This document shows, piece by piece, positions 1-64,000 of a stretch of 64,000 nucleotides of DNA. Below the pieces are notes generated by a model, which saw only the letters and a list, made by a program, of their open reading frames with translations, was not told the DNA's origin and did no database searches. Both the position numbers and the translations under genes were made by a program. Every line of letters begins with the position of its first letter. Position 1 is the first letter of the stretch. The stretch is taken from the NCBI GenBank assembly GCA_963667715.1, contig OY763926.1, forward strand, positions 213,486 through 277,485, read 5' to 3'. The DNA is from Sedimentisphaerales bacterium (GTDB lineage Bacteria > Planctomycetota > Phycisphaerae > Sedimentisphaerales > SM23-30).

Positions 1-1
1 T

Positions 2-121
2 AGTGTTTTGCTTGTCGAAACTAATAAAATAATTAGACAATATGAATTGAAAGATAAAGATTTATCAGAACTCAAAAAATCAATCTTACAGAAAGCATTT
101 AGCGGTGAGTTAACTAAGTAG
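2..121 (+). pseudogene. hsdS: hsdS-like 3'-terminal fragment (SVLLVETNKIIRQYELKDKDLSELKKSILQKAFSGELTK*). Further copies end at ~355, ~589, 1577, ~1809 (frameshifted) and ~2042. The first copy could be the genuine end of an hsdS lying upstream of the window
   Basis: The translation ends in the ...LKKSILQKAFSGEL motif typical of the conserved C-terminal helix of type I specificity subunits. The fragment lies immediately upstream of hsdR. Its stop TAG lies inside the REP flank TAAGTAG. Confidence 0.5.
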
Positions 122-227
122 GACAAGCAAGATGCTTGTCAATTAATGAGTCTCGACGAAGTCGACACAATATTTGCCAGCATTTGCTGACAACACAAAA
201 AGTCAAGCAGGATGCTTGACCTACTTA
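115..227 (+). mobile_element. REP doublet (REPIN-like). Other copies at 349-461, 583-695, 1336-1448, ~1571-1683, ~1803-1915 and ~2036-2148
   Basis: TAAGTAG-GACAAGC-aagat-GCTTGTC ... GTCAAGC-aggat-GCTTGAC-CTACTTA. The two arms are reverse complements of each other. Two further hairpins lie in the spacer (TCGACgaaGTCGA and TTGTCAGCAttTGCTGACAA). Confidence 0.7.
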
Positions 228-713
228 TGAGAATTAGTGTTTTGCTTGTCGAAACTAATAAAATAATTAGACAATATGAATTGAAAGATAAAGATTTATC
301 AGAACTCAAAAAATCAATCTTACAGAAAGCATTTAGCGGAGAGTTAACTAAGTAGGACAAGCAGGATGCTTGACAATTAATAAGTTTCGACGAAGTCTGC
401 ACAATGTTTGTCAGCATTTGTTGACAATATAAAAAGTCAAGCAGGATGCTTGACCTACTTATGAGAATTAGTGTTTTGCTTGTCGAAACTAATAAAATAA
501 TTAGACAATATGAATTGAAAGATAAAGATTTATCAGAACTCAAAAAATCCATCTTACAGAAAGCATTTAGCGGAGAGTTAACTAAGTAGGACAAGCAAGA
601 TGCTTGTCAATTAATGAGTCTCGACGAAGTCGACACAATATTTGTCAGCATTTGCTGACAACGTAAAGAGTCAAGCAGGATGCTTGACCTACTTATGAAA
701 CCAAATTAACTAT

Positions 714-1331
714 ATGAATAATATATTTTACAATCCGGAGCTAAAGACAGACAGAAGCAGGCGGCATCTGCCGCACTGGCAGCAGGACGAGAAGCTGTAT
801 TTTGTTACTTTTCGATTAGCTGATTCAATACCGGCAGATGAACTGGCCCGGCTTGTAAAATTGCAGGAAGAATTTGAGCTTAACAATGTCAGGCCGTTCA
901 CTCCTGAGCAGGAGAAGCAATATTGTTATCTTTTCTACGAACAGATTAATAATTGGCTGGATAATTGTTACGGTGAATGTCTGTTGGAAAGAAGTGAAAA
1001 TGCTCAGATAGTAAAAAATGCTTTGGAGTATTTTGATGGTAAAAGATATCGGTTGGACCATTGGGTTATTATGCCCAACCACTTACACGTTATTCTTTTA
1101 TTAAATGAAGGAATAAACATTGGCGATATTACCCATAGCTGGAAATCGTATACTGGATTGCAGATTAACAAGCGAGAGGGCAGGACTGGCCCATTATGGC
1201 AGCATGAGTCATTTGACCATATAATCCGAAGTGACTTTTATCTTAATAAATATCGAGATTATATAATCGCAAACAAAATGAAAGCAAACAAAGCATTATT
1301 AAGTAGGTCAACCATCCTGGTTGACTCATAA
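714..1331 (+). CDS. REP-associated tyrosine transposase (RAYT) / IS200-like Y1 HUH transposase
   Basis: 205-aa ORF with an RRHLPHW N-terminal motif and an HUH motif in WVIMPNHLHVILL. It has a WQHESFDHIIR block and a C-terminal tyrosine motif, RDYIIANKMKA (compare YIxxNP of E. coli RayT). It is flanked by inverted REPs at 670-695 and 1336-1360. Confidence 0.8.
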   Translation: MNNIFYNPELKTDRSRRHLPHWQQDEKLYFVTFRLADSIPADELARLVKLQEEFELNNVRPFTPEQEKQYCYLFYEQINNWLDNCYGECLLERSENAQIVKNALEYFDGKRYRLDHWVIMPNHLHVILLLNEGINIGDITHSWKSYTGLQINKREGRTGPLWQHESFDHIIRSDFYLNKYRDYIIANKMKANKALLSRSTILVDS

Positions 1332-2167
1332 TTTATAAGTAGGACAAGCATCCTGCTTGTTAATCAATAAGTCTCGATGAAGTCGACACAATATTTGTCA
1401 GCATTTGTTGACAATATAAAAAGTCAAGCAAGATGCTTGACCTACTTATTTAGAATTAGTGTTTTGCTTGTCGAAACTAATAAAATAATTAGACAATATG
1501 AATTGAAAGATAAAGATTTATCAGAACTCAAAAAATCAATCTTACAGAAAGCATTTAGCGGTGAGTTAACTAAGTAGGACAAGCAAGATGCTTGTCAATT
1601 AATGAGTCTCGACGAAGTCGACACAATATTTGTCAGCATTTGTTGACAATATAAAAAGTCAAGCAAGATGCTTGACCTACTTATGAGAATTAGTGTTTTG
1701 CTTGTCGAAACTAATAAATAATTAGACAATATGAATTGAAAGTTAAATATTTATCCGAACTCAAAAAATCCATCTTACAGAAGCATTTAGCGGAGAATTA
1801 ACTAAGTAGGACAAGCAGGATGCTTGTCAATTAATAAGTTTCGACGAAGTCTGCACAATATTTGTCAGCATTTGTTGACAATATAAAAAGTCAAGCAAGA
1901 TGCTTGACCTACTTATGAGAATTAGTGTTTTGCTTGTCGAAACTAATAAATAATTAGACAATATGAATTGAAAGTTAAATATTTATCCGAACCAAAGAAT
2001 ACAATTTTACAGAAAGCATTTAGCGGTGAATTAACTAAGTAGGACAAGCATCCTGCTTGTCAATTAATAAGTCTCGACGAAGTCGGCACAATGTTTATCA
2101 GTATTTGTTGACAATATAAAAAGTCAAGCAGGATGCTTGACCTACTTATTTAGAATTAGGAAATGAT

Positions 2168-4546
2168 ATGAATGAGGCACAGACAAGGCATGATCTAATA
2201 GACCCGGCGTTGAAGGCTGCTGGTTGGGGAGTAGTTGAAGGCAGCCGTATTCGGGTGGAATATCCGATTACACAGGGGAGGCTGATCGGCCATGGCAGGC
2301 GAGCCAAGCCGTTGAGTGCTGACTATGTGTTGCAATATCGTAACCGTAACCTTGCAGTGGTTGAGGCTAAGAGCGACGAGGAAGGGTATAATGAGGGAGT
2401 TGGGCAGGCTAAGGATTATGCTGACCGTCTGAATATTCGCTTTACATATTCAACTAATGGTCTGGCGATTTACGGTATAGATATGGAGGAAGGTTTAGAA
2501 GGGATAGTTGCGAAATTTCCTGGTCCGGATGAATTATGGCAGATGACCTGGCCTGAGCCGGAGAGTGTGCTGGATATAGATAAGGCGAAGTGGCGTGAAA
2601 AGCTTTTTGCTGTGCCGTTTGAAGATAGGAGCGGTACCTGGCAGCCGAGATATTATCAGGAGAACGCTATTACCAAGGCCCTGGAAGCTGTTGCAGATGA
2701 TAAAAGACGTATTTTGCTGACATTGGCAACTGGTACCGGTAAGACAGCTATCGCCTTTCAGATAGCATGGAAGCTGTTTCACGCTAAATGGAACCTGAAA
2801 CGGGACGGGCAGCGAAGTCCCCGGATACTATTTCTGGCAGATAGGAATATATTGGCTGATCAGGCGTTTAACGCATTTAATGCCTTTGAAGAAGATGCAC
2901 TGGTAAGGATTGCACCGGATGAGATCAGGAAAAAGGGGAAAGTACCTAAAAACGGCAGCATATTCTTTACAATTTTCCAGACGTTTATGAGCGGGCCGGA
3001 AGATACGCCATATTTTGGTGAGTATCCAAAAGATTTCTTCGATTTAATTATTATAGATGAGTGTCATCGTGGTGGTGCTAATGATGAAAGTTCGTGGCGC
3101 GGAATTATGGATTATTTCAGTCCGGCGGTACAGCTTGGCCTGACGGCGACCCCTAAACGAGATGTTAATATTGACACTTATAAGTATTTCGGTGATCCGG
3201 TATATATCTATTCTCTGAAAAACGGTATTAACGATGGTTTTCTTACACCGTTTAAGGTCAAAGAGGTCGCTACCACTGGGGATGAGTATATCTATACCTC
3301 TGACGATACGATTATTGAAGGTGATATTGAAGAGGGCCGTACTTATACGATAGAAGAGCAGAATCGGATAATTGAGCTGATGGATGTTGAGCGTTTCAGA
3401 GTTCAGCAGTTTATGAAGATCATTAATCAGAGCCAGAAAACCCTGGTATTTTGTGCAACACAGCGTCATGCAGCGGCTGTGCGTGATCTTATCAATCAGA
3501 TTTCGACAAGCAGCAGTCCAAACTACTGTCATCGGGTAACCGCAGATGATGGTTCAATCGGTGAACAGCATTTAAGGGATTTTCAGGATAATGAAAAGAG
3601 TATACCAACGGTTCTGACAACTTCTCAGAAGCTTAGTACCGGTGTGGATGCCCCTGAGATACGTAATATCGTATTGCTGCGGCCAATTAACTCTATGGTA
3701 GAGTTTAAGCAGATCGTTGGCCGGGGGACGAGGCTGTTTGACGGTAAGGACTATTTTACCATCTTTGATTTCGTAAGAGCTCATGAGCATTTTAAAGATC
3801 CAGCCTGGGATGGTGAGCCGATCGATCCGGAACCGGCTGGGCCGGCAGAACCGAAACTGTGTAAGGTTTGTGGTCAGTGTCCGTGTATATGTCCAAAGCC
3901 GGAACCGGAGCTATGTCCGGATTGCGGGCAGTGGCCTTGTGTATGTGATAAGCCGTCAAAGAAAATGGTGCGTGTGAAGCTCTCTGACAGTAAGGTTCGT
4001 GAACTTGACTGTATGATAAAAACCAGCTTTTGGGACCCTACCGGTAAGCCAATATCAGCGGAAGAATTTATAAGAAAGCTGTTTGGTGATATACCAGCTA
4101 TGTTTGGTAATGAAGATGAGCTTAGAAAGATTTGGAGTCTGCCGGATACCAGAAGAAAACTGCTGGATGAGCTTAGCGAAAAAGGATATACCAGCGAACA
4201 GTTGTCAGATTTGAGTAAACTGGTCCATGGCGAGGATTGTGACCTGTATGATGTGCTGGCTTATGTGGCCTACCATAGAGATTTGGTGCCGAGACTGGAA
4301 CGAGCTGAGCGGGCTAAAATACATTTGGATTCTTATGATGTAAAACAACAGGAGTTTCTAAACTTCGTTTTGGAACAATATGTAAAAGTTGGTGTTGAAG
4401 AGCTTGATGAGGCTAAGTTGCCAGCACTGTTAGAACTTAAATATCGTGCTATTGCAGATGCAAAAACTGAATTGGGAGATATTAAAACGATACGAGAAAC
4501 GTTTATTGGATTTCAGGAGTATTTGTATTGGGTGAATGCGATGTAG
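2168..4546 (+). CDS. hsdR: Type I restriction enzyme R subunit (EcoEI/PRK11448-like)
   Basis: 792 aa. The N-terminal nuclease-type region reads EAQTRHDLIDPALKAAGW...DYVL...VVEAKS. SF2 helicase motifs are present: YYQENAI, ATGTGKT, DECHR, TATP. The C-terminus is EcoEI_R_C-like. A Cys-rich insert lies at about aa 565-595. Confidence 0.9.
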   Translation: MNEAQTRHDLIDPALKAAGWGVVEGSRIRVEYPITQGRLIGHGRRAKPLSADYVLQYRNRNLAVVEAKSDEEGYNEGVGQAKDYADRLNIRFTYSTNGLAIYGIDMEEGLEGIVAKFPGPDELWQMTWPEPESVLDIDKAKWREKLFAVPFEDRSGTWQPRYYQENAITKALEAVADDKRRILLTLATGTGKTAIAFQIAWKLFHAKWNLKRDGQRSPRILFLADRNILADQAFNAFNAFEEDALVRIAPDEIRKKGKVPKNGSIFFTIFQTFMSGPEDTPYFGEYPKDFFDLIIIDECHRGGANDESSWRGIMDYFSPAVQLGLTATPKRDVNIDTYKYFGDPVYIYSLKNGINDGFLTPFKVKEVATTGDEYIYTSDDTIIEGDIEEGRTYTIEEQNRIIELMDVERFRVQQFMKIINQSQKTLVFCATQRHAAAVRDLINQISTSSSPNYCHRVTADDGSIGEQHLRDFQDNEKSIPTVLTTSQKLSTGVDAPEIRNIVLLRPINSMVEFKQIVGRGTRLFDGKDYFTIFDFVRAHEHFKDPAWDGEPIDPEPAGPAEPKLCKVCGQCPCICPKPEPELCPDCGQWPCVCDKPSKKMVRVKLSDSKVRELDCMIKTSFWDPTGKPISAEEFIRKLFGDIPAMFGNEDELRKIWSLPDTRRKLLDELSEKGYTSEQLSDLSKLVHGEDCDLYDVLAYVAYHRDLVPRLERAERAKIHLDSYDVKQQEFLNFVLEQYVKVGVEELDEAKLPALLELKYRAIADAKTELGDIKTIRETFIGFQEYLYWVNAM

Positions 4547-5129
4547 GTTTGATGATGTTTTTTTATAGACGGGATAACTGCCCGGGTACGGGCTGGATTT
4601 TGGAGCCAGCTCCGATTTGTCGGAGACAGATTATGTTTGGTTTAAATATGTTTGGTAATGTTATACCTTCCTGGGCTTCGGGGGAGGAGAAGATTTTTTA
4701 TCCACAGATTTATTGTAATGGGTTCGCTGGGGCGAACAGGTGGTTGATTAATTGGCACAGATTTAAGAAGAATAATTTAGAAGAGGATTTCACGCAAAGA
4801 CGCGAGGTGCTTCGCACCCGCAAAGGAAGAAGAAGATTGCTAGGATGCGAGGATTATCAGGATAAGAAGAAGAGGAAGAGTTATTTCTCGCAGAGCTCGC
4901 GGAGGCGCAGAGGGAAGGAAATTTAATAATAAGAGTTTTAACGCGATGGTACTGAGAGTTGGTTGGCAGGTGTGGGTGTTAGTGAGTTTATGATTTGGTT
5001 GGAAAGTAAGGAAGAAGACTTAAGAATCCCGACGTGTATCGGGAAACTCTTGCGCGGGGAGATGGTTGGGCGAGGCTTATTAATCAAACTGAAGTTTGTA
5101 CTCTTAAAGCTTCGCGTTTTCTTTTTCCT
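4547..5129 (+). repeat. Mosaic intergenic cluster C1 (modules M1, a, f, g, h, j)
   Basis: Module a (CCACAGATT..GGTTCGC-n-GCGAAC..TTGATTAATT..CACAGATTTAAGAAG) is at 4701-4770. Module j (GGAAAGTAAGGAAGAAGACTTAAGAATCCCGACGTGTATCGGGAAACTCTTGCGCG) is at 5001-5056. Confidence 0.85.
4556..4699 (+). repeat. M1 element copy A (long form); candidate structured RNA/ssDNA element
   Basis: GGGATAAC, then hairpin GCCCGggtaCGGGC, then CTGGATTTT. Overlapping hairpins follow (GGAGCcaGCTCC and CTCCGAtttgTCGGAG), then CAGATT. The terminal hairpin is CCTTCC..GGGAGG followed by T6. Confidence 0.6.
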
Positions 5130-6632
5130 TTATGGGATAGTTATTATGTTTGTGGTGGAAGGGGTTGGGGTTGGCAGGTTGGATTTGCAATGTGGGCATT
5201 GGTTTTTGTTTAGCCATCTGCTTTTGCCGCAGTTGTGGCATATTGTTAGTGGGTAGTGGTTGAAGATGAGGTATGTTGCCAGTCCGGCGATATTGAATGA
5301 GTAGATCAGTATTGCCCAGCCGGCGGTTTTGATGATAGATCTTTGTCGGTTGCGAGTGTGGGCCAGCATAATAAAAACGCATATGACAGAGGCGGCGCGG
5401 AGGTACCATAGTGTCCAGAACGGTAGAACGGTGCCGGGTAAGTTGTGAGAGTTTATGGGGAGAATGAGATAGCCGGGTATGGTAGCGAAAAAGTAAGGTT
5501 GTATGTTGGCAGGTGATCTGCGGGTCCATAGTTTGTTATATTGGTGTATTAGCTGGGCAGAGCGTAAGTCGCCGGAGAGCTTATATAGTCGGTGCGGGTT
5601 TTTGCTGACAATATTGGTAGTGCGGCCGAGCTCTTTATTGGTTATGTATTTTATGATTAGTTCGTCGGATTCCTGTGGGGTGATGCCGCACTTGAATCTT
5701 GGGTCTTCGATGGTATTGATGTAGATGTTTTTGCGGTTTATGTCAGTGTATAGATTGTATGCCTGCTGGCTGTAGTCGATGTTGTCGAGGGCGATGTGGG
5801 TTATGATGGGCTGGGTGTTGGTGAGTTTAACAAAAGCCGGAGATATGTCATTGTAAACAACAAATAATCTGTCGGGAACGTGTATTGACTCTTTTTTGAC
5901 ATTGTCAGCGGTGAAGATCTGCCAGTCGATGATCTTGCTGGTTAGGCTGGCGGGAGTGAGCTGTATACGCTCTCTGGTGCTGAAGTCTGTCTGGTATATG
6001 CTTTTTCCGTCGCAGCTGAGCATGAGCATATGTCTTTTGTTGTTCTGGTCTTTTATCGCCCAGAAATATTTTTCGTTCATACTGAATCTGCCGGCGTCGG
6101 CTGAGTTGGCGGCGAAGCCGTTTATGCCGTAGTGGCCTACAATTTGTTTGTCCAGATATCCGGTAAGGGTCTGGTCATTATCGTTATAGCACCAGATGAC
6201 GATACCGTTTTCGGTTTCAGTTGGTATGAGTTTTTCGTCCAGGGTGTTGCCATTGTATTGGTAGCCGCCCGCCATGATTCTGTACTTGCGCTCTGGTGCG
6301 GAGTATTGGAGTATGTCGGCGTCGGTTAGGTGGTCTACAGGTGATAAGGTGTCCTGCTGTGGGTCGTATATTTCGTAGGTGTTTTTGTTGTCTAGCATTT
6401 CTGAGATAAGCAGCTGGCCGGTGGTTGTATAGCCGATTTGTGAGCAGGAAACCTTCCACTGGTTCTCAGTGATATCTATTAGTGGCGATAGTGCCTTATG
6501 TGATGGTGGGCTATAGCGATAGCCAGTGTAGTTTGCAATAATGATTATGCAAATACAAATGATGATGTATATAGCTATTGAGAATATAAGGTTTCGACAT
6601 ATAACGCTGTAGTATTTTAATATGTTAAACAT
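5130..6632 (-). CDS. Hypothetical membrane protein: N-terminal TM anchor, large extracytoplasmic domain, C-terminal TM bundle and CxxC..CxxC zinc ribbon
   Basis: Long ORF. I moved the start from the track's TTG (6653) to ATG 6632 (MFNILKYY...). The C-terminus reads ICHNCGKSRWLNKNQCPHCKS. It is the last gene of the gntR/ABC cassette. Confidence 0.6.
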   Translation of the reverse strand: MFNILKYYSVICRNLIFSIAIYIIICICIIIIANYTGYRYSPPSHKALSPLIDITENQWKVSCSQIGYTTTGQLLISEMLDNKNTYEIYDPQQDTLSPVDHLTDADILQYSAPERKYRIMAGGYQYNGNTLDEKLIPTETENGIVIWCYNDNDQTLTGYLDKQIVGHYGINGFAANSADAGRFSMNEKYFWAIKDQNNKRHMLMLSCDGKSIYQTDFSTRERIQLTPASLTSKIIDWQIFTADNVKKESIHVPDRLFVVYNDISPAFVKLTNTQPIITHIALDNIDYSQQAYNLYTDINRKNIYINTIEDPRFKCGITPQESDELIIKYITNKELGRTTNIVSKNPHRLYKLSGDLRSAQLIHQYNKLWTRRSPANIQPYFFATIPGYLILPINSHNLPGTVLPFWTLWYLRAASVICVFIMLAHTRNRQRSIIKTAGWAILIYSFNIAGLATYLIFNHYPLTICHNCGKSRWLNKNQCPHCKSNLPTPTPSTTNIITIP

Positions 6633-6648
6633 GTTAGTCTCTACTTTG

Positions 6649-6700
6649 CTCAAACTGAGTGTTGGTGAGTTTGAGATGATTTAATGATTAGTTGAATCAG
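6649..6700 (+). repeat. Solo left-end fragment of the X (CTCAAACTG) element
   Basis: CTCAAACTGagtgttggtGAGTTTGAG followed by TTAATGATTAGTTGAATCAG. This matches the left part of X1/X2. Confidence 0.5.
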
Positions 6701-6716
6701 CCTGGTCAGGTTGGTG

Positions 6717-7409
6717 TTAGTATTCTCTTGTTTTTAGTTCTTGCAGAATGATCGGGATGGTCATTATCAGCCATGCGAGAAAGTATGCTGCCTTTATTGT
6801 ATTGCTTTGAGAGTTGTGTATTACTACTGTGGAGAATAGTACCATGGTCGCGGGTATGGCTCTTATGAATCGGTTTTTTGCGAGTAGGCCCATAATTGCG
6901 GTTGCGGTATAGCATACCAGCGGCATAAGGCTATAGAGCAGGCCCCAGAGATAATAGCTGGTGTTGAGTGGTATTGGGATTCGAGCGGCGAGCATGTTGC
7001 AAGCGGCGATCCAGCTGAGTTGGGCGACGATGTAGATTAGCAGCATGGCGGTGAAAGTCATGGTCACGGCCTGTCTGGTTCTTGATATTGGTCGGTACAT
7101 TATGAACTTCCAGTTGCCTTTGAGGCCGGGAAGCCAGAACTGTACGAGTGCTATGAGAACAGCTGCAATTGAGAAGAAAACGATAAGTATTTCGTTAAAG
7201 CCTGATAATTTGGAGACGATGTAACCTGTTAGCCTTAAGTTGTGCTCGGTATCGCCAGTGTAATATTCGAGGATATTGTTCATGTAGTCGTTGATACGGA
7301 AATATCTGCACATGTCCAGGCAATAGAGGTAGAATAATATGCCAGCTGCAATAAGTATGGGTAATATGAAGCGGAGCTCCTTGTTGATTATTGCTATATA
7401 TTTTTTCAT
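6717..7409 (-). CDS. ABC-2-type permease-like polytopic membrane protein
   Basis: 230 aa. It starts MKKYIAIINKELRFILPILIAAG and has about 6 hydrophobic segments. It lies downstream of the ABC ATPase. Confidence 0.6.
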   Translation of the reverse strand: MKKYIAIINKELRFILPILIAAGILFYLYCLDMCRYFRINDYMNNILEYYTGDTEHNLRLTGYIVSKLSGFNEILIVFFSIAAVLIALVQFWLPGLKGNWKFIMYRPISRTRQAVTMTFTAMLLIYIVAQLSWIAACNMLAARIPIPLNTSYYLWGLLYSLMPLVCYTATAIMGLLAKNRFIRAIPATMVLFSTVVIHNSQSNTIKAAYFLAWLIMTIPIILQELKTREY

Positions 7410-7433
7410 GGCGATCGTCCTTGTTGGGTATTG

Positions 7434-7460
7434 CTCAAACTGTCCGATGGTGAGTTTGGG
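7434..7460 (+). repeat. Solo X-type hairpin
   Basis: CTCAAACTGtccgatggtGAGTTTGGG, just upstream of the 6717-7409 start codon. Confidence 0.45.
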
Positions 7461-7624
7461 TGTTATACATTTTTTATTGAAAGTCTACTATAAGGCTGAT
7501 TATTCCTTTTATAAGGAAGAAGACTAAAGAACCGGCTAATCGAGCCTATGGTTAAAAGATAAAGTCTAAATTTTTTGTAACTTTCATTTTATAATTCTTG
7601 TTACGTTTTGCAATGTAAGGCTAT

Positions 7625-7654
7625 GAATCACAAGCAAGATGCTTGTGCTACTTA
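7625..7654 (-). repeat. Class-1 REP S1
   Basis: GAATCACAAGCaagatGCTTGTGCTACTTA; on the minus strand this reads TAAGTAG-CACAAGC...GCTTGTG. It lies 1 nt from the stop of the ABC ATPase gene. Confidence 0.75.
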
Positions 7655-7655
7655 A

Positions 7656-8579
7656 TTAGGTTTCCCATGAGAATAGTTTTCTTTTGGTTGGCGAAATTGT
7701 GTATTCGATGAATTGGTCTTCCAGTGTCATTTGTGCTTCTGAATGGAGCTGTGCATTGTTGGTTGAGCACCAGTTATTGAGCGTGTCGTCGGAAACAGAT
7801 ACCAGTACAGCCTCAATCATATTGCCGTCCTTTCGACAATGGAGCATGCCGGGAATTTGTACTTCGTTTTCTGGAGTCTGGTTGAATTTTAGGACGACTT
7901 TTCTTACAGCGTTGCGGAATTCTTCCATAGTGCAGCGGGCACGCAGCTGGCCGTTATCGAGAATGGCTATGTTGTCAGCTACGCGTTCGACGTCGCTGAG
8001 TATATGGCTGGAGAACAGGATAGTTCGTCCTTCACGCTGGATGAGTTTAATTATGCCCTCGAGGAACTGACGTCTGACAACTACATCGAGGCCGAGGGTA
8101 GGGTCGTCCATGATAAGTATTTCGGGGTCTGGCGCGAGTACCATAGCGAGAGAGACCTGGGCCCGCTGGCCGTTAGAAAGTTTTCTGATCTTTTTCTTTT
8201 TCGATAGTTCAAAGAACTCGATCATTTCTTCAAACAGGTTATTATCCCAGCGTTGTGGGTAGAATGCAGCCTGATATTTTCTGAGAGCTTCGATCGACAT
8301 GCTATCGAAAAGTTTGTGTCCTTCGTTAATGTAGCCGATACGTGCGATCAGGTCGGGGGTGAGGTTGTTGCTGTCTTGGCCGTCGATGTAACAGCGGCCG
8401 CTGGTTGGTTTAGCGAATCCGAGCAGCATACGAATGGTAGTGCTTTTGCCTGCACCGTTTCTGCCGAGCAAGCCGAAGATGCTGCCTTTTGGGATCTGTA
8501 AGTTCAGATGATCGACCACTGGGGTAGTGCCGTAATATTTGGTAAGGTTCTGTGTTTCGATTGCGTATTCGCTAGTCAT
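7656..8579 (-). CDS. ABC transporter ATP-binding protein (ABC-2/DrrA-like)
   Basis: Walker A GLLGRNGAGKST, signature LSNGQRAQVSLA, Walker B ILIMDDPTLGLD. The start is set at MTSEYAIE, giving an 8-nt overlap (ATGACTAG) with the gntR stop. Confidence 0.85.
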   Translation of the reverse strand: MTSEYAIETQNLTKYYGTTPVVDHLNLQIPKGSIFGLLGRNGAGKSTTIRMLLGFAKPTSGRCYIDGQDSNNLTPDLIARIGYINEGHKLFDSMSIEALRKYQAAFYPQRWDNNLFEEMIEFFELSKKKKIRKLSNGQRAQVSLAMVLAPDPEILIMDDPTLGLDVVVRRQFLEGIIKLIQREGRTILFSSHILSDVERVADNIAILDNGQLRARCTMEEFRNAVRKVVLKFNQTPENEVQIPGMLHCRKDGNMIEAVLVSVSDDTLNNWCSTNNAQLHSEAQMTLEDQFIEYTISPTKRKLFSWET

Positions 8580-8988
8580 TGCTATTGCCTTCCCTGTTCT
8601 GGCCATTTTTGAATTTAGTCAGCCTCTGTTCAAATAGTTCTGTTATTTGCTTATGACTTAATCCCAGGTTGACAGCCTGTGAGATGATATTATCGAGTCG
8701 CTCGTTTATAATGTTTATCTGCTGGATATCGCGTGAGCTGGAGGTTGGGTTATTTATATAAGTACCTGCCCCTTTGCGAGTTATGACCAGTTCTTTTTGT
8801 TCGAGAGTCGTATATGCTTTGGCAACAGTGTTTGGATTGACAACGAGCTCGGCAGCGAGCTGACGCACCGCTGGCAGCTTATCGCCGGGCTGGAGCTGGC
8901 CCATGGCAACCATCTGCTCTATCTGGTCGACTATTTGTTTGTAAACGGGCTCTTTACTACCCGATGAGATCTGTATCCAAATTGCCAT
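8572..8988 (-). CDS. GntR-family transcriptional regulator, short YtrA-like subtype
   Basis: 138 aa. Winged-helix block: PVYKQIVDQIEQMVAMGQLQPGDKLPAVRQLAAELVVNPNTVAKAYTTLEQKELVITRKGAGTY. Confidence 0.85.
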   Translation of the reverse strand: MAIWIQISSGSKEPVYKQIVDQIEQMVAMGQLQPGDKLPAVRQLAAELVVNPNTVAKAYTTLEQKELVITRKGAGTYINNPTSSSRDIQQINIINERLDNIISQAVNLGLSHKQITELFEQRLTKFKNGQNREGNSND

Positions 8989-9009
8989 TATAAGCTCCGC
9001 ATGATACGA

Positions 9010-9034
9010 ATTGTATTACTTGTACTAATACAAT
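9010..9034. promoter_or_regulatory. Candidate GntR operator (perfect 9-N7-9 inverted repeat)
   Basis: ATTGTATTA-cttgtac-TAATACAAT, 22-46 nt upstream of the gntR start. It contains the GT..AC core expected for GntR-family operators. Confidence 0.45.
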
Positions 9035-9122
9035 ATAGCTGATGAAATGTGGTGGGGCAAATTAATTTTTGAAAAAAAGGGGGGGAGTGCAGAGTGGGAT
9101 GGGGGAAGTTTTCTGATGTGAT

Positions 9123-9264
9123 ATTTTTTATAGACGTGATAACCGTCCGAGTACGGGCTGGATTTTGGAGCCAGCTCCGATTTGTCGGAGACAGATTATG
9201 TTTGGATTAAATATGTTTGGTAATGTTAAACCTTCCTGGGCTTCGGGGGAGGAGAAGATTTTTT
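9123..9264 (+). repeat. M1 element copy B (long form)
   Basis: Near-identical to copy A. Hairpin 1 is GTCCGagtaCGGGC, with a U.G wobble where copy A has C-G. Confidence 0.6.
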
Positions 9265-9587
9265 ATCCACGGATTTTTTTTAAGGGGTTCGCTACCGGGA
9301 ACTGGTGATTGATTAATTTTCACAGATTTAAGAGGGAGAGATTAAGAGGGAATTTTACCATGAAGTTCAGGGAGGTCATGAAGGGGGAAGAATTAATATA
9401 AGAGTTTAACGCAAGGGCGCGAAGGCGCAGAGAGATGGTTGGAGATGTAGGTTTTTATGGAGTTTGTGGGTTGGTTGGAGAGTAAGGAGGAAGGCTTGAG
9501 TATCCCGATTAAGGGGGCGTAGAAGAGAAAGTCATATTAGTGTGACTTTCTTGTCGGATAGTTTGTCATGTTATGAGATGTAATATT

Positions 9588-9620
9588 AAGAATCACAAGC
9601 GAGGACGCTTGTGCTACTTA
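9588..9620 (-). repeat. Class-1 REP S2
   Basis: AGAATCACAAGCgaggacGCTTGTGCTACTTA. The TAA stop of the 9618-10388 gene is the TAA of TAAGTAG. Confidence 0.75.
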
Positions 9621-10388
9621 GGGGATGGTTATTATGTCTTGTACTTTGTATTTTTTTAGTAGGTCGGTGATGGTGGTTGAAGTTTTTATTTTTTTTAGGC
9701 CGTCGTTGAATTTTTCGAGCTTGGAGTTTATGTCTTTAGCTTTTTTTGAGAATGCGATGAATAGCTCTTTATTGTCTAGTATTGGTTTGACGATCTCTAC
9801 TTTTTCCTTTGACGGGGCCATGACCTTGTCGTTTTCGATGCAGTAAAAAGCGACAAGCGGGTCGACGATAATGACGTGCGCTTTGCCGGCGAGTAGGTTC
9901 TGGATGTTTGACAGGTCGTCCTTGGCTTCGATCTTGGTGAGATAGTCGGCGTTGTCGATCTCCTTAGTGTTGATATAGCCGGCGACGACACCGATTTTGT
10001 ATGGTTTCAGCTCTTCGACTTTACCGGTATAGTTGAACTCGGTGGTCTTAAGCTTCATGAAGGTGAGTGGGCCGCAGATGATGGGGTCTGAGAAGATAAA
10101 CTCCGATTCGAGGTCTTTATTGTAATATTCGGGGTAATAAGCGTCTGCGTTACCGATCCGTGCGAGATCGACGCACTTTTCCCATGGCAGGAAGAAGACC
10201 TGGACGTCTGATTCGCCGGCGGCTTGATATGCGGCCTTGATGATCTCGGTAACGAACCCGTTTTCAGGGATGTTTTTGCCGACGTAAGGCTGCCAGTCGA
10301 GGGAGGTTAGCTTAATCTTTTCGGCTGAAGCGAATGTGGTTAATGTAAATATGGTCAGGAAAGTAGCGAATATTTTTGTCAGGTTCAT
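9618..10388 (-). CDS. Periplasmic substrate-binding protein, family 3 (PBPb-like)
   Basis: Signal peptide MNLTKIFATFLTIFTLTTFASA. LTSLDWQPYVG..GFVTEIIKAAYQAAG is typical of family-3 solute-binding proteins. Confidence 0.65.
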   Translation of the reverse strand: MNLTKIFATFLTIFTLTTFASAEKIKLTSLDWQPYVGKNIPENGFVTEIIKAAYQAAGESDVQVFFLPWEKCVDLARIGNADAYYPEYYNKDLESEFIFSDPIICGPLTFMKLKTTEFNYTGKVEELKPYKIGVVAGYINTKEIDNADYLTKIEAKDDLSNIQNLLAGKAHVIIVDPLVAFYCIENDKVMAPSKEKVEIVKPILDNKELFIAFSKKAKDINSKLEKFNDGLKKIKTSTTITDLLKKYKVQDIITIP

Positions 10389-11316
10389 AATTTTGGTCCG
10401 TAAAAGGTTAAAGGTAAAAAGTTAAAGGTTTTATGTTTACCTGTATTATGTATCGTGTGATATTTGGCGGGACTTATGGCGGTTGGTGGGAGATGGTTGA
10501 TTATGGGGCGGCTGGTTGTGGGTTGGAGTGAGTAGGGTTATGGGTAAGTGGTTTGTTGATGGGAGGTTATTGGGATTGATAAGGTGAGAGCGGTGTATGG
10601 TGGGGCGGGTGGGTTATCGGACGGATTAGGGTGGGAATAAATGATTGATATGGGTGGGTGAATGTGGATAATATGTATGATTGTAAAAGGTAAGAGTAGT
10701 TGTCCACAGATTTGTTGAAAGGGGTTTGCTGCCGCAAACGCTGATTGATTAATTTACGCGGATTTAAGAAGAGGAGTAATTAAGAAATATATTTACCATG
10801 AAGTTCATGGAGATCTTAGTGACGGTCGAGCCGCAACCAAAAGTTTTATGTAAGAAGAGAATTAAGAGTTTAACGCAAAGTCGCCAGGTCGCAAAGAGTT
10901 GGTTGGCGATTGGGGGGGGGGAGATGATGGCAGTATGAAGAGTTTTTTGGGGAACCACAGATGAACACGGATGAACACCGATAAGGGGAAGTTGGGGAGA
11001 TACAAGATACATAGCAGCCGTAAAGGGGGGAAGAAGGAAATGGCTAGGATGCGAGGGTTTTTAGGATAAGAAGATTAAGAGAAGAGTTGGTTCTCGCAGA
11101 GGCGTGAAGATTTGGTTGGAGATGTGGGCGTTGGGGAGTTTGTGGTTTTGTTGGAAAGTAAGGAAGAAGACTTAAGAATCCCGATGTGTAACGGGAAACT
11201 CTTGCGCGAAGGGTTGGTTGGGAAGCTGCTTAGGAGACGCAAGATTTTGCGTCTCTACGTGGGGGGATGGTTTTTTTTTGGAAGTAGATAAACGAGAATG
11301 AATAGAAGAAACGAAG
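10389..11316 (+). repeat. Mosaic intergenic cluster C3 (AAAGGTA repeats, G/T-rich tract, a, b, c, g, h-variant, j, class-2 REP)
   Basis: Module a is at 10703-10772 with a compensated stem, GTTTGC..GCAAAC. GGTTGG/GGGTGG-rich DNA spans ~10440-10700. Confidence 0.8.
11233..11258 (-). repeat. Class-2 REP R2-1
   Basis: GGAGACGCAAgattTTGCGTCTCTAC; the minus strand reads GTAG-AGACGCAA..TTGCGTCT. Confidence 0.7.
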
Positions 11317-12927
11317 ATGACTAAGAAGAATAAGAAAAGTAGTAAGGGGCTGCGTCGTTATCTGGCGCGGATCGATACTGGCCGGATGGGTCATATATTT
11401 ACTGATTGTGTGGTGATCGGAAGTGGCGTTGCGGGGCTGCGAGCGGCGATAGAGGCTGCGAAGGCAGGTAATGTTATACTGATGACCAAGGGCGAGGTGC
11501 CGGACTGTAATTCGTTCTATGCCCAGGGCGGGATCGCGGCGGTGGTGCGTGTCGATGATAGTTTTGAGTCGCATATATCTGATACTCTAAATGCTGGCGG
11601 CGGGTTGTGCGAGGTTGATATAGTTAGTAAGGTGGTGCGGGAAGCGCCGGAGCATATGCGTGAGCTGCGGGAGTGGGCGACGCCGTTTGATATGAAAGAT
11701 GGTGAGATCGATGCCGGGCGTGAAGGAGGTCATACGAACTATCGGATAGCACATGCTCATGGTGATGCGACTGGTCGTGCGATGGTAGAAGCGTTGTGGG
11801 GGCAGGTGAAGGCGAATCCCCGGATAAAGGTGTGGGAGGAGTGTTTCAGTATCGACCTGTTGACGAATGAGGGTCGGTGTGTGGGGGTAGTGAACTGGCA
11901 TAATAAGTATCGGATGCAGTGCTGTTGGGCAGGTTGTGTGGTGTTGGCTAGTGGCGGTGCGGGCAGGTTATGGCGTGAGACGACTAACCCGGAGGCTGCG
12001 ACTGGTGATGGGCTGGCGATGGCGTGGCGTGCGGGAGCTGAGCTGGCTGATCTGGAGTTTATGCAGTTTCATCCGACGACTCTGTATATAGCGGGAGCTG
12101 AGCGGACACTGATAACTGAGGCGCTGCGTGGTGCGGGAGCTAAGCTGGTAGATGGCGAAGGTCGACAGTTTATGCAGGATTATCATGAGATGGGTGAGCT
12201 GGCGCCGCGTGATATAGTTAGCCGGGCGATCTTTGACGAGATGGCGAAGACGAAGGCGACTAGTGTGTATTTGGATATGCGTCATCTGGGTCGCGATTTT
12301 GTGGCGAAGAAGTTTCCGACGATAAGTGCGTTGTGTAAGTCGTTTGATATTGATGTTGAGACTGATCTGGTGCCGGTTCGGCCGAGTGCTCATTATATGG
12401 TGGGCGGAGTGAAGACAGATATAGAAGGGCGTACGAATCTGGCGGGTCTGTATTGCTGTGGCGAGGTGGCGTGTACCGGGCTCCATGGTGCGAATCGGCT
12501 GGCGAGTAATTCGCTGCTGGAGGCGCTGGTGTTTGGTAAGATATGCGGGGAGGGAGTGTGTAAGGAGCTGGCGGAAGGGGTGACGGCGGCGATGTATCCG
12601 ATGAACTATGAGATAGCAGAGTCGGAACGGACGCGACTGGATGTGCCGGATGTGGTGAATTCGCTGAAGGCGCTGATGTGGCGTAATGTGGGGCTGGCGC
12701 GTGAGGAGAGCCATCTGGCGGAGGCGATCGAGATAATTGAGTTTTGGCATAGGTATGTGATGGATAAGGTGTTCGATAGCCCGGGCCAGTGGGAATGTCA
12801 GAATATGCTGACGGTGAGCTATTTGATAACGCAGCTGGCGCTGGAGAGGCAGGAGTCGCGAGGTGTGCATTTTCGGTTGGATTATCCGGAGGTGCAGGAG
12901 GAATATGGGTATCATTCGCGGGTGTGA
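11317..12927 (+). CDS. nadB: L-aspartate oxidase
   Basis: FAD motif VIGSGVAGLRAA; also YAQGGIAA, RPSAHYMVGGV and GLYCCGEVACTGLHGANRLASNSLLE. The start may be the internal ATG (MGHIF). Confidence 0.92.
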   Translation: MTKKNKKSSKGLRRYLARIDTGRMGHIFTDCVVIGSGVAGLRAAIEAAKAGNVILMTKGEVPDCNSFYAQGGIAAVVRVDDSFESHISDTLNAGGGLCEVDIVSKVVREAPEHMRELREWATPFDMKDGEIDAGREGGHTNYRIAHAHGDATGRAMVEALWGQVKANPRIKVWEECFSIDLLTNEGRCVGVVNWHNKYRMQCCWAGCVVLASGGAGRLWRETTNPEAATGDGLAMAWRAGAELADLEFMQFHPTTLYIAGAERTLITEALRGAGAKLVDGEGRQFMQDYHEMGELAPRDIVSRAIFDEMAKTKATSVYLDMRHLGRDFVAKKFPTISALCKSFDIDVETDLVPVRPSAHYMVGGVKTDIEGRTNLAGLYCCGEVACTGLHGANRLASNSLLEALVFGKICGEGVCKELAEGVTAAMYPMNYEIAESERTRLDVPDVVNSLKALMWRNVGLAREESHLAEAIEIIEFWHRYVMDKVFDSPGQWECQNMLTVSYLITQLALERQESRGVHFRLDYPEVQEEYGYHSRV

Positions 12928-13530
12928 ATGTAGGGGGGGGATTCACAGATTTTTTGAAAGGGGTTCGCTGGGGCGAACAGCTGATTGATTAATTAACGCG
13001 GATTTAAGAGGGAGAATAATTAAGAAATATCTTTACCATGAAGTTCATGGAGATCATGAAGAGGGAAGAATTAATATAAGAGTTTAACGCAAGGGTGCTA
13101 AGTCGCAAAGAGTTGGTGGGCGACTGGGGGGGAGTTTGAGATGGTGGCATTGAGAAGAGTTTTTGTGAACCACAGAGGACACAGAGAAATAAGAAGAAGA
13201 AGGGTTTCACGCAAAGGGGCAAGGTGGTTGGTGCCCGCAAAGGGAGAAGAAAGAAAATTGCTAGGATGCGAGGATTATTAGGATAAGAAGAAGAGGTATT
13301 TCTCGCAGAGCTCGCGGAGGCGCAGAGGGAAGAAAGTTTAATAATAAGAGTTTTAACGCGAAGAGATGGTTAGGGTGTATAGTGTTGGGGAGTATATTAT
13401 ATGGTTGGGAAGTAAGGGAGAAGACTAAAGAATCCCGATGTGTATCGGGAAACTCTTGCGCGGGGGGGGAGAAGGGAGACGCAAGATTTTGCGTCTCTAC
13501 GGATGGGGTGGTTGGTGGGGTTGTGAAGAT
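12928..13530 (+). repeat. Mosaic intergenic cluster C4 (a, b, c, d, e, f, g, h, j, class-2 REP); the most complete copy
   Basis: Module a is at 12942-13012, starting 15 nt after the nadB stop. All modules appear in the canonical order. Confidence 0.85.
13475..13500 (-). repeat. Class-2 REP R2-2
   Basis: GGAGACGCAAgattTTGCGTCTCTAC. Confidence 0.7.
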
Positions 13531-13569
13531 AAAAAAAAGGCTCGGTAGTTGGTGCTGCCGGGCCTTTTT
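13531..13569. terminator. Bidirectional intrinsic-terminator-like hairpin
   Basis: A8-GGCTCGG..CCGGGCC-T5, 23 nt downstream of the stop of the 13592-14524 gene. The stem has one mismatch/wobble. Confidence 0.5.
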
Positions 13570-13591
13570 GTTTGGTTGGGGGTTGGGGTGG

Positions 13592-14524
13592 TCAGGCGTT
13601 TGAGCCGGAGCCTAGTTTGTATGCGGCACCGACGGCCAGGGCTGCAAAGAGCAGGTCCATGATGCCGAGGCTTTGGATGAGTCCTTCTTTTATGATAGAA
13701 GCTTTGTCGGCGTCTATGCCCTGTTCTCTGGTGAATGAGTATGTAAGGCGTGCGTTATGGATCTTTTCTTCGTCGGTCCATGCGCCGGCAATGGCACCAG
13801 CTTTAATAGTTATATCGGTAATCTGCTGTCTTTCGTCATCGTTGAGTTCTGTGCCGTTAGAGAATTTATCGCGTAGATTATCGTCCATGAGAGTGAATAT
13901 AGCGACGCCGAGCAGGTTCTCCTGATCGTCGAGACTGGCGAGTATCTCCCGGTCGGTCATAGCTGAGACGGGTTTTTCGGCATATTCATCGTATATCCAG
14001 TTGAGTACCAGGACCTTGCCGCCGATAATGGCGCAAAGGGCGATGACGGCGGCAGTTACACCGAGTTTTTGTGATGGCTCGGCACCGCCGAAAAGGATAC
14101 CGAAGCCGGAGAGGACGCCTACTCCGATAGCGATGTATCCGATCTCATAGCCGGTGAATTTAGCGATAAGAGCCCATATGAACGCGCCGATAAGGGCACC
14201 GACGCAGCTGCAAATAACAGAAGCGGTGAACTTTGAGGCGCTGGCAGCGGCGGCAGAGGATGGGCCGGCAGGTTTGGGCGGCTCGAACGCTTCGAGTCCA
14301 GAAGTGGCAGGTTCCGATTTCGGGGCGGGGCGTTCGTGCTCGATAGTTTCACCTTCGTCTAGAGATGAGAGCATGTTACGCAGCTCGTTCTCTTCTTTGG
14401 GCTGCTGAGGTGGCTGAGGGACGACCAAAACAGAATTACAATCAGGACATTTAACCTTATGCTCAGCGTATTTCATTGGTACTTTGAGCTTTTTACTACA
14501 GTTGTTGCAAGAGAATCTTATCAT
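13592..14524 (-). CDS. Hypothetical zinc-ribbon membrane protein
   Basis: N-terminal CNNC..17..CPDC ribbon, then a Pro/Ala-rich linker, glycine-rich TM segments and a terminal TM. Confidence 0.6.
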   Translation of the reverse strand: MIRFSCNNCSKKLKVPMKYAEHKVKCPDCNSVLVVPQPPQQPKEENELRNMLSSLDEGETIEHERPAPKSEPATSGLEAFEPPKPAGPSSAAAASASKFTASVICSCVGALIGAFIWALIAKFTGYEIGYIAIGVGVLSGFGILFGGAEPSQKLGVTAAVIALCAIIGGKVLVLNWIYDEYAEKPVSAMTDREILASLDDQENLLGVAIFTLMDDNLRDKFSNGTELNDDERQQITDITIKAGAIAGAWTDEEKIHNARLTYSFTREQGIDADKASIIKEGLIQSLGIMDLLFAALAVGAAYKLGSGSNA

Positions 14525-14759
14525 GTTACACTCCCGGAAGTGAAGTAATATCAGTTATTTAACACACAAATAAGCTGTGGGCACACAATGTGGCCCATAA
14601 ATGATAATACTTCTGTAAATATTAGATTACCATAAAATCTGTTAGCACTTTTAGCTGGTCAATATGGCCGGAGCGGCTTGTAGATGAATATATTGAAAAA
14701 CCAAAAGAGCTACTGCGAAACAAAACAATGATATTTTAGCACTATCGGGGGGTGGGGGC

Positions 14760-15340
14760 AAATGTTTTTTGATCCACTGATTTTTTGAAAGGGGTTCGCT
14801 ACTGCGAACAGCTGATTGATTAATTAACGCGGATTTAAGAGAGAGGATAATTAAGAAATATATTTACCATGAAGTTCATGGAGATCATGAAGGGGGAAGA
14901 AAAATATAAGAGTTTAACGCAAGGGCGCTAAGTCGCAAAGAGTTGGTTGGCGATTAAGGGTTAGTTTGAGATGTTGGCAATAGGATTTTTTTGCAGGGAT
15001 TAGAGGATAGGAGGATGATTTTTTAGGATAAGAGTAAGGGAAGAGTTTTTACCATGAAGTTCATGTAGATCATGAAGGGGGAAGAAAAAATATAAGAGTA
15101 TAACGTGAATGGATGGTTGGCGGTGCGGGTAATTTGGTAGTTTATTATATGGTTGGGAAGTAAGGAAGAAGACTTGAGAATACCGATGTGTATCGGGAAA
15201 CTCTTGCGTGGAAGAGAAAGTCAGTATTAGTGTGACTTTCTTGTATTATAATTCTTCATATTATGCAATATTAAGAATCACAAGCCCCGATGTTCTTCGA
15301 GACTTGTGCTACTTAGGAGATGCAAGGTGTTGTGTCTCTA
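14760..15340 (+). repeat. Mosaic intergenic cluster C5 (a, b, c, d, g-variant, second b, j, GAAAGTCA hairpin, S3, degenerate class-2 REP)
   Basis: Module a is at 14773-14843. Module b (ACCATGAAGTTCATGGAGATCATGAAG) occurs twice. Confidence 0.85.
15274..15315 (-). repeat. Class-1 REP S3 (extended stem with nested mini-hairpin)
   Basis: AGAATCACAAGccCCGAtgttcTTCGagaCTTGTGCTACTTA, 25 nt 3' of the 15341-16609 stop. Confidence 0.7.
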
Positions 15341-16609
15341 TTAGGGGTTTGGTTGGCCTGGGTTTGGTGGGGTTGGTTGCCAGCTGTCTGGGTCTTTGCT
15401 GTAAAGGGCTTTTCCGGCCTGGTATATTCTGGAAAGCGAGTCTCCGTCGCCGTCGGCGGAGTCTGGCCATGGCGATTCGTCAGAATATTTGACTTCATCC
15501 TGAATGATATAATACCAGCCGTTCTGGTCGATCTCGAAATCTCCGGGCATGGCCAGGGAGATTGTCTCGCCGCTGTTATTAAGTTTGCCGCTGTCCCATT
15601 CGATAATGATCGCAGATGCGGGGGTATTGGTATAACGTTCGTTGAAGGCGTCGAGGTCTTTGACGAGGACGACATAGCCGTAGGCTGGAACGAAAACGGT
15701 GCCAGGGATAGTGACTTCGATTGCGTCGCTGATAGTCCAGCCGGTAGTCTGAGTTTCGCTGGTGACATATAGCGGAAGAGTGGAAGCGGAGTTATTATAA
15801 AGTTCGATATAGTCGTAATCGTCATCGTCGTCTGAGATGTCGCCTTTTTCCGGGTCGAGAGCGTGGTACATAACTTCATTGATTACCAGCGGGCCAGTTT
15901 TGGCGGCGGCGTTTGCCCGGCCGGGAGTAGGTTGTAACATAGCGACGAAATCGAATTTATCCCGAGATGGTACATAAAAGCGTCCGAAGGATATGCCGGA
16001 ATCAGAACCGGAGAAGTTGACTTTCTCGGTGTATCCTGTAAGTACGTTGGCAGTTGCACTGGAGAGGTATACATCTTCGCCACGTTCGCTAAGAGCGAAA
16101 GGGGTAAGGCAGCCAGCGTCTTTAATATTACCGAAGTTTGTGGCTTCGTAGAATACTTTATAGCCGTGAGCTGGGATAATGGTGTTATTGGCGATTCGAT
16201 ATTTCATGAGGTCGGCGTCGGTGTCGTTGTTGTCGCTGAGGTACCAGCCGCCGATATTGACATTGTAGTCAGTAGGGTTATATAGTTCGATCCAGTCGGA
16301 AGCGATATCGTGAGAATGTGCTAGGACCTCGTTAATTTCGATTGGTACGCCGACGTCGAGCCAGTCTTCGCGTGCGAAATCAGCGAAATCTTCGATATTT
16401 ATGATGCCGTCGCCGGTGAGGTCGATGTCGTCGCAAGCTGGTGTGGAGCAGTTGGTTAGCCAGTATTGTCCGATAACCTGGAGGTCGTTTATGTCAACGA
16501 TGCAATCGCCGTTGAGGTCGCGTTTTTTTGGGCAGTCGGAAGCTATAAGTGATGATGAATACGATACTAACAGCGATAACAATATTAATAGGGATATTCT
16601 GTTTCCCAT
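15341..16609 (-). CDS. Secreted protein: dockerin-like repeats plus two lamin-tail (LTD) domains
   Basis: Signal peptide present. Dockerin-like segments: DLNGDCIVDINDLQVIGQYWL and DLTGDGIINIEDFADFA. Two LTD signatures: INEVLAHS..DWIELYNPT..IGGWYLSD and INEVMYHA..DYIELYNNS..GWTISD. Confidence 0.75.
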   Translation of the reverse strand: MGNRISLLILLSLLVSYSSSLIASDCPKKRDLNGDCIVDINDLQVIGQYWLTNCSTPACDDIDLTGDGIINIEDFADFAREDWLDVGVPIEINEVLAHSHDIASDWIELYNPTDYNVNIGGWYLSDNNDTDADLMKYRIANNTIIPAHGYKVFYEATNFGNIKDAGCLTPFALSERGEDVYLSSATANVLTGYTEKVNFSGSDSGISFGRFYVPSRDKFDFVAMLQPTPGRANAAAKTGPLVINEVMYHALDPEKGDISDDDDDYDYIELYNNSASTLPLYVTSETQTTGWTISDAIEVTIPGTVFVPAYGYVVLVKDLDAFNERYTNTPASAIIIEWDSGKLNNSGETISLAMPGDFEIDQNGWYYIIQDEVKYSDESPWPDSADGDGDSLSRIYQAGKALYSKDPDSWQPTPPNPGQPNP

Positions 16610-16854
16610 ATACTCTCTTCTCCAGTTGCCGGTTAGGTGTTGACCTTGATGGTTAGTATCAAGGGAATTTGCGGGTGTATTTATATATTATACAATATAT
16701 GTGAGTTGTGGCAAAATATCGGGATGAAGATTTTTTTTATCCACGGATTTTTTTAGATGGGTTCGCTACCGCAAACTGCTGATTGATTAATTGGCACAGA
16801 TTTAAGAAGGGGAATGATTTAGAAGAGGATTAAGATTTTAACACAAAGTGCAAA

Positions 16855-16970
16855 GATTTTTTTGGATGGGATAACCGACCGCCTGTGGCGGTCTGGATTT
16901 TAGCGGCAGATTGAGTGGGGCGGAATATAGATTGTTGAATGTTTACATTCTCCGGGGGCGGGGGAGAAAG
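16855..16970 (+). repeat. M1 element copy C (short form)
   Basis: GGGATAACC, then GACCGCCtgtGGCGGTC, then CTGGATTTT-AGCGG-CAGATTG. Terminal hairpin TTCTCC..GGAGAA. Confidence 0.6.
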
Positions 16971-17368
16971 TAGAAGAGGAGAATTATGAGTTTAAGGAAA
17001 GGGCGCGAAGACGCAAAGATTTGGTTGGCAATTTTGGGGTGGTTGGAGATGGTGGCATTGAGAAGATTTTTTACCACAGAGGGCACAGAGAACACAGAGA
17101 AGAAGAATTTTTTGCAGGGATAGAGGATAAGAAGATGATAATCAGGATAGCGAATTAAGGTTATTGACCTGCAAAGTTCGTGTGCTTTTAACGAGAATGT
17201 AAAGTGCGATTATTTAGCAAGTTAGATCGAATGTGAAAAATAATGACACATAAAAAACAAGAAAATGATGGATAGTAGTGCAGAGGGAAGAAAATATAAT
17301 AATAAAATGTCAGGTTGTTGTGTAACTTATATACCAGGTTATTTGAGTTGGTTGGGGAAGTTATATTG

Positions 17369-17410
17369 AGAATCACAAGTCCCGATGTGCTTCGGGACTT
17401 GTGATTCTTA
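17369..17410 (-). repeat. Class-1 REP S4 (long stem, nested mini-hairpin, no GTAG)
   Basis: AGAATCACAAGTCCCGAtgtgcTTCGGGACTTGTGATTCT. Confidence 0.65.
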
Positions 17411-17436
17411 GGAGACGCAATATTTTGCGTCTCTAC
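17411..17436 (-). repeat. Class-2 REP R2-3
   Basis: GGAGACGCAAtattTTGCGTCTCTAC. Confidence 0.7.
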
Positions 17437-17450
17437 GGGGGGGGGAGATA

Positions 17451-17481
17451 TAGGCCCGGACAGTATTGGTGGCCGGGCCTA
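17451..17481 (-). terminator. Stem-loop 8 nt after the LRR gene stop (no U-run)
   Basis: TAGGCCCGG-13 nt-CCGGGCCTA, a perfect 9-bp stem. Confidence 0.4.
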
Positions 17482-17487
17482 TGTGTT

Positions 17488-19575
17488 TTATTGGAGCCAG
17501 TTTTGGGCGAGGGTTGCGAAGTCCTGGATGTTTATTGTGCCGTCGGGGGCTAGGTCGCAGTCGAGGCAGGTTGGGTTGGATTCGCAATCGGTGAGCCAGA
17601 AGGCGGCCATGTTTGCCAGGTCGGCAATAGTGGCGGGCGGGCAGATTTCGTCAACTTCTATGACTATGCCGGGATTGTTGGCTATGATCAGCGGCAGGTC
17701 ACGGTTATAGCTTTCGCAGGTAATAGGGTTACCTGTGAGTGATAGTCGGGTAAGGTTAGTTAGTTTGGTAAGAGCAGAGATGTCGGTTATGTTATTGTTG
17801 TCAAGGTATAGCTCTATTAGGCTTGGCATCTCAGCTAGTATTGATAGGTCAGAGATACTACAATTTTTTGCATATAGACTATGTAGCCTTATAGCATATT
17901 CGAGTCCGGTAAGGTCAGAGATATCATAGCCTGAAATCCTCAGATAAAAAGCCATGAGCATGTCACAGCTAGTCAGATCTGTTACCCCTAGAGTGTCTGA
18001 TACAATATCCTTTAAGAATGGGTCATTGAACATATCTGTGACCGGGTCAGTACAATTGCAAGTATAGTGTCGTTCGAAGTACATATATGGGTTGTTGGAA
18101 AGGATTGTGCTGACATCCTGAAAATAATGATCACATGAAATTGGATTCATCTTAGTCATAAGATATCTTAGATTGGAAAGCGAAGTTAAAGGCTCCAGGT
18201 CGGTAATCTGGTTATCGTACAGGTACAGGTATTCAAGCGAATCAAGTTCGGAGAGCGGAGTGAGGTCGGTTACCATATTATGAGATAGATGAAGTTCGTA
18301 TAGTCTGTGGGCATGTTCCAGACCGGTAAGGTCTGTGATGCCTGCCGAGGACACGGTCAAATAGTAGAGATTTCGCATATCCCAGGCAGTTGGGTTTGTA
18401 ATACCAATTTCATTTTCTACAGCGGCTTTCAGGACAGGATCATTGAAGAGAACCGGCTCTGCTTCCTGACCGTCAGGCAGGCAGCTGTAATCTTCGTATA
18501 GAATTTTGAAATAGTCTGGATTGTTGGCTGTGAGGATAGGTATTATTTCGTTAATTGATGAACAGTAAAGCTGGTTATTGTTCAGGTTAACGAATATTAG
18601 ATTTGTCATTGCGGATAACGGGGCGAGATCGTGGATGTTGTTGTTCCTGAAGCCTAATACTTCAAGGTTAGGCAGGCCGGCTAATGGGGCAATATCGGAT
18701 ATTTGGTTGTCATAGGCGTATATAGAACGTAGAGATGTTATTGAAGACAGGAAGCTGAGGTCCGAGATGTTGCAATTATCCATATCTAAAAACTGCAGTT
18801 CTGATAGTGACTGAAGAATATTATAGTTAGTTATGTTAGGATTTTCAGATATATTTAAGGAAGAAATTCGGTCAAAGTTTAATAAAAAGCTGATGTCGGT
18901 AAGGTTACAGTCAGCAATATAAAGGGTAAATAGATTCTCCATATGACATATGGGCGTGAAGTCGGTTATCGGATTGCCACTTAGACCTACAGAGCTTAGT
19001 TCCATACTCGAAAGGAAGCTGATATCAGAGATATTACAGTATGCAATTCCAATGTTTTCGAGTAGTGGCAGGGTAGGCAGAATAGAGAAATCGGTTATAG
19101 GGTTACTGCCCAGAAAAAGTTTGGATAAGTTTGGCAGGTTGGAGAGGAAGCTGATGTCCGAGATATTACAGTCACCAATGTTTAATAAAGAGAGGCTGGT
19201 AATATTACCGAGGTTTTCAGGGTTAGTTATATTATTACCAGATAAGTATAGATATTTTAGGTTAGTAAGCGATGTGATAGGAGATATGTCGGTTATGTTA
19301 TAGTTGTCAAGGTGCAGGCTTTCAAGATTGAGGGCATATTCGAGACCGGTGAGATCGGTTATTTCTACTGAAGCGATACGGTATAAATCTGTAAGTAAGA
19401 GCATGTCGCTTTCGGTTGGGTCTGTAATGCCAAGCTGTATTTCGACCGTTGATTTCAGGTTGGGGTCGGTGAAGGTGACCGGGGTATCAGGTGCGGCCAG
19501 GGCCGGGCTGAAGGTTGAGGTGAAAAGCTGGACAAAAACAGATAGGAATACGATAGCTAAACAGTTCTTTTTCAT
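17488..19575 (-). CDS. Secreted leucine-rich-repeat (internalin-like) protein with C-terminal dockerin-like module
   Basis: Start set at MKKNCLAIVFLSVF (signal peptide). Many 22-aa LRRs (LxxLxLxxNxIxDIsxL). The C-terminus reads CDLAPDGTINIQDFATLAQNWLQ. Confidence 0.85.
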   Translation of the reverse strand: MKKNCLAIVFLSVFVQLFTSTFSPALAAPDTPVTFTDPNLKSTVEIQLGITDPTESDMLLLTDLYRIASVEITDLTGLEYALNLESLHLDNYNITDISPITSLTNLKYLYLSGNNITNPENLGNITSLSLLNIGDCNISDISFLSNLPNLSKLFLGSNPITDFSILPTLPLLENIGIAYCNISDISFLSSMELSSVGLSGNPITDFTPICHMENLFTLYIADCNLTDISFLLNFDRISSLNISENPNITNYNILQSLSELQFLDMDNCNISDLSFLSSITSLRSIYAYDNQISDIAPLAGLPNLEVLGFRNNNIHDLAPLSAMTNLIFVNLNNNQLYCSSINEIIPILTANNPDYFKILYEDYSCLPDGQEAEPVLFNDPVLKAAVENEIGITNPTAWDMRNLYYLTVSSAGITDLTGLEHAHRLYELHLSHNMVTDLTPLSELDSLEYLYLYDNQITDLEPLTSLSNLRYLMTKMNPISCDHYFQDVSTILSNNPYMYFERHYTCNCTDPVTDMFNDPFLKDIVSDTLGVTDLTSCDMLMAFYLRISGYDISDLTGLEYAIRLHSLYAKNCSISDLSILAEMPSLIELYLDNNNITDISALTKLTNLTRLSLTGNPITCESYNRDLPLIIANNPGIVIEVDEICPPATIADLANMAAFWLTDCESNPTCLDCDLAPDGTINIQDFATLAQNWLQ

Positions 19576-19918
19576 ATTATCCTCCCAGAATAAATGGCTC
19601 AATCAATATTACAGGCTGTAATTGAGCTGGTTAAAAAATAACAGGTATGGCTTATTATTTAAAAATGTTATGGTGTTTAACTTTGTGGGGGTTAAAAGGT
19701 ATGGTTCCCAATTATTATAATTTCACTCAGGCTGGACAAAAGATGACCAGCATTATTTCATAATAGGAAATTGGAGAATGTGATGCAAGAATAAAAAAGT
19801 TTTTTTATCCACAGCTAATAGGTGTTCGCTGGGGCGAACTGCTGATTGATTAATTTGCACAGATTTAAGAAGAATAATTAAGATTTTAACGCAGAGAAGT
19901 GAAGACGCAAAGTGCAAA

Positions 19919-20034
19919 GATTTTTTTGGATGGGATAACCGACCGCCTGTGGCGGTCTGGATTTTAGCGGCAGATTGAGTGGGGCGGAATATAGATTGTT
20001 GAATGTTTACATTCTCCGGGGGCGGGGGAGAAAG
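19919..20034 (+). repeat. M1 element copy C' (short form)
   Basis: Identical by eye to copy C. Confidence 0.6.
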
Positions 20035-20676
20035 TAGAAGAGGAGAATTATGAGTTTAAGGAAAGGGCGCGAAGACGCAAAGAGTTGGTTGGCAATTTTG
20101 GGGTGGTTGGAGATGGTGGCATTGAGAAGATTTTTTACCACAGAGGGCACAGAGAACACAGAGAAGAAGAATTTTTTGCAGGGATAGAGGATAAGAAGAT
20201 GATAATCAGGATAGCGAATTAAGGTTATTAACCTGCAAAGTTCGTGTGCTTTTAACGAGGATGTAACGTGCGATTATTTAGCAAGTTACATTGAATGTGA
20301 AAAATAATGACACATATAAAACAAGAAGTTGATGAATAGTAGTACAGAGAAGAAGAGGATTTCACGCAAAGGCGCAAGGTGCTTCGCACCCGCAAAGGAA
20401 GAAGAATAGTTGCTAGGATGCGAGGATTTTTAGGATAAGAAGATGATGATTAGGATAGTGAATTAAGGTTATTGACCTGCAAAGTTAGTGTGCTTTTAAC
20501 GAGGATGTAACGTGCGATTATTTAGCAAGTTAGATTGAATGTGAAAAATAATGACACATAAAAAACAAGAAAATGATGGATAGTAGTGCAGAGGGAAGAA
20601 AATATAATAATAAAATGTCAGGTTGTAGTGTAACTTATATACCAGGTTATTTGAGATGGTTGGGGAAGTTATATTG

Positions 20677-20718
20677 AGAATCACAAGTCCCGATGTGCTT
20701 CGGGACTTGTGCTACTTA
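20677..20718 (-). repeat. Class-1 REP S5
   Basis: AGAATCACAAGTCCCGAtgtgcTTCGGGACTTGTGCTACTTA. Confidence 0.7.
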
Positions 20719-20744
20719 GGAGACGCAATATTTTGCGTCTCTAC
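20719..20744 (-). repeat. Class-2 REP R2-4
   Basis: GGAGACGCAAtattTTGCGTCTCTAC. Confidence 0.7.
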
Positions 20745-20780
20745 TGGGGTGGCTAGTGTGGGTAAAGTGGAAAAAAAGTT

Positions 20781-20809
20781 TTGGCTTTGGGGTTTTTGGC
20801 CGATATAAT
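20781..20809 (+). promoter_or_regulatory. Candidate sigma70-type promoter for ilvBN
   Basis: TTGGCT-17 nt-TATAAT, ~180 nt upstream of the ilvB ATG. Confidence 0.35.
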
Positions 20810-20989
20810 ATATCGTATTACAATTTAATAATAATGCCTGCATGGTTTTACGGGCTGCGATTTTGGATGACAAGATTTCATAACTGGTTTTTGGTAAAGG
20901 TTTTACTGATTATGAGTTTGATTTCCCATCCGGCGGAACATCGCAATATCCCGGCACAATATGGTAACACAAAACATAAGGAGATGACC

Positions 20990-22729
20990 ATGGCAGATAG
21001 AAATAGTGGCACTGCGAGCGAAAAAAGCGCAGCTGCGAAAGAAATTAATGGCGCACAATATCTTTGTGACCTGCTGGTAGAGCAGGGAGTCGATCAATTA
21101 TTCGGCTATCCAGGCGGTGTAGTACTTCCTATCTTTGACGCTCTCTATGACAGTGAGCTAGAGTTAATCCTGACCAGACACGAGCAGAATGCGACACATG
21201 CCGCAGACGGCTATAGCCGATCTACAGGCAAAACCGGTGTTGTACTGGTAACCTCGGGTCCGGGCGCATGTAATACGATTACTGGTATTGCAACAGCTTA
21301 CATGGATTCCATTCCGATGGTAATTATCACAGGTCAGGTCAAAACCCACCTTATCGGTAATGATGCGTTTCAGGAAGCAGATACTACAGGTATAACTCGT
21401 CCGATCACAAAGCATAATTATATCGTAAAGGATGTAAAGGATCTTGGCAGGATCGTCAAGGAAGCGTTTTTCCTGGCGAAGTCCGGTAGGCCGGGACCTG
21501 TTCTGATCGATCTGCCAGCTGATGTTTCAGCAGCTAAGCTGGTCCGTAATAAGGCATCAGAAGAGATTAATCTGCCAGGATATAAGCCTCGCGAAGAAGG
21601 TCATATCCGTCAGATCCAGAAGGCCGCAGAAGCGATCAATGAAGCGAAGAAACCAGTTATATATACAGGTGGCGGCGTAATTCTGGCTGGCGCGTCAGAT
21701 GAGCTAAGGGATTTTGTTGCTAAAGCCCACGCCCCAATAACTACAACTCTTTTAGGTTTGGGAGCTTACGACGAGACCGATCCATTAAGCTTACATATGT
21801 TGGGTATGCATGGAACGGCTTATGCTAACTTTGCTATCCAGGAATGTGATCTGCTGGTTTCAGTTGGTGCTCGCTTTGACGACCGTGTAACAGGTGACGT
21901 AAAGCGTTTTGCCCCTCATGCTAAGATCGTTCATATTGATATTGATCCTGCGAGTATCTCCAAGACAATTAAGGTCGATATTCCGGTAGTAGGTAACTGT
22001 AAGCAGATCTTACCTATCTTGACAGAGCTGGTAGAGACTAAGCCGCGAACAGAATGGATGGCTCGAATTAATGAGCTAAAGGACAGGTATCCGCTAGCAT
22101 ATGATAATAGTACAGATGGTATCAAGCCACAGTATGTAATAGAGGAAATGGCACGTCAAACCTGTCATAATGCAATTGTGACAACAGGCGTAGGCCAGCA
22201 CCAGATGTGGGCGGCTCAGTTTTATGGGTTTAGAAAGCCAAAACAGATCATCACTTCAGGTGGTCTGGGAACGATGGGCTTTGGACTGCCAGCTGCAATA
22301 GGAGCTCAGATCGCTAATCCTCATGATACAGTAGTATGTATCGAAGGAGATAGTAGTTTCAGTATGGCGTTGCATGATGTACCGACTGCGGTAGAGAGAT
22401 CATTGCCGTTGAAGATCTGTGTACTGAATAATGGTTACATGGGTATGGTTCGTCAGTGGCAGGAACTATTCTATAAGAGAAGGTATAGTAAGAGTTACTT
22501 ACAGCATCCGTGTTTTGCTGAGGTTGCCAATGCATTTGGGGCGACAGGCCTGGTAGCTAAGAAGAAATCAGATGTACCGAAGGTAATCGAACAGATGCTC
22601 AATGAGAAGAAATGCTGTGTAGTTGACTTCCATGTAGAGCCAGAAGAAAATGTATGGCCAATGGTAGCAGCGGGCAAGAGTTTGCATGAGATGGACGGAT
22701 TGCCGACAGCGAAAGTTGAGCGTGTATAG
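20990..22729 (+). CDS. ilvB: Acetolactate synthase large subunit
   Basis: ThDP-enzyme motifs: GYPGGVVLPIFDAL, TSGPGACN, GGLGTMGFGLPAAIGA and EGDSSF...NNGYMGMVRQWQ. The start is set at the ATG 6 nt after AAGGAG. The track ORF's 78-aa N-terminal extension is unlikely to be real. Confidence 0.92.
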   Translation: MADRNSGTASEKSAAAKEINGAQYLCDLLVEQGVDQLFGYPGGVVLPIFDALYDSELELILTRHEQNATHAADGYSRSTGKTGVVLVTSGPGACNTITGIATAYMDSIPMVIITGQVKTHLIGNDAFQEADTTGITRPITKHNYIVKDVKDLGRIVKEAFFLAKSGRPGPVLIDLPADVSAAKLVRNKASEEINLPGYKPREEGHIRQIQKAAEAINEAKKPVIYTGGGVILAGASDELRDFVAKAHAPITTTLLGLGAYDETDPLSLHMLGMHGTAYANFAIQECDLLVSVGARFDDRVTGDVKRFAPHAKIVHIDIDPASISKTIKVDIPVVGNCKQILPILTELVETKPRTEWMARINELKDRYPLAYDNSTDGIKPQYVIEEMARQTCHNAIVTTGVGQHQMWAAQFYGFRKPKQIITSGGLGTMGFGLPAAIGAQIANPHDTVVCIEGDSSFSMALHDVPTAVERSLPLKICVLNNGYMGMVRQWQELFYKRRYSKSYLQHPCFAEVANAFGATGLVAKKKSDVPKVIEQMLNEKKCCVVDFHVEPEENVWPMVAAGKSLHEMDGLPTAKVERV

Positions 22730-22796
22730 TTCTTTTACTGTAAAGATTGACTATAAAAGTACTTAGTTACTTTTTTATATATAAAGAGGTATTATC

Positions 22797-23276
22797 ATGA
22801 TGAAAAAAACAATAAGCGTATTAGTTCAGAACCAGTCAGGCGTTCTGGCGACAGTAGCAGGTATGTTCGCAGCTCGCGGATTTAATATCGATTCGCTGGC
22901 GGTAGGCAGGACCGAAGATCCCGATATAAGTAGAATGACAATAGTTGTTATTGGTGACGATAGTGTACTTGAGCAGGTTCGTAAACAGCTGGGTAAGATC
23001 GTGCCGGTGATCAAGATCTTCGATTTTACAACCTCTAACCTGGTACAGAGAGAGCTTATGCTGTTGTCAGTGAATACGATCCCAGAAAAGCGTCCTGAGA
23101 TTCAGTCACTGGTAGAGATGTTCAATGCGAAGGTAGTTGATATTGGCTCAAAGTTTATAACTATCGAGGTTTCCGGGCCAACCGATAAGATCGAGGCATT
23201 TATAGATATGTGCCGTCCTTACGGGATAAAAGATGTTGTCAGGACTGGTATTATTGCGTTGCCGAGAAAGGTATAG
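22797..23276 (+). CDS. ilvN: Acetolactate synthase small (regulatory) subunit
   Basis: ACT domain SVLVQNQSGVLATVAGMFAARGFNIDSLAVG, directly downstream of ilvB. Confidence 0.92.
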   Translation: MMKKTISVLVQNQSGVLATVAGMFAARGFNIDSLAVGRTEDPDISRMTIVVIGDDSVLEQVRKQLGKIVPVIKIFDFTTSNLVQRELMLLSVNTIPEKRPEIQSLVEMFNAKVVDIGSKFITIEVSGPTDKIEAFIDMCRPYGIKDVVRTGIIALPRKV

Positions 23277-23306
23277 AAACTTATTGACCGATGGTGAATA
23301 AGTTTA

Positions 23307-23351
23307 GAAGTTAGGAATTAGAAATTAGAAATTAGAAATTAGAAATTAGAA
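23307..23351 (+). repeat. Octamer microsatellite (GAAATTAG)n, about 5-6 units
   Basis: GAAGTTAGGAATTAGAAATTAGAAATTAGAAATTAGAAATTAG. Confidence 0.85.
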
Positions 23352-23384
23352 AACCCCGAAATATGATTATTTCGGGGTTTTTTG
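23352..23384 (+). terminator. Rho-independent terminator of ilvBN
   Basis: AACCCCGAAAT-atgatt-ATTTCGGGGTT followed by a T-run. Confidence 0.85.
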
Positions 23385-23413
23385 TTTATATGGTTGGAGA
23401 AGTATATATATTA

Positions 23414-23446
23414 AGAATCACAAGCAAGGATGCTTGTGCTACCTTA
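23414..23446 (-). repeat. Class-1 REP S6
   Basis: AGAATCACAAGCaaggatGCTTGTGCTACCTTA. The stop codon of the 23444-24031 gene lies in the flank. Confidence 0.7.
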
Positions 23447-24031
23447 TTGTTTTGCATTATCGGTATTTTCTGATTCTGACTGTTTGGCTTTAAGTTCGGT
23501 GATCGCGTTTTCCAGTTCTTTGATCTTTGCTACCAGGTCAGCGTTTTGCTTCTGGAGTGCTTCGATCTGAGAGGAAAGTTCGGTATTTTTTGTTTGAGAG
23601 ACGTTTAGCTTATTTTGCAGCTCAACGGATTTTTGGGTTTGCTGGTCGCTGTCGGTTTTAGCGTTAGCGAGATCCTGGGTAATATTTGCGACTTTTGCTT
23701 CATAGTCTTTGCATTTATTATTGAACTCTTTGATCTGCTGAGCGGCATTTGCGAGTTTTTCTTTTAGTTCGGTAGTGGCCAGAGTCATTTTATCCTGGAT
23801 TTTGCCTATTTTATCACTTTGCTCGCTAATAGTCGCTTTGAAAGCCTGAGCCTGGGCCTGAGCCTGCTTGGTGCAGTCTTGATTTTGCTCCATAGAAGAA
23901 GCGAGTATGCTTTCCATCGCATCGATTTCCGCTTCGAGCAGTGTGTTTTGCTCCTGACACTGGATTAGGGGCTTATTATCACAGCCGCCAATAGACAGCG
24001 CCAAAATTGCAAGTAGACAGATTTTTTTCAT
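23444..24031 (-). CDS. Coiled-coil lipoprotein (hypothetical)
   Basis: Lipobox MKKICLLAILALSIGGC. The remainder is Q/E/K/A-rich heptad-like sequence. Confidence 0.6.
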   Translation of the reverse strand: MKKICLLAILALSIGGCDNKPLIQCQEQNTLLEAEIDAMESILASSMEQNQDCTKQAQAQAQAFKATISEQSDKIGKIQDKMTLATTELKEKLANAAQQIKEFNNKCKDYEAKVANITQDLANAKTDSDQQTQKSVELQNKLNVSQTKNTELSSQIEALQKQNADLVAKIKELENAITELKAKQSESENTDNAKQ

Positions 24032-24835
24032 TTTAACTCCTGATGTTTATTATGTAGAGTTTTCGGTCTTAACATATTAATAACTTTAAATTAATAGGTT
24101 AATGTGAGATATGGCCGGTAGTATGAGTATTTTGATGATGATTTGGCGGGAAATGCTATTAATATAGTATATTGGCATTTTTTTCTGATATTTAGCGAGT
24201 TTGCCGATATAACTATATAGTGAATATGCTATACTGGAAAAAGGTGAATAATCGCTTTTGTCTAGAATAATAATCTTGACGAAATGTGAGCATTTACTAG
24301 AATGGAAAACTGAATAAATAGTTTGTAAATTTTTTTATTTATTACATGTTAAAAGCCATTGCAGGGCTTTAACTGAAATTTGATAATAACCTGGCTTTTC
24401 AAGCTGTTACAGAGAATTAAGATAACTGTATACAAGCTGACAATATATAAGCAGTTAGAATAAAGGTATAATTATCAATCATGTTCTTTTTAACCCTGGC
24501 CAGAATTGACTGGCTACAGGATATTTATTTATATTTTTTGCTGACAAAACGGTTTAACGAACCAAATTGACAATTAAGTTTGCTGATATCCAAAGTGTTT
24601 AGCCGCTTTTTATAACGTGGTTTATGCGCTTTTATAATATAGAACTAGTCGCTGGCTTTAATGCGTAAGTCTATCGACCCAGGTGGTATTACCATTTCTT
24701 AATAGTCATAAAAAATATAGATAGATATTTGCTATATTATAATGATTGATCATTCTTTTTCTGCTTAGATTTCATTTCCAGGTGTTATCCTGTTTTACCT
24801 TGCAATTTGGTATTACCACAAACAGGAGATTCTAT

Positions 24836-26419
24836 ATGTATAATATGTTATTAGAAGCGCAGCCAGCTGCAATATTGGGCTATTTGCTTTGCGGCTTGGT
24901 GGGAGGCTTTTTTGCTTCATGGTTTATCATGACCATAATCGGTAAGTCCCGTATCAAAGATGCAGAAGATAAGGCGGCGGTAATTAATCGTGATGCGGAG
25001 TCACAGGCACAGAATATCATTAAGACAGCCCAGCTGGAGGCGAAGTCTGAGCAGATCCAGAAGCGAGAAGAGTTCGATAAGGAAACTTCAAAAATCAGGA
25101 ATGAGCTACGTGAGACCGAGAAACATCTGACCAAGAGAGAAGATTCGGTAGACAGGAAATGGGAGAATCTGACAGCTAAGGAAAAGAATCTGGATAAGCG
25201 CGATAATAAGCTGGCCCAGTTAGAAGGTGAGATCAAGGCAAAAGATGAGCAGTTAACAGCTTTGCTGGCACAACAGAGAGCAGAGCTATTGAAGATAGCA
25301 GGTATTTCAGTTGAAGAGGCTAAGGAAATGCTGCTGACCAGAATAGAAAATGATGTAACTCGTGAAGCGTCAGTGATGATCGAGTCGATAGTTGGGCGTG
25401 CCAAAGATGAGGCTGATTCCCGTAGTCGTGAGATAACACTGAATGCGATCCAGAGATATGCGGCCAGTCATACATGTGACTATACCGTATCGACAGTAGA
25501 CATTCCAAGTGATGATATGAAGGGTCGTGTAATTGGCCGTGAGGGTAGGAATATTCGAGCGTTTGAAAAGGCGACAGGAGTAGATGTTATTATTGACGAT
25601 ACGCCGGGAGTTGTTGTGGTTTCGGCATTTGATCCGGTTCGCAGGGAAGTTGCGAGACTAAGTCTAGAGAAACTGATCATGGACGGTCGTATACATCCGG
25701 CACGAATCGAAGAGATCGTGAACGAGACAACTAAGGAAATGGATAATAAACTGGTAGAGCTTGGTAAGCAGGCTGCGATGGAAGTAAATATCAATGGTCT
25801 GCCCGGTAAGCTGTTACCGAATATTGGTAGATTGCACTTCCGTACCAGTTATGGTCAGAATGTACTTAAGCATAGTATCGAAGTTGCGTTCCTTGCCCAG
25901 GCGATGGCAGAGGAGCTTGGTCTAGACGGTAATCTGGCACGTCGCTGCGGATTCCTGCATGATATTGGTAAGGCCGTGGACCATGAGATCGAGGGTGGTC
26001 ACCCACAGATCGGTGCAGACCTGCTGAAGAAGTTCCGTGAAAGTGAAGAAGTTCTTAACGCGGTTGCCGGTCATCATGGCGATATACCAGCGACCTCACC
26101 ATATACTCCACTGGTAGCAGCGGCCGATGCGATGAGTGCATCTCGTCCGGGCGCACGTCGTGAGACATTGGAAAGATATGTTAAGCGTCTTGAAAGTCTG
26201 GAAGAGATCGCGAATAATTTTACTGGTGTGAATCATTCATATGCAATTCAGGCCGGTCGTGAGATCAGAGTTATTGTTGACCCTGAAAAGGTAGATGATG
26301 GCAGTGCATGGAAGATCGCACGTGATATCGCGAATCAGGTAGAGAACGAACTTACCTATCCGGGCGAAGTGAAGATCACTCTGCTGCGTGAAGTAAGATG
26401 TATCGAGTTTGCTAAGTAA
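24836..26419 (+). CDS. rny: Ribonuclease Y
   Basis: N-terminal TM, then coiled coil, then KH ([15 protein letters not shown]) and HD ([15 protein letters not shown]) domains. The start is set at the ATG behind AGGAG; the track ORF begins 30 codons earlier. Confidence 0.92.
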
Positions 26420-26588
26420 TTTATTAAACTAGTAAACTAGTTTAATAGTAAAAGGTAAAAGGTTTGAGGATTCGCCCTTTGGGGCGAGGCTGATTAGTAG
26501 TTTTGACCACAGATTACAGACACTTATTCGTAAAGATGATGGTGGTAAGTCAGGATTTGTGGTAGAAGTAAAATAATAATATAAAAAT

Positions 26589-26616
26589 GTAGAGGCGCAA
26601 TAAAATGCGTCTCTAC
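26589..26616. repeat. Class-2 REP R2-5 (GTAG on both strands)
   Basis: GTAGAGGCGCAAtaaaaTGCGTCTCTAC, 32 nt upstream of ymdB. Confidence 0.65.
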
Positions 26617-26648
26617 TGTTTTTATCTGAGATGTTTGGATTCTGAGTT

Positions 26649-27509
26649 ATGCAGATCAAAGTTTTATGTATTGGCGATATTGTAGGGCGGCCAGGCAGAC
26701 AGGTGTTGTCCGAGAAATTACCAATTCTGGTGAAAGAACATAATATAAGCTGCGTAGTAGCAAATGCCGAGAATTCGGCTGGTGGTTCCGGCATTACGCC
26801 GCAGATCCATGATAAGCTGCTGAAATATGGTGTAAATGTAATTACGCTGGGCGACCATGTGTTCCGGAAAAAAGATATTATCAGTACTCTGAATAATTCG
26901 AGTAATATAATCCGTCCGGCGAATATGTCGGTATATGCGGCGGGCAAAGGATTTACAATATTCCATACTCAGGATGGCTGTGATGTGGCGGTAATATCTC
27001 TGCTGGGCAGGTTGTATATGAATCTGCCGGGTGAGAATCCTTATCTGGCGGTGGAGAAGATATTGCCGAAGCTGCCTTCGCATATTAAGGTAATAATTGT
27101 AGAGCTTCATGCAGAGGCGTCCAGCGAGAAAGTTGCGATGGGGCGTTTTCTTGATGGTAAGGTGTCGCTTGTATATGGTACGCATACCCATATTCCGACT
27201 GCGGACGAAGAGATATTTCCAGGTGGGACGGGGTATATAACTGATATTGGTATGACCGGCCCGCATGAATCGGTGCTGGGCAGGAATATTGAGCCGGTGG
27301 TGAAGAGCCTGGTGACACAGATGCCGTTTTCTTATAGTATCGCAACTCGCGACCTGAGAGTGAACGGGGTGCTGGCTACGATCGATAGTCATACGGGTAA
27401 GACAATAGAGCTTAAGCGTGTGCGAATAGACAGCGATATGTGCGATAGTATAGTATATGATCAGGATGATGGTTCTGCCAGCAGCAGGATCAATAGTTCG
27501 TTTGATTGA
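26649..27509 (+). CDS. ymdB: YmdB-like metallophosphoesterase (TIGR00282 family, 2',3'-cyclic-nucleotide phosphodiesterase)
   Basis: MQIKVLCIGDIVGRPGR, ANAENSAGGSGIT and GDH motifs. The rny-ymdB neighbourhood is conserved. Confidence 0.88.
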   Translation: MQIKVLCIGDIVGRPGRQVLSEKLPILVKEHNISCVVANAENSAGGSGITPQIHDKLLKYGVNVITLGDHVFRKKDIISTLNNSSNIIRPANMSVYAAGKGFTIFHTQDGCDVAVISLLGRLYMNLPGENPYLAVEKILPKLPSHIKVIIVELHAEASSEKVAMGRFLDGKVSLVYGTHTHIPTADEEIFPGGTGYITDIGMTGPHESVLGRNIEPVVKSLVTQMPFSYSIATRDLRVNGVLATIDSHTGKTIELKRVRIDSDMCDSIVYDQDDGSASSRINSSFD

Positions 27510-28100
27510 TTTAGGAATTAGTCCCGATGTGCATCGGGATAGAAATTAGGGGGAGTTTGGGGTATTGTTTTTTAGGGTTGCCGGGGGCGGTGCGCAACTA
27601 AAATGTAAGAATATCAATCCACAGATTTATTTTAATGGGTTCGCTACCGCGAGCTGCTGATTGATTAATTTACACAGATTAAAGAAGAATAATTAAGAAG
27701 AGAATTAAGAGTTTTTTTACCATGAAGTTCAGGGAGATCATAGGGCGTTCAAGCCGCAACCAAAAGTAATAAGAAACAAGAAATAAGCTCCTGTTTCTCG
27801 CTATGCTCGAAGCTAATTTATTTAAGAGTTAGTATGTTTGCGGTATGGTTATTGAGCTCTATTGCTAAATGAGTTACAGATGTTACAAGAAATAATCGAA
27901 CATAAAAAACAATGTTTTGGGAGATAGTAGTATGAAGGGGGGGGAAGAGTTTAACGCAAAGGCGCGAAGTCGCAAAGAGTTGGTTGGCGACTGGGGAGGG
28001 GGTTGGGATTTGTGATATGATTGGAAAGTAAGGAAGAAGACTGAAGAATCCCGATGTACATCGGGAAAGGCCGGAACTCTTGCGCGGGGAGTTGGTTGGC
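27510..28100 (+). repeat. Mosaic intergenic cluster C8 (mini-hairpin 27522-27539, a, b, i-variant, c, j)
   Basis: Module a is at 27618-27687. Module j is ...GGAAAGTAAGGAAGAAGACTGAAGAATCCCGATGTACATCGGGAAAGG. Confidence 0.8.
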
Positions 28101-28145
28101 GATTTTGGGCGTTTATTGCAACTTGAAAAGTGCGAAAGTAAACTC

Positions 28146-31100
28146 ATGACTAAGAAAAAGAATGATCCGGGTTTTAGCGGCTGGCTTGCTGATCTTCTCA
28201 GCTTTGCCGGTTCTATGCTTAGCCTAGCTCGTTCGCATGCACCCCGCAGACATTCACCTCGTAAACGTATCCGCAAGCGGATAGTAGCATCAATTTTACT
28301 GGCCGTTATTGTCTGTTCCTTTTCACTGGCCAGTTATAATCTGGTTGGCGAACGATTTAATGACCATATTATCAATGCACTTGGGCGTATTACTGGTGGT
28401 GAAGTTGATATCGAACGGTCGCAAATTAATATTCTCAGCGATATTCGTATTAATAGGTTAAAGGTCTATATTCCCGGTAAGTCTCATGATGATCGATACC
28501 TGATCTTTAGTGCAGAGGATATTCTGCTGGCCTATGATCCGTGGAGTATCTTTACGGCTCAGTTGAAGATCGATAAGATCGTTGCGAGCCATGCACTTTT
28601 GAATATGTCGTATGATCACAATGGGAAGCAGTGGAATATTAATCAGCTTAAACTGAAGCTGCCGTCATCGTCAGGTTCGAGGTCGGAGACATTTCCTGAA
28701 TTTATAATTCGTGATTCATATATTCAATATCAGGAGTCACACGGTAATATTTATTCGCTGCCGGTTCGTCAGGAGTTTAATGGTAAGATCGCACGCAGTA
28801 GAGATGAGAAGATAATCCTGTTTGATTTTGCCAGCGATGACCTGACGATGCTGCCGAACTGTTCGATAGCGGGCAGTTATGATCCGGAAAAAGTAGAGCT
28901 GGAAGCGCGGATGAAATTCGACATGGAGAATTTTGCGACTGATAGTCTGCCACCGAACCTTGTGGCTTTCCGGGAGCTGTATAAGACGATAAAGCCGCGT
29001 GGTGAAGTTGTTCTTAAAAGTGTTTATAGTAAGAGTGCTGGTAACCAGGTAAGTGTTGTATTTGATAATGCGTCAGCAAGTATTGATTGGCTGGGTTCGG
29101 GAGCTGAGCTGCCGCTGCCGTCGATAAGCGGTGAGGTAGTCTGTACAACTCAGATGACACAGGTGAATGATATAACAGTTAATTATGCTGATGCCTCGTT
29201 TAGCGTATCGGGAAGGGTTAACGGCTACTCTGGTGATTCGCAGATCGATCTTGAGATTAGTAGTAAAGGTCTTAACCTACCGCGGGATCAGTGGGATAGT
29301 TTTGATATAATGACCTCAAGTATATTTGATGTGAAAAAGCTGAACCAGCTGAGCGAGCAGGCGATAGATAGCGGGTCATTTAAGCCGGTATTGAATATGC
29401 TGGTGTCGGCTATGCCGGATAAGAATAAGAAGATATTCAATGACTTTTTGCCAACCGGTAAGGCTGACGTTGATATTTTCTTTATCAGGCAGGATGGTAA
29501 AAATGCGGTAGTGGGCGATATAGACCTTATCGATGTTGCAGGTCGGTTCATTAAGTTTCCGTATGCCGTGGGCGGGGTATCTGGTAAGGTCAGCTTTGAG
29601 CCGGGTTATATTGATTTCGGCCCTATTGTTACTAAAGATGAGGGTATGGACGTTGCGGTTAATGGCTCGGCGTTTAAGAATGAGCAGAATAAATGGGATA
29701 TTAGTGCAGACGTTGATATAAAGAATATAACGGTGAGTCAGAAGCTATACAAAGCTTTGAACGAGAAACAGCAAAAGATCTTTGACCTGTTTGAGCCGGT
29801 AGGTGATGCGGATGCACATTATAATGTTCACGTTATCCGGGGCGAGAAGCCGGACGATCATCTGGATATAAAGTTTCGTAATTGTGATGCGGTATTTCGA
29901 CTGTTTCCGGTTGAGCTGAAAGATTGTTATGGCGAGGTGAACTGGGATCGCAAGCATACGAGCTTTAAGGTTGAGCGTGCAGTGCTGGGGGGTGGCAGTC
30001 TTGAAGTTGCGGGCAGTCTGGATGTGCGAGAAGGTCAGACGATACTAGATTGTGACCTGGAGTTTGACAAGGTGGCTTTGGAGCCGACTTTGGTGAAAGA
30101 GCTGCCGAGTGCGATTCGTGGTTTTTACGATAAGGTTTCAGCCAGAGGAGAGTTGTCTGGTTCGGGTAAGGTAAGCAAGGTATTTGACGTTTCACTTGAT
30201 CAGATAGTAGATAGTGAAGAGAAGCTTGCTCCGCCAGAACATAATATTGATCTGAAGCTGGTGGATGGTTCGATGGTATATTCTGAGCTGCCGATCCCGC
30301 TGGAAGATGTTGAGGCGCGGGTGAATATTAGTAATTCGGTTTTGACAATAAAGGAATTTAGTGCGGTTTATAAAAATGCGATCGATTCAGGAAGTCGCAG
30401 GGCGGTATCGAAAGAGTTGGGGCCGATCGTATCGCCGGTACAACTTAAGGGGACAATTGAAAAGGGCGGAGCAGACATTCGGCTTTGGAGCGATGGTCTA
30501 TATCTAAGGTCTGAGATCCGCGACTATGTTGAGGGTCGGTTCCCGGGGCTATGGCAGAAGTATACGCCGGAGGGGATTGCTGATGTGGATATTTCGTTTA
30601 AGACTGGGGTTGGTAAGTCGCTAAAGTATAACTGTGATATAAAGCCGGTGGAGATGAATGCTTCGTTTATGGGTTATCCGCTGCGAGCGCTGGGTGGGAG
30701 GATGATACTGTCGCCTGGTATGATCGAGCTGAAGGCATTTACGGTTCAGAATGGTCAGATAGTTGTCGATGCGGAGTTGGGCTATGATGGAGATAGCAGG
30801 AATTATCAGCTAGAGCTAAATACTGAAAAGCTACCGATCGATGAGGCATTGAAGCAGGCGTTTGCTGATAAGGTGTATCTGTTGGGAGAAGAGTTTGACC
30901 TTACTGGTGAGCTGACGAGTGAGGTCAAGATCCATGCTGACAGTGATTCGCCAGATGAGATGAGCTGGCTGGCAGATGGCAGGGCAACGCTAATTGACGG
31001 AAGTGCGAAGCTGCCGCTTGAGAGTAAGGGTGTTTATTCAGACTTCGACTTTGAGATAGTATATGAGCAGGGTAAGGGCGGACTTGAGCTGAAGGCGGAG

Positions 31101-31865
31101 TCGGATAATTTTAGTGCGCTGGTGAAAGAGCGTCCGGTGAAAAATGGTGTAATGAAACTGGACTATAATAGTGACGATAAAGTATTGGATGTGAATGTTC
31201 CGTCAGTGCGATTTTGTGATGGGCCGGCGAGCGGTTCATTTAATGCGCTGCTAGATGGGAGCGGGACATATTCAGTTATATTGAATATGAAGCGGGCGAG
31301 TCTGGAACAGCTGGTGCAGGCGAAGGAAGATAATATAAGTCTCAAGGGTGTAGCCGATGGCGTATTCAAGCTGTCGTCGGTAGGTGAAACGAAAAAGGGT
31401 AGTTTTGAGTTTCAGGTATATGATGCAACTCTCGGTAAGCTGCCGCTGCTGGTGGGGATGCTGAATCTGGTCAATATTACCTCATCGCACGAAGGGGCAT
31501 TTAACCGGGCCTCGATCAGCGGTGATATTGTGAATGATCGAACACAGTTTTCAGAGCTGACCTTTAAGGGGGGCTCGATAGAGGTTACGGGCAAGGGAAG
31601 TATGGTAGGCCCGTTCTCGAGTGATGGGGATAAGCTTGGCGATATAGACCTGTCGTTTATGGTGGAGGCTCCAGATATAATAAAGCCGATACCGTTTATA
31701 GGTAGTTTCTTTAATGCGATCCGGAGCGGGATAATATATGTTCAGGCTTCTGGTAAGTATGATAAGCCGGTGATCAAGCCAGTGACGTTTTCGGTTATTA
31801 ATGACCTGTTCAAGGATTATCGGACGCGCAGGAAGATAGAAGTATCGGAGCCGTCGGTTAAATAG
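28146..31865 (+). CDS. AsmA/TamB-like large envelope protein (function uncertain)
   Basis: 1239 aa from MTKKKNDPGF. It has a single N-terminal TM (IVASILLAVIVCSFSLASY) followed by long beta-rich repetitive sequence, as in AsmA-family proteins. Confidence 0.55.
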   Translation: MTKKKNDPGFSGWLADLLSFAGSMLSLARSHAPRRHSPRKRIRKRIVASILLAVIVCSFSLASYNLVGERFNDHIINALGRITGGEVDIERSQINILSDIRINRLKVYIPGKSHDDRYLIFSAEDILLAYDPWSIFTAQLKIDKIVASHALLNMSYDHNGKQWNINQLKLKLPSSSGSRSETFPEFIIRDSYIQYQESHGNIYSLPVRQEFNGKIARSRDEKIILFDFASDDLTMLPNCSIAGSYDPEKVELEARMKFDMENFATDSLPPNLVAFRELYKTIKPRGEVVLKSVYSKSAGNQVSVVFDNASASIDWLGSGAELPLPSISGEVVCTTQMTQVNDITVNYADASFSVSGRVNGYSGDSQIDLEISSKGLNLPRDQWDSFDIMTSSIFDVKKLNQLSEQAIDSGSFKPVLNMLVSAMPDKNKKIFNDFLPTGKADVDIFFIRQDGKNAVVGDIDLIDVAGRFIKFPYAVGGVSGKVSFEPGYIDFGPIVTKDEGMDVAVNGSAFKNEQNKWDISADVDIKNITVSQKLYKALNEKQQKIFDLFEPVGDADAHYNVHVIRGEKPDDHLDIKFRNCDAVFRLFPVELKDCYGEVNWDRKHTSFKVERAVLGGGSLEVAGSLDVREGQTILDCDLEFDKVALEPTLVKELPSAIRGFYDKVSARGELSGSGKVSKVFDVSLDQIVDSEEKLAPPEHNIDLKLVDGSMVYSELPIPLEDVEARVNISNSVLTIKEFSAVYKNAIDSGSRRAVSKELGPIVSPVQLKGTIEKGGADIRLWSDGLYLRSEIRDYVEGRFPGLWQKYTPEGIADVDISFKTGVGKSLKYNCDIKPVEMNASFMGYPLRALGGRMILSPGMIELKAFTVQNGQIVVDAELGYDGDSRNYQLELNTEKLPIDEALKQAFADKVYLLGEEFDLTGELTSEVKIHADSDSPDEMSWLADGRATLIDGSAKLPLESKGVYSDFDFEIVYEQGKGGLELKAESDNFSALVKERPVKNGVMKLDYNSDDKVLDVNVPSVRFCDGPASGSFNALLDGSGTYSVILNMKRASLEQLVQAKEDNISLKGVADGVFKLSSVGETKKGSFEFQVYDATLGKLPLLVGMLNLVNITSSHEGAFNRASISGDIVNDRTQFSELTFKGGSIEVTGKGSMVGPFSSDGDKLGDIDLSFMVEAPDIIKPIPFIGSFFNAIRSGIIYVQASGKYDKPVIKPVTFSVINDLFKDYRTRRKIEVSEPSVK

Positions 31866-32014
31866 TGGGAACTTATATACAATTATTAAATTATACATAA
31901 TTATCTGTTATGTAAATGTAAAATCTTATTAATCATTAGTTTGGGTTGGAAAAAGTACAAAATAGTCTAAGAAAAGACTTGCAAGAAATTGGTACTAAAC
32001 TTACAATGTGCCTC

Positions 32015-32147
32015 CGTTTTTAGAGGGGCTAACCGACCGCCTGGGGCGGACTGGATCTTGGAGCCAGCTCCGGTTTATCGGAGACAGATTGTAGTAAGAG
32101 GCGGTAAAGAGTATAGATGTTTCATTCCCGTATTGCGTGGGAATACG
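32015..32147 (+). repeat. M1 element copy D (long form, stand-alone, ~150 nt upstream of the capD-like gene)
   Basis: GGGGCTAACC, then GACCGCCtggGGCGGAC, then CTGGATCTT, then GGAGCcaGCTCC/CTCCGGtttaTCGGAG, then CAGATTG. The terminal hairpin ATTCCCgtattgcgtGGGAAT has a different stem sequence from copies A and C. Confidence 0.55.
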
Positions 32148-32300
32148 TTAAAAAGTCGCATGCGATATGTGATTTAGGCCCGATAATGTTATATTTTACT
32201 TAATGATAGCGGAGCTTTTTGATAGAATAGAAATTAGAACATTTTCCATTTAGATTAATCAAGATTCTAATTTTTATATCTCTAAAGAGCTCAATATTTT

Positions 32301-34319
32301 ATGACGATAAATACCACTATGGAAAGAGATTTGACCGATAGTCGCTACGGTGCTGGCACAATGAGCACGAAAAGTCTTTTGATCTGGAAGGGCAGGATCG
32401 TATTTGCTCATCTGGTATTCTTCTGGCTTAGCTTGTTTATGAGCTTTGTTGTTCTGAATCAGATGCAGATCAACGAATGGTTCGGTCCGGTATTCTGGAA
32501 TGTGTTCTTAGCTATAACAGCAATCAAGCTGGTAGTTTATGGTCTATTCAGGCAATATCAGGGCTGGTGGCGATATGTAAGTGTATCTGACCTGTTCAGT
32601 ATAATCAAAGCAACTCATGCAAGTCTGTTGATAATCATCGTGGCGTATTATGTGTGTCTGTACTATTGTCCATCGATTTTGGGCGAATATGAGCCGATTA
32701 AGGGTACAATAATCCCGATTTTGCAGAGTGATAAGCTATCGCCGTCAACCTTTGTGGCGGATTGGGTGGCGACAATCTGTACGGTATGTGGTTCGAGATT
32801 GTTGATAAGATTGTATTTTGAAGAGAGCCAGCAGGTAGTACCAGGTAGGCTAACTCGTATTTTGATAGTAGGTGCCGGTAATGCTGGCGAGACATTGCTG
32901 CGAGAGATACGCAGGATGTCGGTATTGAAGTATGAGGTTGTTGGTTTTGTAGATGATAACCCGCGCAAGCGTGGCATGCGAATTCATGGTGTAGAGGTGC
33001 TTGGTAATACAGGCGAGATCAAGAAGATCGCTAAGGAAAAGGCGATCGATGAGCTGGTTATCGCTATGCCGTCGGCAAATCGTAAAGAGCTTCGTCATGT
33101 TATTTCGCAATGTGAAGGATCTAACCTAAAGTTCAGTACGGTACCAGATCTGGTTTCTATAGCTGCTGGTAAGGTTGCCGTCTCGCAGATGAGGGATGTT
33201 GATATTAACGACCTGCTTGGTCGTGACCCGATAACGCTGGACATAGAACAGATAAGCAGTTTTCTGAATAATAAGGTGGTTATGGTGACTGGTGCGGGCG
33301 GTTCGATCGGATCGGAGATGTGCCGTCAGATCTGTCAGTTCGGTCCAAAGCGTTTGCTGCTGGTCGAGCAGGCAGAGAACCCGCTGTTCCATATAGAAAG
33401 AGAGCTACAGGCGAACTATCCATCGGTTTCATTGAGGCCGATAATATGTGATATATCAGATGGCGTACGAGTAGATCGGGTATTTTCAGAGAATAAGCCA
33501 GAGGTTGTAATTCATGCGGCGGCACATAAGCATGTGCCGTTGATGGAGGCTAACCCGGGCGAGGCGTTTAAGAATAATGTTTCCGGTACCCGTAATGTTG
33601 CTTATGCATCAGATAAATACGGAGCGAAGAATTTTGTGATGATCTCTACGGATAAGGCGGTGAACCCGACGAGTATAATGGGCTCGAGTAAGCGTTTTGC
33701 CGAGATGGTTATCCAGGGTTTGAACGTTCGTAGTAAGACCGACTTTATAACAGTTCGTTTTGGTAATGTGCTGGGTTCCAATGGTTCGGTAGTGCCGATC
33801 TTTACTAAGCAGATCATGGCTGGCGGGCCGGTAACGGTAACGCACCCAGATATGCAGCGATATTTTATGACGATCCCGGAAGCGTCGCAGCTGGTACTTC
33901 AGGCGGCGACAATGGGTAAGGGCGGCGAGGTCTTTTTACTAGATATGGGAGAGCCGGTTAAGATCGCAGATCTGGCGCGTGAGCTTATCACACTGAGCGG
34001 ATATCGGCCAGATGAAGATATCGAGATAAAGTTTACCGGAATGCGTCCGGGTGAGAAGCTATTTGAAGAGCTTAGTATTGCAGGTGAGGATATGAAGCCG
34101 ACACCGCATCCGAAGATCGCTGTCTGGCAGAATATTCCGGCAGATGAGACAGAGCTGCATAGTGCAATTGATGAAATGCTGAGAGTTGCTGATACGGCGA
34201 GCTATGATGAGATCGTTTCGATAATAAAGCGGATCATCCCGGAATATGTTGGCGATGTAGATAGTAAAATGCTGCACGACGAGCATGTGAAGAACATGGG
34301 TCGGGTCGGGTGTAACTGA
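32301..34319 (+). CDS. Membrane-anchored nucleotide-sugar 4,6-dehydratase/epimerase (CapD/PglF/WbpM family)
   Basis: N-terminal TM segments, Rossmann motif VMVTGAGGSIGSE and catalytic region ISTDKAVNPTSIMGSSKR. Confidence 0.9.
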   Translation: MTINTTMERDLTDSRYGAGTMSTKSLLIWKGRIVFAHLVFFWLSLFMSFVVLNQMQINEWFGPVFWNVFLAITAIKLVVYGLFRQYQGWWRYVSVSDLFSIIKATHASLLIIIVAYYVCLYYCPSILGEYEPIKGTIIPILQSDKLSPSTFVADWVATICTVCGSRLLIRLYFEESQQVVPGRLTRILIVGAGNAGETLLREIRRMSVLKYEVVGFVDDNPRKRGMRIHGVEVLGNTGEIKKIAKEKAIDELVIAMPSANRKELRHVISQCEGSNLKFSTVPDLVSIAAGKVAVSQMRDVDINDLLGRDPITLDIEQISSFLNNKVVMVTGAGGSIGSEMCRQICQFGPKRLLLVEQAENPLFHIERELQANYPSVSLRPIICDISDGVRVDRVFSENKPEVVIHAAAHKHVPLMEANPGEAFKNNVSGTRNVAYASDKYGAKNFVMISTDKAVNPTSIMGSSKRFAEMVIQGLNVRSKTDFITVRFGNVLGSNGSVVPIFTKQIMAGGPVTVTHPDMQRYFMTIPEASQLVLQAATMGKGGEVFLLDMGEPVKIADLARELITLSGYRPDEDIEIKFTGMRPGEKLFEELSIAGEDMKPTPHPKIAVWQNIPADETELHSAIDEMLRVADTASYDEIVSIIKRIIPEYVGDVDSKMLHDEHVKNMGRVGCN

Positions 34320-34691
34320 TATTATTTATCCGTAGATTATTTTTGAGGTGTTTGCTGGGGCGAACGGCTTATTGATTAATTTGCACAGATTTAAGAATGA
34401 AATTATAGATATGAATGACCCTGGTGTGTTTTTGCATCAGGGTTATTTTTTTTTGGGGAAAATAGAATTAAGAGGAAGATTTAACGCAAGGTCGCTAAGA
34501 CGCAAAGATTTGGTTGGCGGTATTGGGGATTTGTGAGTTTGTGACTTTGGTTGGGGAGTAAGGAAGAAGACTAAAGAATCCCGATGTGCATCGGGAAATG
34601 GCCGGAACTCTTGCGTGAAGAGATGGATGGCGGGATGGGGGATTAGGGAGTTTGCTGGGATTAGTAGAGACGCAAAATCTTGCGTCTCTAC
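34320..34691 (+). repeat. Mosaic intergenic cluster C9 (a, c-variant, j, class-2 REP)
   Basis: Module a is at 34329-34397 with stem GTTTGC..GCGAAC (wobble). Module j contains TCCCGATGTGCATCGGGA. Confidence 0.8.
34664..34691. repeat. Class-2 REP R2-6 (GTAG on both strands)
   Basis: GTAGAGACGCAAaatcTTGCGTCTCTAC. The TAG stop of the 34688-37417 gene is the TAG of the minus-strand GTAG. Confidence 0.75.
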
Positions 34692-37417
34692 TTGTAGGTT
34701 GGTTTTTGGGGTTGGGATGGCCAGTAGAGACGGTCTTGCCATGTGGCGTTGTTGTTGGTCATGTCGTCGCCGTAGCTGTATAGTATGAAGTCGTTGTCTG
34801 TAGTTTTGTATATAAGTGTGGTGTCGCTGTAGGGGTCTGTTGGTATCTGGTCGATATAGCCGGAGGTTTGTAGAGTTTGCAGGGAGTCGGGTAGTTTGTT
34901 ATTTGCCAGCTGGTATTTTTTGATCGCGATAATAGTTGCTGTTGCCTGTATTTCTGAGATGCCGTTGTAGGTGATATCTCGCATGCGGGAATAATAGCCG
35001 CATTGATTACGCATTATATCGTTACTTAGAATTATCTTATTGATCTCAATTCTGGCGTTAGTGTCGGTGTATTCATATTCAAATGGTGTTAGTTGTTTGC
35101 TCTGGTCCAGGAGTTTCATTATTTGTTCATTAGCGTTTATAATCTGCTTCTCTGACGGGCCAAACATTGAGATATGTGCCATAGCGAATTTGTTACGAAT
35201 TTCAGGTCTTCTGTCTTTGGTTTCGGTGGTGAGCAGACCATGCCAGGCGAGGTGGCCGCTGCCGTTTTTTGAAGGAGAGAAGCTTCTCTGTAGAGTGTCA
35301 TAAAAGTACAGGTTACTACCTGCATATGAAATTGTCATTGGTGTATCGGCCATGCTATTTATTATGCTTGTGAGTGTTTCCAGATTGGCGCTGTTGGGGT
35401 TAGAGTTTTTTAATAGCATTCTGGATAGTACAGCTGCTTTAGATCGGTAGCTGATGGTGACGATTTGTTCGATAAGCAGGCTGTTTTCTGACCAAAGCTG
35501 GTTGGCCATTTTGTTTATGCTATCTATGTGTTGGATCGCTTGAGTGGTATTGCCGTCGGCGATGTTTACGATGGTGCTGCAATAGAGCAGGTAAAAGATA
35601 TTTCTCATATTGCTCAGGTCGGGGAGCTGTACAAAGAATGCTCCATTATCGGCTTTTCGTTCGATATAATAATAGGGTAGCTCGACGGCGGATTCTATAG
35701 TAGTCAGAGCCTGGCTATTGGCTTTTGTCCACAGGCGATATTGTTCTATAACTTCGCTGTCGGGGAAGATGTCTTTGTTGTAGTTTCTGAATGTGTCCGG
35801 GATAGGTGATATTATATTTTCTAACTGTTGGTATATTGGGAATGAGTTGTTTGCCTGTGTGAAGTTTTCTGGTATGCGGTTTTGGTTATATATTTTAACA
35901 TAATCTATATCTGCTACGGGTGTGACGGTTGCGTAGTAGGTGAGCTTGAGGGCGAAGAATAATAATACAGCTGCGCAGCCGAGAAGGATGCGGTTGCATA
36001 TCTTGTATGACTCTGTGCAGATTACTTTGAGAGCAATTATAAAGAGCAGCCATTGGGCGGCGGCGATATATGGAAATGGTTTGAAAATATTCTTGTAGCT
36101 TGAAAGTGAGAGGGTGTCGTTACGGAATATTTCGGGTAGTTTGTATGTGTCGTGTATTATTACAATTGCCACGAGAGAGAACACGACTATCAGCAGGTTG
36201 GTCAGTAGTGAAAGTAAATGATGCTTGCGCGTGAGCAGTTTTGTGAAAAGAGCAATTGGGATAACTGCGGTCATCATTATCCAGCCGAGTATGACATCGT
36301 TATATTTTAGATATATATTTCTGAAGATGTGTATCTTGTCCGGTAGGGTGTCAATTAGTATGTAGTTTAGGCCGGCTATTATAGTGCCAACGATAAGGGT
36401 TAGGATAGCTGATAAGGTGGCGATGATAAGTGCGGCCCGGAAGCGTTCTTTGCGTCCGCCGGCGGTGAGGTGTGTTGAGTCGATGTTGAGGTTGACCCTG
36501 GCGGCGGTCATGGCGATTATTATCATGATCACATGTTTTGCGCCGGGCAGATAGCCGATGGTGGCGCCGACTATTAGCAGGGTGAGTAGTCCCTTTATAC
36601 TCAATAGTTTTGACAGTGGCATAGCAAGTGAGCTGTATATACCGCCGATGATGAATTGTCTGGATGAGTTGTTTTTTGTGTTGCTGAGTTTTCTGGTGAA
36701 GTAACCTTCAATGAACCAGCTGATATTGTCGCGAGAGTCTTTGCCTTTTAATTGCCGGCGTAGAAGTTTTTCGCGACGAATTTTATCGGGGTTAGCGGTT
36801 AGTCCGTCGATGGCTTTACCGCAATATTTACGAGCTATACTGTCGCGGCTGAGCAGCTGCCAGGCGGTGAGGTTGATAATTATTCCGATGATAATCAGAG
36901 TGTAGGGATATATTACTATTGCCAGGTATGAGAGCGGGCCATTATTGTAGTCTATGATGGGCAGCCCGGCAACGATCAATATTGTTAGAACCGGTATGTT
37001 TATGAGTATCAGGCTGAGTACGGTTAGCCAGTATAGAGTTGTTAGCAGAGCAAACGCGGCGGTGCAGGAGATGAGAGTTTGGGATAGAATCATTTGTGGC
37101 TGGATATTGATATAGCATATAGACCATAGTGCACTTAGAGTGAGACCGCAGGCAAAGAGGAAGTTTCTGGGTACAGAGCGATGGCCGGGCATGCAATATG
37201 ACATGGGCTTATTGATGACTTCAGCGGCCATAGAGCTGATATACATACCGGTGAACATGATCCAGATCAGGGGCATGCCTAATGTCTTACTGACAGGTGC
37301 CTGTAGGGTGAAGGTTACCGCAACAATTACATAAGCGGTGAGGGAGAGCATGAAGATCGCGAGCCAGTTTATTCGCCGCTGATATATGTGTTTTAGGTTT
37401 GCTGTTAGTATGTTCAT
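34688..37417 (-). CDS. Large polytopic membrane protein with extracytoplasmic C-terminal domain ending in a GspG/pseudopilin-like segment
   Basis: 909 aa. The N-terminus MNILTANLKHIYQRRINW is paralogous to that of the neighbouring 455-aa protein, and there are more than 10 TM segments. The C-terminus reads KLPDSLQTLQTSGYIDQIPTDPYSDTTLIYKTTDNDFILYSYGDD. Confidence 0.6.
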   Translation of the reverse strand: MNILTANLKHIYQRRINWLAIFMLSLTAYVIVAVTFTLQAPVSKTLGMPLIWIMFTGMYISSMAAEVINKPMSYCMPGHRSVPRNFLFACGLTLSALWSICYINIQPQMILSQTLISCTAAFALLTTLYWLTVLSLILINIPVLTILIVAGLPIIDYNNGPLSYLAIVIYPYTLIIIGIIINLTAWQLLSRDSIARKYCGKAIDGLTANPDKIRREKLLRRQLKGKDSRDNISWFIEGYFTRKLSNTKNNSSRQFIIGGIYSSLAMPLSKLLSIKGLLTLLIVGATIGYLPGAKHVIMIIIAMTAARVNLNIDSTHLTAGGRKERFRAALIIATLSAILTLIVGTIIAGLNYILIDTLPDKIHIFRNIYLKYNDVILGWIMMTAVIPIALFTKLLTRKHHLLSLLTNLLIVVFSLVAIVIIHDTYKLPEIFRNDTLSLSSYKNIFKPFPYIAAAQWLLFIIALKVICTESYKICNRILLGCAAVLLFFALKLTYYATVTPVADIDYVKIYNQNRIPENFTQANNSFPIYQQLENIISPIPDTFRNYNKDIFPDSEVIEQYRLWTKANSQALTTIESAVELPYYYIERKADNGAFFVQLPDLSNMRNIFYLLYCSTIVNIADGNTTQAIQHIDSINKMANQLWSENSLLIEQIVTISYRSKAAVLSRMLLKNSNPNSANLETLTSIINSMADTPMTISYAGSNLYFYDTLQRSFSPSKNGSGHLAWHGLLTTETKDRRPEIRNKFAMAHISMFGPSEKQIINANEQIMKLLDQSKQLTPFEYEYTDTNARIEINKIILSNDIMRNQCGYYSRMRDITYNGISEIQATATIIAIKKYQLANNKLPDSLQTLQTSGYIDQIPTDPYSDTTLIYKTTDNDFILYSYGDDMTNNNATWQDRLYWPSQPQKPTYK

Positions 37418-37629
37418 GGTTGTAACCTCGTTGTTTAAGGTTGTAAGGAGCGGTTTTTCCGCTTTGTGGTCAGGCTGGATTTGATTGTGGGTCTAGCCTG
37501 ATGTGATTTTTTAATGATACCCTTACGGTTTCCCTTTAGATGATAATATGTAATAGTGTGTATATGCCATATGTAATTCGAATAAGTTTTATGATAATAT
37601 TCATGGTTGTTTTTATATGTGTGTTGGTT

Positions 37630-38997
37630 TTACTGATAAGATAGTTGGCCACGCAGGCATATTCTTCTTAGCAGGTGTGTGTATAATAGCCATAAGGCGA
37701 CTGCGGATATGGTAAATATAATTTGCCAGTGCAATTGTAGTGATAAGTTGTGTGATGCAATAGCTGTGCTAATTAATGCACCTTGCAGAGCGGCTACTGT
37801 TATTATCTTTCTGCTTTTGAGTCTTATGCATAGCAGGTTGAAAATAGCACAGGCTGGTGTGAGTGTTATGGCTATGGGCAATAGTTCAAGGCTGTCTATT
37901 GCGTTATATGTGAAGTTCTTGATCGGCGGCAGGATAGCTTCCAGCGAGATTGAGGCGACGGCCAGAATAGCAGTCAGGCAATAAGCGACGATCATGTATG
38001 TTAGCATGAGCAGTAATGCTGTTTTGAACCTGGCTTTACGACCGCCGGTTATGGTCTGTTGTGAATATATGTTAGTATCGCAGATGGCGGCGATGACCAT
38101 AGGCAGTAATAGCAGTCCGCAGTTTAGTCTGGGGAAATAGCCGATGTAGATAAAAGCGGCACTGCATACGAGCCACATCCAGATATTTTTGATCTGGGAA
38201 ATGCTTAGTGCAGAAGTTTTGTACAGGGCGCTCCAGTAGTAGTGGCTGGTACTGGCAGGCTGAGAGTTTGCTAGTTTGTTCATAAAGAAGCGTTCGACGA
38301 AGCTGGCGACCATTGTGCTCTTTTTATTTTTGAGCTGGGCCTGTTTGTAGTTGTTTCTTTTGAGATTTTCTATTTTTCTGTCGTTGAAGGTATTGAAGCC
38401 TACGTATGCTTTGCCGCAGAGGCTTCTGCTAACCTCGACATTACCGAGATATAGCCAGGTGCGATAGCTGAGATATATGGCACACAGTATCACCAGGTAT
38501 GGGATATGGTGCAGAAGGGCCTGGTTGATATTATCTATTTTGCTGGTGAGCATAAAGAGTGAGAAGCTGCAAAAGCCGAGCGACCAGTTTTTAAGTTTCA
38601 GGGTGAGCATAATGCCGGAGAGATAGGCGAGCCAGTAGAGGCTGACCATAGAACCCAGCGCGGAATAGCTTTGGAGGGTGGCTATGCCGTTGGCGATAAG
38701 GTGCAGGGCGGAGAGTAGGATAGTGACTCCAGCGCCAAGAACTATTAGCAGCGTGCGATTTATGTATCTGTGGTTAGGCAGGCAATATGACATGGGGCAG
38801 GCGGTGGTCTCTGCGTACATTCCACCAATGACTGAGCCGAGCACGATAAGCCAGGCGGCGGGCATGGTAAGAAGCATTAGTTCGGCCTGCCATACGCATA
38901 TGATGGCAAATACCATCATAGGTATCATGAATATGGATATCGCCCACATTGCGGGGCGTTGATATAAATGTTTTAAATTTGCTGTTGCAATACTCAT
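37630..38997 (-). CDS. Polytopic membrane protein (putative permease partner of the ABC ATPase)
   Basis: 455 aa from MSIATANLKHLYQRPAMW (start moved 17 codons into the track ORF). About 12 hydrophobic segments. Confidence 0.6.
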   Translation of the reverse strand: MSIATANLKHLYQRPAMWAISIFMIPMMVFAIICVWQAELMLLTMPAAWLIVLGSVIGGMYAETTACPMSYCLPNHRYINRTLLIVLGAGVTILLSALHLIANGIATLQSYSALGSMVSLYWLAYLSGIMLTLKLKNWSLGFCSFSLFMLTSKIDNINQALLHHIPYLVILCAIYLSYRTWLYLGNVEVSRSLCGKAYVGFNTFNDRKIENLKRNNYKQAQLKNKKSTMVASFVERFFMNKLANSQPASTSHYYWSALYKTSALSISQIKNIWMWLVCSAAFIYIGYFPRLNCGLLLLPMVIAAICDTNIYSQQTITGGRKARFKTALLLMLTYMIVAYCLTAILAVASISLEAILPPIKNFTYNAIDSLELLPIAITLTPACAIFNLLCIRLKSRKIITVAALQGALISTAIASHNLSLQLHWQIIFTISAVALWLLYTHLLRRICLRGQLSYQ

Positions 38998-39016
38998 ATT
39001 ACACCTTTTGTTAGTC

Positions 39017-39904
39017 TTAGCTGACAACTGCTTTGTATATTTCTTCAAGTGCGAGCGGTTTAACTTCCGCCTGACAGTTTATTTCAATGATACGCTTTTC
39101 GATCTCCATCGGCGGGCAGTTGCGTACAATGAGGCTTGCTCTGGAGGAGCTTTGCTGGCTGCTGACGATGTCATCGAAGGGGAGTTTTTCGGGTAGGGTA
39201 CCGCTACCGGCAGATATAGTAACGCGGCAGAACTCTTCGCGCAGTTCGTCGAACCCGCAATCGCGGAGCAGGCCGTTAGTGCCCATGATGAGAACGTGGT
39301 CGATGACTTTTTCAACATCGCTAAGTATATGCGAGGAGATAATAATCGTTCTGTTTTCGTCCTGAATAAGTTCGAGCAGGAAATCGAGGAACTTACTTCT
39401 TGCTATTGGGTCGAGAGCAGATGCCGGTTCATCGAGAATGAGCAGCTCCGGACCGAAGGCGGTAGCGATAAGGATAGAGATGATCTGTCGCTGGCCGGGC
39501 GATAGGCTGCCGACGCGTGATTTGAGCGATATGTTGTAATCTTCAATAAAGCGGTTTTGCAGTTCCATGTTCCAGTTGTCGTAATAAGTTTGTACGTATT
39601 CGAGTAGCTGTTTGACGGTCATCCAGTCGATAAGTTCGCCTTCCTGATGAACGTAACCGATACGACCGAGTTCAGCAGCAGATAGTTTATCGGAGCTGAC
39701 GCCGAAGGTTCTGACACGCCCGAGCTCAGGCAGATACAGTCCGATGATATGTCTGAGCAGCGTACTTTTACCGACGCCATTACTGCCGAGTAAGCCGATG
39801 ATCCTGCCCCTTTTTATTTCGAGGTCGAGATCGTAAAGTACAACATGTTTGCCGAAGCGTTTGCATACTTTTTCCATACTCACAATTGATTCATTATTAT
39901 TCAT
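39017..39904 (-). CDS. ABC transporter ATP-binding protein (ABC-2/DrrA-like), paralog of 7656-8579
   Basis: Walker A GLLGSNGVGKST, signature LSPGQRQIISI, Walker B LLILDEPASALDP. An 8-nt overlap (ATGAATAA) with the gntR stop. Confidence 0.85.
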   Translation of the reverse strand: MNNNESIVSMEKVCKRFGKHVVLYDLDLEIKRGRIIGLLGSNGVGKSTLLRHIIGLYLPELGRVRTFGVSSDKLSAAELGRIGYVHQEGELIDWMTVKQLLEYVQTYYDNWNMELQNRFIEDYNISLKSRVGSLSPGQRQIISILIATAFGPELLILDEPASALDPIARSKFLDFLLELIQDENRTIIISSHILSDVEKVIDHVLIMGTNGLLRDCGFDELREEFCRVTISAGSGTLPEKLPFDDIVSSQQSSSRASLIVRNCPPMEIEKRIIEINCQAEVKPLALEEIYKAVVS

Positions 39905-40316
39905 TGTTTCCCTCTGATTCTGTTTTATCAGGATTAGAATTATCCATCTGTGTTAAACAATCCCTGAAGATCGCAATAGCATCATTTTTATTTATACCCA
40001 TTTGTGCTGCCATGACTGCAGCTTTGTTTGCAATAGAAATGAACAGTTCATTTTTTTTCTTATCAGACTCAGCAGGTAAAGCCTCGGCAACGAAAAGTCC
40101 TATGCCGCGACGGCGTAACAGCAGTCCTTCGCTTTCTAGCTGGGAGTATGCTTTACTAACGGTCATGGGGTTAACTTTTAGCCTGCCGGCGAGATCTCGT
40201 ACAGTTTCTAGCTGCTGGCCGGGCGGCAGCTCGCCGGAGAGTACCTGCTGGGCGACCTGATCGATGATCTGACGATAGATCGGTAAGCCGCTGTGATAGT
40301 CAATGTCTAGTATCAT
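39897..40316 (-). CDS. GntR-family transcriptional regulator, YtrA-like, paralog of 8572-8988
   Basis: LPIYRQIIDQVAQQVLSGELPPGQQLETVRDLAGRLKVNPMTVSKAYSQLESEGLLLRRRGIGLFV. Confidence 0.85.
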   Translation of the reverse strand: MILDIDYHSGLPIYRQIIDQVAQQVLSGELPPGQQLETVRDLAGRLKVNPMTVSKAYSQLESEGLLLRRRGIGLFVAEALPAESDKKKNELFISIANKAAVMAAQMGINKNDAIAIFRDCLTQMDNSNPDKTESEGNNE

Positions 40317-40330
40317 TATTTCGTCCTTAG

Positions 40331-40355
40331 TTTGTAATCATTTTGGGATTACAAA
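40331..40355. promoter_or_regulatory. Candidate GntR operator (perfect 9-N7-9 inverted repeat)
   Basis: TTTGTAATC-attttgg-GATTACAAA, 15-39 nt upstream of the gntR start. Same geometry as 9010-9034. Confidence 0.45.
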
Positions 40356-40489
40356 AGGTTGCAATGTGGTGAGTATGTAAGATTAAGAAGCAATATATGT
40401 ATCTCGCTTATCATTACATGGCTCATATTCCCTTATAATCTGTATATTTGATGTAAAAGCACTGTATTGATTGAATATCAAGCTGTATT

Positions 40490-40513
40490 AGTGTATTACT
40501 TATATAATACACT
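40490..40513. promoter_or_regulatory. Third operator-like palindrome (9-N6-9)
   Basis: AGTGTATTA-cttata-TAATACACT. The half-site matches 8 of 9 positions of the cassette-1 operator ATTGTATTA. Confidence 0.3.
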
Positions 40514-41290
40514 ATACACCTGTATTTATTAGTTGTCAAGTGATGTGAAAAAAAATTTCTACCTATATTACCTTATCCGACTAACATGATATTTATAGGT
40601 TAAGATAAAGTCTGTTTTACTATTAATGAGGTATGAATATTGGTTAAAAATGGATTATTAACCGATAAAAAACTATTTTCTTGTTTATGTTAACGTGGTT
40701 TATGCCGATTTTGGTAAAGAAGGCAAGTTGGAGGTGTGCTTTAACCAAAAAGAGTTACCAATATGCCATTAATGGTTCAATTGTCCAATTTTATTTGTAT
40801 TGTCCAATTGTTATAATAAAAACATACTTAAGTGAATGGAGAGTATTTTAGAAAGATAGTAGATAGGCGTTCTGACCTGTATAGAGAATAGAGAATTGTG
40901 GAGAGGCTTGCGTTTTCTGCAGTATTTTAAATTATCTGCATAAAAGCAAACATGCGTATTTTTGTCTTATTGTATATTTCGAGTACATTGCACCCGTATT
41001 ATATTGCAAGTACTGTTTTCTGGTTATGAGATGTATAATAAGTAGTAATCTGTCGAAGCGGCAGTAATCCCCCTCCGATTTCATTCCCCACAGCATTTAT
41101 CCGCCTGATTTTATTGTGCGATTTAGCATTTTTAATTGTTCAGTATTTTAAGCAAAGCCAGTATTGGCGATTTCATAGAGATTAGAAGTGCTAGAGTATA
41201 TTTAATTAAGAATTGTTTAGAGTAGGATCCTGACGGAGTTGTATCAGTCAGTCCTTGGTTTACCTATATATTTGTACTAGGAGAAATGGA

Positions 41291-43603
41291 ATGAAAAAAT
41301 TTGTATTAGGTTTGTCGCTGCTTTCACTGGCATTTTGTTCAGTAACAGCAAACGCTCAGACCAAAGCGTACTGGCGTTTTGAAAATGGAGTTGTAGGAAC
41401 AGACGTTCAGCATTTAACAGGTGAAGGCGGCATAGCTAACGCCAGTGCTGATATACCAGACCTATCAGGTAATGGTTATGGACTATCAGCGTGGAATACT
41501 GGTGGCGACCCAGGTTACAGATGGGTTGATCGTACAGCTGGTGATATTACACTGACCAATCAGGCCAGCACAATGTCAGTACAGCACGCAGGTAACAATC
41601 CAGGATTCTATACCTTCTCAGAAGAACTACGCAGCTGGAGTCCACAGGCATTTACTATCGAGCTGACATTTAAGCCACGTAATGGTGACCACAGAACATA
41701 TGTTGGTCGTGACAGCTTTGGTACTAATGAGGATACAGAAAACCTTGCAGCACTGTATGTTAAGACCAATCCTGATCAGGATCTGGCATTTTCATACTGT
41801 GACGTAACAGGTGTATGGCATACATGTGTAACTGATCCAGGTGCGGTTCAGGAATACATTCAGGCTAGTGATGAGTTTGGTGATACAATTCCCTGGTACA
41901 CAATGGTTGCAGAAACTGATGGTACTACAATGAGAATTTATCTGCTTAACCATGATGAGCCAGAACTAGGCTATCAGCTTCTGAAGGAAGTAGCAAACTC
42001 GGAAACAGAAAACCCTGCACTGACAACCGGTGCTGGTGGTGCTGGCGACTGGGTTGCAGGTAACTTCACAGTAGGTCGCGGTATGTGGGCTGGCGGTCAT
42101 GGCGATCGTGCTTACGGTCTGATCGACGAAGTACGTCTTTCAGAAGGTTGTCTTGATGTAGATGACTTCCTGTACAGCGGTTACCAGCCAATGGCAACTA
42201 ACCTGACTAGTACTCAGGTTGCAAATACAGCTGATAAGATTGTAGAAACAACATTGAGCTGGAATACAGCGGTAAATGTTAATGGTACAGTAGAATCAAG
42301 CATCGTTGACCAGGTTATGTTCATGAGCACACCAGAAGATCCTAACTTCACATATGTTAAGTCATTCGGTGACCCAGGTGCAACACTGGAAAACACATAT
42401 GCAATGGATCTTGACTTTGACTCAGTATACAAGTGGAATATTGCAACAGTACTAGCTGGCGAAGTTCCATCATTGACACTGAACCAGAGCACAATTTCTG
42501 ATCTTGATCCTAATAATGTTCTTAGTATCGAAACTAATGTTATCGAAACTCTTCCTTCAATGCCAATTATCCTGACTAACCCAGTTGGAACACTGGTAAA
42601 TGAAGGTGAAGCACACAGCATGGAAGTAACAGTTGATTCAATTACAACACCAGTATTTACATGGTATAAGTCTGATGATAATGTAGTATCAGAAGATGAC
42701 GTTGTAGTTGGTACAAATGACGGTGTGCTTGCTCTTGCTGATATCACAGTTGATGATATGGCTTACTACTACTGTGGTGTAGTAAATGACAGTGATGTAG
42801 CGGTATACTCTAATGTTGCACTGCTTGAAGTAGCGAGCATGGTAGCAGAGTTTACTTTTGATAATACACTGATTGACACAGTAAATGGCGTTATTGGTGT
42901 AGGTTTTGTTGGTGAAAACACAGATGTAGAAATGACCTATGAAGAAGGTATGGTAGGCGATGCAATCAGCTTCAATGGTGTTGATGAGCACGTTGAGATC
43001 CCATGCTTTGTACGTAACAGCTACACAATCGAGATGTGGGTTAAGACAACTCAGGCAGCTGGCGGCGGCGACTGGTGGTATGGAGCTGGTCTTGTCGATG
43101 GTGAAATGCCAGGTGGTGTTGCTGATTACGGTATTGTTCTTAGCGATAACAAATTTGCGTACGGTTCAGGTCCAAGCGGAACAACCATCAGATCAGCTAA
43201 GGTTGTAAATGATGGCGACTGGCACTACTGTGTTGCTACTCGTGATGTTGTAAACGGTGATATGGCTATCTATGTTGACGGTCAGTTGGAAGCATCAGCA
43301 ACTAATATAGATGCTGGCGTAACTCAGGCAGTAACTGATATGCTTTCTATCGGTAAGATAAGAAGCGATAGCCGTTTCTATAACGGTCTGATCGATGAAG
43401 TTAAGATCTATAACTATGCGATCGGTGAGTTTGATGTTGCTGCTAAGTATCATGCAATAGATCCAGAAGCTAAGATTTGTATCCAGAGCGTTAAGCCTGA
43501 TACCAAGTTCGACATGAACAATGACTGTATCGTTGATGTTCAGGACCTTGCTAAGATCGCAGCTAACTGGCTTGATTGTGCAATCTACCCAACTTGTTTC
43601 TAA
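41291..43603 (+). CDS. Secreted LamG / Ig-like / LamG protein with C-terminal dockerin-like module
   Basis: Signal peptide MKKFVLGLSLLSLAFCSVTANA. N-terminal LamG-type start (AYWRFENG). Ig-like segment (YYCGVVNDSDVAVYSNVALLEV). The second LamG domain contains YTIEMWVKT, DGDWHYCVATRD, IYVDGQLE and LIDEVKIYNYA. The tail is DMNNDCIVDVQDLAKIAANWLDC. Confidence 0.8.
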   Translation: MKKFVLGLSLLSLAFCSVTANAQTKAYWRFENGVVGTDVQHLTGEGGIANASADIPDLSGNGYGLSAWNTGGDPGYRWVDRTAGDITLTNQASTMSVQHAGNNPGFYTFSEELRSWSPQAFTIELTFKPRNGDHRTYVGRDSFGTNEDTENLAALYVKTNPDQDLAFSYCDVTGVWHTCVTDPGAVQEYIQASDEFGDTIPWYTMVAETDGTTMRIYLLNHDEPELGYQLLKEVANSETENPALTTGAGGAGDWVAGNFTVGRGMWAGGHGDRAYGLIDEVRLSEGCLDVDDFLYSGYQPMATNLTSTQVANTADKIVETTLSWNTAVNVNGTVESSIVDQVMFMSTPEDPNFTYVKSFGDPGATLENTYAMDLDFDSVYKWNIATVLAGEVPSLTLNQSTISDLDPNNVLSIETNVIETLPSMPIILTNPVGTLVNEGEAHSMEVTVDSITTPVFTWYKSDDNVVSEDDVVVGTNDGVLALADITVDDMAYYYCGVVNDSDVAVYSNVALLEVASMVAEFTFDNTLIDTVNGVIGVGFVGENTDVEMTYEEGMVGDAISFNGVDEHVEIPCFVRNSYTIEMWVKTTQAAGGGDWWYGAGLVDGEMPGGVADYGIVLSDNKFAYGSGPSGTTIRSAKVVNDGDWHYCVATRDVVNGDMAIYVDGQLEASATNIDAGVTQAVTDMLSIGKIRSDSRFYNGLIDEVKIYNYAIGEFDVAAKYHAIDPEAKICIQSVKPDTKFDMNNDCIVDVQDLAKIAANWLDCAIYPTCF

Positions 43604-43635
43604 TATATAGTTATTAGATACAACTAAGTAAATCA

Positions 43636-43678
43636 CCAGCAGGTGGGTAAGTTAAATTACCTGCCTGCTGTTTTTTTT
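43636..43678 (+). terminator. Rho-independent terminator of the LamG gene
   Basis: CAGCAGG..CCTGCTG stem followed by T8, about 30 nt after the stop. Confidence 0.75.
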
Positions 43679-43680
43679 GG

Positions 43681-44060
43681 GGGGATGGGGGGTTGAGTGA
43701 TGGGGAGGTGGATTGGACGATTGGGGGTTGGTTTGAGATGATAAAATTAAGATTTTTTACCACAGAGGGCACTGAGAAGAAGAGGATTTCACGCAAAGGC
43801 GCAAGGTGCTTCGCACCCGCAAAGGAAGAAGAATAGTGGCTAGGATGCGAGGATTAATAGGATAAGAGGAAGAGGAGATTGTTTCTTACAGAGACGTGAA
43901 GAGTTGGTTGGCAAAGTTATACCAAGAATCACAAGTCCCGATGTACTTCGGGACTTGTGCTACCTAAAAGGAAGAAGACTAAAGAACCGGCTGAAGGCCG
44001 GAACTCTTGCGCGGGGGGGAGTTGGTGGAGAATGTGGGGTTGGTTTATGAGAAAAGTAAA
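43681..44060 (+). repeat. Mosaic intergenic cluster C10 (d, e, f, g, h-variant, S7, j-variant; lacks module a)
   Basis: TTTGAGATGATAAAATT.., ACCACAGAGGGCACTGAGAAG, CACGCAAAGGCGCAAGGTGCTTCGCACCCGCAAAGG and GCTAGGATGCGAGGATTAATAGGATAAGAGG. Confidence 0.8.
43925..43966 (-). repeat. Class-1 REP S7
   Basis: AGAATCACAAGTCCCGAtgtacTTCGGGACTTGTGCTACCTA. Confidence 0.7.
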
Positions 44061-44257
44061 CAGGCCAGATTTTTGGTCTGGCCTGTTTCCGGAAGATTAG
44101 AATCCGTTCATAATGCGTTAACATGTTTGTATGCTTTGTAAGCAGTGCAATCTTCCGGTACCCACCGCCCCCATCGGCAAAACATTGTTTCAATAATCAG
44201 GATACAATCTTGAGCAGAGCAGTGAAAAATAAAAGTGTGATTGACTGAGTTTGGTAA

Positions 44258-44319
44258 AGTAAGTAATAAGTAACAAGTAACAAGTAACAAGTAACAAGTA
44301 ACAAGTAACAAGTAACAAG
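44258..44319 (+). repeat. Heptamer microsatellite (GTAACAA)n, about 6 perfect plus 2 degenerate units
   Basis: GTAAGTAATAAGTAACAAGTAACAAGTAACAAGTAACAAGTAACAAGTAACAAG. Confidence 0.85.
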
Positions 44320-44355
44320 TTCAGGTTCCGCCCTTTGGGCGAGGCTGATTAATTA

Positions 44356-44515
44356 CTCAAACTGACCGACTGTCAGTTTGAGAGGAGTTAGTATTTAGGA
44401 TTTAGCAATTAGTTGAATAGAATGACTTCAAAAACTAATTACAAACCACCAATCATTAAGCCCTTTGTTGATAGTGTATTACAATATACAAACTGAAGTT
44501 TTCGGTCAGTTTGAG
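44356..44515 (+). mobile_element. MITE-like element X1 (160 bp, 14-bp terminal inverted repeats)
   Basis: Left end CTCAAACTGACCGA, right end TCGGTCAGTTTGAG. Each end also folds locally (CTCAAACTG..CAGTTTGAG). TTAATTA flanks both sides, a possible target-site duplication. Confidence 0.6.
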
Positions 44516-44572
44516 TTAATTATTAGTTATTTGCTTGTGCATGCCTCCATATGAATTTGTAAAGTTCATTAT

Positions 44573-45064
44573 TTAGTACCAAACGGTGACTATGATGTGG
44601 GACTCGGATTTTTTTCCTTCAACAACACCGACGGTCGAGTTTGAGAATTTTACTACTATGTCGGGGTTTTCATCGAGCCATTCGTTTACGGAGTCTTCCA
44701 TGTATTCCATGGCGTTTTCGCTTAGCCGGGAGTGGAAGATTTTCATTCGGCAGGCGCCAGGTGCGCTGGATACGGCCTCTCTGGACCATTGTCTTTCCTT
44801 GCGTTTCTGGTCGGCACCGCCGAAAGCTCTGATCTGAGAAGTGCCTGCGATACCGATCTTGGTCTCGCTATTTGCAACAGCACTGGCAGTTGCGGTAGCG
44901 GTTGCAGTAGCAGGAACTGAGCCGCCGAGGTCCAGATGTATCTTTTCCTCATCGTCAGGGACTGATTCGGGGAATTTGCATACTGGACATTGAATCTTTT
45001 CGCCGATCATAGAAGCTGGCGCTTCGAGATGTTCTTTACACTGGCTGCATTTAAAATAAATCAT
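44573..45064 (-). CDS. Hypothetical zinc-ribbon protein
   Basis: N-terminal CSQC..17..CPVC ribbon, similar in layout to 13592-14524, followed by an Ala/Thr linker and an alpha/beta C-terminal domain. Confidence 0.55.
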   Translation of the reverse strand: MIYFKCSQCKEHLEAPASMIGEKIQCPVCKFPESVPDDEEKIHLDLGGSVPATATATATASAVANSETKIGIAGTSQIRAFGGADQKRKERQWSREAVSSAPGACRMKIFHSRLSENAMEYMEDSVNEWLDENPDIVVKFSNSTVGVVEGKKSESHIIVTVWY

Positions 45065-45391
45065 ATCACCTCCACCAAAATAAGAGCTATAAATTACTAA
45101 TTTATATATATTTATGAAAAAGAGTGAGAATGAATATAAGCATTATGGCCGAACAATTAGATAGTCATTTTTATGTTCGCAAGCAAAAGACATTCAGCAC
45201 AGAAATTAGTTATCTTATTCTAACAAGTTGTCGGTAAAGCATTTACGAATATTTATGAACGTTTAGAAATTACGTTCGTGAAAACTTATAATATGATTAT
45301 AACATATGGGAGGGTGAAGACAATGGAAAAAGTTTGGGAAGTTTGTAAGTGAAGAAGTGTAAAAGTGTAGAGGTGCAGAAGTATAATAGGG

Positions 45392-45423
45392 GGGAAAAAT
45401 TAGCGGCCCGGGTTGGGGGCCGC
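45392..45423 (-). terminator. Intrinsic-terminator-like hairpin downstream of the TPR-protein gene
   Basis: Minus strand: GCGGCCC-caacc-GGGCCGC followed by TAATTTTT. Confidence 0.5.
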
Positions 45424-45518
45424 TTAATAGAGGTTAGTAAATGATTCACAAATACTTTTCTAAGGGAAAAAAGCTATGAAGCTTGTTGCTTTCAAGTATT
45501 ATATAGCCAAAGTTGCAA

Positions 45519-47006
45519 CTATTTCAATAAGTCGCCCCAATGTTCATCGTTTTCATTTACCTGATTTACTTTATTTAATATGATTGTGGCGTTTTCAAGG
45601 TCTCCGAGTTTGAGATCGCAATACATAAGGCCAAGCAGTGCCTTGCGATGGTTAGGATATTTTTCCAGGAAGATATTGAAGTTATCCCTGGCCATTTCAA
45701 ACTTTCCCTGCAGGTACAGCACGTCGGCAAGCTGATAATAAGCTGGAATAAATGATGGCTCCATGGCCACGACCTGTTCAAAGAGCATGCGGGCACGTTC
45801 GTATTCGCCGCGGTCGTAAGATTCCATGCCCAGCTGTAGATAGTCGGCAGCTCTGCCGTTTAGGGTTGGGTTTTTATGTTCAGTGTATAAATTGTTTGGT
45901 GCAGAAGCGATCATTTTCTTAACCGCAGGCTCGACGAGGTACTTTGACTGGTCTGGCATAGCCTGCTGGTTGAGGTTGTAATTCTGATCGTAGGTTGGGG
46001 TAGTCAGGCTGTTTTGCTGGCTACCTTGTCCAAAAGGAACGATACCAACATCACGCGGGCTGAACTTTTCTGGGTCAGGTGTAATGGTGTCGGATGGCTG
46101 TTGAGCTTTTCCGATATCAGTAGAAACCAGTGGACTGTCAGTTTGGAACTGTGGCAGGCCCTGATACTGGCTTTGGTCATCTATAGCGTAAGTGCTTGTA
46201 TCGTAAGGGTTTGGTCTGACATAGGTTTCGGAAGGAGTAACATAAACAAGCTTTGTTACAGCTTCTTCGACATTGCCGGCTTTATCCGAGCAGGTGAGTT
46301 TGAAGCATACCGGCCCTTTAACGGAGTCCGGAATATTCCATGAGAAGCTATCAAATGATTTAAGGGAATCTCCGAGCAGATGCCATTGCTGGCCGCCGGC
46401 TTCGATCCAGTATAGCTGAGCAGGTGAGTCGGCGAGGAAATTATCAAAGACATTCCACTGTATGACCACGAGCTTTTCGCCGTTGGTTAGATTCTGTATA
46501 AGTGGCTCGTGCATAAAGATCTGTGGCTTGGTATAGTCGACAAATAGTGTAGTTTGTGGTGGTACCGAAGCGGGTATTGTATCAGAAGCTTGTGCGGTAT
46601 TGCCGGAGGAGCCCTGGAAGTATCTTATGCCGTTGACGTCAACAGGGACGATGAGGAATCTCCATACACCTTCGCTGGCGACGGTGAAGTCAACAGGTGG
46701 GGTACGGTCGAGGTCATAATCGTATAACTGCCATGGGCCGGACTTCCCTTTACCGCACCAAAGCTCGATACGGCTGACATATTTCATACTCTGCGGATCG
46801 ATCTCGTAATTTATACTAAATCGGTCGGCGGTAACGGCGGAGAGTCCTTCAATGTCAGTTTTGGATTCGGAATTTAGAATTGGCGGCTGAGAAAGAGAAG
46901 GAAGAGCCCTGGCGTCAGAATTATCAGCGGCAAAAGCCAACGAAGCTGCTGCAGAAATAACAGAAGCTGCGACAGGTAATATTGCTGATTTGTAATGCCT
47001 ATCCAT
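45519..47006 (-). CDS. Secreted protein with C-terminal TPR repeats (hypothetical)
   Basis: Start set at MDRHYKSAILPVAASVISAAASLAFA (signal peptide). The C-terminal ~130 aa has a TPR-like pattern (ADYLQLGMESYDRGEYERARMLFEQVVAMEP...). Confidence 0.6.
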   Translation of the reverse strand: MDRHYKSAILPVAASVISAAASLAFAADNSDARALPSLSQPPILNSESKTDIEGLSAVTADRFSINYEIDPQSMKYVSRIELWCGKGKSGPWQLYDYDLDRTPPVDFTVASEGVWRFLIVPVDVNGIRYFQGSSGNTAQASDTIPASVPPQTTLFVDYTKPQIFMHEPLIQNLTNGEKLVVIQWNVFDNFLADSPAQLYWIEAGGQQWHLLGDSLKSFDSFSWNIPDSVKGPVCFKLTCSDKAGNVEEAVTKLVYVTPSETYVRPNPYDTSTYAIDDQSQYQGLPQFQTDSPLVSTDIGKAQQPSDTITPDPEKFSPRDVGIVPFGQGSQQNSLTTPTYDQNYNLNQQAMPDQSKYLVEPAVKKMIASAPNNLYTEHKNPTLNGRAADYLQLGMESYDRGEYERARMLFEQVVAMEPSFIPAYYQLADVLYLQGKFEMARDNFNIFLEKYPNHRKALLGLMYCDLKLGDLENATIILNKVNQVNENDEHWGDLLK

Positions 47007-47394
47007 GGCGAAAGAACCTTTCCGTAATATTGCCAACGATCCGCCAGGAAAAACCAAACCATTATGGCGGAATAATTGCAAATAAGAGTAATCGGAAGCG
47101 AGCTTCCTTAATCCTATCCTTGACAACCAGCTAAATTTTAATACAAGAAAGTATAAGTGTCCAATAAAATATTGGCGTGCTTTGAATATGTTCGGATAGT
47201 AGAGTGCAAAAACTTTAATTAATCCACATGTTATCCACATGTTATTTAAATATGTGTATTAATTAAGGTTATGGGTGGGGGTATAGCCGAGAATTAATTA
47301 ATTTTTCTCGGTGTTGTATGTAAGTTGTTAAGAAGTTTTCCACATGTTATTAACTTTTAAACAGAGATTCCTGTGAGATTGTGTTAGGAATGGT

Positions 47395-47785
47395 GAGTTT
47401 TCCACAGATTTAGTCCAAGGTGTTCGCTACCGCGAACTGCTGATTGATTAATTTACACAGATTAGAGTAGGAAGAGAAATAGGAGTTTAACGCAAGGACG
47501 CGAAGACGCAAAGGGTTGGTTGGGAAATAAGGAAGAAGGCTGGAGAATCCCGATAAATCGGGAACTCTTGCGTGGGGGGAGTGGGTTGGCGATTTGGGTT
47601 GGTTTGGATGAGATGCGTGGCTTTTTATTTGTATTCGCTTTGCTCATGGCTTGGAAATCAAACTAAAGGGTGTGTTGCCTAAAAGAGTAAGTCAGAATAT
47701 TGTGTAACTTATACACCAGATTCATTGAGATGGTTGGCAAAGTTATACCAAGAATCACAAGCGAGGACGCTTGTGCTACTCATGG
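47395..47785 (+). repeat. Mosaic intergenic cluster C11 (a, c, j, S8)
   Basis: Module a is at 47401-47470. Module j has loop variant TCCCGATAAATCGGGA. Confidence 0.8.
47751..47782 (-). repeat. Class-1 REP S8
   Basis: AGAATCACAAGCgaggacGCTTGTGCTACTCA; the stem and loop are identical to S2. Confidence 0.7.
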
Positions 47786-47947
47786 GCAACACGCCCTAAA
47801 GTTTGAACTCTTAACGCTTCACGAGGTGATTTGGTGTTGTGGTGGGGGAATGGATTGATTTATTTGGGTGTGTGTGCTATTATTTTATGGTAAATCTGTG
47901 TATTTTAGGTGGTTAGACATTCACTATACTAACAATTGAGGGAACAA

Positions 47948-49165
47948 ATGGGTTCATTATTATTGGCTAAGATCAAGTGGACGGTAATAGGTAATAGTAG
48001 TTATGACATGCTGATGAAGGTGCTGATGTGCCTGGCGGTGTGGGGGGTGTCGTTATTTATTTGCAAGAAATTGGTGGTACCATTGTTACATCGCTTGGTC
48101 AAGCGTACGCCGTATGATTGGGATGATGTGCTGGCAGATTGTAAGGTATTTGAGAAGCTGGTCCATGTAGCGGTTGGTTTGGCCGTGTACTTTATGGCTT
48201 TGTGGGGGGTAAATGCGGTGTTGCTGATGCAGCTGGCGATGGTGTATTTGCTGTTTGCGTGTCTGCTGAGTTGTTGTGCGTTTCTGGATGCGGTAGTGAT
48301 ATTGTATGGTCGGTTGAAATATTCCGATAAACTTCCGATCAAGGTATTTGTCCAGGTTGCGAAGATATTGCTCTGGATAACAACTGTAATATTGGCAATC
48401 TCGGTGCTGATCGGTCAGAACCCTGGTTATCTGCTGACAGGTTTGGGAGCGATGACTGCGGTGATCTTATTGATCTTTAAGGATTCGATACTCGGGCTGG
48501 TAGCGGGTATTCAGCTGTCGACGAATGATATGGTGCGGGTTGGCGACTGGGTCGAGATGCCGAAATATGGCGCGGACGGTGATGTTATAGATATATCACT
48601 GACGACGGTAAAGGTTCAAAACTGGGATAAGACAATTACGACGATCCCGACGTATACGATGGTGTCAGATTCGTTTAAGAACTGGCGTGGTATGAGTATG
48701 TCGGGCGGGCGTCGGATCAAGAGGTGTATTAATCTTGATATGCGTTCGGTGAAATTTTGCGATGAGGGGATGCTGGAGCGGTTTTCGAGTTTTCGGCATG
48801 TGAGTGAGCATATAGCGAAGAAGAAAGAAGAGCTTGCGAAGTTTAACGCAGAAAATGGTATAGATGATAGTGTGTTGGTGAATGGTCGTCGGATAACGAA
48901 CCTGGGCACGTTCCGGGCGTACCTGGAAGGGTATCTGAGGAATCATCCGATGATCAATAAGGAGATGACGTTTTTAGTGAGGCATCTGCAGCCAAGTGAG
49001 AATGGGCTGCCGATCGAGATATATGTATTTAGCAGTGATAAGGTATGGGCGAACTATGAAGGGATCCAGGCAGATATATTTGACCATATACTTGCGGTTG
49101 TGCCTGAGTTTGATCTGAAGGTGTTTCAGAGTCCGACTGGTGGAGATTTTGAGAAGTTGGTGTAG
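47948..49165 (+). CDS. Mechanosensitive ion channel family protein (MscS-like)
   Basis: TM segments, then the MscS core LIFKDSILGLVAGIQLSTNDMVRVGDWVEM..GDVIDISLTTVKVQNWDKTITTIPT. Confidence 0.85.
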   Translation: MGSLLLAKIKWTVIGNSSYDMLMKVLMCLAVWGVSLFICKKLVVPLLHRLVKRTPYDWDDVLADCKVFEKLVHVAVGLAVYFMALWGVNAVLLMQLAMVYLLFACLLSCCAFLDAVVILYGRLKYSDKLPIKVFVQVAKILLWITTVILAISVLIGQNPGYLLTGLGAMTAVILLIFKDSILGLVAGIQLSTNDMVRVGDWVEMPKYGADGDVIDISLTTVKVQNWDKTITTIPTYTMVSDSFKNWRGMSMSGGRRIKRCINLDMRSVKFCDEGMLERFSSFRHVSEHIAKKKEELAKFNAENGIDDSVLVNGRRITNLGTFRAYLEGYLRNHPMINKEMTFLVRHLQPSENGLPIEIYVFSSDKVWANYEGIQADIFDHILAVVPEFDLKVFQSPTGGDFEKLV

Positions 49166-49326
49166 TTTTTTATTATCCACAGATTTTTTTTAAGGGGTTC
49201 GCTACCGCGAACGGCTGATTGATTAATTTACACAGATTAAGAAGAAGAGTAATTAAGAGTTATTTTTGCTATGAAGGTTATGGAGAGGGAAGGATGTGTG
49301 AAAAAGTGCGAAGTGCGAAGTGCGAA

Positions 49327-49443
49327 GATTTTTGGGACGGGATAACCGACCGAGTACGGTCTGGATCTTTACGGCAGATTGAAGGTGGGGTAATGGCGGT
49401 TGATGGTGGTTTTCTTTCTCGGATTGCGGGGGAGGGGGAGATT
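49327..49443 (+). repeat. M1 element copy E (short form)
   Basis: GGGATAACC, then GACCGagtaCGGTC, then CTGGATCTTT-ACGG-CAGATTG, then a terminal G-rich hairpin. Confidence 0.55.
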
Positions 49444-49731
49444 TAATGTAAGGGCGCGAAGTTACAAAGAGTTGGTTGGAGGTGTAGGATTTTATGGAGT
49501 TTTTGGTTTGGTTGGTAAATAGGGAAGAAGAAATTGCTAGGATGCTAGGATTTTTAGGATAAGAAAATGAAGAGAAGATTGTTTCTCGCAGAGGCGCGAA
49601 GGTGCAGAGGCTTGGTTGGCGACTGAGGGTGGGTTGGTATTTGAGATATGGTTAGGAAGTAAGGAAGAAGGCTAAAGAACCCGATTAATCGGGAACTCTT
49701 GCGCGGGGGAGTTGGTTGGCGAAGTTGTATT

Positions 49732-49773
49732 ATGAATCATAAGTCCCGATGTATTTCGGAGCTTGTGATACCT
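49732..49773 (-). repeat. Class-1 REP S9 (diverged)
   Basis: TGAATCATAAGTCCCGAtgtatTTCGGAGCTTGTGATACCTA. Confidence 0.6.
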
Positions 49774-49808
49774 AAAAGGAAAGGCGACAGGAAGTTAATC
49801 CTGCCGCC
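49774..49808 (-). terminator. Rho-independent terminator of the second LamG gene
   Basis: Minus strand: GGCGGCAGG-attaactt-CCTGTCGCC followed by TTTCCTTTT, 40 nt after the stop. Confidence 0.65.
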
Positions 49809-49848
49809 TTTTATAATTTAATCTAGTTATTCTGATTTAGAATGGTAA

Positions 49849-52023
49849 TTATTCCATATCAAAACAATCTGGATACTGAGCACAGTCTAGCCAATGGCCA
49901 GCGAAAACTGCGAAGTCGAGGATGTCAACGCGGCAGTCTTCGTGTAGATCGAACATAGTGTCAGGTTTGAGAGACTGGATACAGATATCATCGTCTGGGT
50001 TCAGAGCGTGATAGTTCTGAGCAATAGTCATTTCATCCATAGGATAGTTGTAGATCTTGATTTCGTCAAGAGCACCAACGTAGTAGTTCTGACCTTCGAG
50101 AATCTTACCAATAGAAAGAGCAGTAGAGTCAGTAGCAACAGTACCAGCGTTAGCAGTAGCAGCAGCTTCGAGCTGACCGTCAACATAAACCTTCATATCG
50201 CCAGAGTCAAGATCGCGAGTAGCAACACAGTAGTGCCATACATCGTCATTGATAACCTTGCCAGAAGAGATGGTTGTGCCGTCAGAGCCAGTACCGTAAC
50301 CGAAGCCAGAGCCGCGAACAACAGTACCAAAGTCAGGGACAAAACCGCCCATTTCGCCGTCAACCAGACCTCTACCTTCCCACCAGCCGCCGGTGCCGCC
50401 AGTAACGTCAGGAGTAGTCTTAACCCACATTTCGATAGTGTAGTTATGGCGAACCATACAAGCTATTTCAACGTGTTTGTTTTCGTCAGCAATGTACTGG
50501 ATAGCGTTACCAACTTTACCAGTAGTGTAGCTCATAGTAGTTTCGGTGATGATAGGGTCAGCGTCAGCAGGGTATTCTGTATAGTAAGCAGCACCATCGT
50601 AGTTACCAGTTTCGTCGGTAGTATCATCTTCGAAAGCATAATAAGCAACCAGCTGTTCAACTTCCATAAGAGCAGTGTTTGAAAGAACAGGGATGTTACT
50701 TTCATTAACAACTGAGCAGTAGTAGTAACCCTGGTTGTCAGTAGTAATGCCATCAAGAGTCATAGTGGCAGAACCAGAATCAACGATAACGTCATCTTCA
50801 GGAGTTTCAGTAGAATCATCTGGAGTATAGTACCAGGTGTAAGCCTGTTCAGAGATACTCTGGCTAGAGATAGTCATTTCAGCAGTGCCGCCAACAGGAG
50901 CAAGAGTGAAGTCTGGCTGGTCAGTAATGACAGGTACAGAAGCCTGAGTTTCGAAATACCATAGTTTGCCAGTTTCAACGTTAGGATCGCCAGGACCGTT
51001 GTCGGTTAGAGCTTCATCAATACGCCATGTGTATATGCCGTCGAGATTGAGGTCGTCGAAAGTAACAGAAGCACCATCACCAGTAGCAGCGAAAGTAGAA
51101 ACATATACCAGGTTAGGATCGCTGGCAGTGTTGTGGTCTGGGCTCATGTATAGGTGATGTTCAATGACAGCTGGGTTAGGGTTTTCTGGGTTAGCAGGGT
51201 CCAGAGCGGTCTTCCAGCTCATAGTCAGAGTGACTTTTTCGTTAGCATTAACATCACCAACGAGAGTGTCGCCATTAGCAGGAGAAGCACCCCATGCAGT
51301 CTGGCTGGTGTTAGCGATAAGAGCATTGTTGCTGGCATCAGCACCATAAGCAAAGATATCGCTAACCTGATCATCAGTAAGAGCGTCATTATAGATACGG
51401 AAGTCAAGGGTCTTACCGTTGTAAGTAGGATCTTGCCAAGCAGAACCACAGTTAATACCGATAAGGTTAGTGAAAGATTTCAGGTCGAAATTAGCTTTTT
51501 CAACAGTCTGAATCAAAGTACCATTATTGTAAGTTCTGAAGCTTGTGCCGTCAAAAGAGAGAACAAGCTGCTGAGGGCCGGTAGAACCGATAAGATTGTC
51601 ACCATAGATGAGAGAAGAAGCACCGTCAACTCTGATATCAGCACCCCAGTTATTGTCAGGAGCATCACCACGGTCAGCACAGGCGATGATGTAGTTTGTC
51701 TGGTTAGAAGCGGTAAAGGCAAATATACCCTGCCAGTTACCTTCGATAAACCCTTCAGTCCAAGATTCGATAGTAAAAGCAGTATCGATCTCAGCGATAG
51801 CAGAAAGAGGCAGGCCCGCACCGCCAGTAACATTGGCTGGCGAAGCTGTTCCGTCTGTGACCAGAGCACCGCCTGTAACAACACCTATGTCACCGAGAGT
51901 ACCATCAGCAGAGCCGATAGAGTCAGTTACGCCGTCATTGAATTCATAGCGGTGAATCAATTCGGCGTTTGCCATAGTGCTCATACCGGCCATAGCAAGC
52001 ATTAACAACATTAATTTTTTCAT
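49849..52023 (-). CDS. Secreted LamG / Ig-like / LamG protein with C-terminal dockerin-like module (paralog of 41291-43603)
   Basis: Start at MKKLMLLMLAMAGMSTMANA behind AGGAG. YYCSVVNESNIPVLSNTALMEV is Ig-like. YTIEMWVKTT, DDVWHYCVATRD, VYVDGQLE and LDEIKIYNYP mark the second LamG domain. The tail is DLHEDCRVDILDFAVFAGHWLDC. Confidence 0.8.
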   Translation of the reverse strand: MKKLMLLMLAMAGMSTMANAELIHRYEFNDGVTDSIGSADGTLGDIGVVTGGALVTDGTASPANVTGGAGLPLSAIAEIDTAFTIESWTEGFIEGNWQGIFAFTASNQTNYIIACADRGDAPDNNWGADIRVDGASSLIYGDNLIGSTGPQQLVLSFDGTSFRTYNNGTLIQTVEKANFDLKSFTNLIGINCGSAWQDPTYNGKTLDFRIYNDALTDDQVSDIFAYGADASNNALIANTSQTAWGASPANGDTLVGDVNANEKVTLTMSWKTALDPANPENPNPAVIEHHLYMSPDHNTASDPNLVYVSTFAATGDGASVTFDDLNLDGIYTWRIDEALTDNGPGDPNVETGKLWYFETQASVPVITDQPDFTLAPVGGTAEMTISSQSISEQAYTWYYTPDDSTETPEDDVIVDSGSATMTLDGITTDNQGYYYCSVVNESNIPVLSNTALMEVEQLVAYYAFEDDTTDETGNYDGAAYYTEYPADADPIITETTMSYTTGKVGNAIQYIADENKHVEIACMVRHNYTIEMWVKTTPDVTGGTGGWWEGRGLVDGEMGGFVPDFGTVVRGSGFGYGTGSDGTTISSGKVINDDVWHYCVATRDLDSGDMKVYVDGQLEAAATANAGTVATDSTALSIGKILEGQNYYVGALDEIKIYNYPMDEMTIAQNYHALNPDDDICIQSLKPDTMFDLHEDCRVDILDFAVFAGHWLDCAQYPDCFDME

Positions 52024-53059
52024 TTCCGATCTCCTAATCAAAAAATCAAACCATGCATAACCAGACAGAACCAATCTGCTAACTTATGCATAAATATTTA
52101 ACACAATCCAAAATAAAAAACCAAAGACTAATACACTATGCTGACATGCTTAGAAAAAAACAGGCGAAAGCCAGCAAAGCCCAAGAGTCTGAATTTAAAT
52201 AGAACATCGCATTGAAACGAGAGATATGTCCTCTTTCCTCAATAGACTATTAATATAGTCAGACACAATAATGACGAGAGCCAGATTTAAAAAAGAAAAA
52301 TTTAAACATGACTAATGCCAAAATAATGTCAGATGCTCTTTGCTATTTAAACCAATACTTAAATTCAATTAATGTTGCGCAGTATCAGAAAGGATCCTGC
52401 TGAAAAAAAAGTCGATTTACAAAACGTATAAAATAGAAAACAACCAGAGAAATACGATTTGTAAGAAGTCCTCTATGATTTCTCTAACTTCATTTTTTAT
52501 TATAACAACTGTACAATTAAAACCTATAGGACTTTTGTGACAAATATAGGACAAATCGCCCCTTTATGGTTAAAATGTTGCTTCTTATGGTTAAATATCG
52601 TCAAAAACAGGTATGTCTGGTAGGAAAAAAATAGAAAAACAGGTGAATTAATGGAAAATATGCGCAAAATGGTGTGTTTTGGTTAATTTTTAGCCATATT
52701 GTCAGGTATTATTGTGCTAGAAAGGTTTGTTAAAGAGCAAAAAAGCAGGAGTGATATTCGGTGGAATTGATTATATAAAAGTAGTAAAGGGAATAGATGA
52801 GTGATATGCGCGCAGAAAAACACCCGCCCTGGTATACAGAACAGGTGTTAAACCGTATTTCGATGACCCTGCCGGATTAGGGGCAGGTTATCTCAATGAC
52901 TTCCTTGTCGTAATGCACTGGAAGTGCAAAGTGCGGCCCTGCAAATAAACATAGTAACCTAAGAGGCTACAGGTTGGTTAAGCTATGGATTGCTTTTTTA
53001 TAAATAGCTATAATATAGTTATTTATAAGAGTTAAAGGCAAAGTTAGCTTAACTACTGC

Positions 53060-53137
53060 TTATTTGTGGTGACGAGCTTTCCAGCGAGCTTTTCTTTTCT
53101 TGCTGCCAATTTTACGACGGCGTCTTGATTTACCCAT
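53060..53137 (-). CDS. Candidate 25-aa highly basic small protein (MGKSRRRRKIGSKKRKARWKARHHK), possibly ribosome-associated (bS22/Thx-like class)
   Basis: Below the ORF-track size cutoff. ATG is preceded by GGAG at 7-nt spacing. 16 of 25 residues are K/R/H. It begins MGK like small basic ribosomal proteins. Confidence 0.4.
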   Translation of the reverse strand: MGKSRRRRKIGSKKRKARWKARHHK

Positions 53138-53224
53138 AATAATCTCCAAATTTTATCAAAAGTTATATACATTTGCTTGTCAACAAAATAGAGTTCCATA
53201 TAGTAACAGAGGGGGTTGGGTAAT

Positions 53225-53899
53225 GCAAGGGAAAAAGTTGTGAGGGTGGATTGTTTGGTGATTTGCGAGGGTGAGAATGAGGAGAAGGAAGAGTTTTTTA
53301 TCCACGGATTTATTTAAATGGGTTCGCTGCCGCGAACTGCTGGTTGATTAATTTACACAGATTTAAGAGGGAGGATTAAGATGTATTTACCATGAAGTTC
53401 ATGGAGATCTTAGGGCGGTCGAGCCGCAACCAAAAGTTTAATGTAAGAAGAGAATTAAGAGTTTAACGCAAAGACGCAAGGTCGCAAAGAGTTGGTTGGC
53501 GATTGGGAGTTAGTTTGAGATGGTAGCATGAAGAATTTTTTGCAGGGATTAGAGGATGAGAAGATGATAATAAGGATAGCGAATTAAGGTTATTAATCTG
53601 CAAAGTTCGTGTGCATTTTAACGAGAATGTAACGTGCGATTATTTTGCAAGTTACATCGAATGTGAAAAATAATGAGACATATAACACAAGAAGTTGATG
53701 GATAGTAGTACTGAGAAGAAGAGGAGTTCGCGCAAAGGAGGGGAGGGGAATTAAGAAGGTAAAGAATTAAGGCTAGTATGCTAGGATTTTTAGGATAAGA
53801 GGGAGAATATTTTTTGCGTAGCTGGCGGAGGGGGAAAGGAAGAAGACTAAAGAATCCGATGAATCGGGAACTCTTGCGCGCGGGGGGGGGGAGATTGGG
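53225..53899 (+). repeat. Mosaic intergenic cluster C13 (a, b, c, d, g-variant, i, g, j)
   Basis: Module a is at 53301-53370. Module i is at ~53575-53705. Module j has loop variant ATCCGATGAATCGGGA. Confidence 0.85.
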
Positions 53900-54487
53900 T
53901 TATTTCAAAGTGTTTGGGGGGTGATGGAAGATGTCGATGGGGTTGCTGTTGTTGAGTGAGAGCATGGTCATGTTGATGATCTTGAACCTGCCTTTGGAGT
54001 CTTTTCTAAAGTTGAATAGCCATTTGCTGGTGGTCATGCCGGCGGCGGCGAAATCGCCTTGCTGGTCGAAGATGGTTATCGCGGTGAACTCGGCGCTGGC
54101 ATCTTGTGGGTCGGTAGAGGTTACATCGATCGATTTGATATAGTTTGACGAGAAAGGTTTTCTCTTTATGTATTTTACTATGATATTTGCAACCTGATCG
54201 AGATCGAGGTTTGAGATCATGAGTTCATTGTGAAGAGTGCCGATCATGGCGCCGGTGTCGGGGGTGACGGAAGCTGCTACGATCTTTTTAGTGACGGCGA
54301 TTATCTGTTCGCGGTCGGTTTCGACAGAATAGTCGAGAGTCCAAGCGGCGAGAGCAATAACTGGGCCGATGAGCAGGGCGAGATATCTGTGCTGGCGTTG
54401 CGAGATGAAAAAGAAGGCCAGGGCGAATAGCTCGGCAATAACGGCGGTATAATATAGCCAGTTGAGGTTGTCGAAGAGGAAAAGCAT
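53900..54487 (-). CDS. Hypothetical membrane-anchored protein
   Basis: 195 aa, with 3 N-terminal hydrophobic segments and a ~110-aa soluble C-terminal domain. It is the last gene downstream of cdaA-cdaR. Confidence 0.5.
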   Translation of the reverse strand: MLFLFDNLNWLYYTAVIAELFALAFFFISQRQHRYLALLIGPVIALAAWTLDYSVETDREQIIAVTKKIVAASVTPDTGAMIGTLHNELMISNLDLDQVANIIVKYIKRKPFSSNYIKSIDVTSTDPQDASAEFTAITIFDQQGDFAAAGMTTSKWLFNFRKDSKGRFKIINMTMLSLNNSNPIDIFHHPPNTLK

Positions 54488-54595
54488 CTTGTTTGGAGTT
54501 CGTTATTATTAATGTATATGTAAGCTCATAACTAATTATTGAGGCAGTAAGGTTGAAAGGTGCGGTTTCTCGCTGCGCTCGATATTGTGATTAAG

Positions 54596-55609
54596 TTAGT
54601 TTTCCAGTTTTGTTATTGTGAATCTTATTGGTGATTTTTTCTGGTTCAGGATCTCTATGCCGGTGCCGCCTTGTGGGAGGTTGTATATAGGAATTCTTTC
54701 TATCGGTTTGTCGATAGTTGCCAGGTCTTCAACGGTGATTACGATCATAAGGTGTACGGGTGATTCGTAATAAGAGTCCAGATTCTGTTTGTCGCCGCGA
54801 CACTGGATCGGCTGTTGATATTCGTCAAACTGAGGAGACTTTTCGTCGAGAATAACTTTATACTGACCTTCAAGTGAGATAGGCCATAGCACACCGAAAC
54901 GGGGAGAGTTTATCTCTCGTTCAGGGATGATACTGACGATAGGCGAAATTTTTACAGAGATATCGAACTCGGCCGGGTTGCGGTACGGGGTAAAGACGGC
55001 AGCCTTTACAGTGACCGGTTTTTCGGTTGCTTCCTGACGCTGTTTGTCGGTTAGTTCGACGACGGCTTCGACCTTATTAGAGTTTATCACATAAGCTTCT
55101 ACCTCTTTTGGTGAGACGAGCTCAGGTGATAGTTTCTGGCGACGATGATAGACGGCGACTGGTACCATTTTTTTTACCAGACTGGTGACCTTTACGTTTA
55201 CGGTCTGGGGGTTGGCCTCAGTGATCATTAGGAAATGGTTGCGGTCGTCGACTTTGAACTTGCCGCCGAGAAGGTCTTTGACCTTTACCTGGACAATTTC
55301 GCTGGTGCCAGAATCTGGTACGGTGTCGATAACGGCGGTATTAACGTCGAAGACATTAGAGTTTAGTTTTGCGGCCTGATTGATCCTGCCGGTAGTACCT
55401 TCGACAGTGAATTTTGCGTCGAGTTTATTATCGGGTAGGGTGGCGTTATTTTCGTCGAGGAATTCGATAATGGTATCGCCGTCATTTTGCGGGATCTGTA
55501 GTCGTACGCGTACCTGATCGCTCTTGGTAACAGCCTGTTCGGCAGTAATCCAGATGAGGCAGGTAAGAACAACGACGATAAGTCCACTTTTTATTTTTTC
55601 GAAATCCAT
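54596..55609 (-). CDS. cdaR: CdaR-like (YbbR-domain) regulator of diadenylate cyclase
   Basis: A single N-terminal TM followed by repeated beta-rich segments. It lies immediately downstream of cdaA, as in the canonical cdaA-cdaR operon. Confidence 0.6.
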   Translation of the reverse strand: MDFEKIKSGLIVVVLTCLIWITAEQAVTKSDQVRVRLQIPQNDGDTIIEFLDENNATLPDNKLDAKFTVEGTTGRINQAAKLNSNVFDVNTAVIDTVPDSGTSEIVQVKVKDLLGGKFKVDDRNHFLMITEANPQTVNVKVTSLVKKMVPVAVYHRRQKLSPELVSPKEVEAYVINSNKVEAVVELTDKQRQEATEKPVTVKAAVFTPYRNPAEFDISVKISPIVSIIPEREINSPRFGVLWPISLEGQYKVILDEKSPQFDEYQQPIQCRGDKQNLDSYYESPVHLMIVITVEDLATIDKPIERIPIYNLPQGGTGIEILNQKKSPIRFTITKLEN

Positions 55610-55675
55610 AAGTAATTAGCAAAAAGTTAAAGGTAAAAAGTTAAAAGTAAAAAAGGTGAAAAAAAACAGCAGTTA

Positions 55676-56512
55676 TCAAGCTGTTTTTTTCTTAGCCTTT
55701 GCTTTCTTTTTGGCGTTGGCTTTTTCTTCTCTGGTCTTAACGGTCAGGTCATATAGCTGCTGTCTGAGCTGTTCGACGGTCAGGAATCGAGCGAGTTTGC
55801 CGTCGAGAGCGAGCGAGATATTCCCAGTTTCTTCGCTGACGACAACAATAGCGGCGTCAGTGACTTTACTAAGACCGATAGCGGCCCGATGTCTGGAGCC
55901 GAGCTGTCTGTCATATTCGCCATGTTCTGCGAGCGGGAACTGAACTCCGGCAGCGGTGATCATGCCGTTACTGACGACTACGCCCATATCGTGGAGCGGA
56001 GTTCCGGGCCAGAATATGGTATTAAGCAGGTCAACACTGACATTAGCGTTTAGGATAGTACCGGTATCGATCCAGTCGCCGAGCTTAACTTCTCTTTCGA
56101 TAGCGACGATTGCACCGATCTGGGCACGGCTCATGGCGGCGACGGCGTTAACTATATCTTCGATAGCGCGAGCGGTTTCGGTAAACTCGCTTCTGCCGAA
56201 TTTTGTACCACCGAGTCTGATAAGCCCTCTTCTGATCTCCGGTTGGAAAGCTACGGTCGAGATGAGCATAACCGAGACGAGGAAATATTTGAGCAGCAGC
56301 TGTATGCGTTCTAGCTCGAGTCCGAGACTATTGGAAATAAAGCTAAGTCCCCAGACAGAGAATAGGATGAATACGACCCCGCGGAAAAGTTTTTCGCCGC
56401 CGGTACCTTTCAGGAATCGCATAACCGACCATACGGCGAACCCGATAAGGAGCATTTCGATCATGATAGGACCGAGCTCGTAAGTTTTAAGAAATTCCAA
56501 GTATTCCTGCAA
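55676..56512 (-). CDS. cdaA: Diadenylate cyclase CdaA (c-di-AMP synthase)
   Basis: Three N-terminal TMs. DAC domain motifs: SRAQIGAIVAIERE, PGTPLHDMGVVV and LGSRHRAAIGLSKVTDAAIVVVSEETGNISLA. Apparent TTG start. Confidence 0.9.
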   Translation of the reverse strand: MQEYLEFLKTYELGPIMIEMLLIGFAVWSVMRFLKGTGGEKLFRGVVFILFSVWGLSFISNSLGLELERIQLLLKYFLVSVMLISTVAFQPEIRRGLIRLGGTKFGRSEFTETARAIEDIVNAVAAMSRAQIGAIVAIEREVKLGDWIDTGTILNANVSVDLLNTIFWPGTPLHDMGVVVSNGMITAAGVQFPLAEHGEYDRQLGSRHRAAIGLSKVTDAAIVVVSEETGNISLALDGKLARFLTVEQLRQQLYDLTVKTREEKANAKKKAKAKKKTA

Positions 56513-56665
56513 GGAAGAACCTCGTTTGTTATTGTAAAAGGTATAAAGTAAAAGGTAAAAGGTTCGTTCGTAAAAAGAGCTTCGGTAACCGAGAACAAAC
56601 GAATATTACAATCAATTCAGGGCGGTTACCTTAATCCTTATTTCGGCGTAATGCTGGTCAAAACA

Positions 56666-57406
56666 TTAATCAAACTCGTCGCCTTTGAAGCTTTGTCCGA
56701 GATATGTTTCTCTAACGATCTTATTATTAACGAGTTCTTTAGGTGAGCCGGAGGCGAGCACCTTACCTTCATTTATAATATAAGCTCTGTCAACGACTTC
56801 CAGCGTTCTTTCAACGTTGTGGTCGGTGATGAGGATACTGATGCCACGGTCCTGTAGAGAACGAATCTCCTTTTGCAGGTCTTCGACGGCGATGGGGTCA
56901 ACGCCGCTGAAAGGTTCGTCGAGCAGTATGAGAGAAGGGTTAGTGACGAGCGATCTGGCGATCTCCAGCTTTCTTCTTTCTCCGCCGGAGAGGACGCGAG
57001 CGTCAGATTTTCTAACTTTTTCGAGTCCGAACTGGCTAATAAGCTCGTTAGCTCTTCTGATTCGGTCGGCCCTGGTAAGGCTCATAGTCTCTAGAATAGC
57101 GAGCAGATTCTGTTCAACGGTAAGTCTCTGGAAAACACTAGGCTCCTGAGATAGATATCCGATACCCATTCTGGCCCTGCGGTACATAGGCAGCTTTGAA
57201 ATGTCATGTCCTTCGAATATGACTTTGCCATCGTCAGGCTGTACCATGCCGATAGTCATTCTGAACGAAGTTGTTTTGCCGGCACCGTTTCTGCCAAGTA
57301 GCCCTATGCTTTCTCGGTCGTAAACAGCGATCGATACGCCATTTACAACGGTTCTGCCATTGTATTTTTTGACGAGATTCCTGGTTTCTAAAAGAACCAT
57401 GTCCAT
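56666..57406 (-). CDS. lptB: LPS export ABC transporter ATP-binding protein
   Basis: GLLGRNGAGKTT, YLSQEPSVFQRLTVEQNL, LSGGERRKLEIARSL and ILLDEPFSGVDP. The start is uncertain: ATG at 57406 or 57400, or the track's GTG at 57439. Confidence 0.85.
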   Translation of the reverse strand: MDMVLLETRNLVKKYNGRTVVNGVSIAVYDRESIGLLGRNGAGKTTSFRMTIGMVQPDDGKVIFEGHDISKLPMYRRARMGIGYLSQEPSVFQRLTVEQNLLAILETMSLTRADRIRRANELISQFGLEKVRKSDARVLSGGERRKLEIARSLVTNPSLILLDEPFSGVDPIAVEDLQKEIRSLQDRGISILITDHNVERTLEVVDRAYIINEGKVLASGSPKELVNNKIVRETYLGQSFKGDEFD

Positions 57407-57460
57407 AGTATATAAGTTCCGTATATCTGGTAGGGCCACAGAAGTGGCGTTAGTTATTAA

Positions 57461-57648
57461 CTCAAACTGACCGATGGTTAGTTTGAGAGGAGTTAGTCCC
57501 GATGTGCTTCGGGATAGAATTTAGCAATTAGTTGAATAAAAAGTCTTCAATCAGCAACTACTAATTTTTATCCCGATGTACTTCGGGACTAAAATCTTTT
57601 TTTATAGTGAATTACGACATTCAAACTGAGGCTTTCGGTCAGTTTGAG
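57461..57648 (+). mobile_element. MITE-like element X2 (188 bp), same 14-bp TIRs as X1, carrying two nested mini-hairpins
   Basis: CTCAAACTGACCGA ... TCGGTCAGTTTGAG. Extra TCCCGATGTGCTTCGGGA (57497-57514) and TCCCGATGTACTTCGGGA (57571-57588) are absent from X1. Confidence 0.6.
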
Positions 57649-57721
57649 TTGTTTATAACCATATTAATGGTCAGAGTTATTATAATTTTGATTGGTTGTG
57701 TGGTCAAAGGAATAATGATTA

Positions 57722-57820
57722 AGTGCAAAGGTGAAGAAGTGCAAAGGTGAAGAAGTGCAAAGTGCGAAGTGCGAAGTGCAAAGTGCGAAGAGGGAAGAGG
57801 GAAGAGAGGAGGGGGGGAAG
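57722..57820 (+). repeat. Purine-rich microsatellite block (GTGCAAA/GTGCGAA heptamers, GGTGAAGAAGTGCAAA, GAGGGAA)
   Basis: AGTGCAAAGGTGAAGAAGTGCAAAGGTGAAGAAGTGCAAAGTGCGAAGTGCGAAGTGCAAAGTGCGAAGAGGGAAGAGGGAAGAG. Confidence 0.85.
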
Positions 57821-57827
57821 TAAGTGG

Positions 57828-57856
57828 TTGACATAATAGGTTGTGTTTCTTATAAT
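57828..57856 (+). promoter_or_regulatory. Consensus sigma70 promoter
   Basis: TTGACA-17 nt-TATAAT, a perfect match, 49 nt upstream of the 57905 ATG. Confidence 0.6.
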
Positions 57857-57904
57857 GTTGGCCTGTATAAATAAAACCCCCGAGCAAGAAGAGGCAGCGA
57901 AATA

Positions 57905-58126
57905 ATGTTAAAGATAACAAAAGCTATCCTGGTAATGACATTTGTTGTAAGTGCTTTTATGTTGGCAGGTTGTGAATCAACAACCCATAGTTCAGAGCAG
58001 CAGGCGAAGAAGTATGCACGTATCATGCAGACAAACAGCAGAATGATGGCCGATGACTTTGATAGATTCTTCCTGTTGGACGGCAATTCACGTCTGAGCA
58101 GATGGCATACAATCGTTCCAGAATAA
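57905..58126 (+). CDS. Small lipoprotein (hypothetical)
   Basis: 73 aa, lipobox AFMLAGC, downstream of the consensus promoter. Confidence 0.55.
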   Translation: MLKITKAILVMTFVVSAFMLAGCESTTHSSEQQAKKYARIMQTNSRMMADDFDRFFLLDGNSRLSRWHTIVPE

Positions 58127-58250
58127 TATGCCGCCAGATAGGTGTTTTTAGAGCATAGATGGCGTATAAATATTGATACTACAATGGTATAACAGCTTAC
58201 CAAAGCGATCCCGAGTTAGCGTTACCCGCGAGTTTAAGGCATCGATCCCC

Positions 58251-59465
58251 ATGGCGATATTGTTGGGGGTTATGGGTAACTCTTTTGTCGGGCTGGTTGG
58301 CCATAAAGCATTGGGTATGTCAGATAATATGGTAGCGGTCCTGCAGGCGATGAGCATGGCAGGATTTATCGTTACCGGAATAGGTACGTCATATTTATTT
58401 AAGTATAGTAAGCCCCGTAGTTTGCGGCTTATCTTTTCGATCGTTAGCGTCCTGCTGACGAGTGTATTTTTCCTACCATATATTCCATATTCGGAATATG
58501 TATTCATCTTACAGATATTCCTTATCCAGACTGCGCTAGCTTTTGGTGGTTCGCTGCGATCAGCGATATGGCGCAAGAATTATCCCGATGAGCATAGAGC
58601 TAAGATGCTGGTGATGATCTATCTGACAATTACTATGATAAGTAGTATTGCGGTGATGGTCTTTTCGAGCTGTTTGGATATGGGGGTGAGTTTTAACTAT
58701 ATATACCTGTTTTGTGCGGTAATGGCAATTGCGACGGCGTGGGGTATCGGTTTGATCCGGGTGAGCGGCGAGAAGCGAGATATTGTAAGCTATCGAGCGG
58801 GGCTCAGTGGTCAGAGTAGTGCGGGTCAGTTTTTTACCGGGGTAAAGGTTCTTAAGGACGATGCCCGGTTCCGTCGATTTTTGAGCTGGCAGATGCTGAA
58901 TGGGCTGTGCTGTCTGTCGATCGAGGCGGCGCTGGTGATAATATTGACGCGGATAATAGATGGTCGAGCAGATATAACTAATAAGTGGCTGGTTGGTGGT
59001 ACGACACTGGCGGCGTTGCCTCAGTTTGTGTGTGCGTTGTCGTCGACGTTATGGGCGAGATATTTCGATCGTAAGGATATATTTATAATCCGGGCGATAG
59101 CGGCCGGGAGCTGGTCGTCGAGTAGATTGGTACTTGCAGTTGGATTATTTACGGGTAATTTGTATATAATAGTATTGAGCCGGGTGGTGACAGGAGTGAG
59201 TATGGGTCTCGGTCAGCTGGCCTGGCGGCTGGGTCATATGACATTTGCCCCGCCGGAGAAGGATGGACTGTATATGGGAGCCCATCAGATGCTGACGGGT
59301 ATAAGAGGTATGGCGGCTCCGTTTATCGGTATCTACCTGCTGAAGTATGATTGGGTAGGCCCGAATGCGACGTGGCTGGTATTGCTGTCGGCGGCGGGTA
59401 TGGCGGCGTCCGGATTAGCATTTTTGAAGATGCGTAAGGATTATAGCGATCTGGTGAGGAAGTGA
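58251..59465 (+). CDS. MFS-type transporter
   Basis: About 12 TM segments. The start is set at ATG (MAILLGVMGNSF); the track ORF starts at TTG 58173. Confidence 0.65.
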   Translation: MAILLGVMGNSFVGLVGHKALGMSDNMVAVLQAMSMAGFIVTGIGTSYLFKYSKPRSLRLIFSIVSVLLTSVFFLPYIPYSEYVFILQIFLIQTALAFGGSLRSAIWRKNYPDEHRAKMLVMIYLTITMISSIAVMVFSSCLDMGVSFNYIYLFCAVMAIATAWGIGLIRVSGEKRDIVSYRAGLSGQSSAGQFFTGVKVLKDDARFRRFLSWQMLNGLCCLSIEAALVIILTRIIDGRADITNKWLVGGTTLAALPQFVCALSSTLWARYFDRKDIFIIRAIAAGSWSSSRLVLAVGLFTGNLYIIVLSRVVTGVSMGLGQLAWRLGHMTFAPPEKDGLYMGAHQMLTGIRGMAAPFIGIYLLKYDWVGPNATWLVLLSAAGMAASGLAFLKMRKDYSDLVRK

Positions 59466-59600
59466 GGGAAGAAGGTAGTATGGTTGCAAGGAAGAAAGGA
59501 AGTAAGGGAAGTGGGGAAAGTGCAAAAGTGAAGAAGTGAAGAGGGGAAGTATGTTGTTGACAGGAATTGACTTGTGGTGGATGTTTGAGGAAAAAATGAT

Positions 59601-60233
59601 ATGCGGATAATTGCAGGGACACGGGCGCGGATGAGTTTGCAGGGGCCCAAGGATAAGACAACACGTCCGATACCGGATATGGTTAAAGAGGCATTGTTCT
59701 CGATCTTGAAACATGAGATCGAGGGTAAGGTTGTGGCTGACCTGTTCAGTGGTACTGGCTCGATGGGGCTTGAGGCTTTGAGCCGTGGTGCGGCCCATGC
59801 GATGTTCGTAGATATGGATCGAGATGCGATAAAGCGGCTAAATGAGAATATTGCAAAGCTGCGATTTGAAGAAGAGACGACGGTGCTGCGTGCAGATATA
59901 TTTAAGTATGGTGTTCCGCGAAGTAGCCGGTTGAAGAAATGGCAGAGCGAGAGTTCGGCGAGTGGGGTAGATATAGTATTTTGTGATCCGCCGTTTCCGC
60001 TGGCACGTGAGACAGGCGAAGAATCGCAGCTGGGTAAGATGATGAAGAAGATAAGTAAGTATGTTGGCCCGGGTGCGATGGTAATGTTGAGGAATGAGAA
60101 GAAGTATCCGGTATTGGAGAAGTATGGTGAGCTGGAGCTGTTCGATCAGCGATCGTATGGGATAATGACATTGAACTTTTATAAGAAGCAGGAGCCGATG
60201 GCGGCTGATGATGCGGTTGGCCAGGAGTCTTGA
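59601..60233 (+). CDS. rsmD: 16S rRNA (guanine966-N2)-methyltransferase
   Basis: MRIIAGTRARMSL..TRPIPDMVKEALFSIL, DLFSGTGSMGLEALSRGA and FCDPPF. Confidence 0.88.
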   Translation: MRIIAGTRARMSLQGPKDKTTRPIPDMVKEALFSILKHEIEGKVVADLFSGTGSMGLEALSRGAAHAMFVDMDRDAIKRLNENIAKLRFEEETTVLRADIFKYGVPRSSRLKKWQSESSASGVDIVFCDPPFPLARETGEESQLGKMMKKISKYVGPGAMVMLRNEKKYPVLEKYGELELFDQRSYGIMTLNFYKKQEPMAADDAVGQES

Positions 60234-61471
60234 TGAGCGAAGAAAACAGACAAGCGGCGATGAAGGTAATTGAGATTCTGCACGAAGCGGGGTTCCAGGG
60301 TTTATGGGCCGGAGGTTGCGTGCGTGATATGCTGATGGGGGTAGAGCCTCAGGATTATGATATAGCGACGGATGCGTACCCGGAGCAGGTAGGGAAGCTG
60401 TTTCGCAGGACGCTAATGGTGGGTGCCCAGTTTGGTGTGGTTGTGGTACTTATCGGTAATGTACAGATCGAGGTTGCGACATTTCGCAGTGAGGGTGGGT
60501 ATGCAGATGGGCGGCGGCCGGATAGTATAGAGTTTACCGATGCAAAGGAAGATGCGCTGCGTCGAGACTTTACTATTAACGGGATGTTCTATGATCCGAT
60601 AGCAGATGAGGTGCTGGACTATGTAGGTGGTAGGCATGATCTGGAGGGGCGGGTAATCCGGGCGATCGGAGATGCTGAGGCTCGGTTTGGTGAGGATCAT
60701 TTGCGGATGCTGAGAGCGGTGCGTTTTGCTGCACGGCTGGGTTATGTGATCGAGAGTAAGACATGGCAGGCGATATGTAAGCATCGGATGCGGATAAGTA
60801 TGATAAGTGCTGAACGGGTGGCGATGGAGCTGGAGAAGATCCTGGTGCATGAGAGTCGTCATACGGGTATGCGGCTGCTGGCTGATTGCGGGCTGATGAA
60901 GTATATATTTCCGTGGTGCTCGCCGGAGTGTCATGAGGAGGGTATCGAGCTGCTGAAGTATATCAGGGGTGAGGTTGATCTTGGACTTGGGCTGGCGATG
61001 ATATTGATAGCGGAGGAAGTTGAGGATGTTGGTCAGATATGTCGGGAGCTGAAACTGAGTAATGATGTGAGGAAGAAGGGGCACTGGCTGGCGGCGGGTA
61101 TGGCGAAGCTGGCGGGAGATATGCCGTTGAGTAAGGGTCGGCTCAAGCGATGGCTGGCGAATGAGTGGTTTGGCGACTTGAGGCGACTGATGCGGGCGAG
61201 GAATGAGCAGCTGGGCGAGTCGAATGAGGCGATGGATAGGCTGGCGGAACAGATAGAGGAGCTGGGCGATGAGGAGATAACGCCGGTACCGATCTTGAAT
61301 GGTAATGATCTGATGGCTTTGGGTATTAAGCCGGGGCCGGGGCTGGGAGCGATGTTTGATAAGGTATATCTGGCACAGCTGGAAGGGGAGATTGTTGATA
61401 AGGGGCAGGCGGAGGAAATGGTTAGGAAGTGCAAAGTGCAAAGTGCAAAGTGCGAAGATGGGGAAGTGTAG
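60233..61471 (+). CDS. cca: CCA-adding enzyme / poly(A) polymerase-family tRNA nucleotidyltransferase
   Basis: GGCVRDMLMG..PQDYDIAT, RSEGGYADGRRP and RRDFTINGM. TGATG overlap with the rsmD stop. The last ~14 codons are encoded by a GTGCAAA repeat. Confidence 0.88.
   Translation: MSEENRQAAMKVIEILHEAGFQGLWAGGCVRDMLMGVEPQDYDIATDAYPEQVGKLFRRTLMVGAQFGVVVVLIGNVQIEVATFRSEGGYADGRRPDSIEFTDAKEDALRRDFTINGMFYDPIADEVLDYVGGRHDLEGRVIRAIGDAEARFGEDHLRMLRAVRFAARLGYVIESKTWQAICKHRMRISMISAERVAMELEKILVHESRHTGMRLLADCGLMKYIFPWCSPECHEEGIELLKYIRGEVDLGLGLAMILIAEEVEDVGQICRELKLSNDVRKKGHWLAAGMAKLAGDMPLSKGRLKRWLANEWFGDLRRLMRARNEQLGESNEAMDRLAEQIEELGDEEITPVPILNGNDLMALGIKPGPGLGAMFDKVYLAQLEGEIVDKGQAEEMVRKCKVQSAKCEDGEV
61429..61457 (+). 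repeat. (GTGCAAA)x3 + GTGCGAA heptamer repeat inside the cca 3' end
   Basis: GTGCAAAGTGCAAAGTGCAAAGTGCGAAG encodes the tail ..KCKVQSAKCED. Confidence 0.85.
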
Positions 61472-61593
61472 AAGAGGAGAGTTTTTTAAAAGACAGGATA
61501 ACAGGATTTTTCGACAGATTGTGGGGGTGTTGGGATTGATTGGGGGGGGCAGGGTGTTGCTTTTTGGGGGAGGGATAGAATGAGTATTATAAT

Positions 61594-62547
61594 ATGTTTA
61601 TAGATTTGATATTAAATGTAGGCTGTGTGTTTTTGATGATGGTGCCGGGTTTTGCGGCGCGGAAGAAGGGTTGGATCGATAATAGCAGTATGCTGTCGCT
61701 ATCGCGGGTGATGTTGTACTTTTGTTATCCGTGTCTGATCTTCACATCGATAACGGGTAATTATTCGCTGGCGGAGCTGGGAGGTTCGGTTGTGCTGCCG
61801 ATAGGGTCGGCGATGATAATGCTGGTGGGGTATATAGTTGGATATTGCTATTGCCGGTTGAAGGGTGGGCTGGGCGATGGTCAGCGTCGTTCGTTTATAT
61901 TTCAGTGTACGATGAATAATTACAGCTTCCTGCCGATCGCGGTGATAATGTCGATGTTTGGAAGTGAGCTGGTTGCGCCGCTGATCTTGTCGACATTGGG
62001 CGCGGAGCTGGTGATGTGGACGATTGGGATATTGACGATAAGCGGGAGGAAGCTGTCGGTTAGCTCGCTGCGTGCGATGCTGAGTCCGCCGCTGTTGGGA
62101 GTGTATGCTGCGATGGTGGTACTGGTAGTATTTGCTGTTTGCGGGCTGGATAAGAGTTTGCTGGTGAGCAGGGGCGAGAAGGGTTTCTATCTGTATAATT
62201 CGCTGCGTACGCTGGGGCAGGGAACGGTGCCGCTGGCGATGACGATAGCAGGTGCGAGAATGGCACAGCTGAAGTTTGAACATGTGCATAATAAGCTGGT
62301 GTATGTTCTGAGCGGGTTGAGGCTGGTGGTGATACCGCTGGCGGCGATCGGGGTGCTGAGTATGTTGGATATGTCGGCGGAGTATCGCACGATATTATTG
62401 ATAGTTGCGGTTATGCCGGTGTCGTTGAATAGTCTGCTGTTAAATGAGCTTTACGGCGGTAATAGGGAGTTGATAGCGGGTTCGGTATTGCTGAGTCATG
62501 TGCTGTCGCTGGTTAGTGTGCCGGGGATGTTGTATATTTTTTTGTAG
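61594..62547 (+). CDS. AEC-family (auxin efflux carrier-like) membrane transporter
   Basis: 317 aa, about 10 TM segments. N-terminus MFIDLILNVGCVFLMMVPGFAARKKGWI is typical of the family. Confidence 0.75.
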   Translation: MFIDLILNVGCVFLMMVPGFAARKKGWIDNSSMLSLSRVMLYFCYPCLIFTSITGNYSLAELGGSVVLPIGSAMIMLVGYIVGYCYCRLKGGLGDGQRRSFIFQCTMNNYSFLPIAVIMSMFGSELVAPLILSTLGAELVMWTIGILTISGRKLSVSSLRAMLSPPLLGVYAAMVVLVVFAVCGLDKSLLVSRGEKGFYLYNSLRTLGQGTVPLAMTIAGARMAQLKFEHVHNKLVYVLSGLRLVVIPLAAIGVLSMLDMSAEYRTILLIVAVMPVSLNSLLLNELYGGNRELIAGSVLLSHVLSLVSVPGMLYIFL

Positions 62548-62634
62548 AAGAGAGGTTGAAAGGTTGTAAGGAAGTAAGGTTGAAAGTGGCGGTTTCTCGC
62601 TCCGCTCGAGGCTGGTTTAAATATTGGTGAGGGG

Positions 62635-64000
62635 TTAGAATTTAAGTTGGAGGCGGGCGAAGATTGTTCGGCCGGGGGTGGTGTTGGCGGTGAACTGTCC
62701 GAATCCGAGATGGGCGTTGTTGTCGTAGTTGATTATGTCCTGGACGCCGATCATGAACTCACCTTTATTGTTATTGAACTTTCTGGATAGAGTGAGGTCT
62801 AGCCGGTGGTTTGGCCTGATGTTTGGTATGTCGGAGAATGACATCGTCATGTCGGAATATTGATAGTTGGTATTGAATGTCCATAGGTCGTTCAGGAAAT
62901 ACCGCCAGGTAAGGCCGGCCTTGTTCTTTGACGGAGCGTATGATCTGAAGTCCTGGTTGGAGAATTTGTTTTGGATATCGTTGTAGGCGTACCATAAGGT
63001 GAGCTTAGAGTTTTTGAAACGATGTTCCAGGTCGGCTTCTGCGCCGTAGGCACCGAACGGGCCCTGATTGAAGAACTGGGTGAAGCGTCGTCCCAGGCCT
63101 AGTGGGTCGGGGAGGGTTTGTAGTCCGATCATGTCGTCCATCTGCTGATAATAAGCGTTGATATTTAACATGGTGTTTTTGATAACGGACTGCTGATAGC
63201 CGGCTTCGAAGAAGAGAATGTTTTCGTTGCGGAGCTCTTTGGCTTGCACCAGGTTTGTGAAGTACAGGCCGGGCGCGAGTGGTATAGCACCCTGGCTACT
63301 ACCGCGTAGGAAGATCATTGGAGTGCGATAGGATCGGCCGGCACTGAATCGTAGGGCTCGTGTCTGATCGTCGTCCAGGAATCGAAGAGCTGTTAGTCGT
63401 AGTCCGAGCTCATTTTCATTTTCGGTGAAATAGTCGCCGCGCAGTTGAGTTTCTACGGTCCAGTCATTATTGATCTCCCAGCGATCGATACCGAATAGCC
63501 CGATCTGGTATTGGTTGAACTGTTCTTCCTGGAATTTGGTTTGGGTTTCGCCTTCGAAGTCGAGCTGCATATTAAGCAGGTGCACGTTAGAACCTACCTG
63601 TGTTTGGTGGTTATCGTTATGTGTAAAGCTATATTGAGCTTCAATGTCGAAGTCGTGAGCTTTGTAGGACGCGGCAGATAAGTTGATCATTTTGAAGAAG
63701 TCGTAGCGGAACTGGATATATGCAGAAGTTTCGCTATCGATGGTTTTATTTAGTTTAGCATAAGAGAAGAAAGTTTTTGAGTTGAAGTCAACGTCTGAGG
63801 TTACTCCGATGAACTCGAGTATGCCTGCATCAAGGTTAGAATAACTTAATCCTAAGTCAAGTTTGGTGTCAGGGGCGATATTATAAATTGATTCGTAGTT
63901 GAATGCATACTGTCTGAAGAAATCTTTATCGTCATAATCGTCTGGGTTGAGCAGGGTGTATAGACCGGGGTCTCTGAACATCATTTCGCCGTAACCGGCT
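62635..64000 (-). CDS. Outer-membrane beta-barrel protein, TonB-dependent-receptor-like C-terminal part (partial; continues past the window end)
   Basis: The ORF is open to position 64000. It shows an alternating beta-strand pattern and ends in the terminal aromatic ...FARLQLKF. Confidence 0.6.
   Translation of the reverse strand, partial: AGYGEMMFRDPGLYTLLNPDDYDDKDFFRQYAFNYESIYNIAPDTKLDLGLSYSNLDAGILEFIGVTSDVDFNSKTFFSYAKLNKTIDSETSAYIQFRYDFFKMINLSAASYKAHDFDIEAQYSFTHNDNHQTQVGSNVHLLNMQLDFEGETQTKFQEEQFNQYQIGLFGIDRWEINNDWTVETQLRGDYFTENENELGLRLTALRFLDDDQTRALRFSAGRSYRTPMIFLRGSSQGAIPLAPGLYFTNLVQAKELRNENILFFEAGYQQSVIKNTMLNINAYYQQMDDMIGLQTLPDPLGLGRRFTQFFNQGPFGAYGAEADLEHRFKNSKLTLWYAYNDIQNKFSNQDFRSYAPSKNKAGLTWRYFLNDLWTFNTNYQYSDMTMSFSDIPNIRPNHRLDLTLSRKFNNNKGEFMIGVQDIINYDNNAHLGFGQFTANTTPGRTIFARLQLKF

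Follow-up and report, generated by a model that had tools for sequence, protein, structure and literature searches.

Co-oriented GTAG-type REP hairpins as probable end modules of mosaic intergenic blocks in a Sedimentisphaerales chromosome

In a 64-kb stretch of a Sedimentisphaerales (Phycisphaerae) chromosome, hereafter the window, nine similar hairpins (class 1) are quite probably ordinary GTAG-type REPs of a REP/RAYT system, which form end modules of larger blocks and whose orientation is linked to the chromosome strand. The name REP, which a previous sequence-only reading had given them, is supported by a RAYT gene with GTAG hairpin doublets at 1-2160 of the window and by the class-1 stem beside a RAYT in a relative (L124).

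In the window, the motif CACAAG-N(3-25)-CTTGTG is found eight times, always on the plus strand, against a mean of 0.08 and a maximum of 1 in shuffled sequences; at 49732 there is a ninth, degenerate copy (CATAAG...CTTATG), and the nine positions on one strand listed by that reading are borne out. A profile search of both strands of the window gave no further dispersed copies, the other matches being only related hairpins at 1-2160. GTAG was also said to lie on the minus strand in every copy (copies are named here by their first coordinate); it abuts the perfect stem there in seven of the nine, and the statement fails for 17369 (GAAT on both arms) and 49732 (GTAT). Two loop classes were found, a short one (7625, 9588, 23414 and 47751) with an 8-bp stem and a loop of 3-4 nt, and a long one (15274, 17369, 20677, 43925 and 49732) with a stem of up to 12 bp and an inner TCCCGA/TCGGGA hairpin. 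The whole element is an extended imperfect palindrome, TAAGTAG-stem-loop-stem-ATTCTTA, in which TAAG pairs with CTTA, and DNA folding gave -10.9 and -13.9 kcal/mol (z of -8.0 and -6.5). Stem pairing was retained in 100% of cells across 19 distinct variants, both sides were changed in 3 of 7 pairs, and the covariation score was reached by none of 500 shuffles; as read from sequence, the stem is kept through compensatory substitutions. Unrelated metagenome contigs hold five genuine class-1 hairpins, one of them an inverted doublet, and the dispersed copies of the window, none of them an inverted doublet, stand singly or are joined head-to-tail to a REP of a second GTAG class. This class-2 REP (GTAG AGACGCAA aatc TTGCGTCT CC) was found on the minus strand at 11231..11258, 13473..13500, 17409..17436 and 20717..20744, the last two head-to-tail with class-1 copies 17369 and 20677, and a symmetric class-2 REP with GTAG on both strands lies at 34664..34691, its minus-strand GTAG supplying the TAG with which a 909-aa gene ends.

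A RAYT-like Y1 (HUH) transposase of 205 aa is encoded at 714..1331 on the plus strand. Its scores are just under the cut-offs, both for NCBIfam NF047646 REP_Tyr_transpos (E 6.4e-21, 74.8 bits, cut-off 80) and for Pfam Y1_Tnp (22.8, cut-off 23), and among solved structures its best match is E. coli TnpAREP (4ER8), to which the HUH, Tyr and Asn residues align; many of its 903 homologues bear the JGI name RayT. Tandem doublet units with near-identical GTAG-G[AT]CAAGCA hairpins, 6.5 in all, stand on both sides of the gene: three of 234 nt on the left (1..698) and 3.5 of 232 nt on the right (1336..2159), with the same doublet. Each 234-nt unit contains an ORF tail (ending in ILQKAFSGELTK and a stop), a GTAG-GACAAGCA hairpin on the plus strand, two small hairpins and an inverted GTAG-GTCAAGCA hairpin on the minus strand, and one more hairpin, GTAG-GTCAACCA-tcc-TGGTTGAC, lies within the last RAYT codons (1300..1331, plus strand). 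The product is the candidate transposase for the G[AT]CAAGCA doublets around it. The class-1 stem itself, in the form GTAG CACAAGCA tcca TGCTTGTG ATTCTT and paired with GTAG CTCAAGCA, lies on the flanks of the RAYT of relative L124; relatives L140 and L141 carry GACAGGCA/GTCAGGCA doublets on either side of the RAYT, and L125 has five GTAG GTCAAGCA copies in tandem. Identity to the L124 RAYT is 64% for P0132, the second RAYT paralogue of our genome, and 57% for the window RAYT, and the cognate enzyme of class 1 would more probably be P0132 than the window RAYT.

The class-1 hairpin is the right-hand module of mosaic intergenic blocks, of which 14 with lengths of 0.3-1 kb take up 14% of the window. 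Module order is fixed and colinear in the 14 blocks (D3, D5, D9, class 1, class 2); the block at 9114..9620 (plus strand), for example, reads D3, D5, D9, GAAAGTCA hairpin, class 1. The other blocks are at 4550-5082, 10684-11271, 12940-13521, 14764-15348, 16722-17444, 19816-20763, 23390-23446, 27599-28102, 34318-34692, 43749-44052, 47396-47780, 49166-49781 and 53281-53901. They occupy 3' intergenic space and reach the stops on both sides, and four relatives have neither these blocks nor the GC skew described below. Neisserial intergenic mosaic elements (NIMEs) are likewise intergenic arrays, mosaics of several short repeat families in which a short repeat recurs at the junctions; in NIMEs this repeat (dRS3) is inverted and serves a phage integrase. 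In the blocks of the window, AGWTGGTTGG is such a recurring junction repeat, but the sequences are unrelated and no link to a phage integrase was seen for the window blocks.

Stretches of 300 nt in two blocks (F and G) are 96-99% identical, so some copies came by segmental duplication and not by transposition. Class-1 copies could all be individually immobile fossil modules of blocks whose spread or homogenization relies on segmental duplication, gene conversion or another block-level mechanism; class-1 orientation and position would simply come with the block. We consider this a serious possibility, but the less probable one. The constant order from D3 to class 2 in 14 blocks, the F and G identity, the GAGWTGGTTGG-N-GAAGTTATA flank preceding six of the nine class-1 copies and the loss of GTAG in 17369 and 49732 fit it, and so does the view of Bertels and Rainey that the inverted doublet is the mobile unit and singlets are immobile remnants, i.e. 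decayed REPINs (PMC3116915). On the other hand, copies 7625 and 23414 are nearly isolated, with little repeated around them but small flanks, the hairpins of 9588 and 47751 are identical in otherwise different blocks, and a block model by itself gives no reason for a single block orientation. Within the REP/RAYT reading, the dispersed copies, which lack the inverted-doublet form, may still be immobile remnants carried by blocks.

Orientation is uniform well beyond class 1. Self-BLAST of the window gave 422 direct and 11 inverted HSPs, with all blocks pointing one way, and the repeat families have one common orientation regardless of gene strand. A sense-oriented GTAG REP lies within 100 nt of 8 of 18 minus-gene 3' ends, against 0 of 12 plus-gene 3' ends (Fisher p = 0.01). 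The link between hairpin orientation and minus-strand genes, implied by the sequence-only reading, is not supported, since all repeat families are co-oriented whatever the gene strand and no plus-strand gene is followed by a plus-oriented copy; co-orientation is a property of the chromosome strand, neither linked to genes nor specific to class 1. Genes of either orientation show a third-codon GC skew of +0.46 when measured on the plus strand, which is G-rich throughout and presumably leading in replication. Co-orientation most likely results, as we infer from one 64-kb window in which the sign of the skew is constant, from replication-coupled, strand-specific single-strand transposition or retention.

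RAYT enzymes need single-stranded DNA, recognize GTAG plus a hairpin and cut at CT (PMC3333891, PMC8266576). By analogy with the E. coli, Stenotrophomonas and Marinomonas enzymes, for which this was shown, the copies would be made and moved by a RAYT that works on single-stranded DNA and cuts between C and T beside the hairpin; neither a class-1 transposition event nor an empty site was seen among the relatives, whose intergenic DNA is too divergent for insertion borders. As far as Ton-Hoang 2010 is cited in PMC3971601 and PMC3333891, IS200/IS605 elements also have a related Y1 HUH transposase with a strand-specific single-strand mechanism and a copy orientation tied to fork movement; the repeated unit here differs in having no transposase inside. 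Moreover, the GTAG strand, the one recognized by RAYT, is the C-rich strand, and if G-rich means leading, this opposes the IS200/IS605 (IS608) rule as given in those citations, by which the active strand is on the lagging-strand template.

Among the closest described systems is the Group-3 REPtron of Stenotrophomonas maltophilia (REPSm/TnpASm; PMC8266576). There, as here, a perfect palindrome of 8 bp with a loop of 3 nt (23 nt) has GTAG immediately on its 5' side, a single RAYT gene has REPs on its flanks, and CT dinucleotides stand on both sides of the hairpin (C|TAAGTAG...ATTC|T). Our host is of another phylum (Planctomycetota), the stem sequence is different, the system is known from sequence alone, and the dispersed copies are singlets of one orientation embedded in long mosaics. 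As in E. coli REP/BIME with TnpAREP (PDB 4ER8; PMC3333891, PMC3479197), REPs and other conserved motifs form mosaic intergenic elements, and doublets are amplified in tandem with flanking DNA beside the transposase gene; however, the E. coli stem is bulged and imperfect, orientation alternates within BIMEs, strand-wide polarity was not reported, and the present blocks are far longer (0.3-1 kb) with many non-REP modules. The Pseudomonas REPIN-RAYT system (PMC3116915) likewise has one RAYT per REP type, inverted REP doublets flanking the RAYT (here the 234-nt units and those of L124, L140 and L141) and tandem REPIN clusters that take in flanking sequence, whereas dispersed class-1 copies are not inverted doublets. 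The GTAG-tagged superfamily (Di Nocera et al. 2013, PMC3733652) shares the GTAG terminus, the preference for sites downstream of ORFs, singlet-dominated families, head-to-tail dimers and clusters reiterated with flanking DNA; the class-1 stem family NNCAAGCN was likened by general traits to the superfamily, which comprises 24 families in that paper, and uniform orientation over tens of kb, as found here, was not described there.

Six of the nine class-1 copies lie 0-75 nt after minus-strand stops, in agreement with the earlier count of six within 80 nt, and its three statements on stops were also correct. Copy 7625..7655 (minus) directly follows the ABC ATPase stop (TAA, 1 nt, then TAAGTAG; gap 0 nt); in the copies at about 9588..9621 and at 23414..23446 (both minus), the TAA of TAAGTAG and of TAAGGTAG is itself the stop of an SBP_bac_3 gene and of a coiled-coil lipoprotein gene, respectively. 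Copies 15274..15316 (minus), 17369..17412 (a perfect palindrome) and 49732..49776 (minus) are 24 nt past the stop of an LTD/dockerin gene, 75 nt past a minus-strand stop and 72 nt past the stop of a LamG/Ig gene. The remaining three, all on the minus strand, do not follow a gene end: 20677..20719 is in a divergent region upstream of ilvB (plus), 43925..43967 has its next minus-strand ORF 605 nt away, and 47751..47783 is in a divergent region 152 nt upstream of an MscS gene (plus). Class 1 comes to lie against minus-strand stops through its place as the terminal module on the right of larger blocks. The stop contact is real, yet it is a published trait of GTAG REPs, whose termini were already stated to supply stop codons (PMC3733652), and it is not new. 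In comparison with relatives, the ABC ATPase ends in FSWET instead of FSWDKA or FSWDKAKP and the SBP in IITIP instead of VVKYPAKK or ILKAAK, and proteins adjoining class-1 REPs end within about 3 residues of the normal termini. Of the earlier proposal that the element targets stops or has replaced gene termini, targeting and replacement of a few codons are both compatible with these ends, and larger replacement is ruled out by shifts of at most ~3 codons.

Under the REP/RAYT reading, contact would arise since the 5' end of the element bears TAA and TAG, since repeats would be tolerated in 3' intergenic space right up to the stop, and since an insertion clipping one or two codons would be survivable. 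Active choice of stop codons or of sites containing TA[AG] by the transposition machinery, which would make gene ends more than places where insertions are tolerated, appears unlikely to us. TAA or TAG does stand 5' of GTAG in nearly all family members of four genomes (TAAGTAG, TAGGTAG, TAGTAG), the whole REPIN-RAYT-REPIN unit of L140/L141 exactly fills the space from the pheT stop to the hemB stop, each of which overlaps a GTAG, an L139 ORF of 294 codons terminates on the TAG of GTAG, and where the SBP and ATPase genes end, TAA comes after a C|T junction. But TAA belongs to the extended palindrome, so it is carried along by the element and may be independent of the target; three of nine copies are away from stops, CT or CA suffices for known RAYT cleavage, and the relatives offer no empty site for comparison.

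It is equally doubtful that the hairpins are kept for RNA work, as weak intrinsic terminators or 3'-exonuclease barriers on minus-strand transcripts, in which case their place at stops would be selected and they would stabilize the cistron before them, including the ATPase message that precedes the permease gene. Stable hairpins by DNA folding, the six copies 0-75 nt past stops, and the proposal of REPs downstream of ORFs as RNA elements (PMC3733652) speak for it, and a terminator scan at lax settings accepts three copies on the minus strand (9613, 15308 and 23438), whose tail is ATTCTTAATA; but only these three of nine pass, the tail is U-poor, three copies are upstream of or far from gene ends, canonical bidirectional terminators lie directly alongside (23347-23384 and 13534-13569), the plus-oriented copies after plus genes that a gene-level function predicts are not present in the window, and relatives have the operon of copy 7625 with no hairpin at that place. 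If REPs moved by a RAYT affect mRNA 3' ends, this would be secondary. Copy 7625 does lie inside an operon between an ABC ATPase and its permease, as the sequence-only reading had it: the gene order is GntR, ABC ATPase and a 230-aa membrane protein with five hydrophobic segments, and a putative role in mRNA stability is plausible for this copy. Two relatives have the same gene order, with a gap of 200-240 nt and no REP at that position.

The nine class-1 hairpins are a real feature of the GTAG-REP/RAYT kind, a kind that is already known. The pattern CACAAG-N(3-25)-CTTGTG has 8 matches in the window, all on the plus strand, against a mean of 0.08 and a maximum of 1 in dinucleotide-preserving shuffles, and at 49732 a ninth copy has decayed to CATAAG...CTTATG. 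A profile made from the four short copies was run on both strands of the window and gave no extra copies except the related hairpins at 1-2160. The sequence-only reading had counted nine copies, all with GTAG on the minus strand; the nine copies are real, but GTAG is found directly 5' of a perfect stem of 8-12 bp (minus strand) in only 7 of them, as it has decayed at 17369 (GAAT on both arms) and at 49732 (GTAT). The consensus layout is GTAG-CACAAGCN-loop-NGCTTGTG, with an 8-bp stem and a loop of 3-4 nt in four copies, and a stem of up to 12 bp containing an inner TCCCGA/TCGGGA hairpin in five. Across 19 distinct variants the stem pairs in 100% of cells, compared with only 18-42% in slid controls; 3 of 7 stem pairs are changed on both sides, and the observed covariation score was reached by 0 of 500 shuffles. 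The name REP given in that reading is thus correct, as indicated by GTAG with a perfect stem, by covariation and by the association with a RAYT. The 64-kb window has nine class-1 and 5-6 class-2 copies, class 2 being a second GTAG REP type, and all are intergenic apart from overlaps with stop codons.

Searches of the whole window gave no Rfam match at gathering scores and no tRNA, and with E up to 1 the sole Rfam match in 12900-21000 was a chance-level sRNA on a terminator. Scanning of metagenomes found five genuine class-1 hairpins, one of them an inverted doublet, in unrelated contigs of higher G+C content, which are just 1.2-2 kb long and do not allow REP orientation to be read against replication. 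The loose pattern GAATCACAAG-N(5-22)-CTTGTG matched 119 loci over the genome contigs, all of them single chance matches lacking the element flanks.

The window's RAYT gene (714-1331, plus strand, 205 aa) matches the NCBIfam family 'REP-associated tyrosine transposase' with an E of 6.4e-21, and its scores lie just under the curated cut-offs (NCBIfam REP_Tyr_transpos, 74.8 versus 80 bits; Pfam Y1_Tnp, 22.8 versus 23). The closest solved structure is E. coli TnpAREP 4ER8 (E 1.6e-4), on which the HUH motif, the catalytic Tyr and the downstream Asn align as NHLH on HMH, DYI on DYI and Asn on Asn; 7 homologues all keep these residues. The gene product has 903 homologues, many with the JGI label 'REP element-mobilizing transposase RayT'. 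The gene is bracketed by tandem units of 232-234 nt at 1-698 and 1336-2159, three on one side and 3.5 on the other, each with a plus-strand hairpin GTAG-GACAAGCA-nnn-TGCTTGTC followed ∼70 nt on by an inverted GTAG-GTCAAGCA-nnn-TGCTTGAC. Within the window such inverted REP pairs (REPINs, 20-110 nt apart) are confined to these units; 0 of 9 dispersed class-1 copies form inverted doublets, all of them being singlets or joined head-to-tail with class 2. The class-1 stem differs from the G[AT]CAAGCA stems flanking the RAYT in the first stem pair or two only, and these differences are compensatory. Each 234-nt unit also carries the 3'-terminal ∼39 codons of an ORF (...ILQKAFSGELTK*), the stop of which is the TAG of GTAG, and the units adjoin a gene for a type I restriction R subunit (2168-4546). 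Pfam and tblastn searches against plasmids gave no match for this ORF tail, which may bear some resemblance to HsdS C-termini.

The nearest relatives of the ilvB product, below a 100% identical protein on a 4,585,758-nt contig, are annotated as Sedimentisphaerales or Phycisphaerae, and the find represents a clearly defined REP/RAYT system in Phycisphaerae. In a 4.24-Mb relative (locus L124), the RAYT orthologue has flanks with C[AT]CAAGCA stems, in doublets of GTAG-CTCAAGCA (plus) and GTAG-CACAAGCA-tcca-TGCTTGTG-ATTCTT (minus), and the minus-strand hairpin of this doublet is the exact class-1 hairpin. Homology of the class-1 flanks with the doublet spacer was considered and dropped, local alignments being unconvincing outside the hairpin. 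A 5.9-Mb relative (L125) has five tandem GTAG-GTCAAGCA hairpins ahead of its RAYT, and two MAG contigs with the closest RAYT (65% identity; L140 and L141) have GACAGGCA/GTCAGGCA doublets on both sides of the gene. In these contigs, REPIN-RAYT-REPIN is wedged exactly between the stops of pheT and hemB (L140 2830-3750 and L141 70-850). The source genome has two RAYT lineages, apparently matched to two stem variants. The second paralogue, P0132, is 64% identical to the L124 RAYT, compared with 57% for the window's RAYT. As published work assigns each REP type one RAYT (PMC6006769) and P0132 is closer to the L124 enzyme, P0132 is the more probable partner of class 1, and the G[AT]CAAGCA doublets would pair with the window's RAYT.

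For six class-1 copies, the distance to the stop of the right-hand minus-strand gene is 0-75 nt. The TAA of TAAGTAG or TAAGGTAG serves as the gene stop at 9618 and 23444, and at 7656 the stop and TAAGTAG are one base apart; the measured gaps bear out what had been read from the sequence on these six copies and three sites. Upon folding, class 1 is part of a longer imperfect palindrome, TAAG-TAG-stem...stem-ATT-CTTA, and because this palindrome includes TAAG and CTTA, both TAA and TAG belong to the element. TA[AG] stands directly 5' of GTAG in nearly all family members of the genomes examined. Moreover, a 909-aa gene has its stop in or on the GTAG of the class-2 copy at 34664-34691, a 294-codon ORF in a metagenome contig (L139) ends in the same way, and in L140 the stops of pheT, RAYT and hemB all overlap GTAG. 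Contact of GTAG REPs with stop codons is already in the literature (Di Nocera et al., PMC3733652). It had also been proposed that the element may have replaced gene termini. The ATPase ends in FSWET* compared with FSWDKA* and FSWDKAKP* in relatives, and the binding protein in IITIP* compared with VVKYPAKK* and ILKAAK*; these products are 1-3 residues short, which fits last codons clipped by an insertion but is also within normal variation, and nearly all ATPase homologues have 307-310 aa, as does the annotated product. The orthologue comparison limits the extent of gene-end replacement. For annotation, the hairpins and the surrounding blocks should be masked as REP/RAYT-type repeats, and their stops regarded as element-borne.

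These surroundings are mosaic. Non-coding DNA makes up 27% of the window and dispersed direct repeats 14% (9.1 kb); these repeats form 14 intergenic blocks of 0.3-1 kb with one colinear module order (among them 4550-5082, 9114-9620, 10684-11271, 12940-13521, 14764-15348, 16722-17444, 19816-20763, 27599-28102, 34318-34692, 43749-44052, 47396-47780, 49166-49781 and 53281-53901). The blocks are built of ∼15 short hairpin or heptamer modules, all co-oriented and of variable presence, in the order module D3, a CCATGAAG hairpin, module D5, CACAGAG/CGCAAAG runs, module D9, class 1 and class 2, so that D3 is the end module on the left and class 1 on the right; the junction motif AGWTGGTTGG occurs ∼30 times, on the plus strand only. 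On the left, a block comes within 0-13 nt of the stops of plus-strand genes; on the right, it abuts those of minus-strand genes, and 113-300 nt of free space is kept upstream of minus-gene starts. The position of class 1 at the right end, together with block edges at stops, accounts for its contact with minus-strand stops only. Class-2 REPs (GTAG AGACGCAA aatc TTGCGTCT CC) lie at 11231-11258, 13473-13500, 17409-17436, 20717-20744, 34664-34691 and 26589-26616 with GTAG on the minus strand; the copies at 17409 and 20717 are joined head-to-tail to class 1, and two symmetric variants have GTAG on both strands. D9 (AAGAATCCCGATGTGTATCGGGAAACTCTTGCG; 4994-5046, 11146-11198, 13400-13452, 15148-15200, 28016-28068, 34546-34598 and others) looks like a class-1 derivative without the 3' outer arm; its prefix and inner hairpin are common to the long-loop class 1. 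As in the BIMEs of E. coli, REPs are combined with other conserved motifs in recurrent order, but the alternating REP orientation of BIMEs is absent, and the dispersed REPs and modules are all co-oriented.

Some further features of the blocks were observed. The blocks at 16841-17423 and 19905-20731 flank an LRR gene (17488-19602) and share 300-nt stretches with 96-99% identity, which points to recent segmental duplication or gene conversion, and the right-hand one (19905-20731) contains an internal 244-nt duplication. Tandem heptamer arrays (AAGTAAC x8.6, TTAGAAA x7, AAGTGCA x9 and x4.4) are present at 44261-44320, 23304-23352, 57721-57797 and 61427-61457, with the purine-rich strand on plus in all, and in relatives L126 and L127 the gap between ATPase and permease likewise contains AAGTAAY-like heptamers. 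A promoter-like TTCACA-17-AATAAT lies inside a block module on the minus strand (17209-17237, 20273-20301 and 20517-20545); it points to the left-hand minus-strand genes, and transcripts from it would begin with 5' leaders of 0.6-0.9 kb that consist of repeat modules.

Co-orientation is not peculiar to class 1. Self-comparison of the window gave 422 direct versus 11 inverted matches, and the 11 are palindromes or two paralogous genes. A sense GTAG REP lies within 100 nt of the 3' end in 8 of 18 minus-strand genes versus 0 of 12 plus-strand genes (p = 0.01), and blocks are found between convergent, divergent and tandem genes; hence, orientation goes with the chromosome strand rather than with the adjacent gene. 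The proposal that orientation is tied to minus-strand genes is not supported, every block being co-oriented whatever its gene context. The plus strand is G-rich throughout the window, with a GC skew of +0.26 overall (0.17-0.39 per 4 kb), +0.36 in intergenic DNA and +0.46 at third codon positions, whichever strand the gene is on. As the G-rich strand is usually the leading strand, the plus strand is taken as the leading strand. At the loci of four relatives (ilvB 81-90% identical; ilvBN and GntR-ABC ATPase operon) no blocks were found, and the skew there is -0.09 to +0.11. More unusual than stop contact are the total polarity, the long mosaic blocks and the extreme strand skew, all in this one lineage; over tens of kilobases, the REP singlets show no exception to the polarity.

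RAYT enzymes, which act only on single-stranded DNA, recognise the strand with GTAG and cleave C|T on either the 5' or the 3' side of the hairpin (PMC3333891, PMC8266576), and class 1 has CT on both sides (C|TAAGTAG...ATTC|T). In IS200/IS605, orientation is set by use of the lagging-strand template (PMC3971601). On these grounds, the most economical account of polarity would be a strand-specific, replication-coupled process by which class-1 copies would spread. Two observations caution against this model: the recognised GTAG strand is here on the C-rich strand, opposite to the IS608/IS200/IS605 rule, and some copies arose by block duplication (blocks F and G, the LRR-flanking pair). Replication coupling of REP spread has been proposed from IS200/IS605, and we found no documentation of it for REPs; if polarity flips at origin and terminus, this would be direct genomic evidence of replication-coupled, RAYT-driven REP spread. 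We regard as doubtful the broader proposition that in one Sedimentisphaerales lineage single REPs, not inverted doublets, and a dozen other hairpin or heptamer modules are deposited or retained strictly on one replication strand, as replichore-wide polar mosaic arrays making up about a quarter of the DNA. On this doubtful reading, the arrays and the exceptional mutational asymmetry (GC3 skew +0.46), neither of which is seen in relatives whose ilvB is 81-90% identical, would share a cause in the exposure or processing of single-stranded DNA at the fork.

Among other explanations, it is possible that class-1 hairpins act in RNA as terminators or stabilisers, and 3 of 9 copies passed a lax terminator scan with the tail ATTCTTAATA; better terminators adjoin two of them. 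The pattern can be explained without such a role, into which the three copies distant from gene ends do not fit. Canonical bidirectional intrinsic terminators at 23347-23384 and 13534-13569 adjoin REP copies in convergent regions, so REPs are not the sole 3'-end hairpins there. An integron attC array, suggested by co-oriented intergenic repeats and a GTTTAAC motif in D5, was dropped from gene content, as housekeeping genes (ilvBN, rny, ymdB, nadB) lie on both strands 2-13 kb apart; none of the ORFs scanned in the window was recognised as an integrase. An organelle or plasmid origin was dismissed, as the housekeeping genes are chromosomal ones and the contig measures 4.59 Mb.

Two gene pairs in the window are also paralogous. 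The LamG/Ig-domain genes at 41255-43603 (plus) and 49849-52074 (minus) are inverted, with arms 72% complementary, and the GntR-ABC ATPase pair at 39017-40316 is a paralogue of the pair at 7656-8988 that carries copy 7625.

Follow-up and report, generated by a model that had tools for sequence, protein, structure and literature searches.

An 18-nucleotide hairpin stands in place of short resident segments in unrelated intergenic repeats of a Sedimentisphaerales genome

Introduction

Can a hairpin of 18 nucleotides be a mobile or templated unit in its own right? The question is raised by a 64-kb stretch of bacterial DNA (the window, by which we mean the whole stretch analysed) in which one small hairpin recurs in three repeat contexts, a GTAG-tagged REP, a module termed j, and a pair of X elements. 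For mobile DNA in bacteria, understanding extends to elements as small as MITEs and REPINs, ~100 bases in length; among shorter sequences, to our knowledge, only the small dispersed repeats (SDRs) of cyanobacteria have been argued to move. The SDRs of Nostocaceae, reportedly described by Elhai and colleagues in 2008, are said to be very short and hairpin-forming and to be regarded as mobile. A preliminary description of the window had proposed that the 18-mer is itself inserted or copied into otherwise homologous elements. Here we compare hairpin-bearing and hairpin-less forms within the window and in other genomes.

Results and Discussion

Sequence, frequency and setting of the hairpin

The pattern TCCCGATGTRYWTCGGGA matches ten times in the 64-kb window, where 0 matches are expected from 100 dinucleotide-preserving shuffles of the window. 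The ten matches represent nine distinct sites, because the copy at 28049-28066 is a perfect palindrome and is matched on both strands. With any loop and one stem mismatch allowed, 12 sites are found in the window (0.13 expected), and when two REP tips that have decayed and three forms with a short loop (CCCGAT-AA/TA/GA-ATCGGG at 47548, 49680 and 53855) are added, the family has 17 members in 64 kb. The motif is therefore more frequent than composition predicts, and the loop variants listed in the preliminary description (GATAAATC, GATTAATC and GATGAATC) were all found.

The stem is constant, TCCCGA(T)/(A)TCGGGA, and the loop is free, ranging from 2 to 6 nt, with the family spanning 14- to 18-mers; the perfect palindrome TCCCGATGTACATCGGGA is the consensus of the 18-mer. 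All 17 members are intergenic, lying between long ORFs within the three repeat contexts, and the surrounding gene pairs are convergent, divergent and tandem alike. Wherever the loop is asymmetric, TGT... is read on the + strand, irrespective of gene direction, and the broken stems among the 18-mer copies of the window carry no compensatory changes. The immediate flanks depend on the context (AAGAA/AACTC, CAAG/CTTG, TTAG/TAGA and TTTA/CTAA) and hold no common tag. Rfam 15 gave zero matches at gathering score anywhere in the window, and a full-text literature search found no occurrence of the 18-mer sequence or its variants. The 18-mer is a discrete, self-contained non-coding cassette, a hairpin whose stem is conserved and whose loop varies freely.

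Table 1. Features of the window and hairpin-bearing loci of other genomes (L numbers).
Feature	Location	Strand	Remarks
RAYT-like gene	714..1331	+	profile scores just under curated cut-offs
Module j, 18-mer centre	13433..13450	+	GGGAGAAGACTAAAGAA, hairpin, AACTCTTGCGCGGGG
Module j, equivalent copies	5027-5044, 11179-11196, 15181-15198		one substitution each in the 18-mer
Module j, perfect palindrome TCCCGATGTACATCGGGA	28049..28066		then AAGGCCGG
Module j, 18-mer as at 28049	34579-34596		then AATGGCCGG
Module j, alternative hairpin	43987..44001	+	CCGGC-TGAAG-GCCGG, at the same position
Module j, short-loop form	47548..47563	+	TCCCGATAAATCGGGA
Module j, short-loop forms	49680-49693, 53855-53869		CCCGATTAATCGGG and TCCGATGAATCGGGA, respectively
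REP with 18-mer tip, GTAG-tagged	43926..43963	-	reads GTAGCACAAG...CTTGTGATTC
REPs with 18-mer at identical junction	17370-17407, 20678-20715
REPs with decayed hairpin tip	15275-15312, 49734-49771		decayed tips at 15285 and 49744
REP with plain tip	47752..47779	-	tip CGAGGACG; flanks those of 43926
Other REPs with plain tip	7625-7651, 9590-9617, 23415-23442
X-type hairpin copy	27522..27539	+	loop TGTGCA; just past the stop codon of ORF 26649-27509
X1, homologous to X2	44345..44526		no hairpin at either site
X2, palindromic, MITE-like	57459..57650		terminal arms AACTCAAACTGACCGA / TCGGTCAGTTTGAGTT
Hairpin copy, X2 left arm	57497..57514	+	TCCCGATGTGCTTCGGGA; X1 has TATT in its place
Hairpin copy, X2 right arm	57571..57588	+	TCCCGATGTACTTCGGGA; mirror-symmetric to the 57497 copy
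Draconibacterium	L049		replaces CGGACTG; partial tRNA-Asn copy, ~100 nt upstream of intact tRNA-Asn
Saccharibacteria	L086		replaces the entire 17-nt anticodon arm of a partial tRNA-Val copy
Neolewinella	L004		replaces D-arm GAGCAC and T-loop GACTC of tandem tRNA-Ala remnants
Fibrobacter	L078, L069		replaces a CCCC-TTCG-GGGG hairpin in two copies of a seven-copy repeat
Viral contig 3300030616_000010	L253, L255, L259		in 1 of 6 copies of a GC-rich hairpin, replaces its 12-nt tip; in 1 of 5 copies of a second repeat, 7 nt
Phycisphaerales	L109		replaces 9 nt
Chitinophaga MAG	L064		replaces 6 nt
Sedimentisphaerales CAXXFK01	L041, L046, L060		replaces TGGACG in 3 of 7 copies of a CGCAGAT-decamer module

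Hairpin tips and plain tips of the class-1 REP

The class-1 REP reads GTAG-CACAAG-tip-CTTGTG on the minus strand and is GTAG-tagged in the sense of PMC3733652. Its copies divide exactly as had been claimed, with a hairpin tip at 15275, 17370, 20678, 43926 and 49734 and a plain 5-6-nt loop at 7625, 9590, 23415 and 47752. The four plain tips, of the form C-loop-G, are CAAGATG, CGAGGACG (twice) and CAAGGATG, and in the five hairpin-tipped copies the 18-mer stands in place of this 7-8-nt tip at a single junction, CACAAG/TCCCGA...TCGGGA/CTTGTG. The REPs at 43926 (hairpin) and 47752 (plain) match without a difference for 30 nt to the left of the tip and 10 nt to its right, and the tip alone differs. 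Folding predictions place the 18-mer as a coaxial extension of the REP stem, with -13.4 to -19.1 kcal/mol for hairpin-tipped REPs as compared to -9.7 kcal/mol for the plain REP.

Loop position 6 is T in all REP tips and A in all module j copies. The hairpins at 17380 and 20688 lie within a segmental duplication of ~580 nt and are thus not independent; the five hairpin-tipped REPs, with their one shared junction, may descend from a single event. The direct repeat in question (16841-17423 and 19905-20731, 96-99% identity) brackets a leucine-rich-repeat gene at 17488-19602, and its second copy holds an internal 244-nt tandem duplication. A search of metagenomes with the REP pattern GAATCACAAG-N6-20-CTTGTG returned 120 stretches, all of them chance matches with unrelated flanks.

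The RAYT-like gene

ORF 714-1331 scores 74.8 with NCBIfam REP_Tyr_transpos (cut-off 80) and 22.8 with Pfam Y1_Tnp (cut-off 23). It is flanked by tandem units of 232-234 nt (1-698, 3.0 copies; 1336-2159, 3.5 copies), each comprising two GTAG REPs in inverted orientation, all of them plain-tipped. Since the REPs beside the RAYT gene are all plain, the plain tip is probably the ancestral form. Each unit also contains an apparent 3' end of a type I restriction S-subunit frame (...KAFSGELTK, stop) ahead of the REP pair, and an hsdR gene follows downstream at 2168-4546.

The pattern search of the window found no 18-mer below position 5027, hence none in the units beside the RAYT gene. In addition, the 18-mer bears no unpaired GTAG or CGTC tag at either end such as defines a REP (the host REP does carry GTAG), and its copies do not flank the RAYT gene as the repeats of a REPIN-RAYT system do. 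The missing tag argues against the 18-mer being the RAYT's own REP, and nothing was found that links the two.

Module j

Module j consists of GGAAGAAGACTAAAGAA, a centre and AACTCTTGCGCGGGG; the centre is always a small hairpin, but which hairpin varies. The preliminary description had taken the 18-mer to be the core of this module, and this holds at 13433, 5027, 11179, 15181, 28049 and 34579 but not for the example it cited, 27522-27539, where the flanks read TTAG...TAGAAATTAG, matching those of the X2 copies, without the GGAAGAAGACTAAAGAA...AACTCTTGCGCGGGG module. At 28049 and 34579, the 18-mer is found in place of CCGGCTG, which is the 5' arm plus two loop bases of the alternative hairpin, and the AAGGCCGG that follows the palindrome at 28049 is the surviving 3' arm of that hairpin.

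X elements

Two hairpins had been reported in X2 (57497-57514 and 57571-57588) and none in X1, and the alignment of the two elements bears this out, being continuous but for two gaps. The inner arms of X2 are 37 nt long and 81% complementary, with one 18-mer in each. The unit TTAG-hairpin-TA(G/A)AA(A/T)TTAG of X2 recurs at 27522, and the X-type hairpin copies sit in TTAG-heptamer tracts. Tandem arrays of heptamers (TTAGAAA x7, AAGTAAC x8.6 and AAGTGCA/AAGTGCG) occur at 23304-23352, 44261-44320, 57721-57797 and 61427-61457.

Both X2 loops read TGTRCT on the + strand although the arms that carry them are inverted. Taken with the T at loop position 6, these same-strand loops suggest that the X2 copies have a common source with the REP tips and are not a simple inverted duplication. 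Two parallel point changes would explain them too.

Occurrence in other genomes

A scan for the 18-mer in one genome per species (185,579 genomes, 596 Gb) returned at least 116 stretches. As chance alone is estimated to yield ~140 hits over the whole 596 Gb, a single hit carries little weight. The exact 18-mer occurs at two or more separate loci in at least 16 assemblies, for an estimated expectation of ~0.1 over the 185,579 genomes; among the matches listed, the multi-locus assemblies comprise ten Planctomycetota, three Bacteroidota (Prolixibacteraceae, Draconibacterium), one Fibrobacter and two Patescibacteria. The Pirellulales assembly CAYNKI01 has seven loci among the matches listed, and because all of their flanks differ, the 18-mer itself is the repeat unit. 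Besides CAYNKI01, genomes with at least five copies include Sedimentisphaerales OY762711 and CAXXFK01, Draconibacterium WGCT01 and Fibrobacter JAAYPC01. Among the copies listed from other genomes, the palindromic loop TGTACA is present in 59 of 146 (chance ~7%); neither this loop bias nor the number of multi-locus assemblies is a chance result. A purine precedes the 18-mer in 99 of 121 listed copies, and a pyrimidine follows it in 97 of 121. The relation between loop orientation and GC skew in other genomes is weak (55 versus 32 copies, p = 0.018) and is gone at strong skew.

Viral contigs of 64-73% G+C also carry the 18-mer, one 42-kb contig having three copies in short gaps between co-directional genes. 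This placement would fit a selected functional site, either a binding site or an RNA hairpin (a stabiliser, terminator or processing signal) that was recruited repeatedly, as would the Flavobacterium 18-mer, which is orthologous in four species and lies between an A run and a T run in the manner of a bidirectional terminator. The copies of the window argue otherwise: no T run accompanies module j, the REP or X2 copy 1, and an intrinsic terminator (a G+C-rich hairpin with a T run, oriented with the upstream gene) was not found at any of them; the loops keep to one DNA strand whatever the gene arrangement, and the broken stems are uncompensated. The varying loop length is likewise at odds with an operator that binds a dimer, and since the stem stays constant as the loop length changes, we regard the unit as a hairpin and not as a fixed-spacing operator on double-stranded DNA. 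We consider selection for such a site improbable.

Matches in RNase P P12 (L087 1234-1668) and in 16S rRNA helix 10 (L056 5817-6149) are native helices of consensus size, and their resemblance to the 18-mer is probably due to chance. These, and a hit in the 5' part of Neolewinella 23S rRNA, were left out as evidence.

Replacement of resident bases at the junctions

A search for hairpin-less paralogous flanks found the replacement signature in ten paralogue sets from eight other assemblies, which belong to Planctomycetota, Bacteroidota, Fibrobacter and Saccharibacteria and include one viral contig (Table 1). Of the 16 copies with a hairpin in these sets, 13 have received the 18-mer itself, and in the other three the incoming piece is longer (19 nt in Fibrobacter L078 and L069; 20 nt in L060). 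In Neolewinella L004, the incoming variant is an 18-nt CCCCGAT-ANNT-ATCGGGG whose central bases differ between copies. The Draconibacterium copy has flanks identical to the intact tRNA-Asn gene over 21 and 17 nt. For the three tRNA cases, the ancestral state can be read from the intact tRNA-Asn, tRNA-Val and tRNA-Ala genes, and thus the hairpin is incoming; it is clearly the derived state in the partial tRNA copies, and the hairpin-less forms are not deletion products.

Two of these tRNA loci have further features. In Neolewinella aquimaris (L004 455-715), two tandem tRNA-Ala remnants follow the intact gene in the tRNA-Ala/23S rRNA spacer. In the Saccharibacteria MAG (L086 4730-5115), the partial and intact tRNA-Val copies bracket what appears by eye to be a truncated GIY-YIG nuclease frame, an arrangement that suggests a degraded element inserted in the tRNA-Val gene.

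Within the window, the 18-mer takes the place of 7-8 resident nt in the REP and of 7 nt in module j, and X1 has 4 nt where X2 has the hairpin; the unit has the same exact 18-nt boundaries in each of these contexts. Across all junctions examined, the loss is 4-17 nt, and the outer stem of the host is kept. No clean empty site was found among the junctions of the window or the paralogue sets of the eight other assemblies. The proposal that the hairpin was inserted or copied into homologous elements is thus upheld in so far as a discrete unit has come in between identical flanks, but this was not simple insertion, as resident bases were replaced. Deletion from a longer ancestor, the alternative that the preliminary description had set against its own proposal, does not account for the differences, because the hairpin-less forms carry different bases in place of the hairpin. 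Gene conversion between pre-existing subfamilies could be another source of the differences between paralogues. The combination of exact ends with a variable loss of target argues against generic recombination, which would be expected to drag along donor flank.

The description of the hairpin as a very small mobile or templated unit also stands for the most part: a discrete unit does enter other repeats, but much of its copy number reflects amplification of the host repeats. In the window, the count is swollen by the segmental duplication and by a REP subfamily with one junction, and the independent acquisitions number perhaps about four at minimum. The 18-mer might be one module among others in BIME-like mosaics, spread by a few old recombinations and by subfamily amplification, with no mobility of its own. 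Other modules do recombine freely (the GGAGACGCAAnnTTTTGCGTCTC hairpin, for example, is found after module j and also after the REP), the hairpin-tipped REPs have their junction and the T at loop position 6 in common, and 17380 and 20688 are segmental duplicates. Mosaic shuffling leaves unexplained, however, why the same 18-mer replaces tRNA-copy and unrelated repeat sequence in other phyla, why its boundaries are constant, and why TGTRCT lies on the same strand in both mirror-image copies of X2; we judge it unlikely to be the whole account.

Direct repeats at some copies raise the further idea of a minimal transposon whose stem halves are terminal inverted repeats, moved by a transposase acting in trans with duplication of a short target. 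Such repeats are seen at 27522 and 57497 (TAG), in CAXXFK01 (CAGA) and in L018, L039 and L072 (4-8 nt); those of at least 4 nt number five among the 121 copies listed (four if L041 and L046 are counted once), against 0.5 expected. However, they vary in length and lie within short tandem-repeat tracts (TTAG heptamers, CGCAGAT decamers, CTTCAGGC words), for which reason they may be background, and among the matches listed 90 of 121 copies have no direct repeat. The loss of resident bases at every junction examined and the lack of a clean empty site there also weigh against transposition of this kind, and 18 bases is very short for a paired-end transposition complex. Nor does the 18-nt unit have the terminal inverted repeats with fixed-length duplication, or the 70-300 bp, of a MITE. 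We regard a minimal transposon as very unlikely.

A model for the spread of the hairpin

We lean toward the reading that the 18-mer cassette was copied over short resident segments of intergenic repeats and was then amplified passively with its host repeats. Its preferred targets would be small hairpins already present, either at the tip or in one arm. The resident hairpin may be extruded on single-stranded DNA and its tip opened or trimmed, after which a mini-hairpin copy would restore continuity. That copy could be synthesised over a short length with another copy as template, or it could be a separate mini-hairpin that stacks on what is left of the stem and is ligated there. The cassette would then multiply as the GTAG REP, module j and the X element amplify. 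We do not think that the enzyme behind the replacement is the RAYT. The targets that are not hairpins, namely the TTAG heptamer tract of the X copies, the CGCAGAT decamers of CAXXFK01 and the sites L064 and L109, count against this patching of tips.

A wider form of the proposal, in which a sequence-specific hairpin-swapping process that lays a fixed 18-nt cassette over arbitrary small hairpins is common to Planctomycetota, Bacteroidota, Fibrobacter, Saccharibacteria and some viruses, is possible but doubtful. If it were true, REP tips, arms of redundant tRNA gene copies and intergenic hairpins of phages would all be targets of swapping, and there would exist a kind of mobile DNA that has exact ends but neither duplicates its target nor encodes a protein, and that relies on a trans-acting enzyme or on free mini-hairpin DNA. 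An 18-base unit with defined junctions gives the question of small-repeat mobility testable cases, in which the tRNA copies define donor, target and polarity, and its cross-phylum reach, together with these junctions, makes the mechanism testable. Annotation is affected as well: since REP tips, MITE arms and tRNA-like remnants are altered by the unit, a single family would be divided into two by repeat classifiers and in REPIN/RAYT censuses.

Relation to known small repeats

The closest parallel in kind is the SDRs, which, as described in the papers that cite them (PMC5861425, PMC3116915 and PMC3733652), are very short, protein-less hairpin repeats nested in other repeats; the 18-mer is likewise a short hairpin repeat nested in others, with presence or absence between homologues. 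SDR4-6 are 21-27 nt long and, in the account given in PMC5861425, reported solely in Nostocaceae, which sets them apart from the 18-mer and its Sedimentisphaerales host. Compared with SDRs as the citing papers portray them, the 18-mer family differs in its size of 18-20 nt, in its presence in Planctomycetota and other phyla and in its replacement signature.

GTAG REP families in which short-loop copies coexist with long, self-complementary-loop copies, and REPs nested in other palindromes, have been described by Di Nocera et al. (2013, PMC3733652). The host REP of the window resembles these in its GTAG tag, its proximity to a RAYT-like gene and its coexisting short and stem-forming loops; there, however, the long loops are family-specific, whereas here one tip is common to unrelated repeats, tRNA copies and phyla. 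The GC clusters of yeast mitochondria (PMC4478555) and the hairpin elements of sponge mitochondria (PMC2800124) are also small non-coding palindromes with presence or absence at homologous positions, and their units merge and shuffle, but they are organellar, 30-50 nt long and associated with a putative AG target duplication, whereas the 18-mer is bacterial, shorter and without consistent duplication. Insertion sequences of the IS1397 type, as cited in PMC3116915, share the use of REP hairpins as preferred entry points; in that account they are full-length, encode a transposase and leave the tip in place, whereas the 18-mer replaces it.

Host genome and relatives

The IlvB homologues place the host in the Sedimentisphaerales (Phycisphaerae, Planctomycetota). 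For comparison, we used the ilvB neighbourhoods of relatives (L117-L122; 81-90% IlvB identity, ~70 kb), in which no hairpin, REP, module j or X was found. The orthologous ilvB promoter is conserved, and the repeat cluster upstream of ilvB is present in the window only. As these stretches of the relatives are without all the repeats, the repeat load is lineage-specific. The window has 44% G+C, and in each of its 4-kb bins the GC skew, which is extreme, lies between +0.17 and +0.39, independent of gene strand; the skew of the relatives is only -0.09 to +0.09.

The intergenic modules examined (GTAG REPs, module j and GGTTGG-rich blocks) all point the same way. The DnaA-box consensus TTATCCACA occurs five times in the window (0.76 expected), at 4698, 10663 (minus strand), 19805, 47231 and 49173, and at least the box at 4698 lies within a repeated TTTTTTATCCACAGAT-type module.
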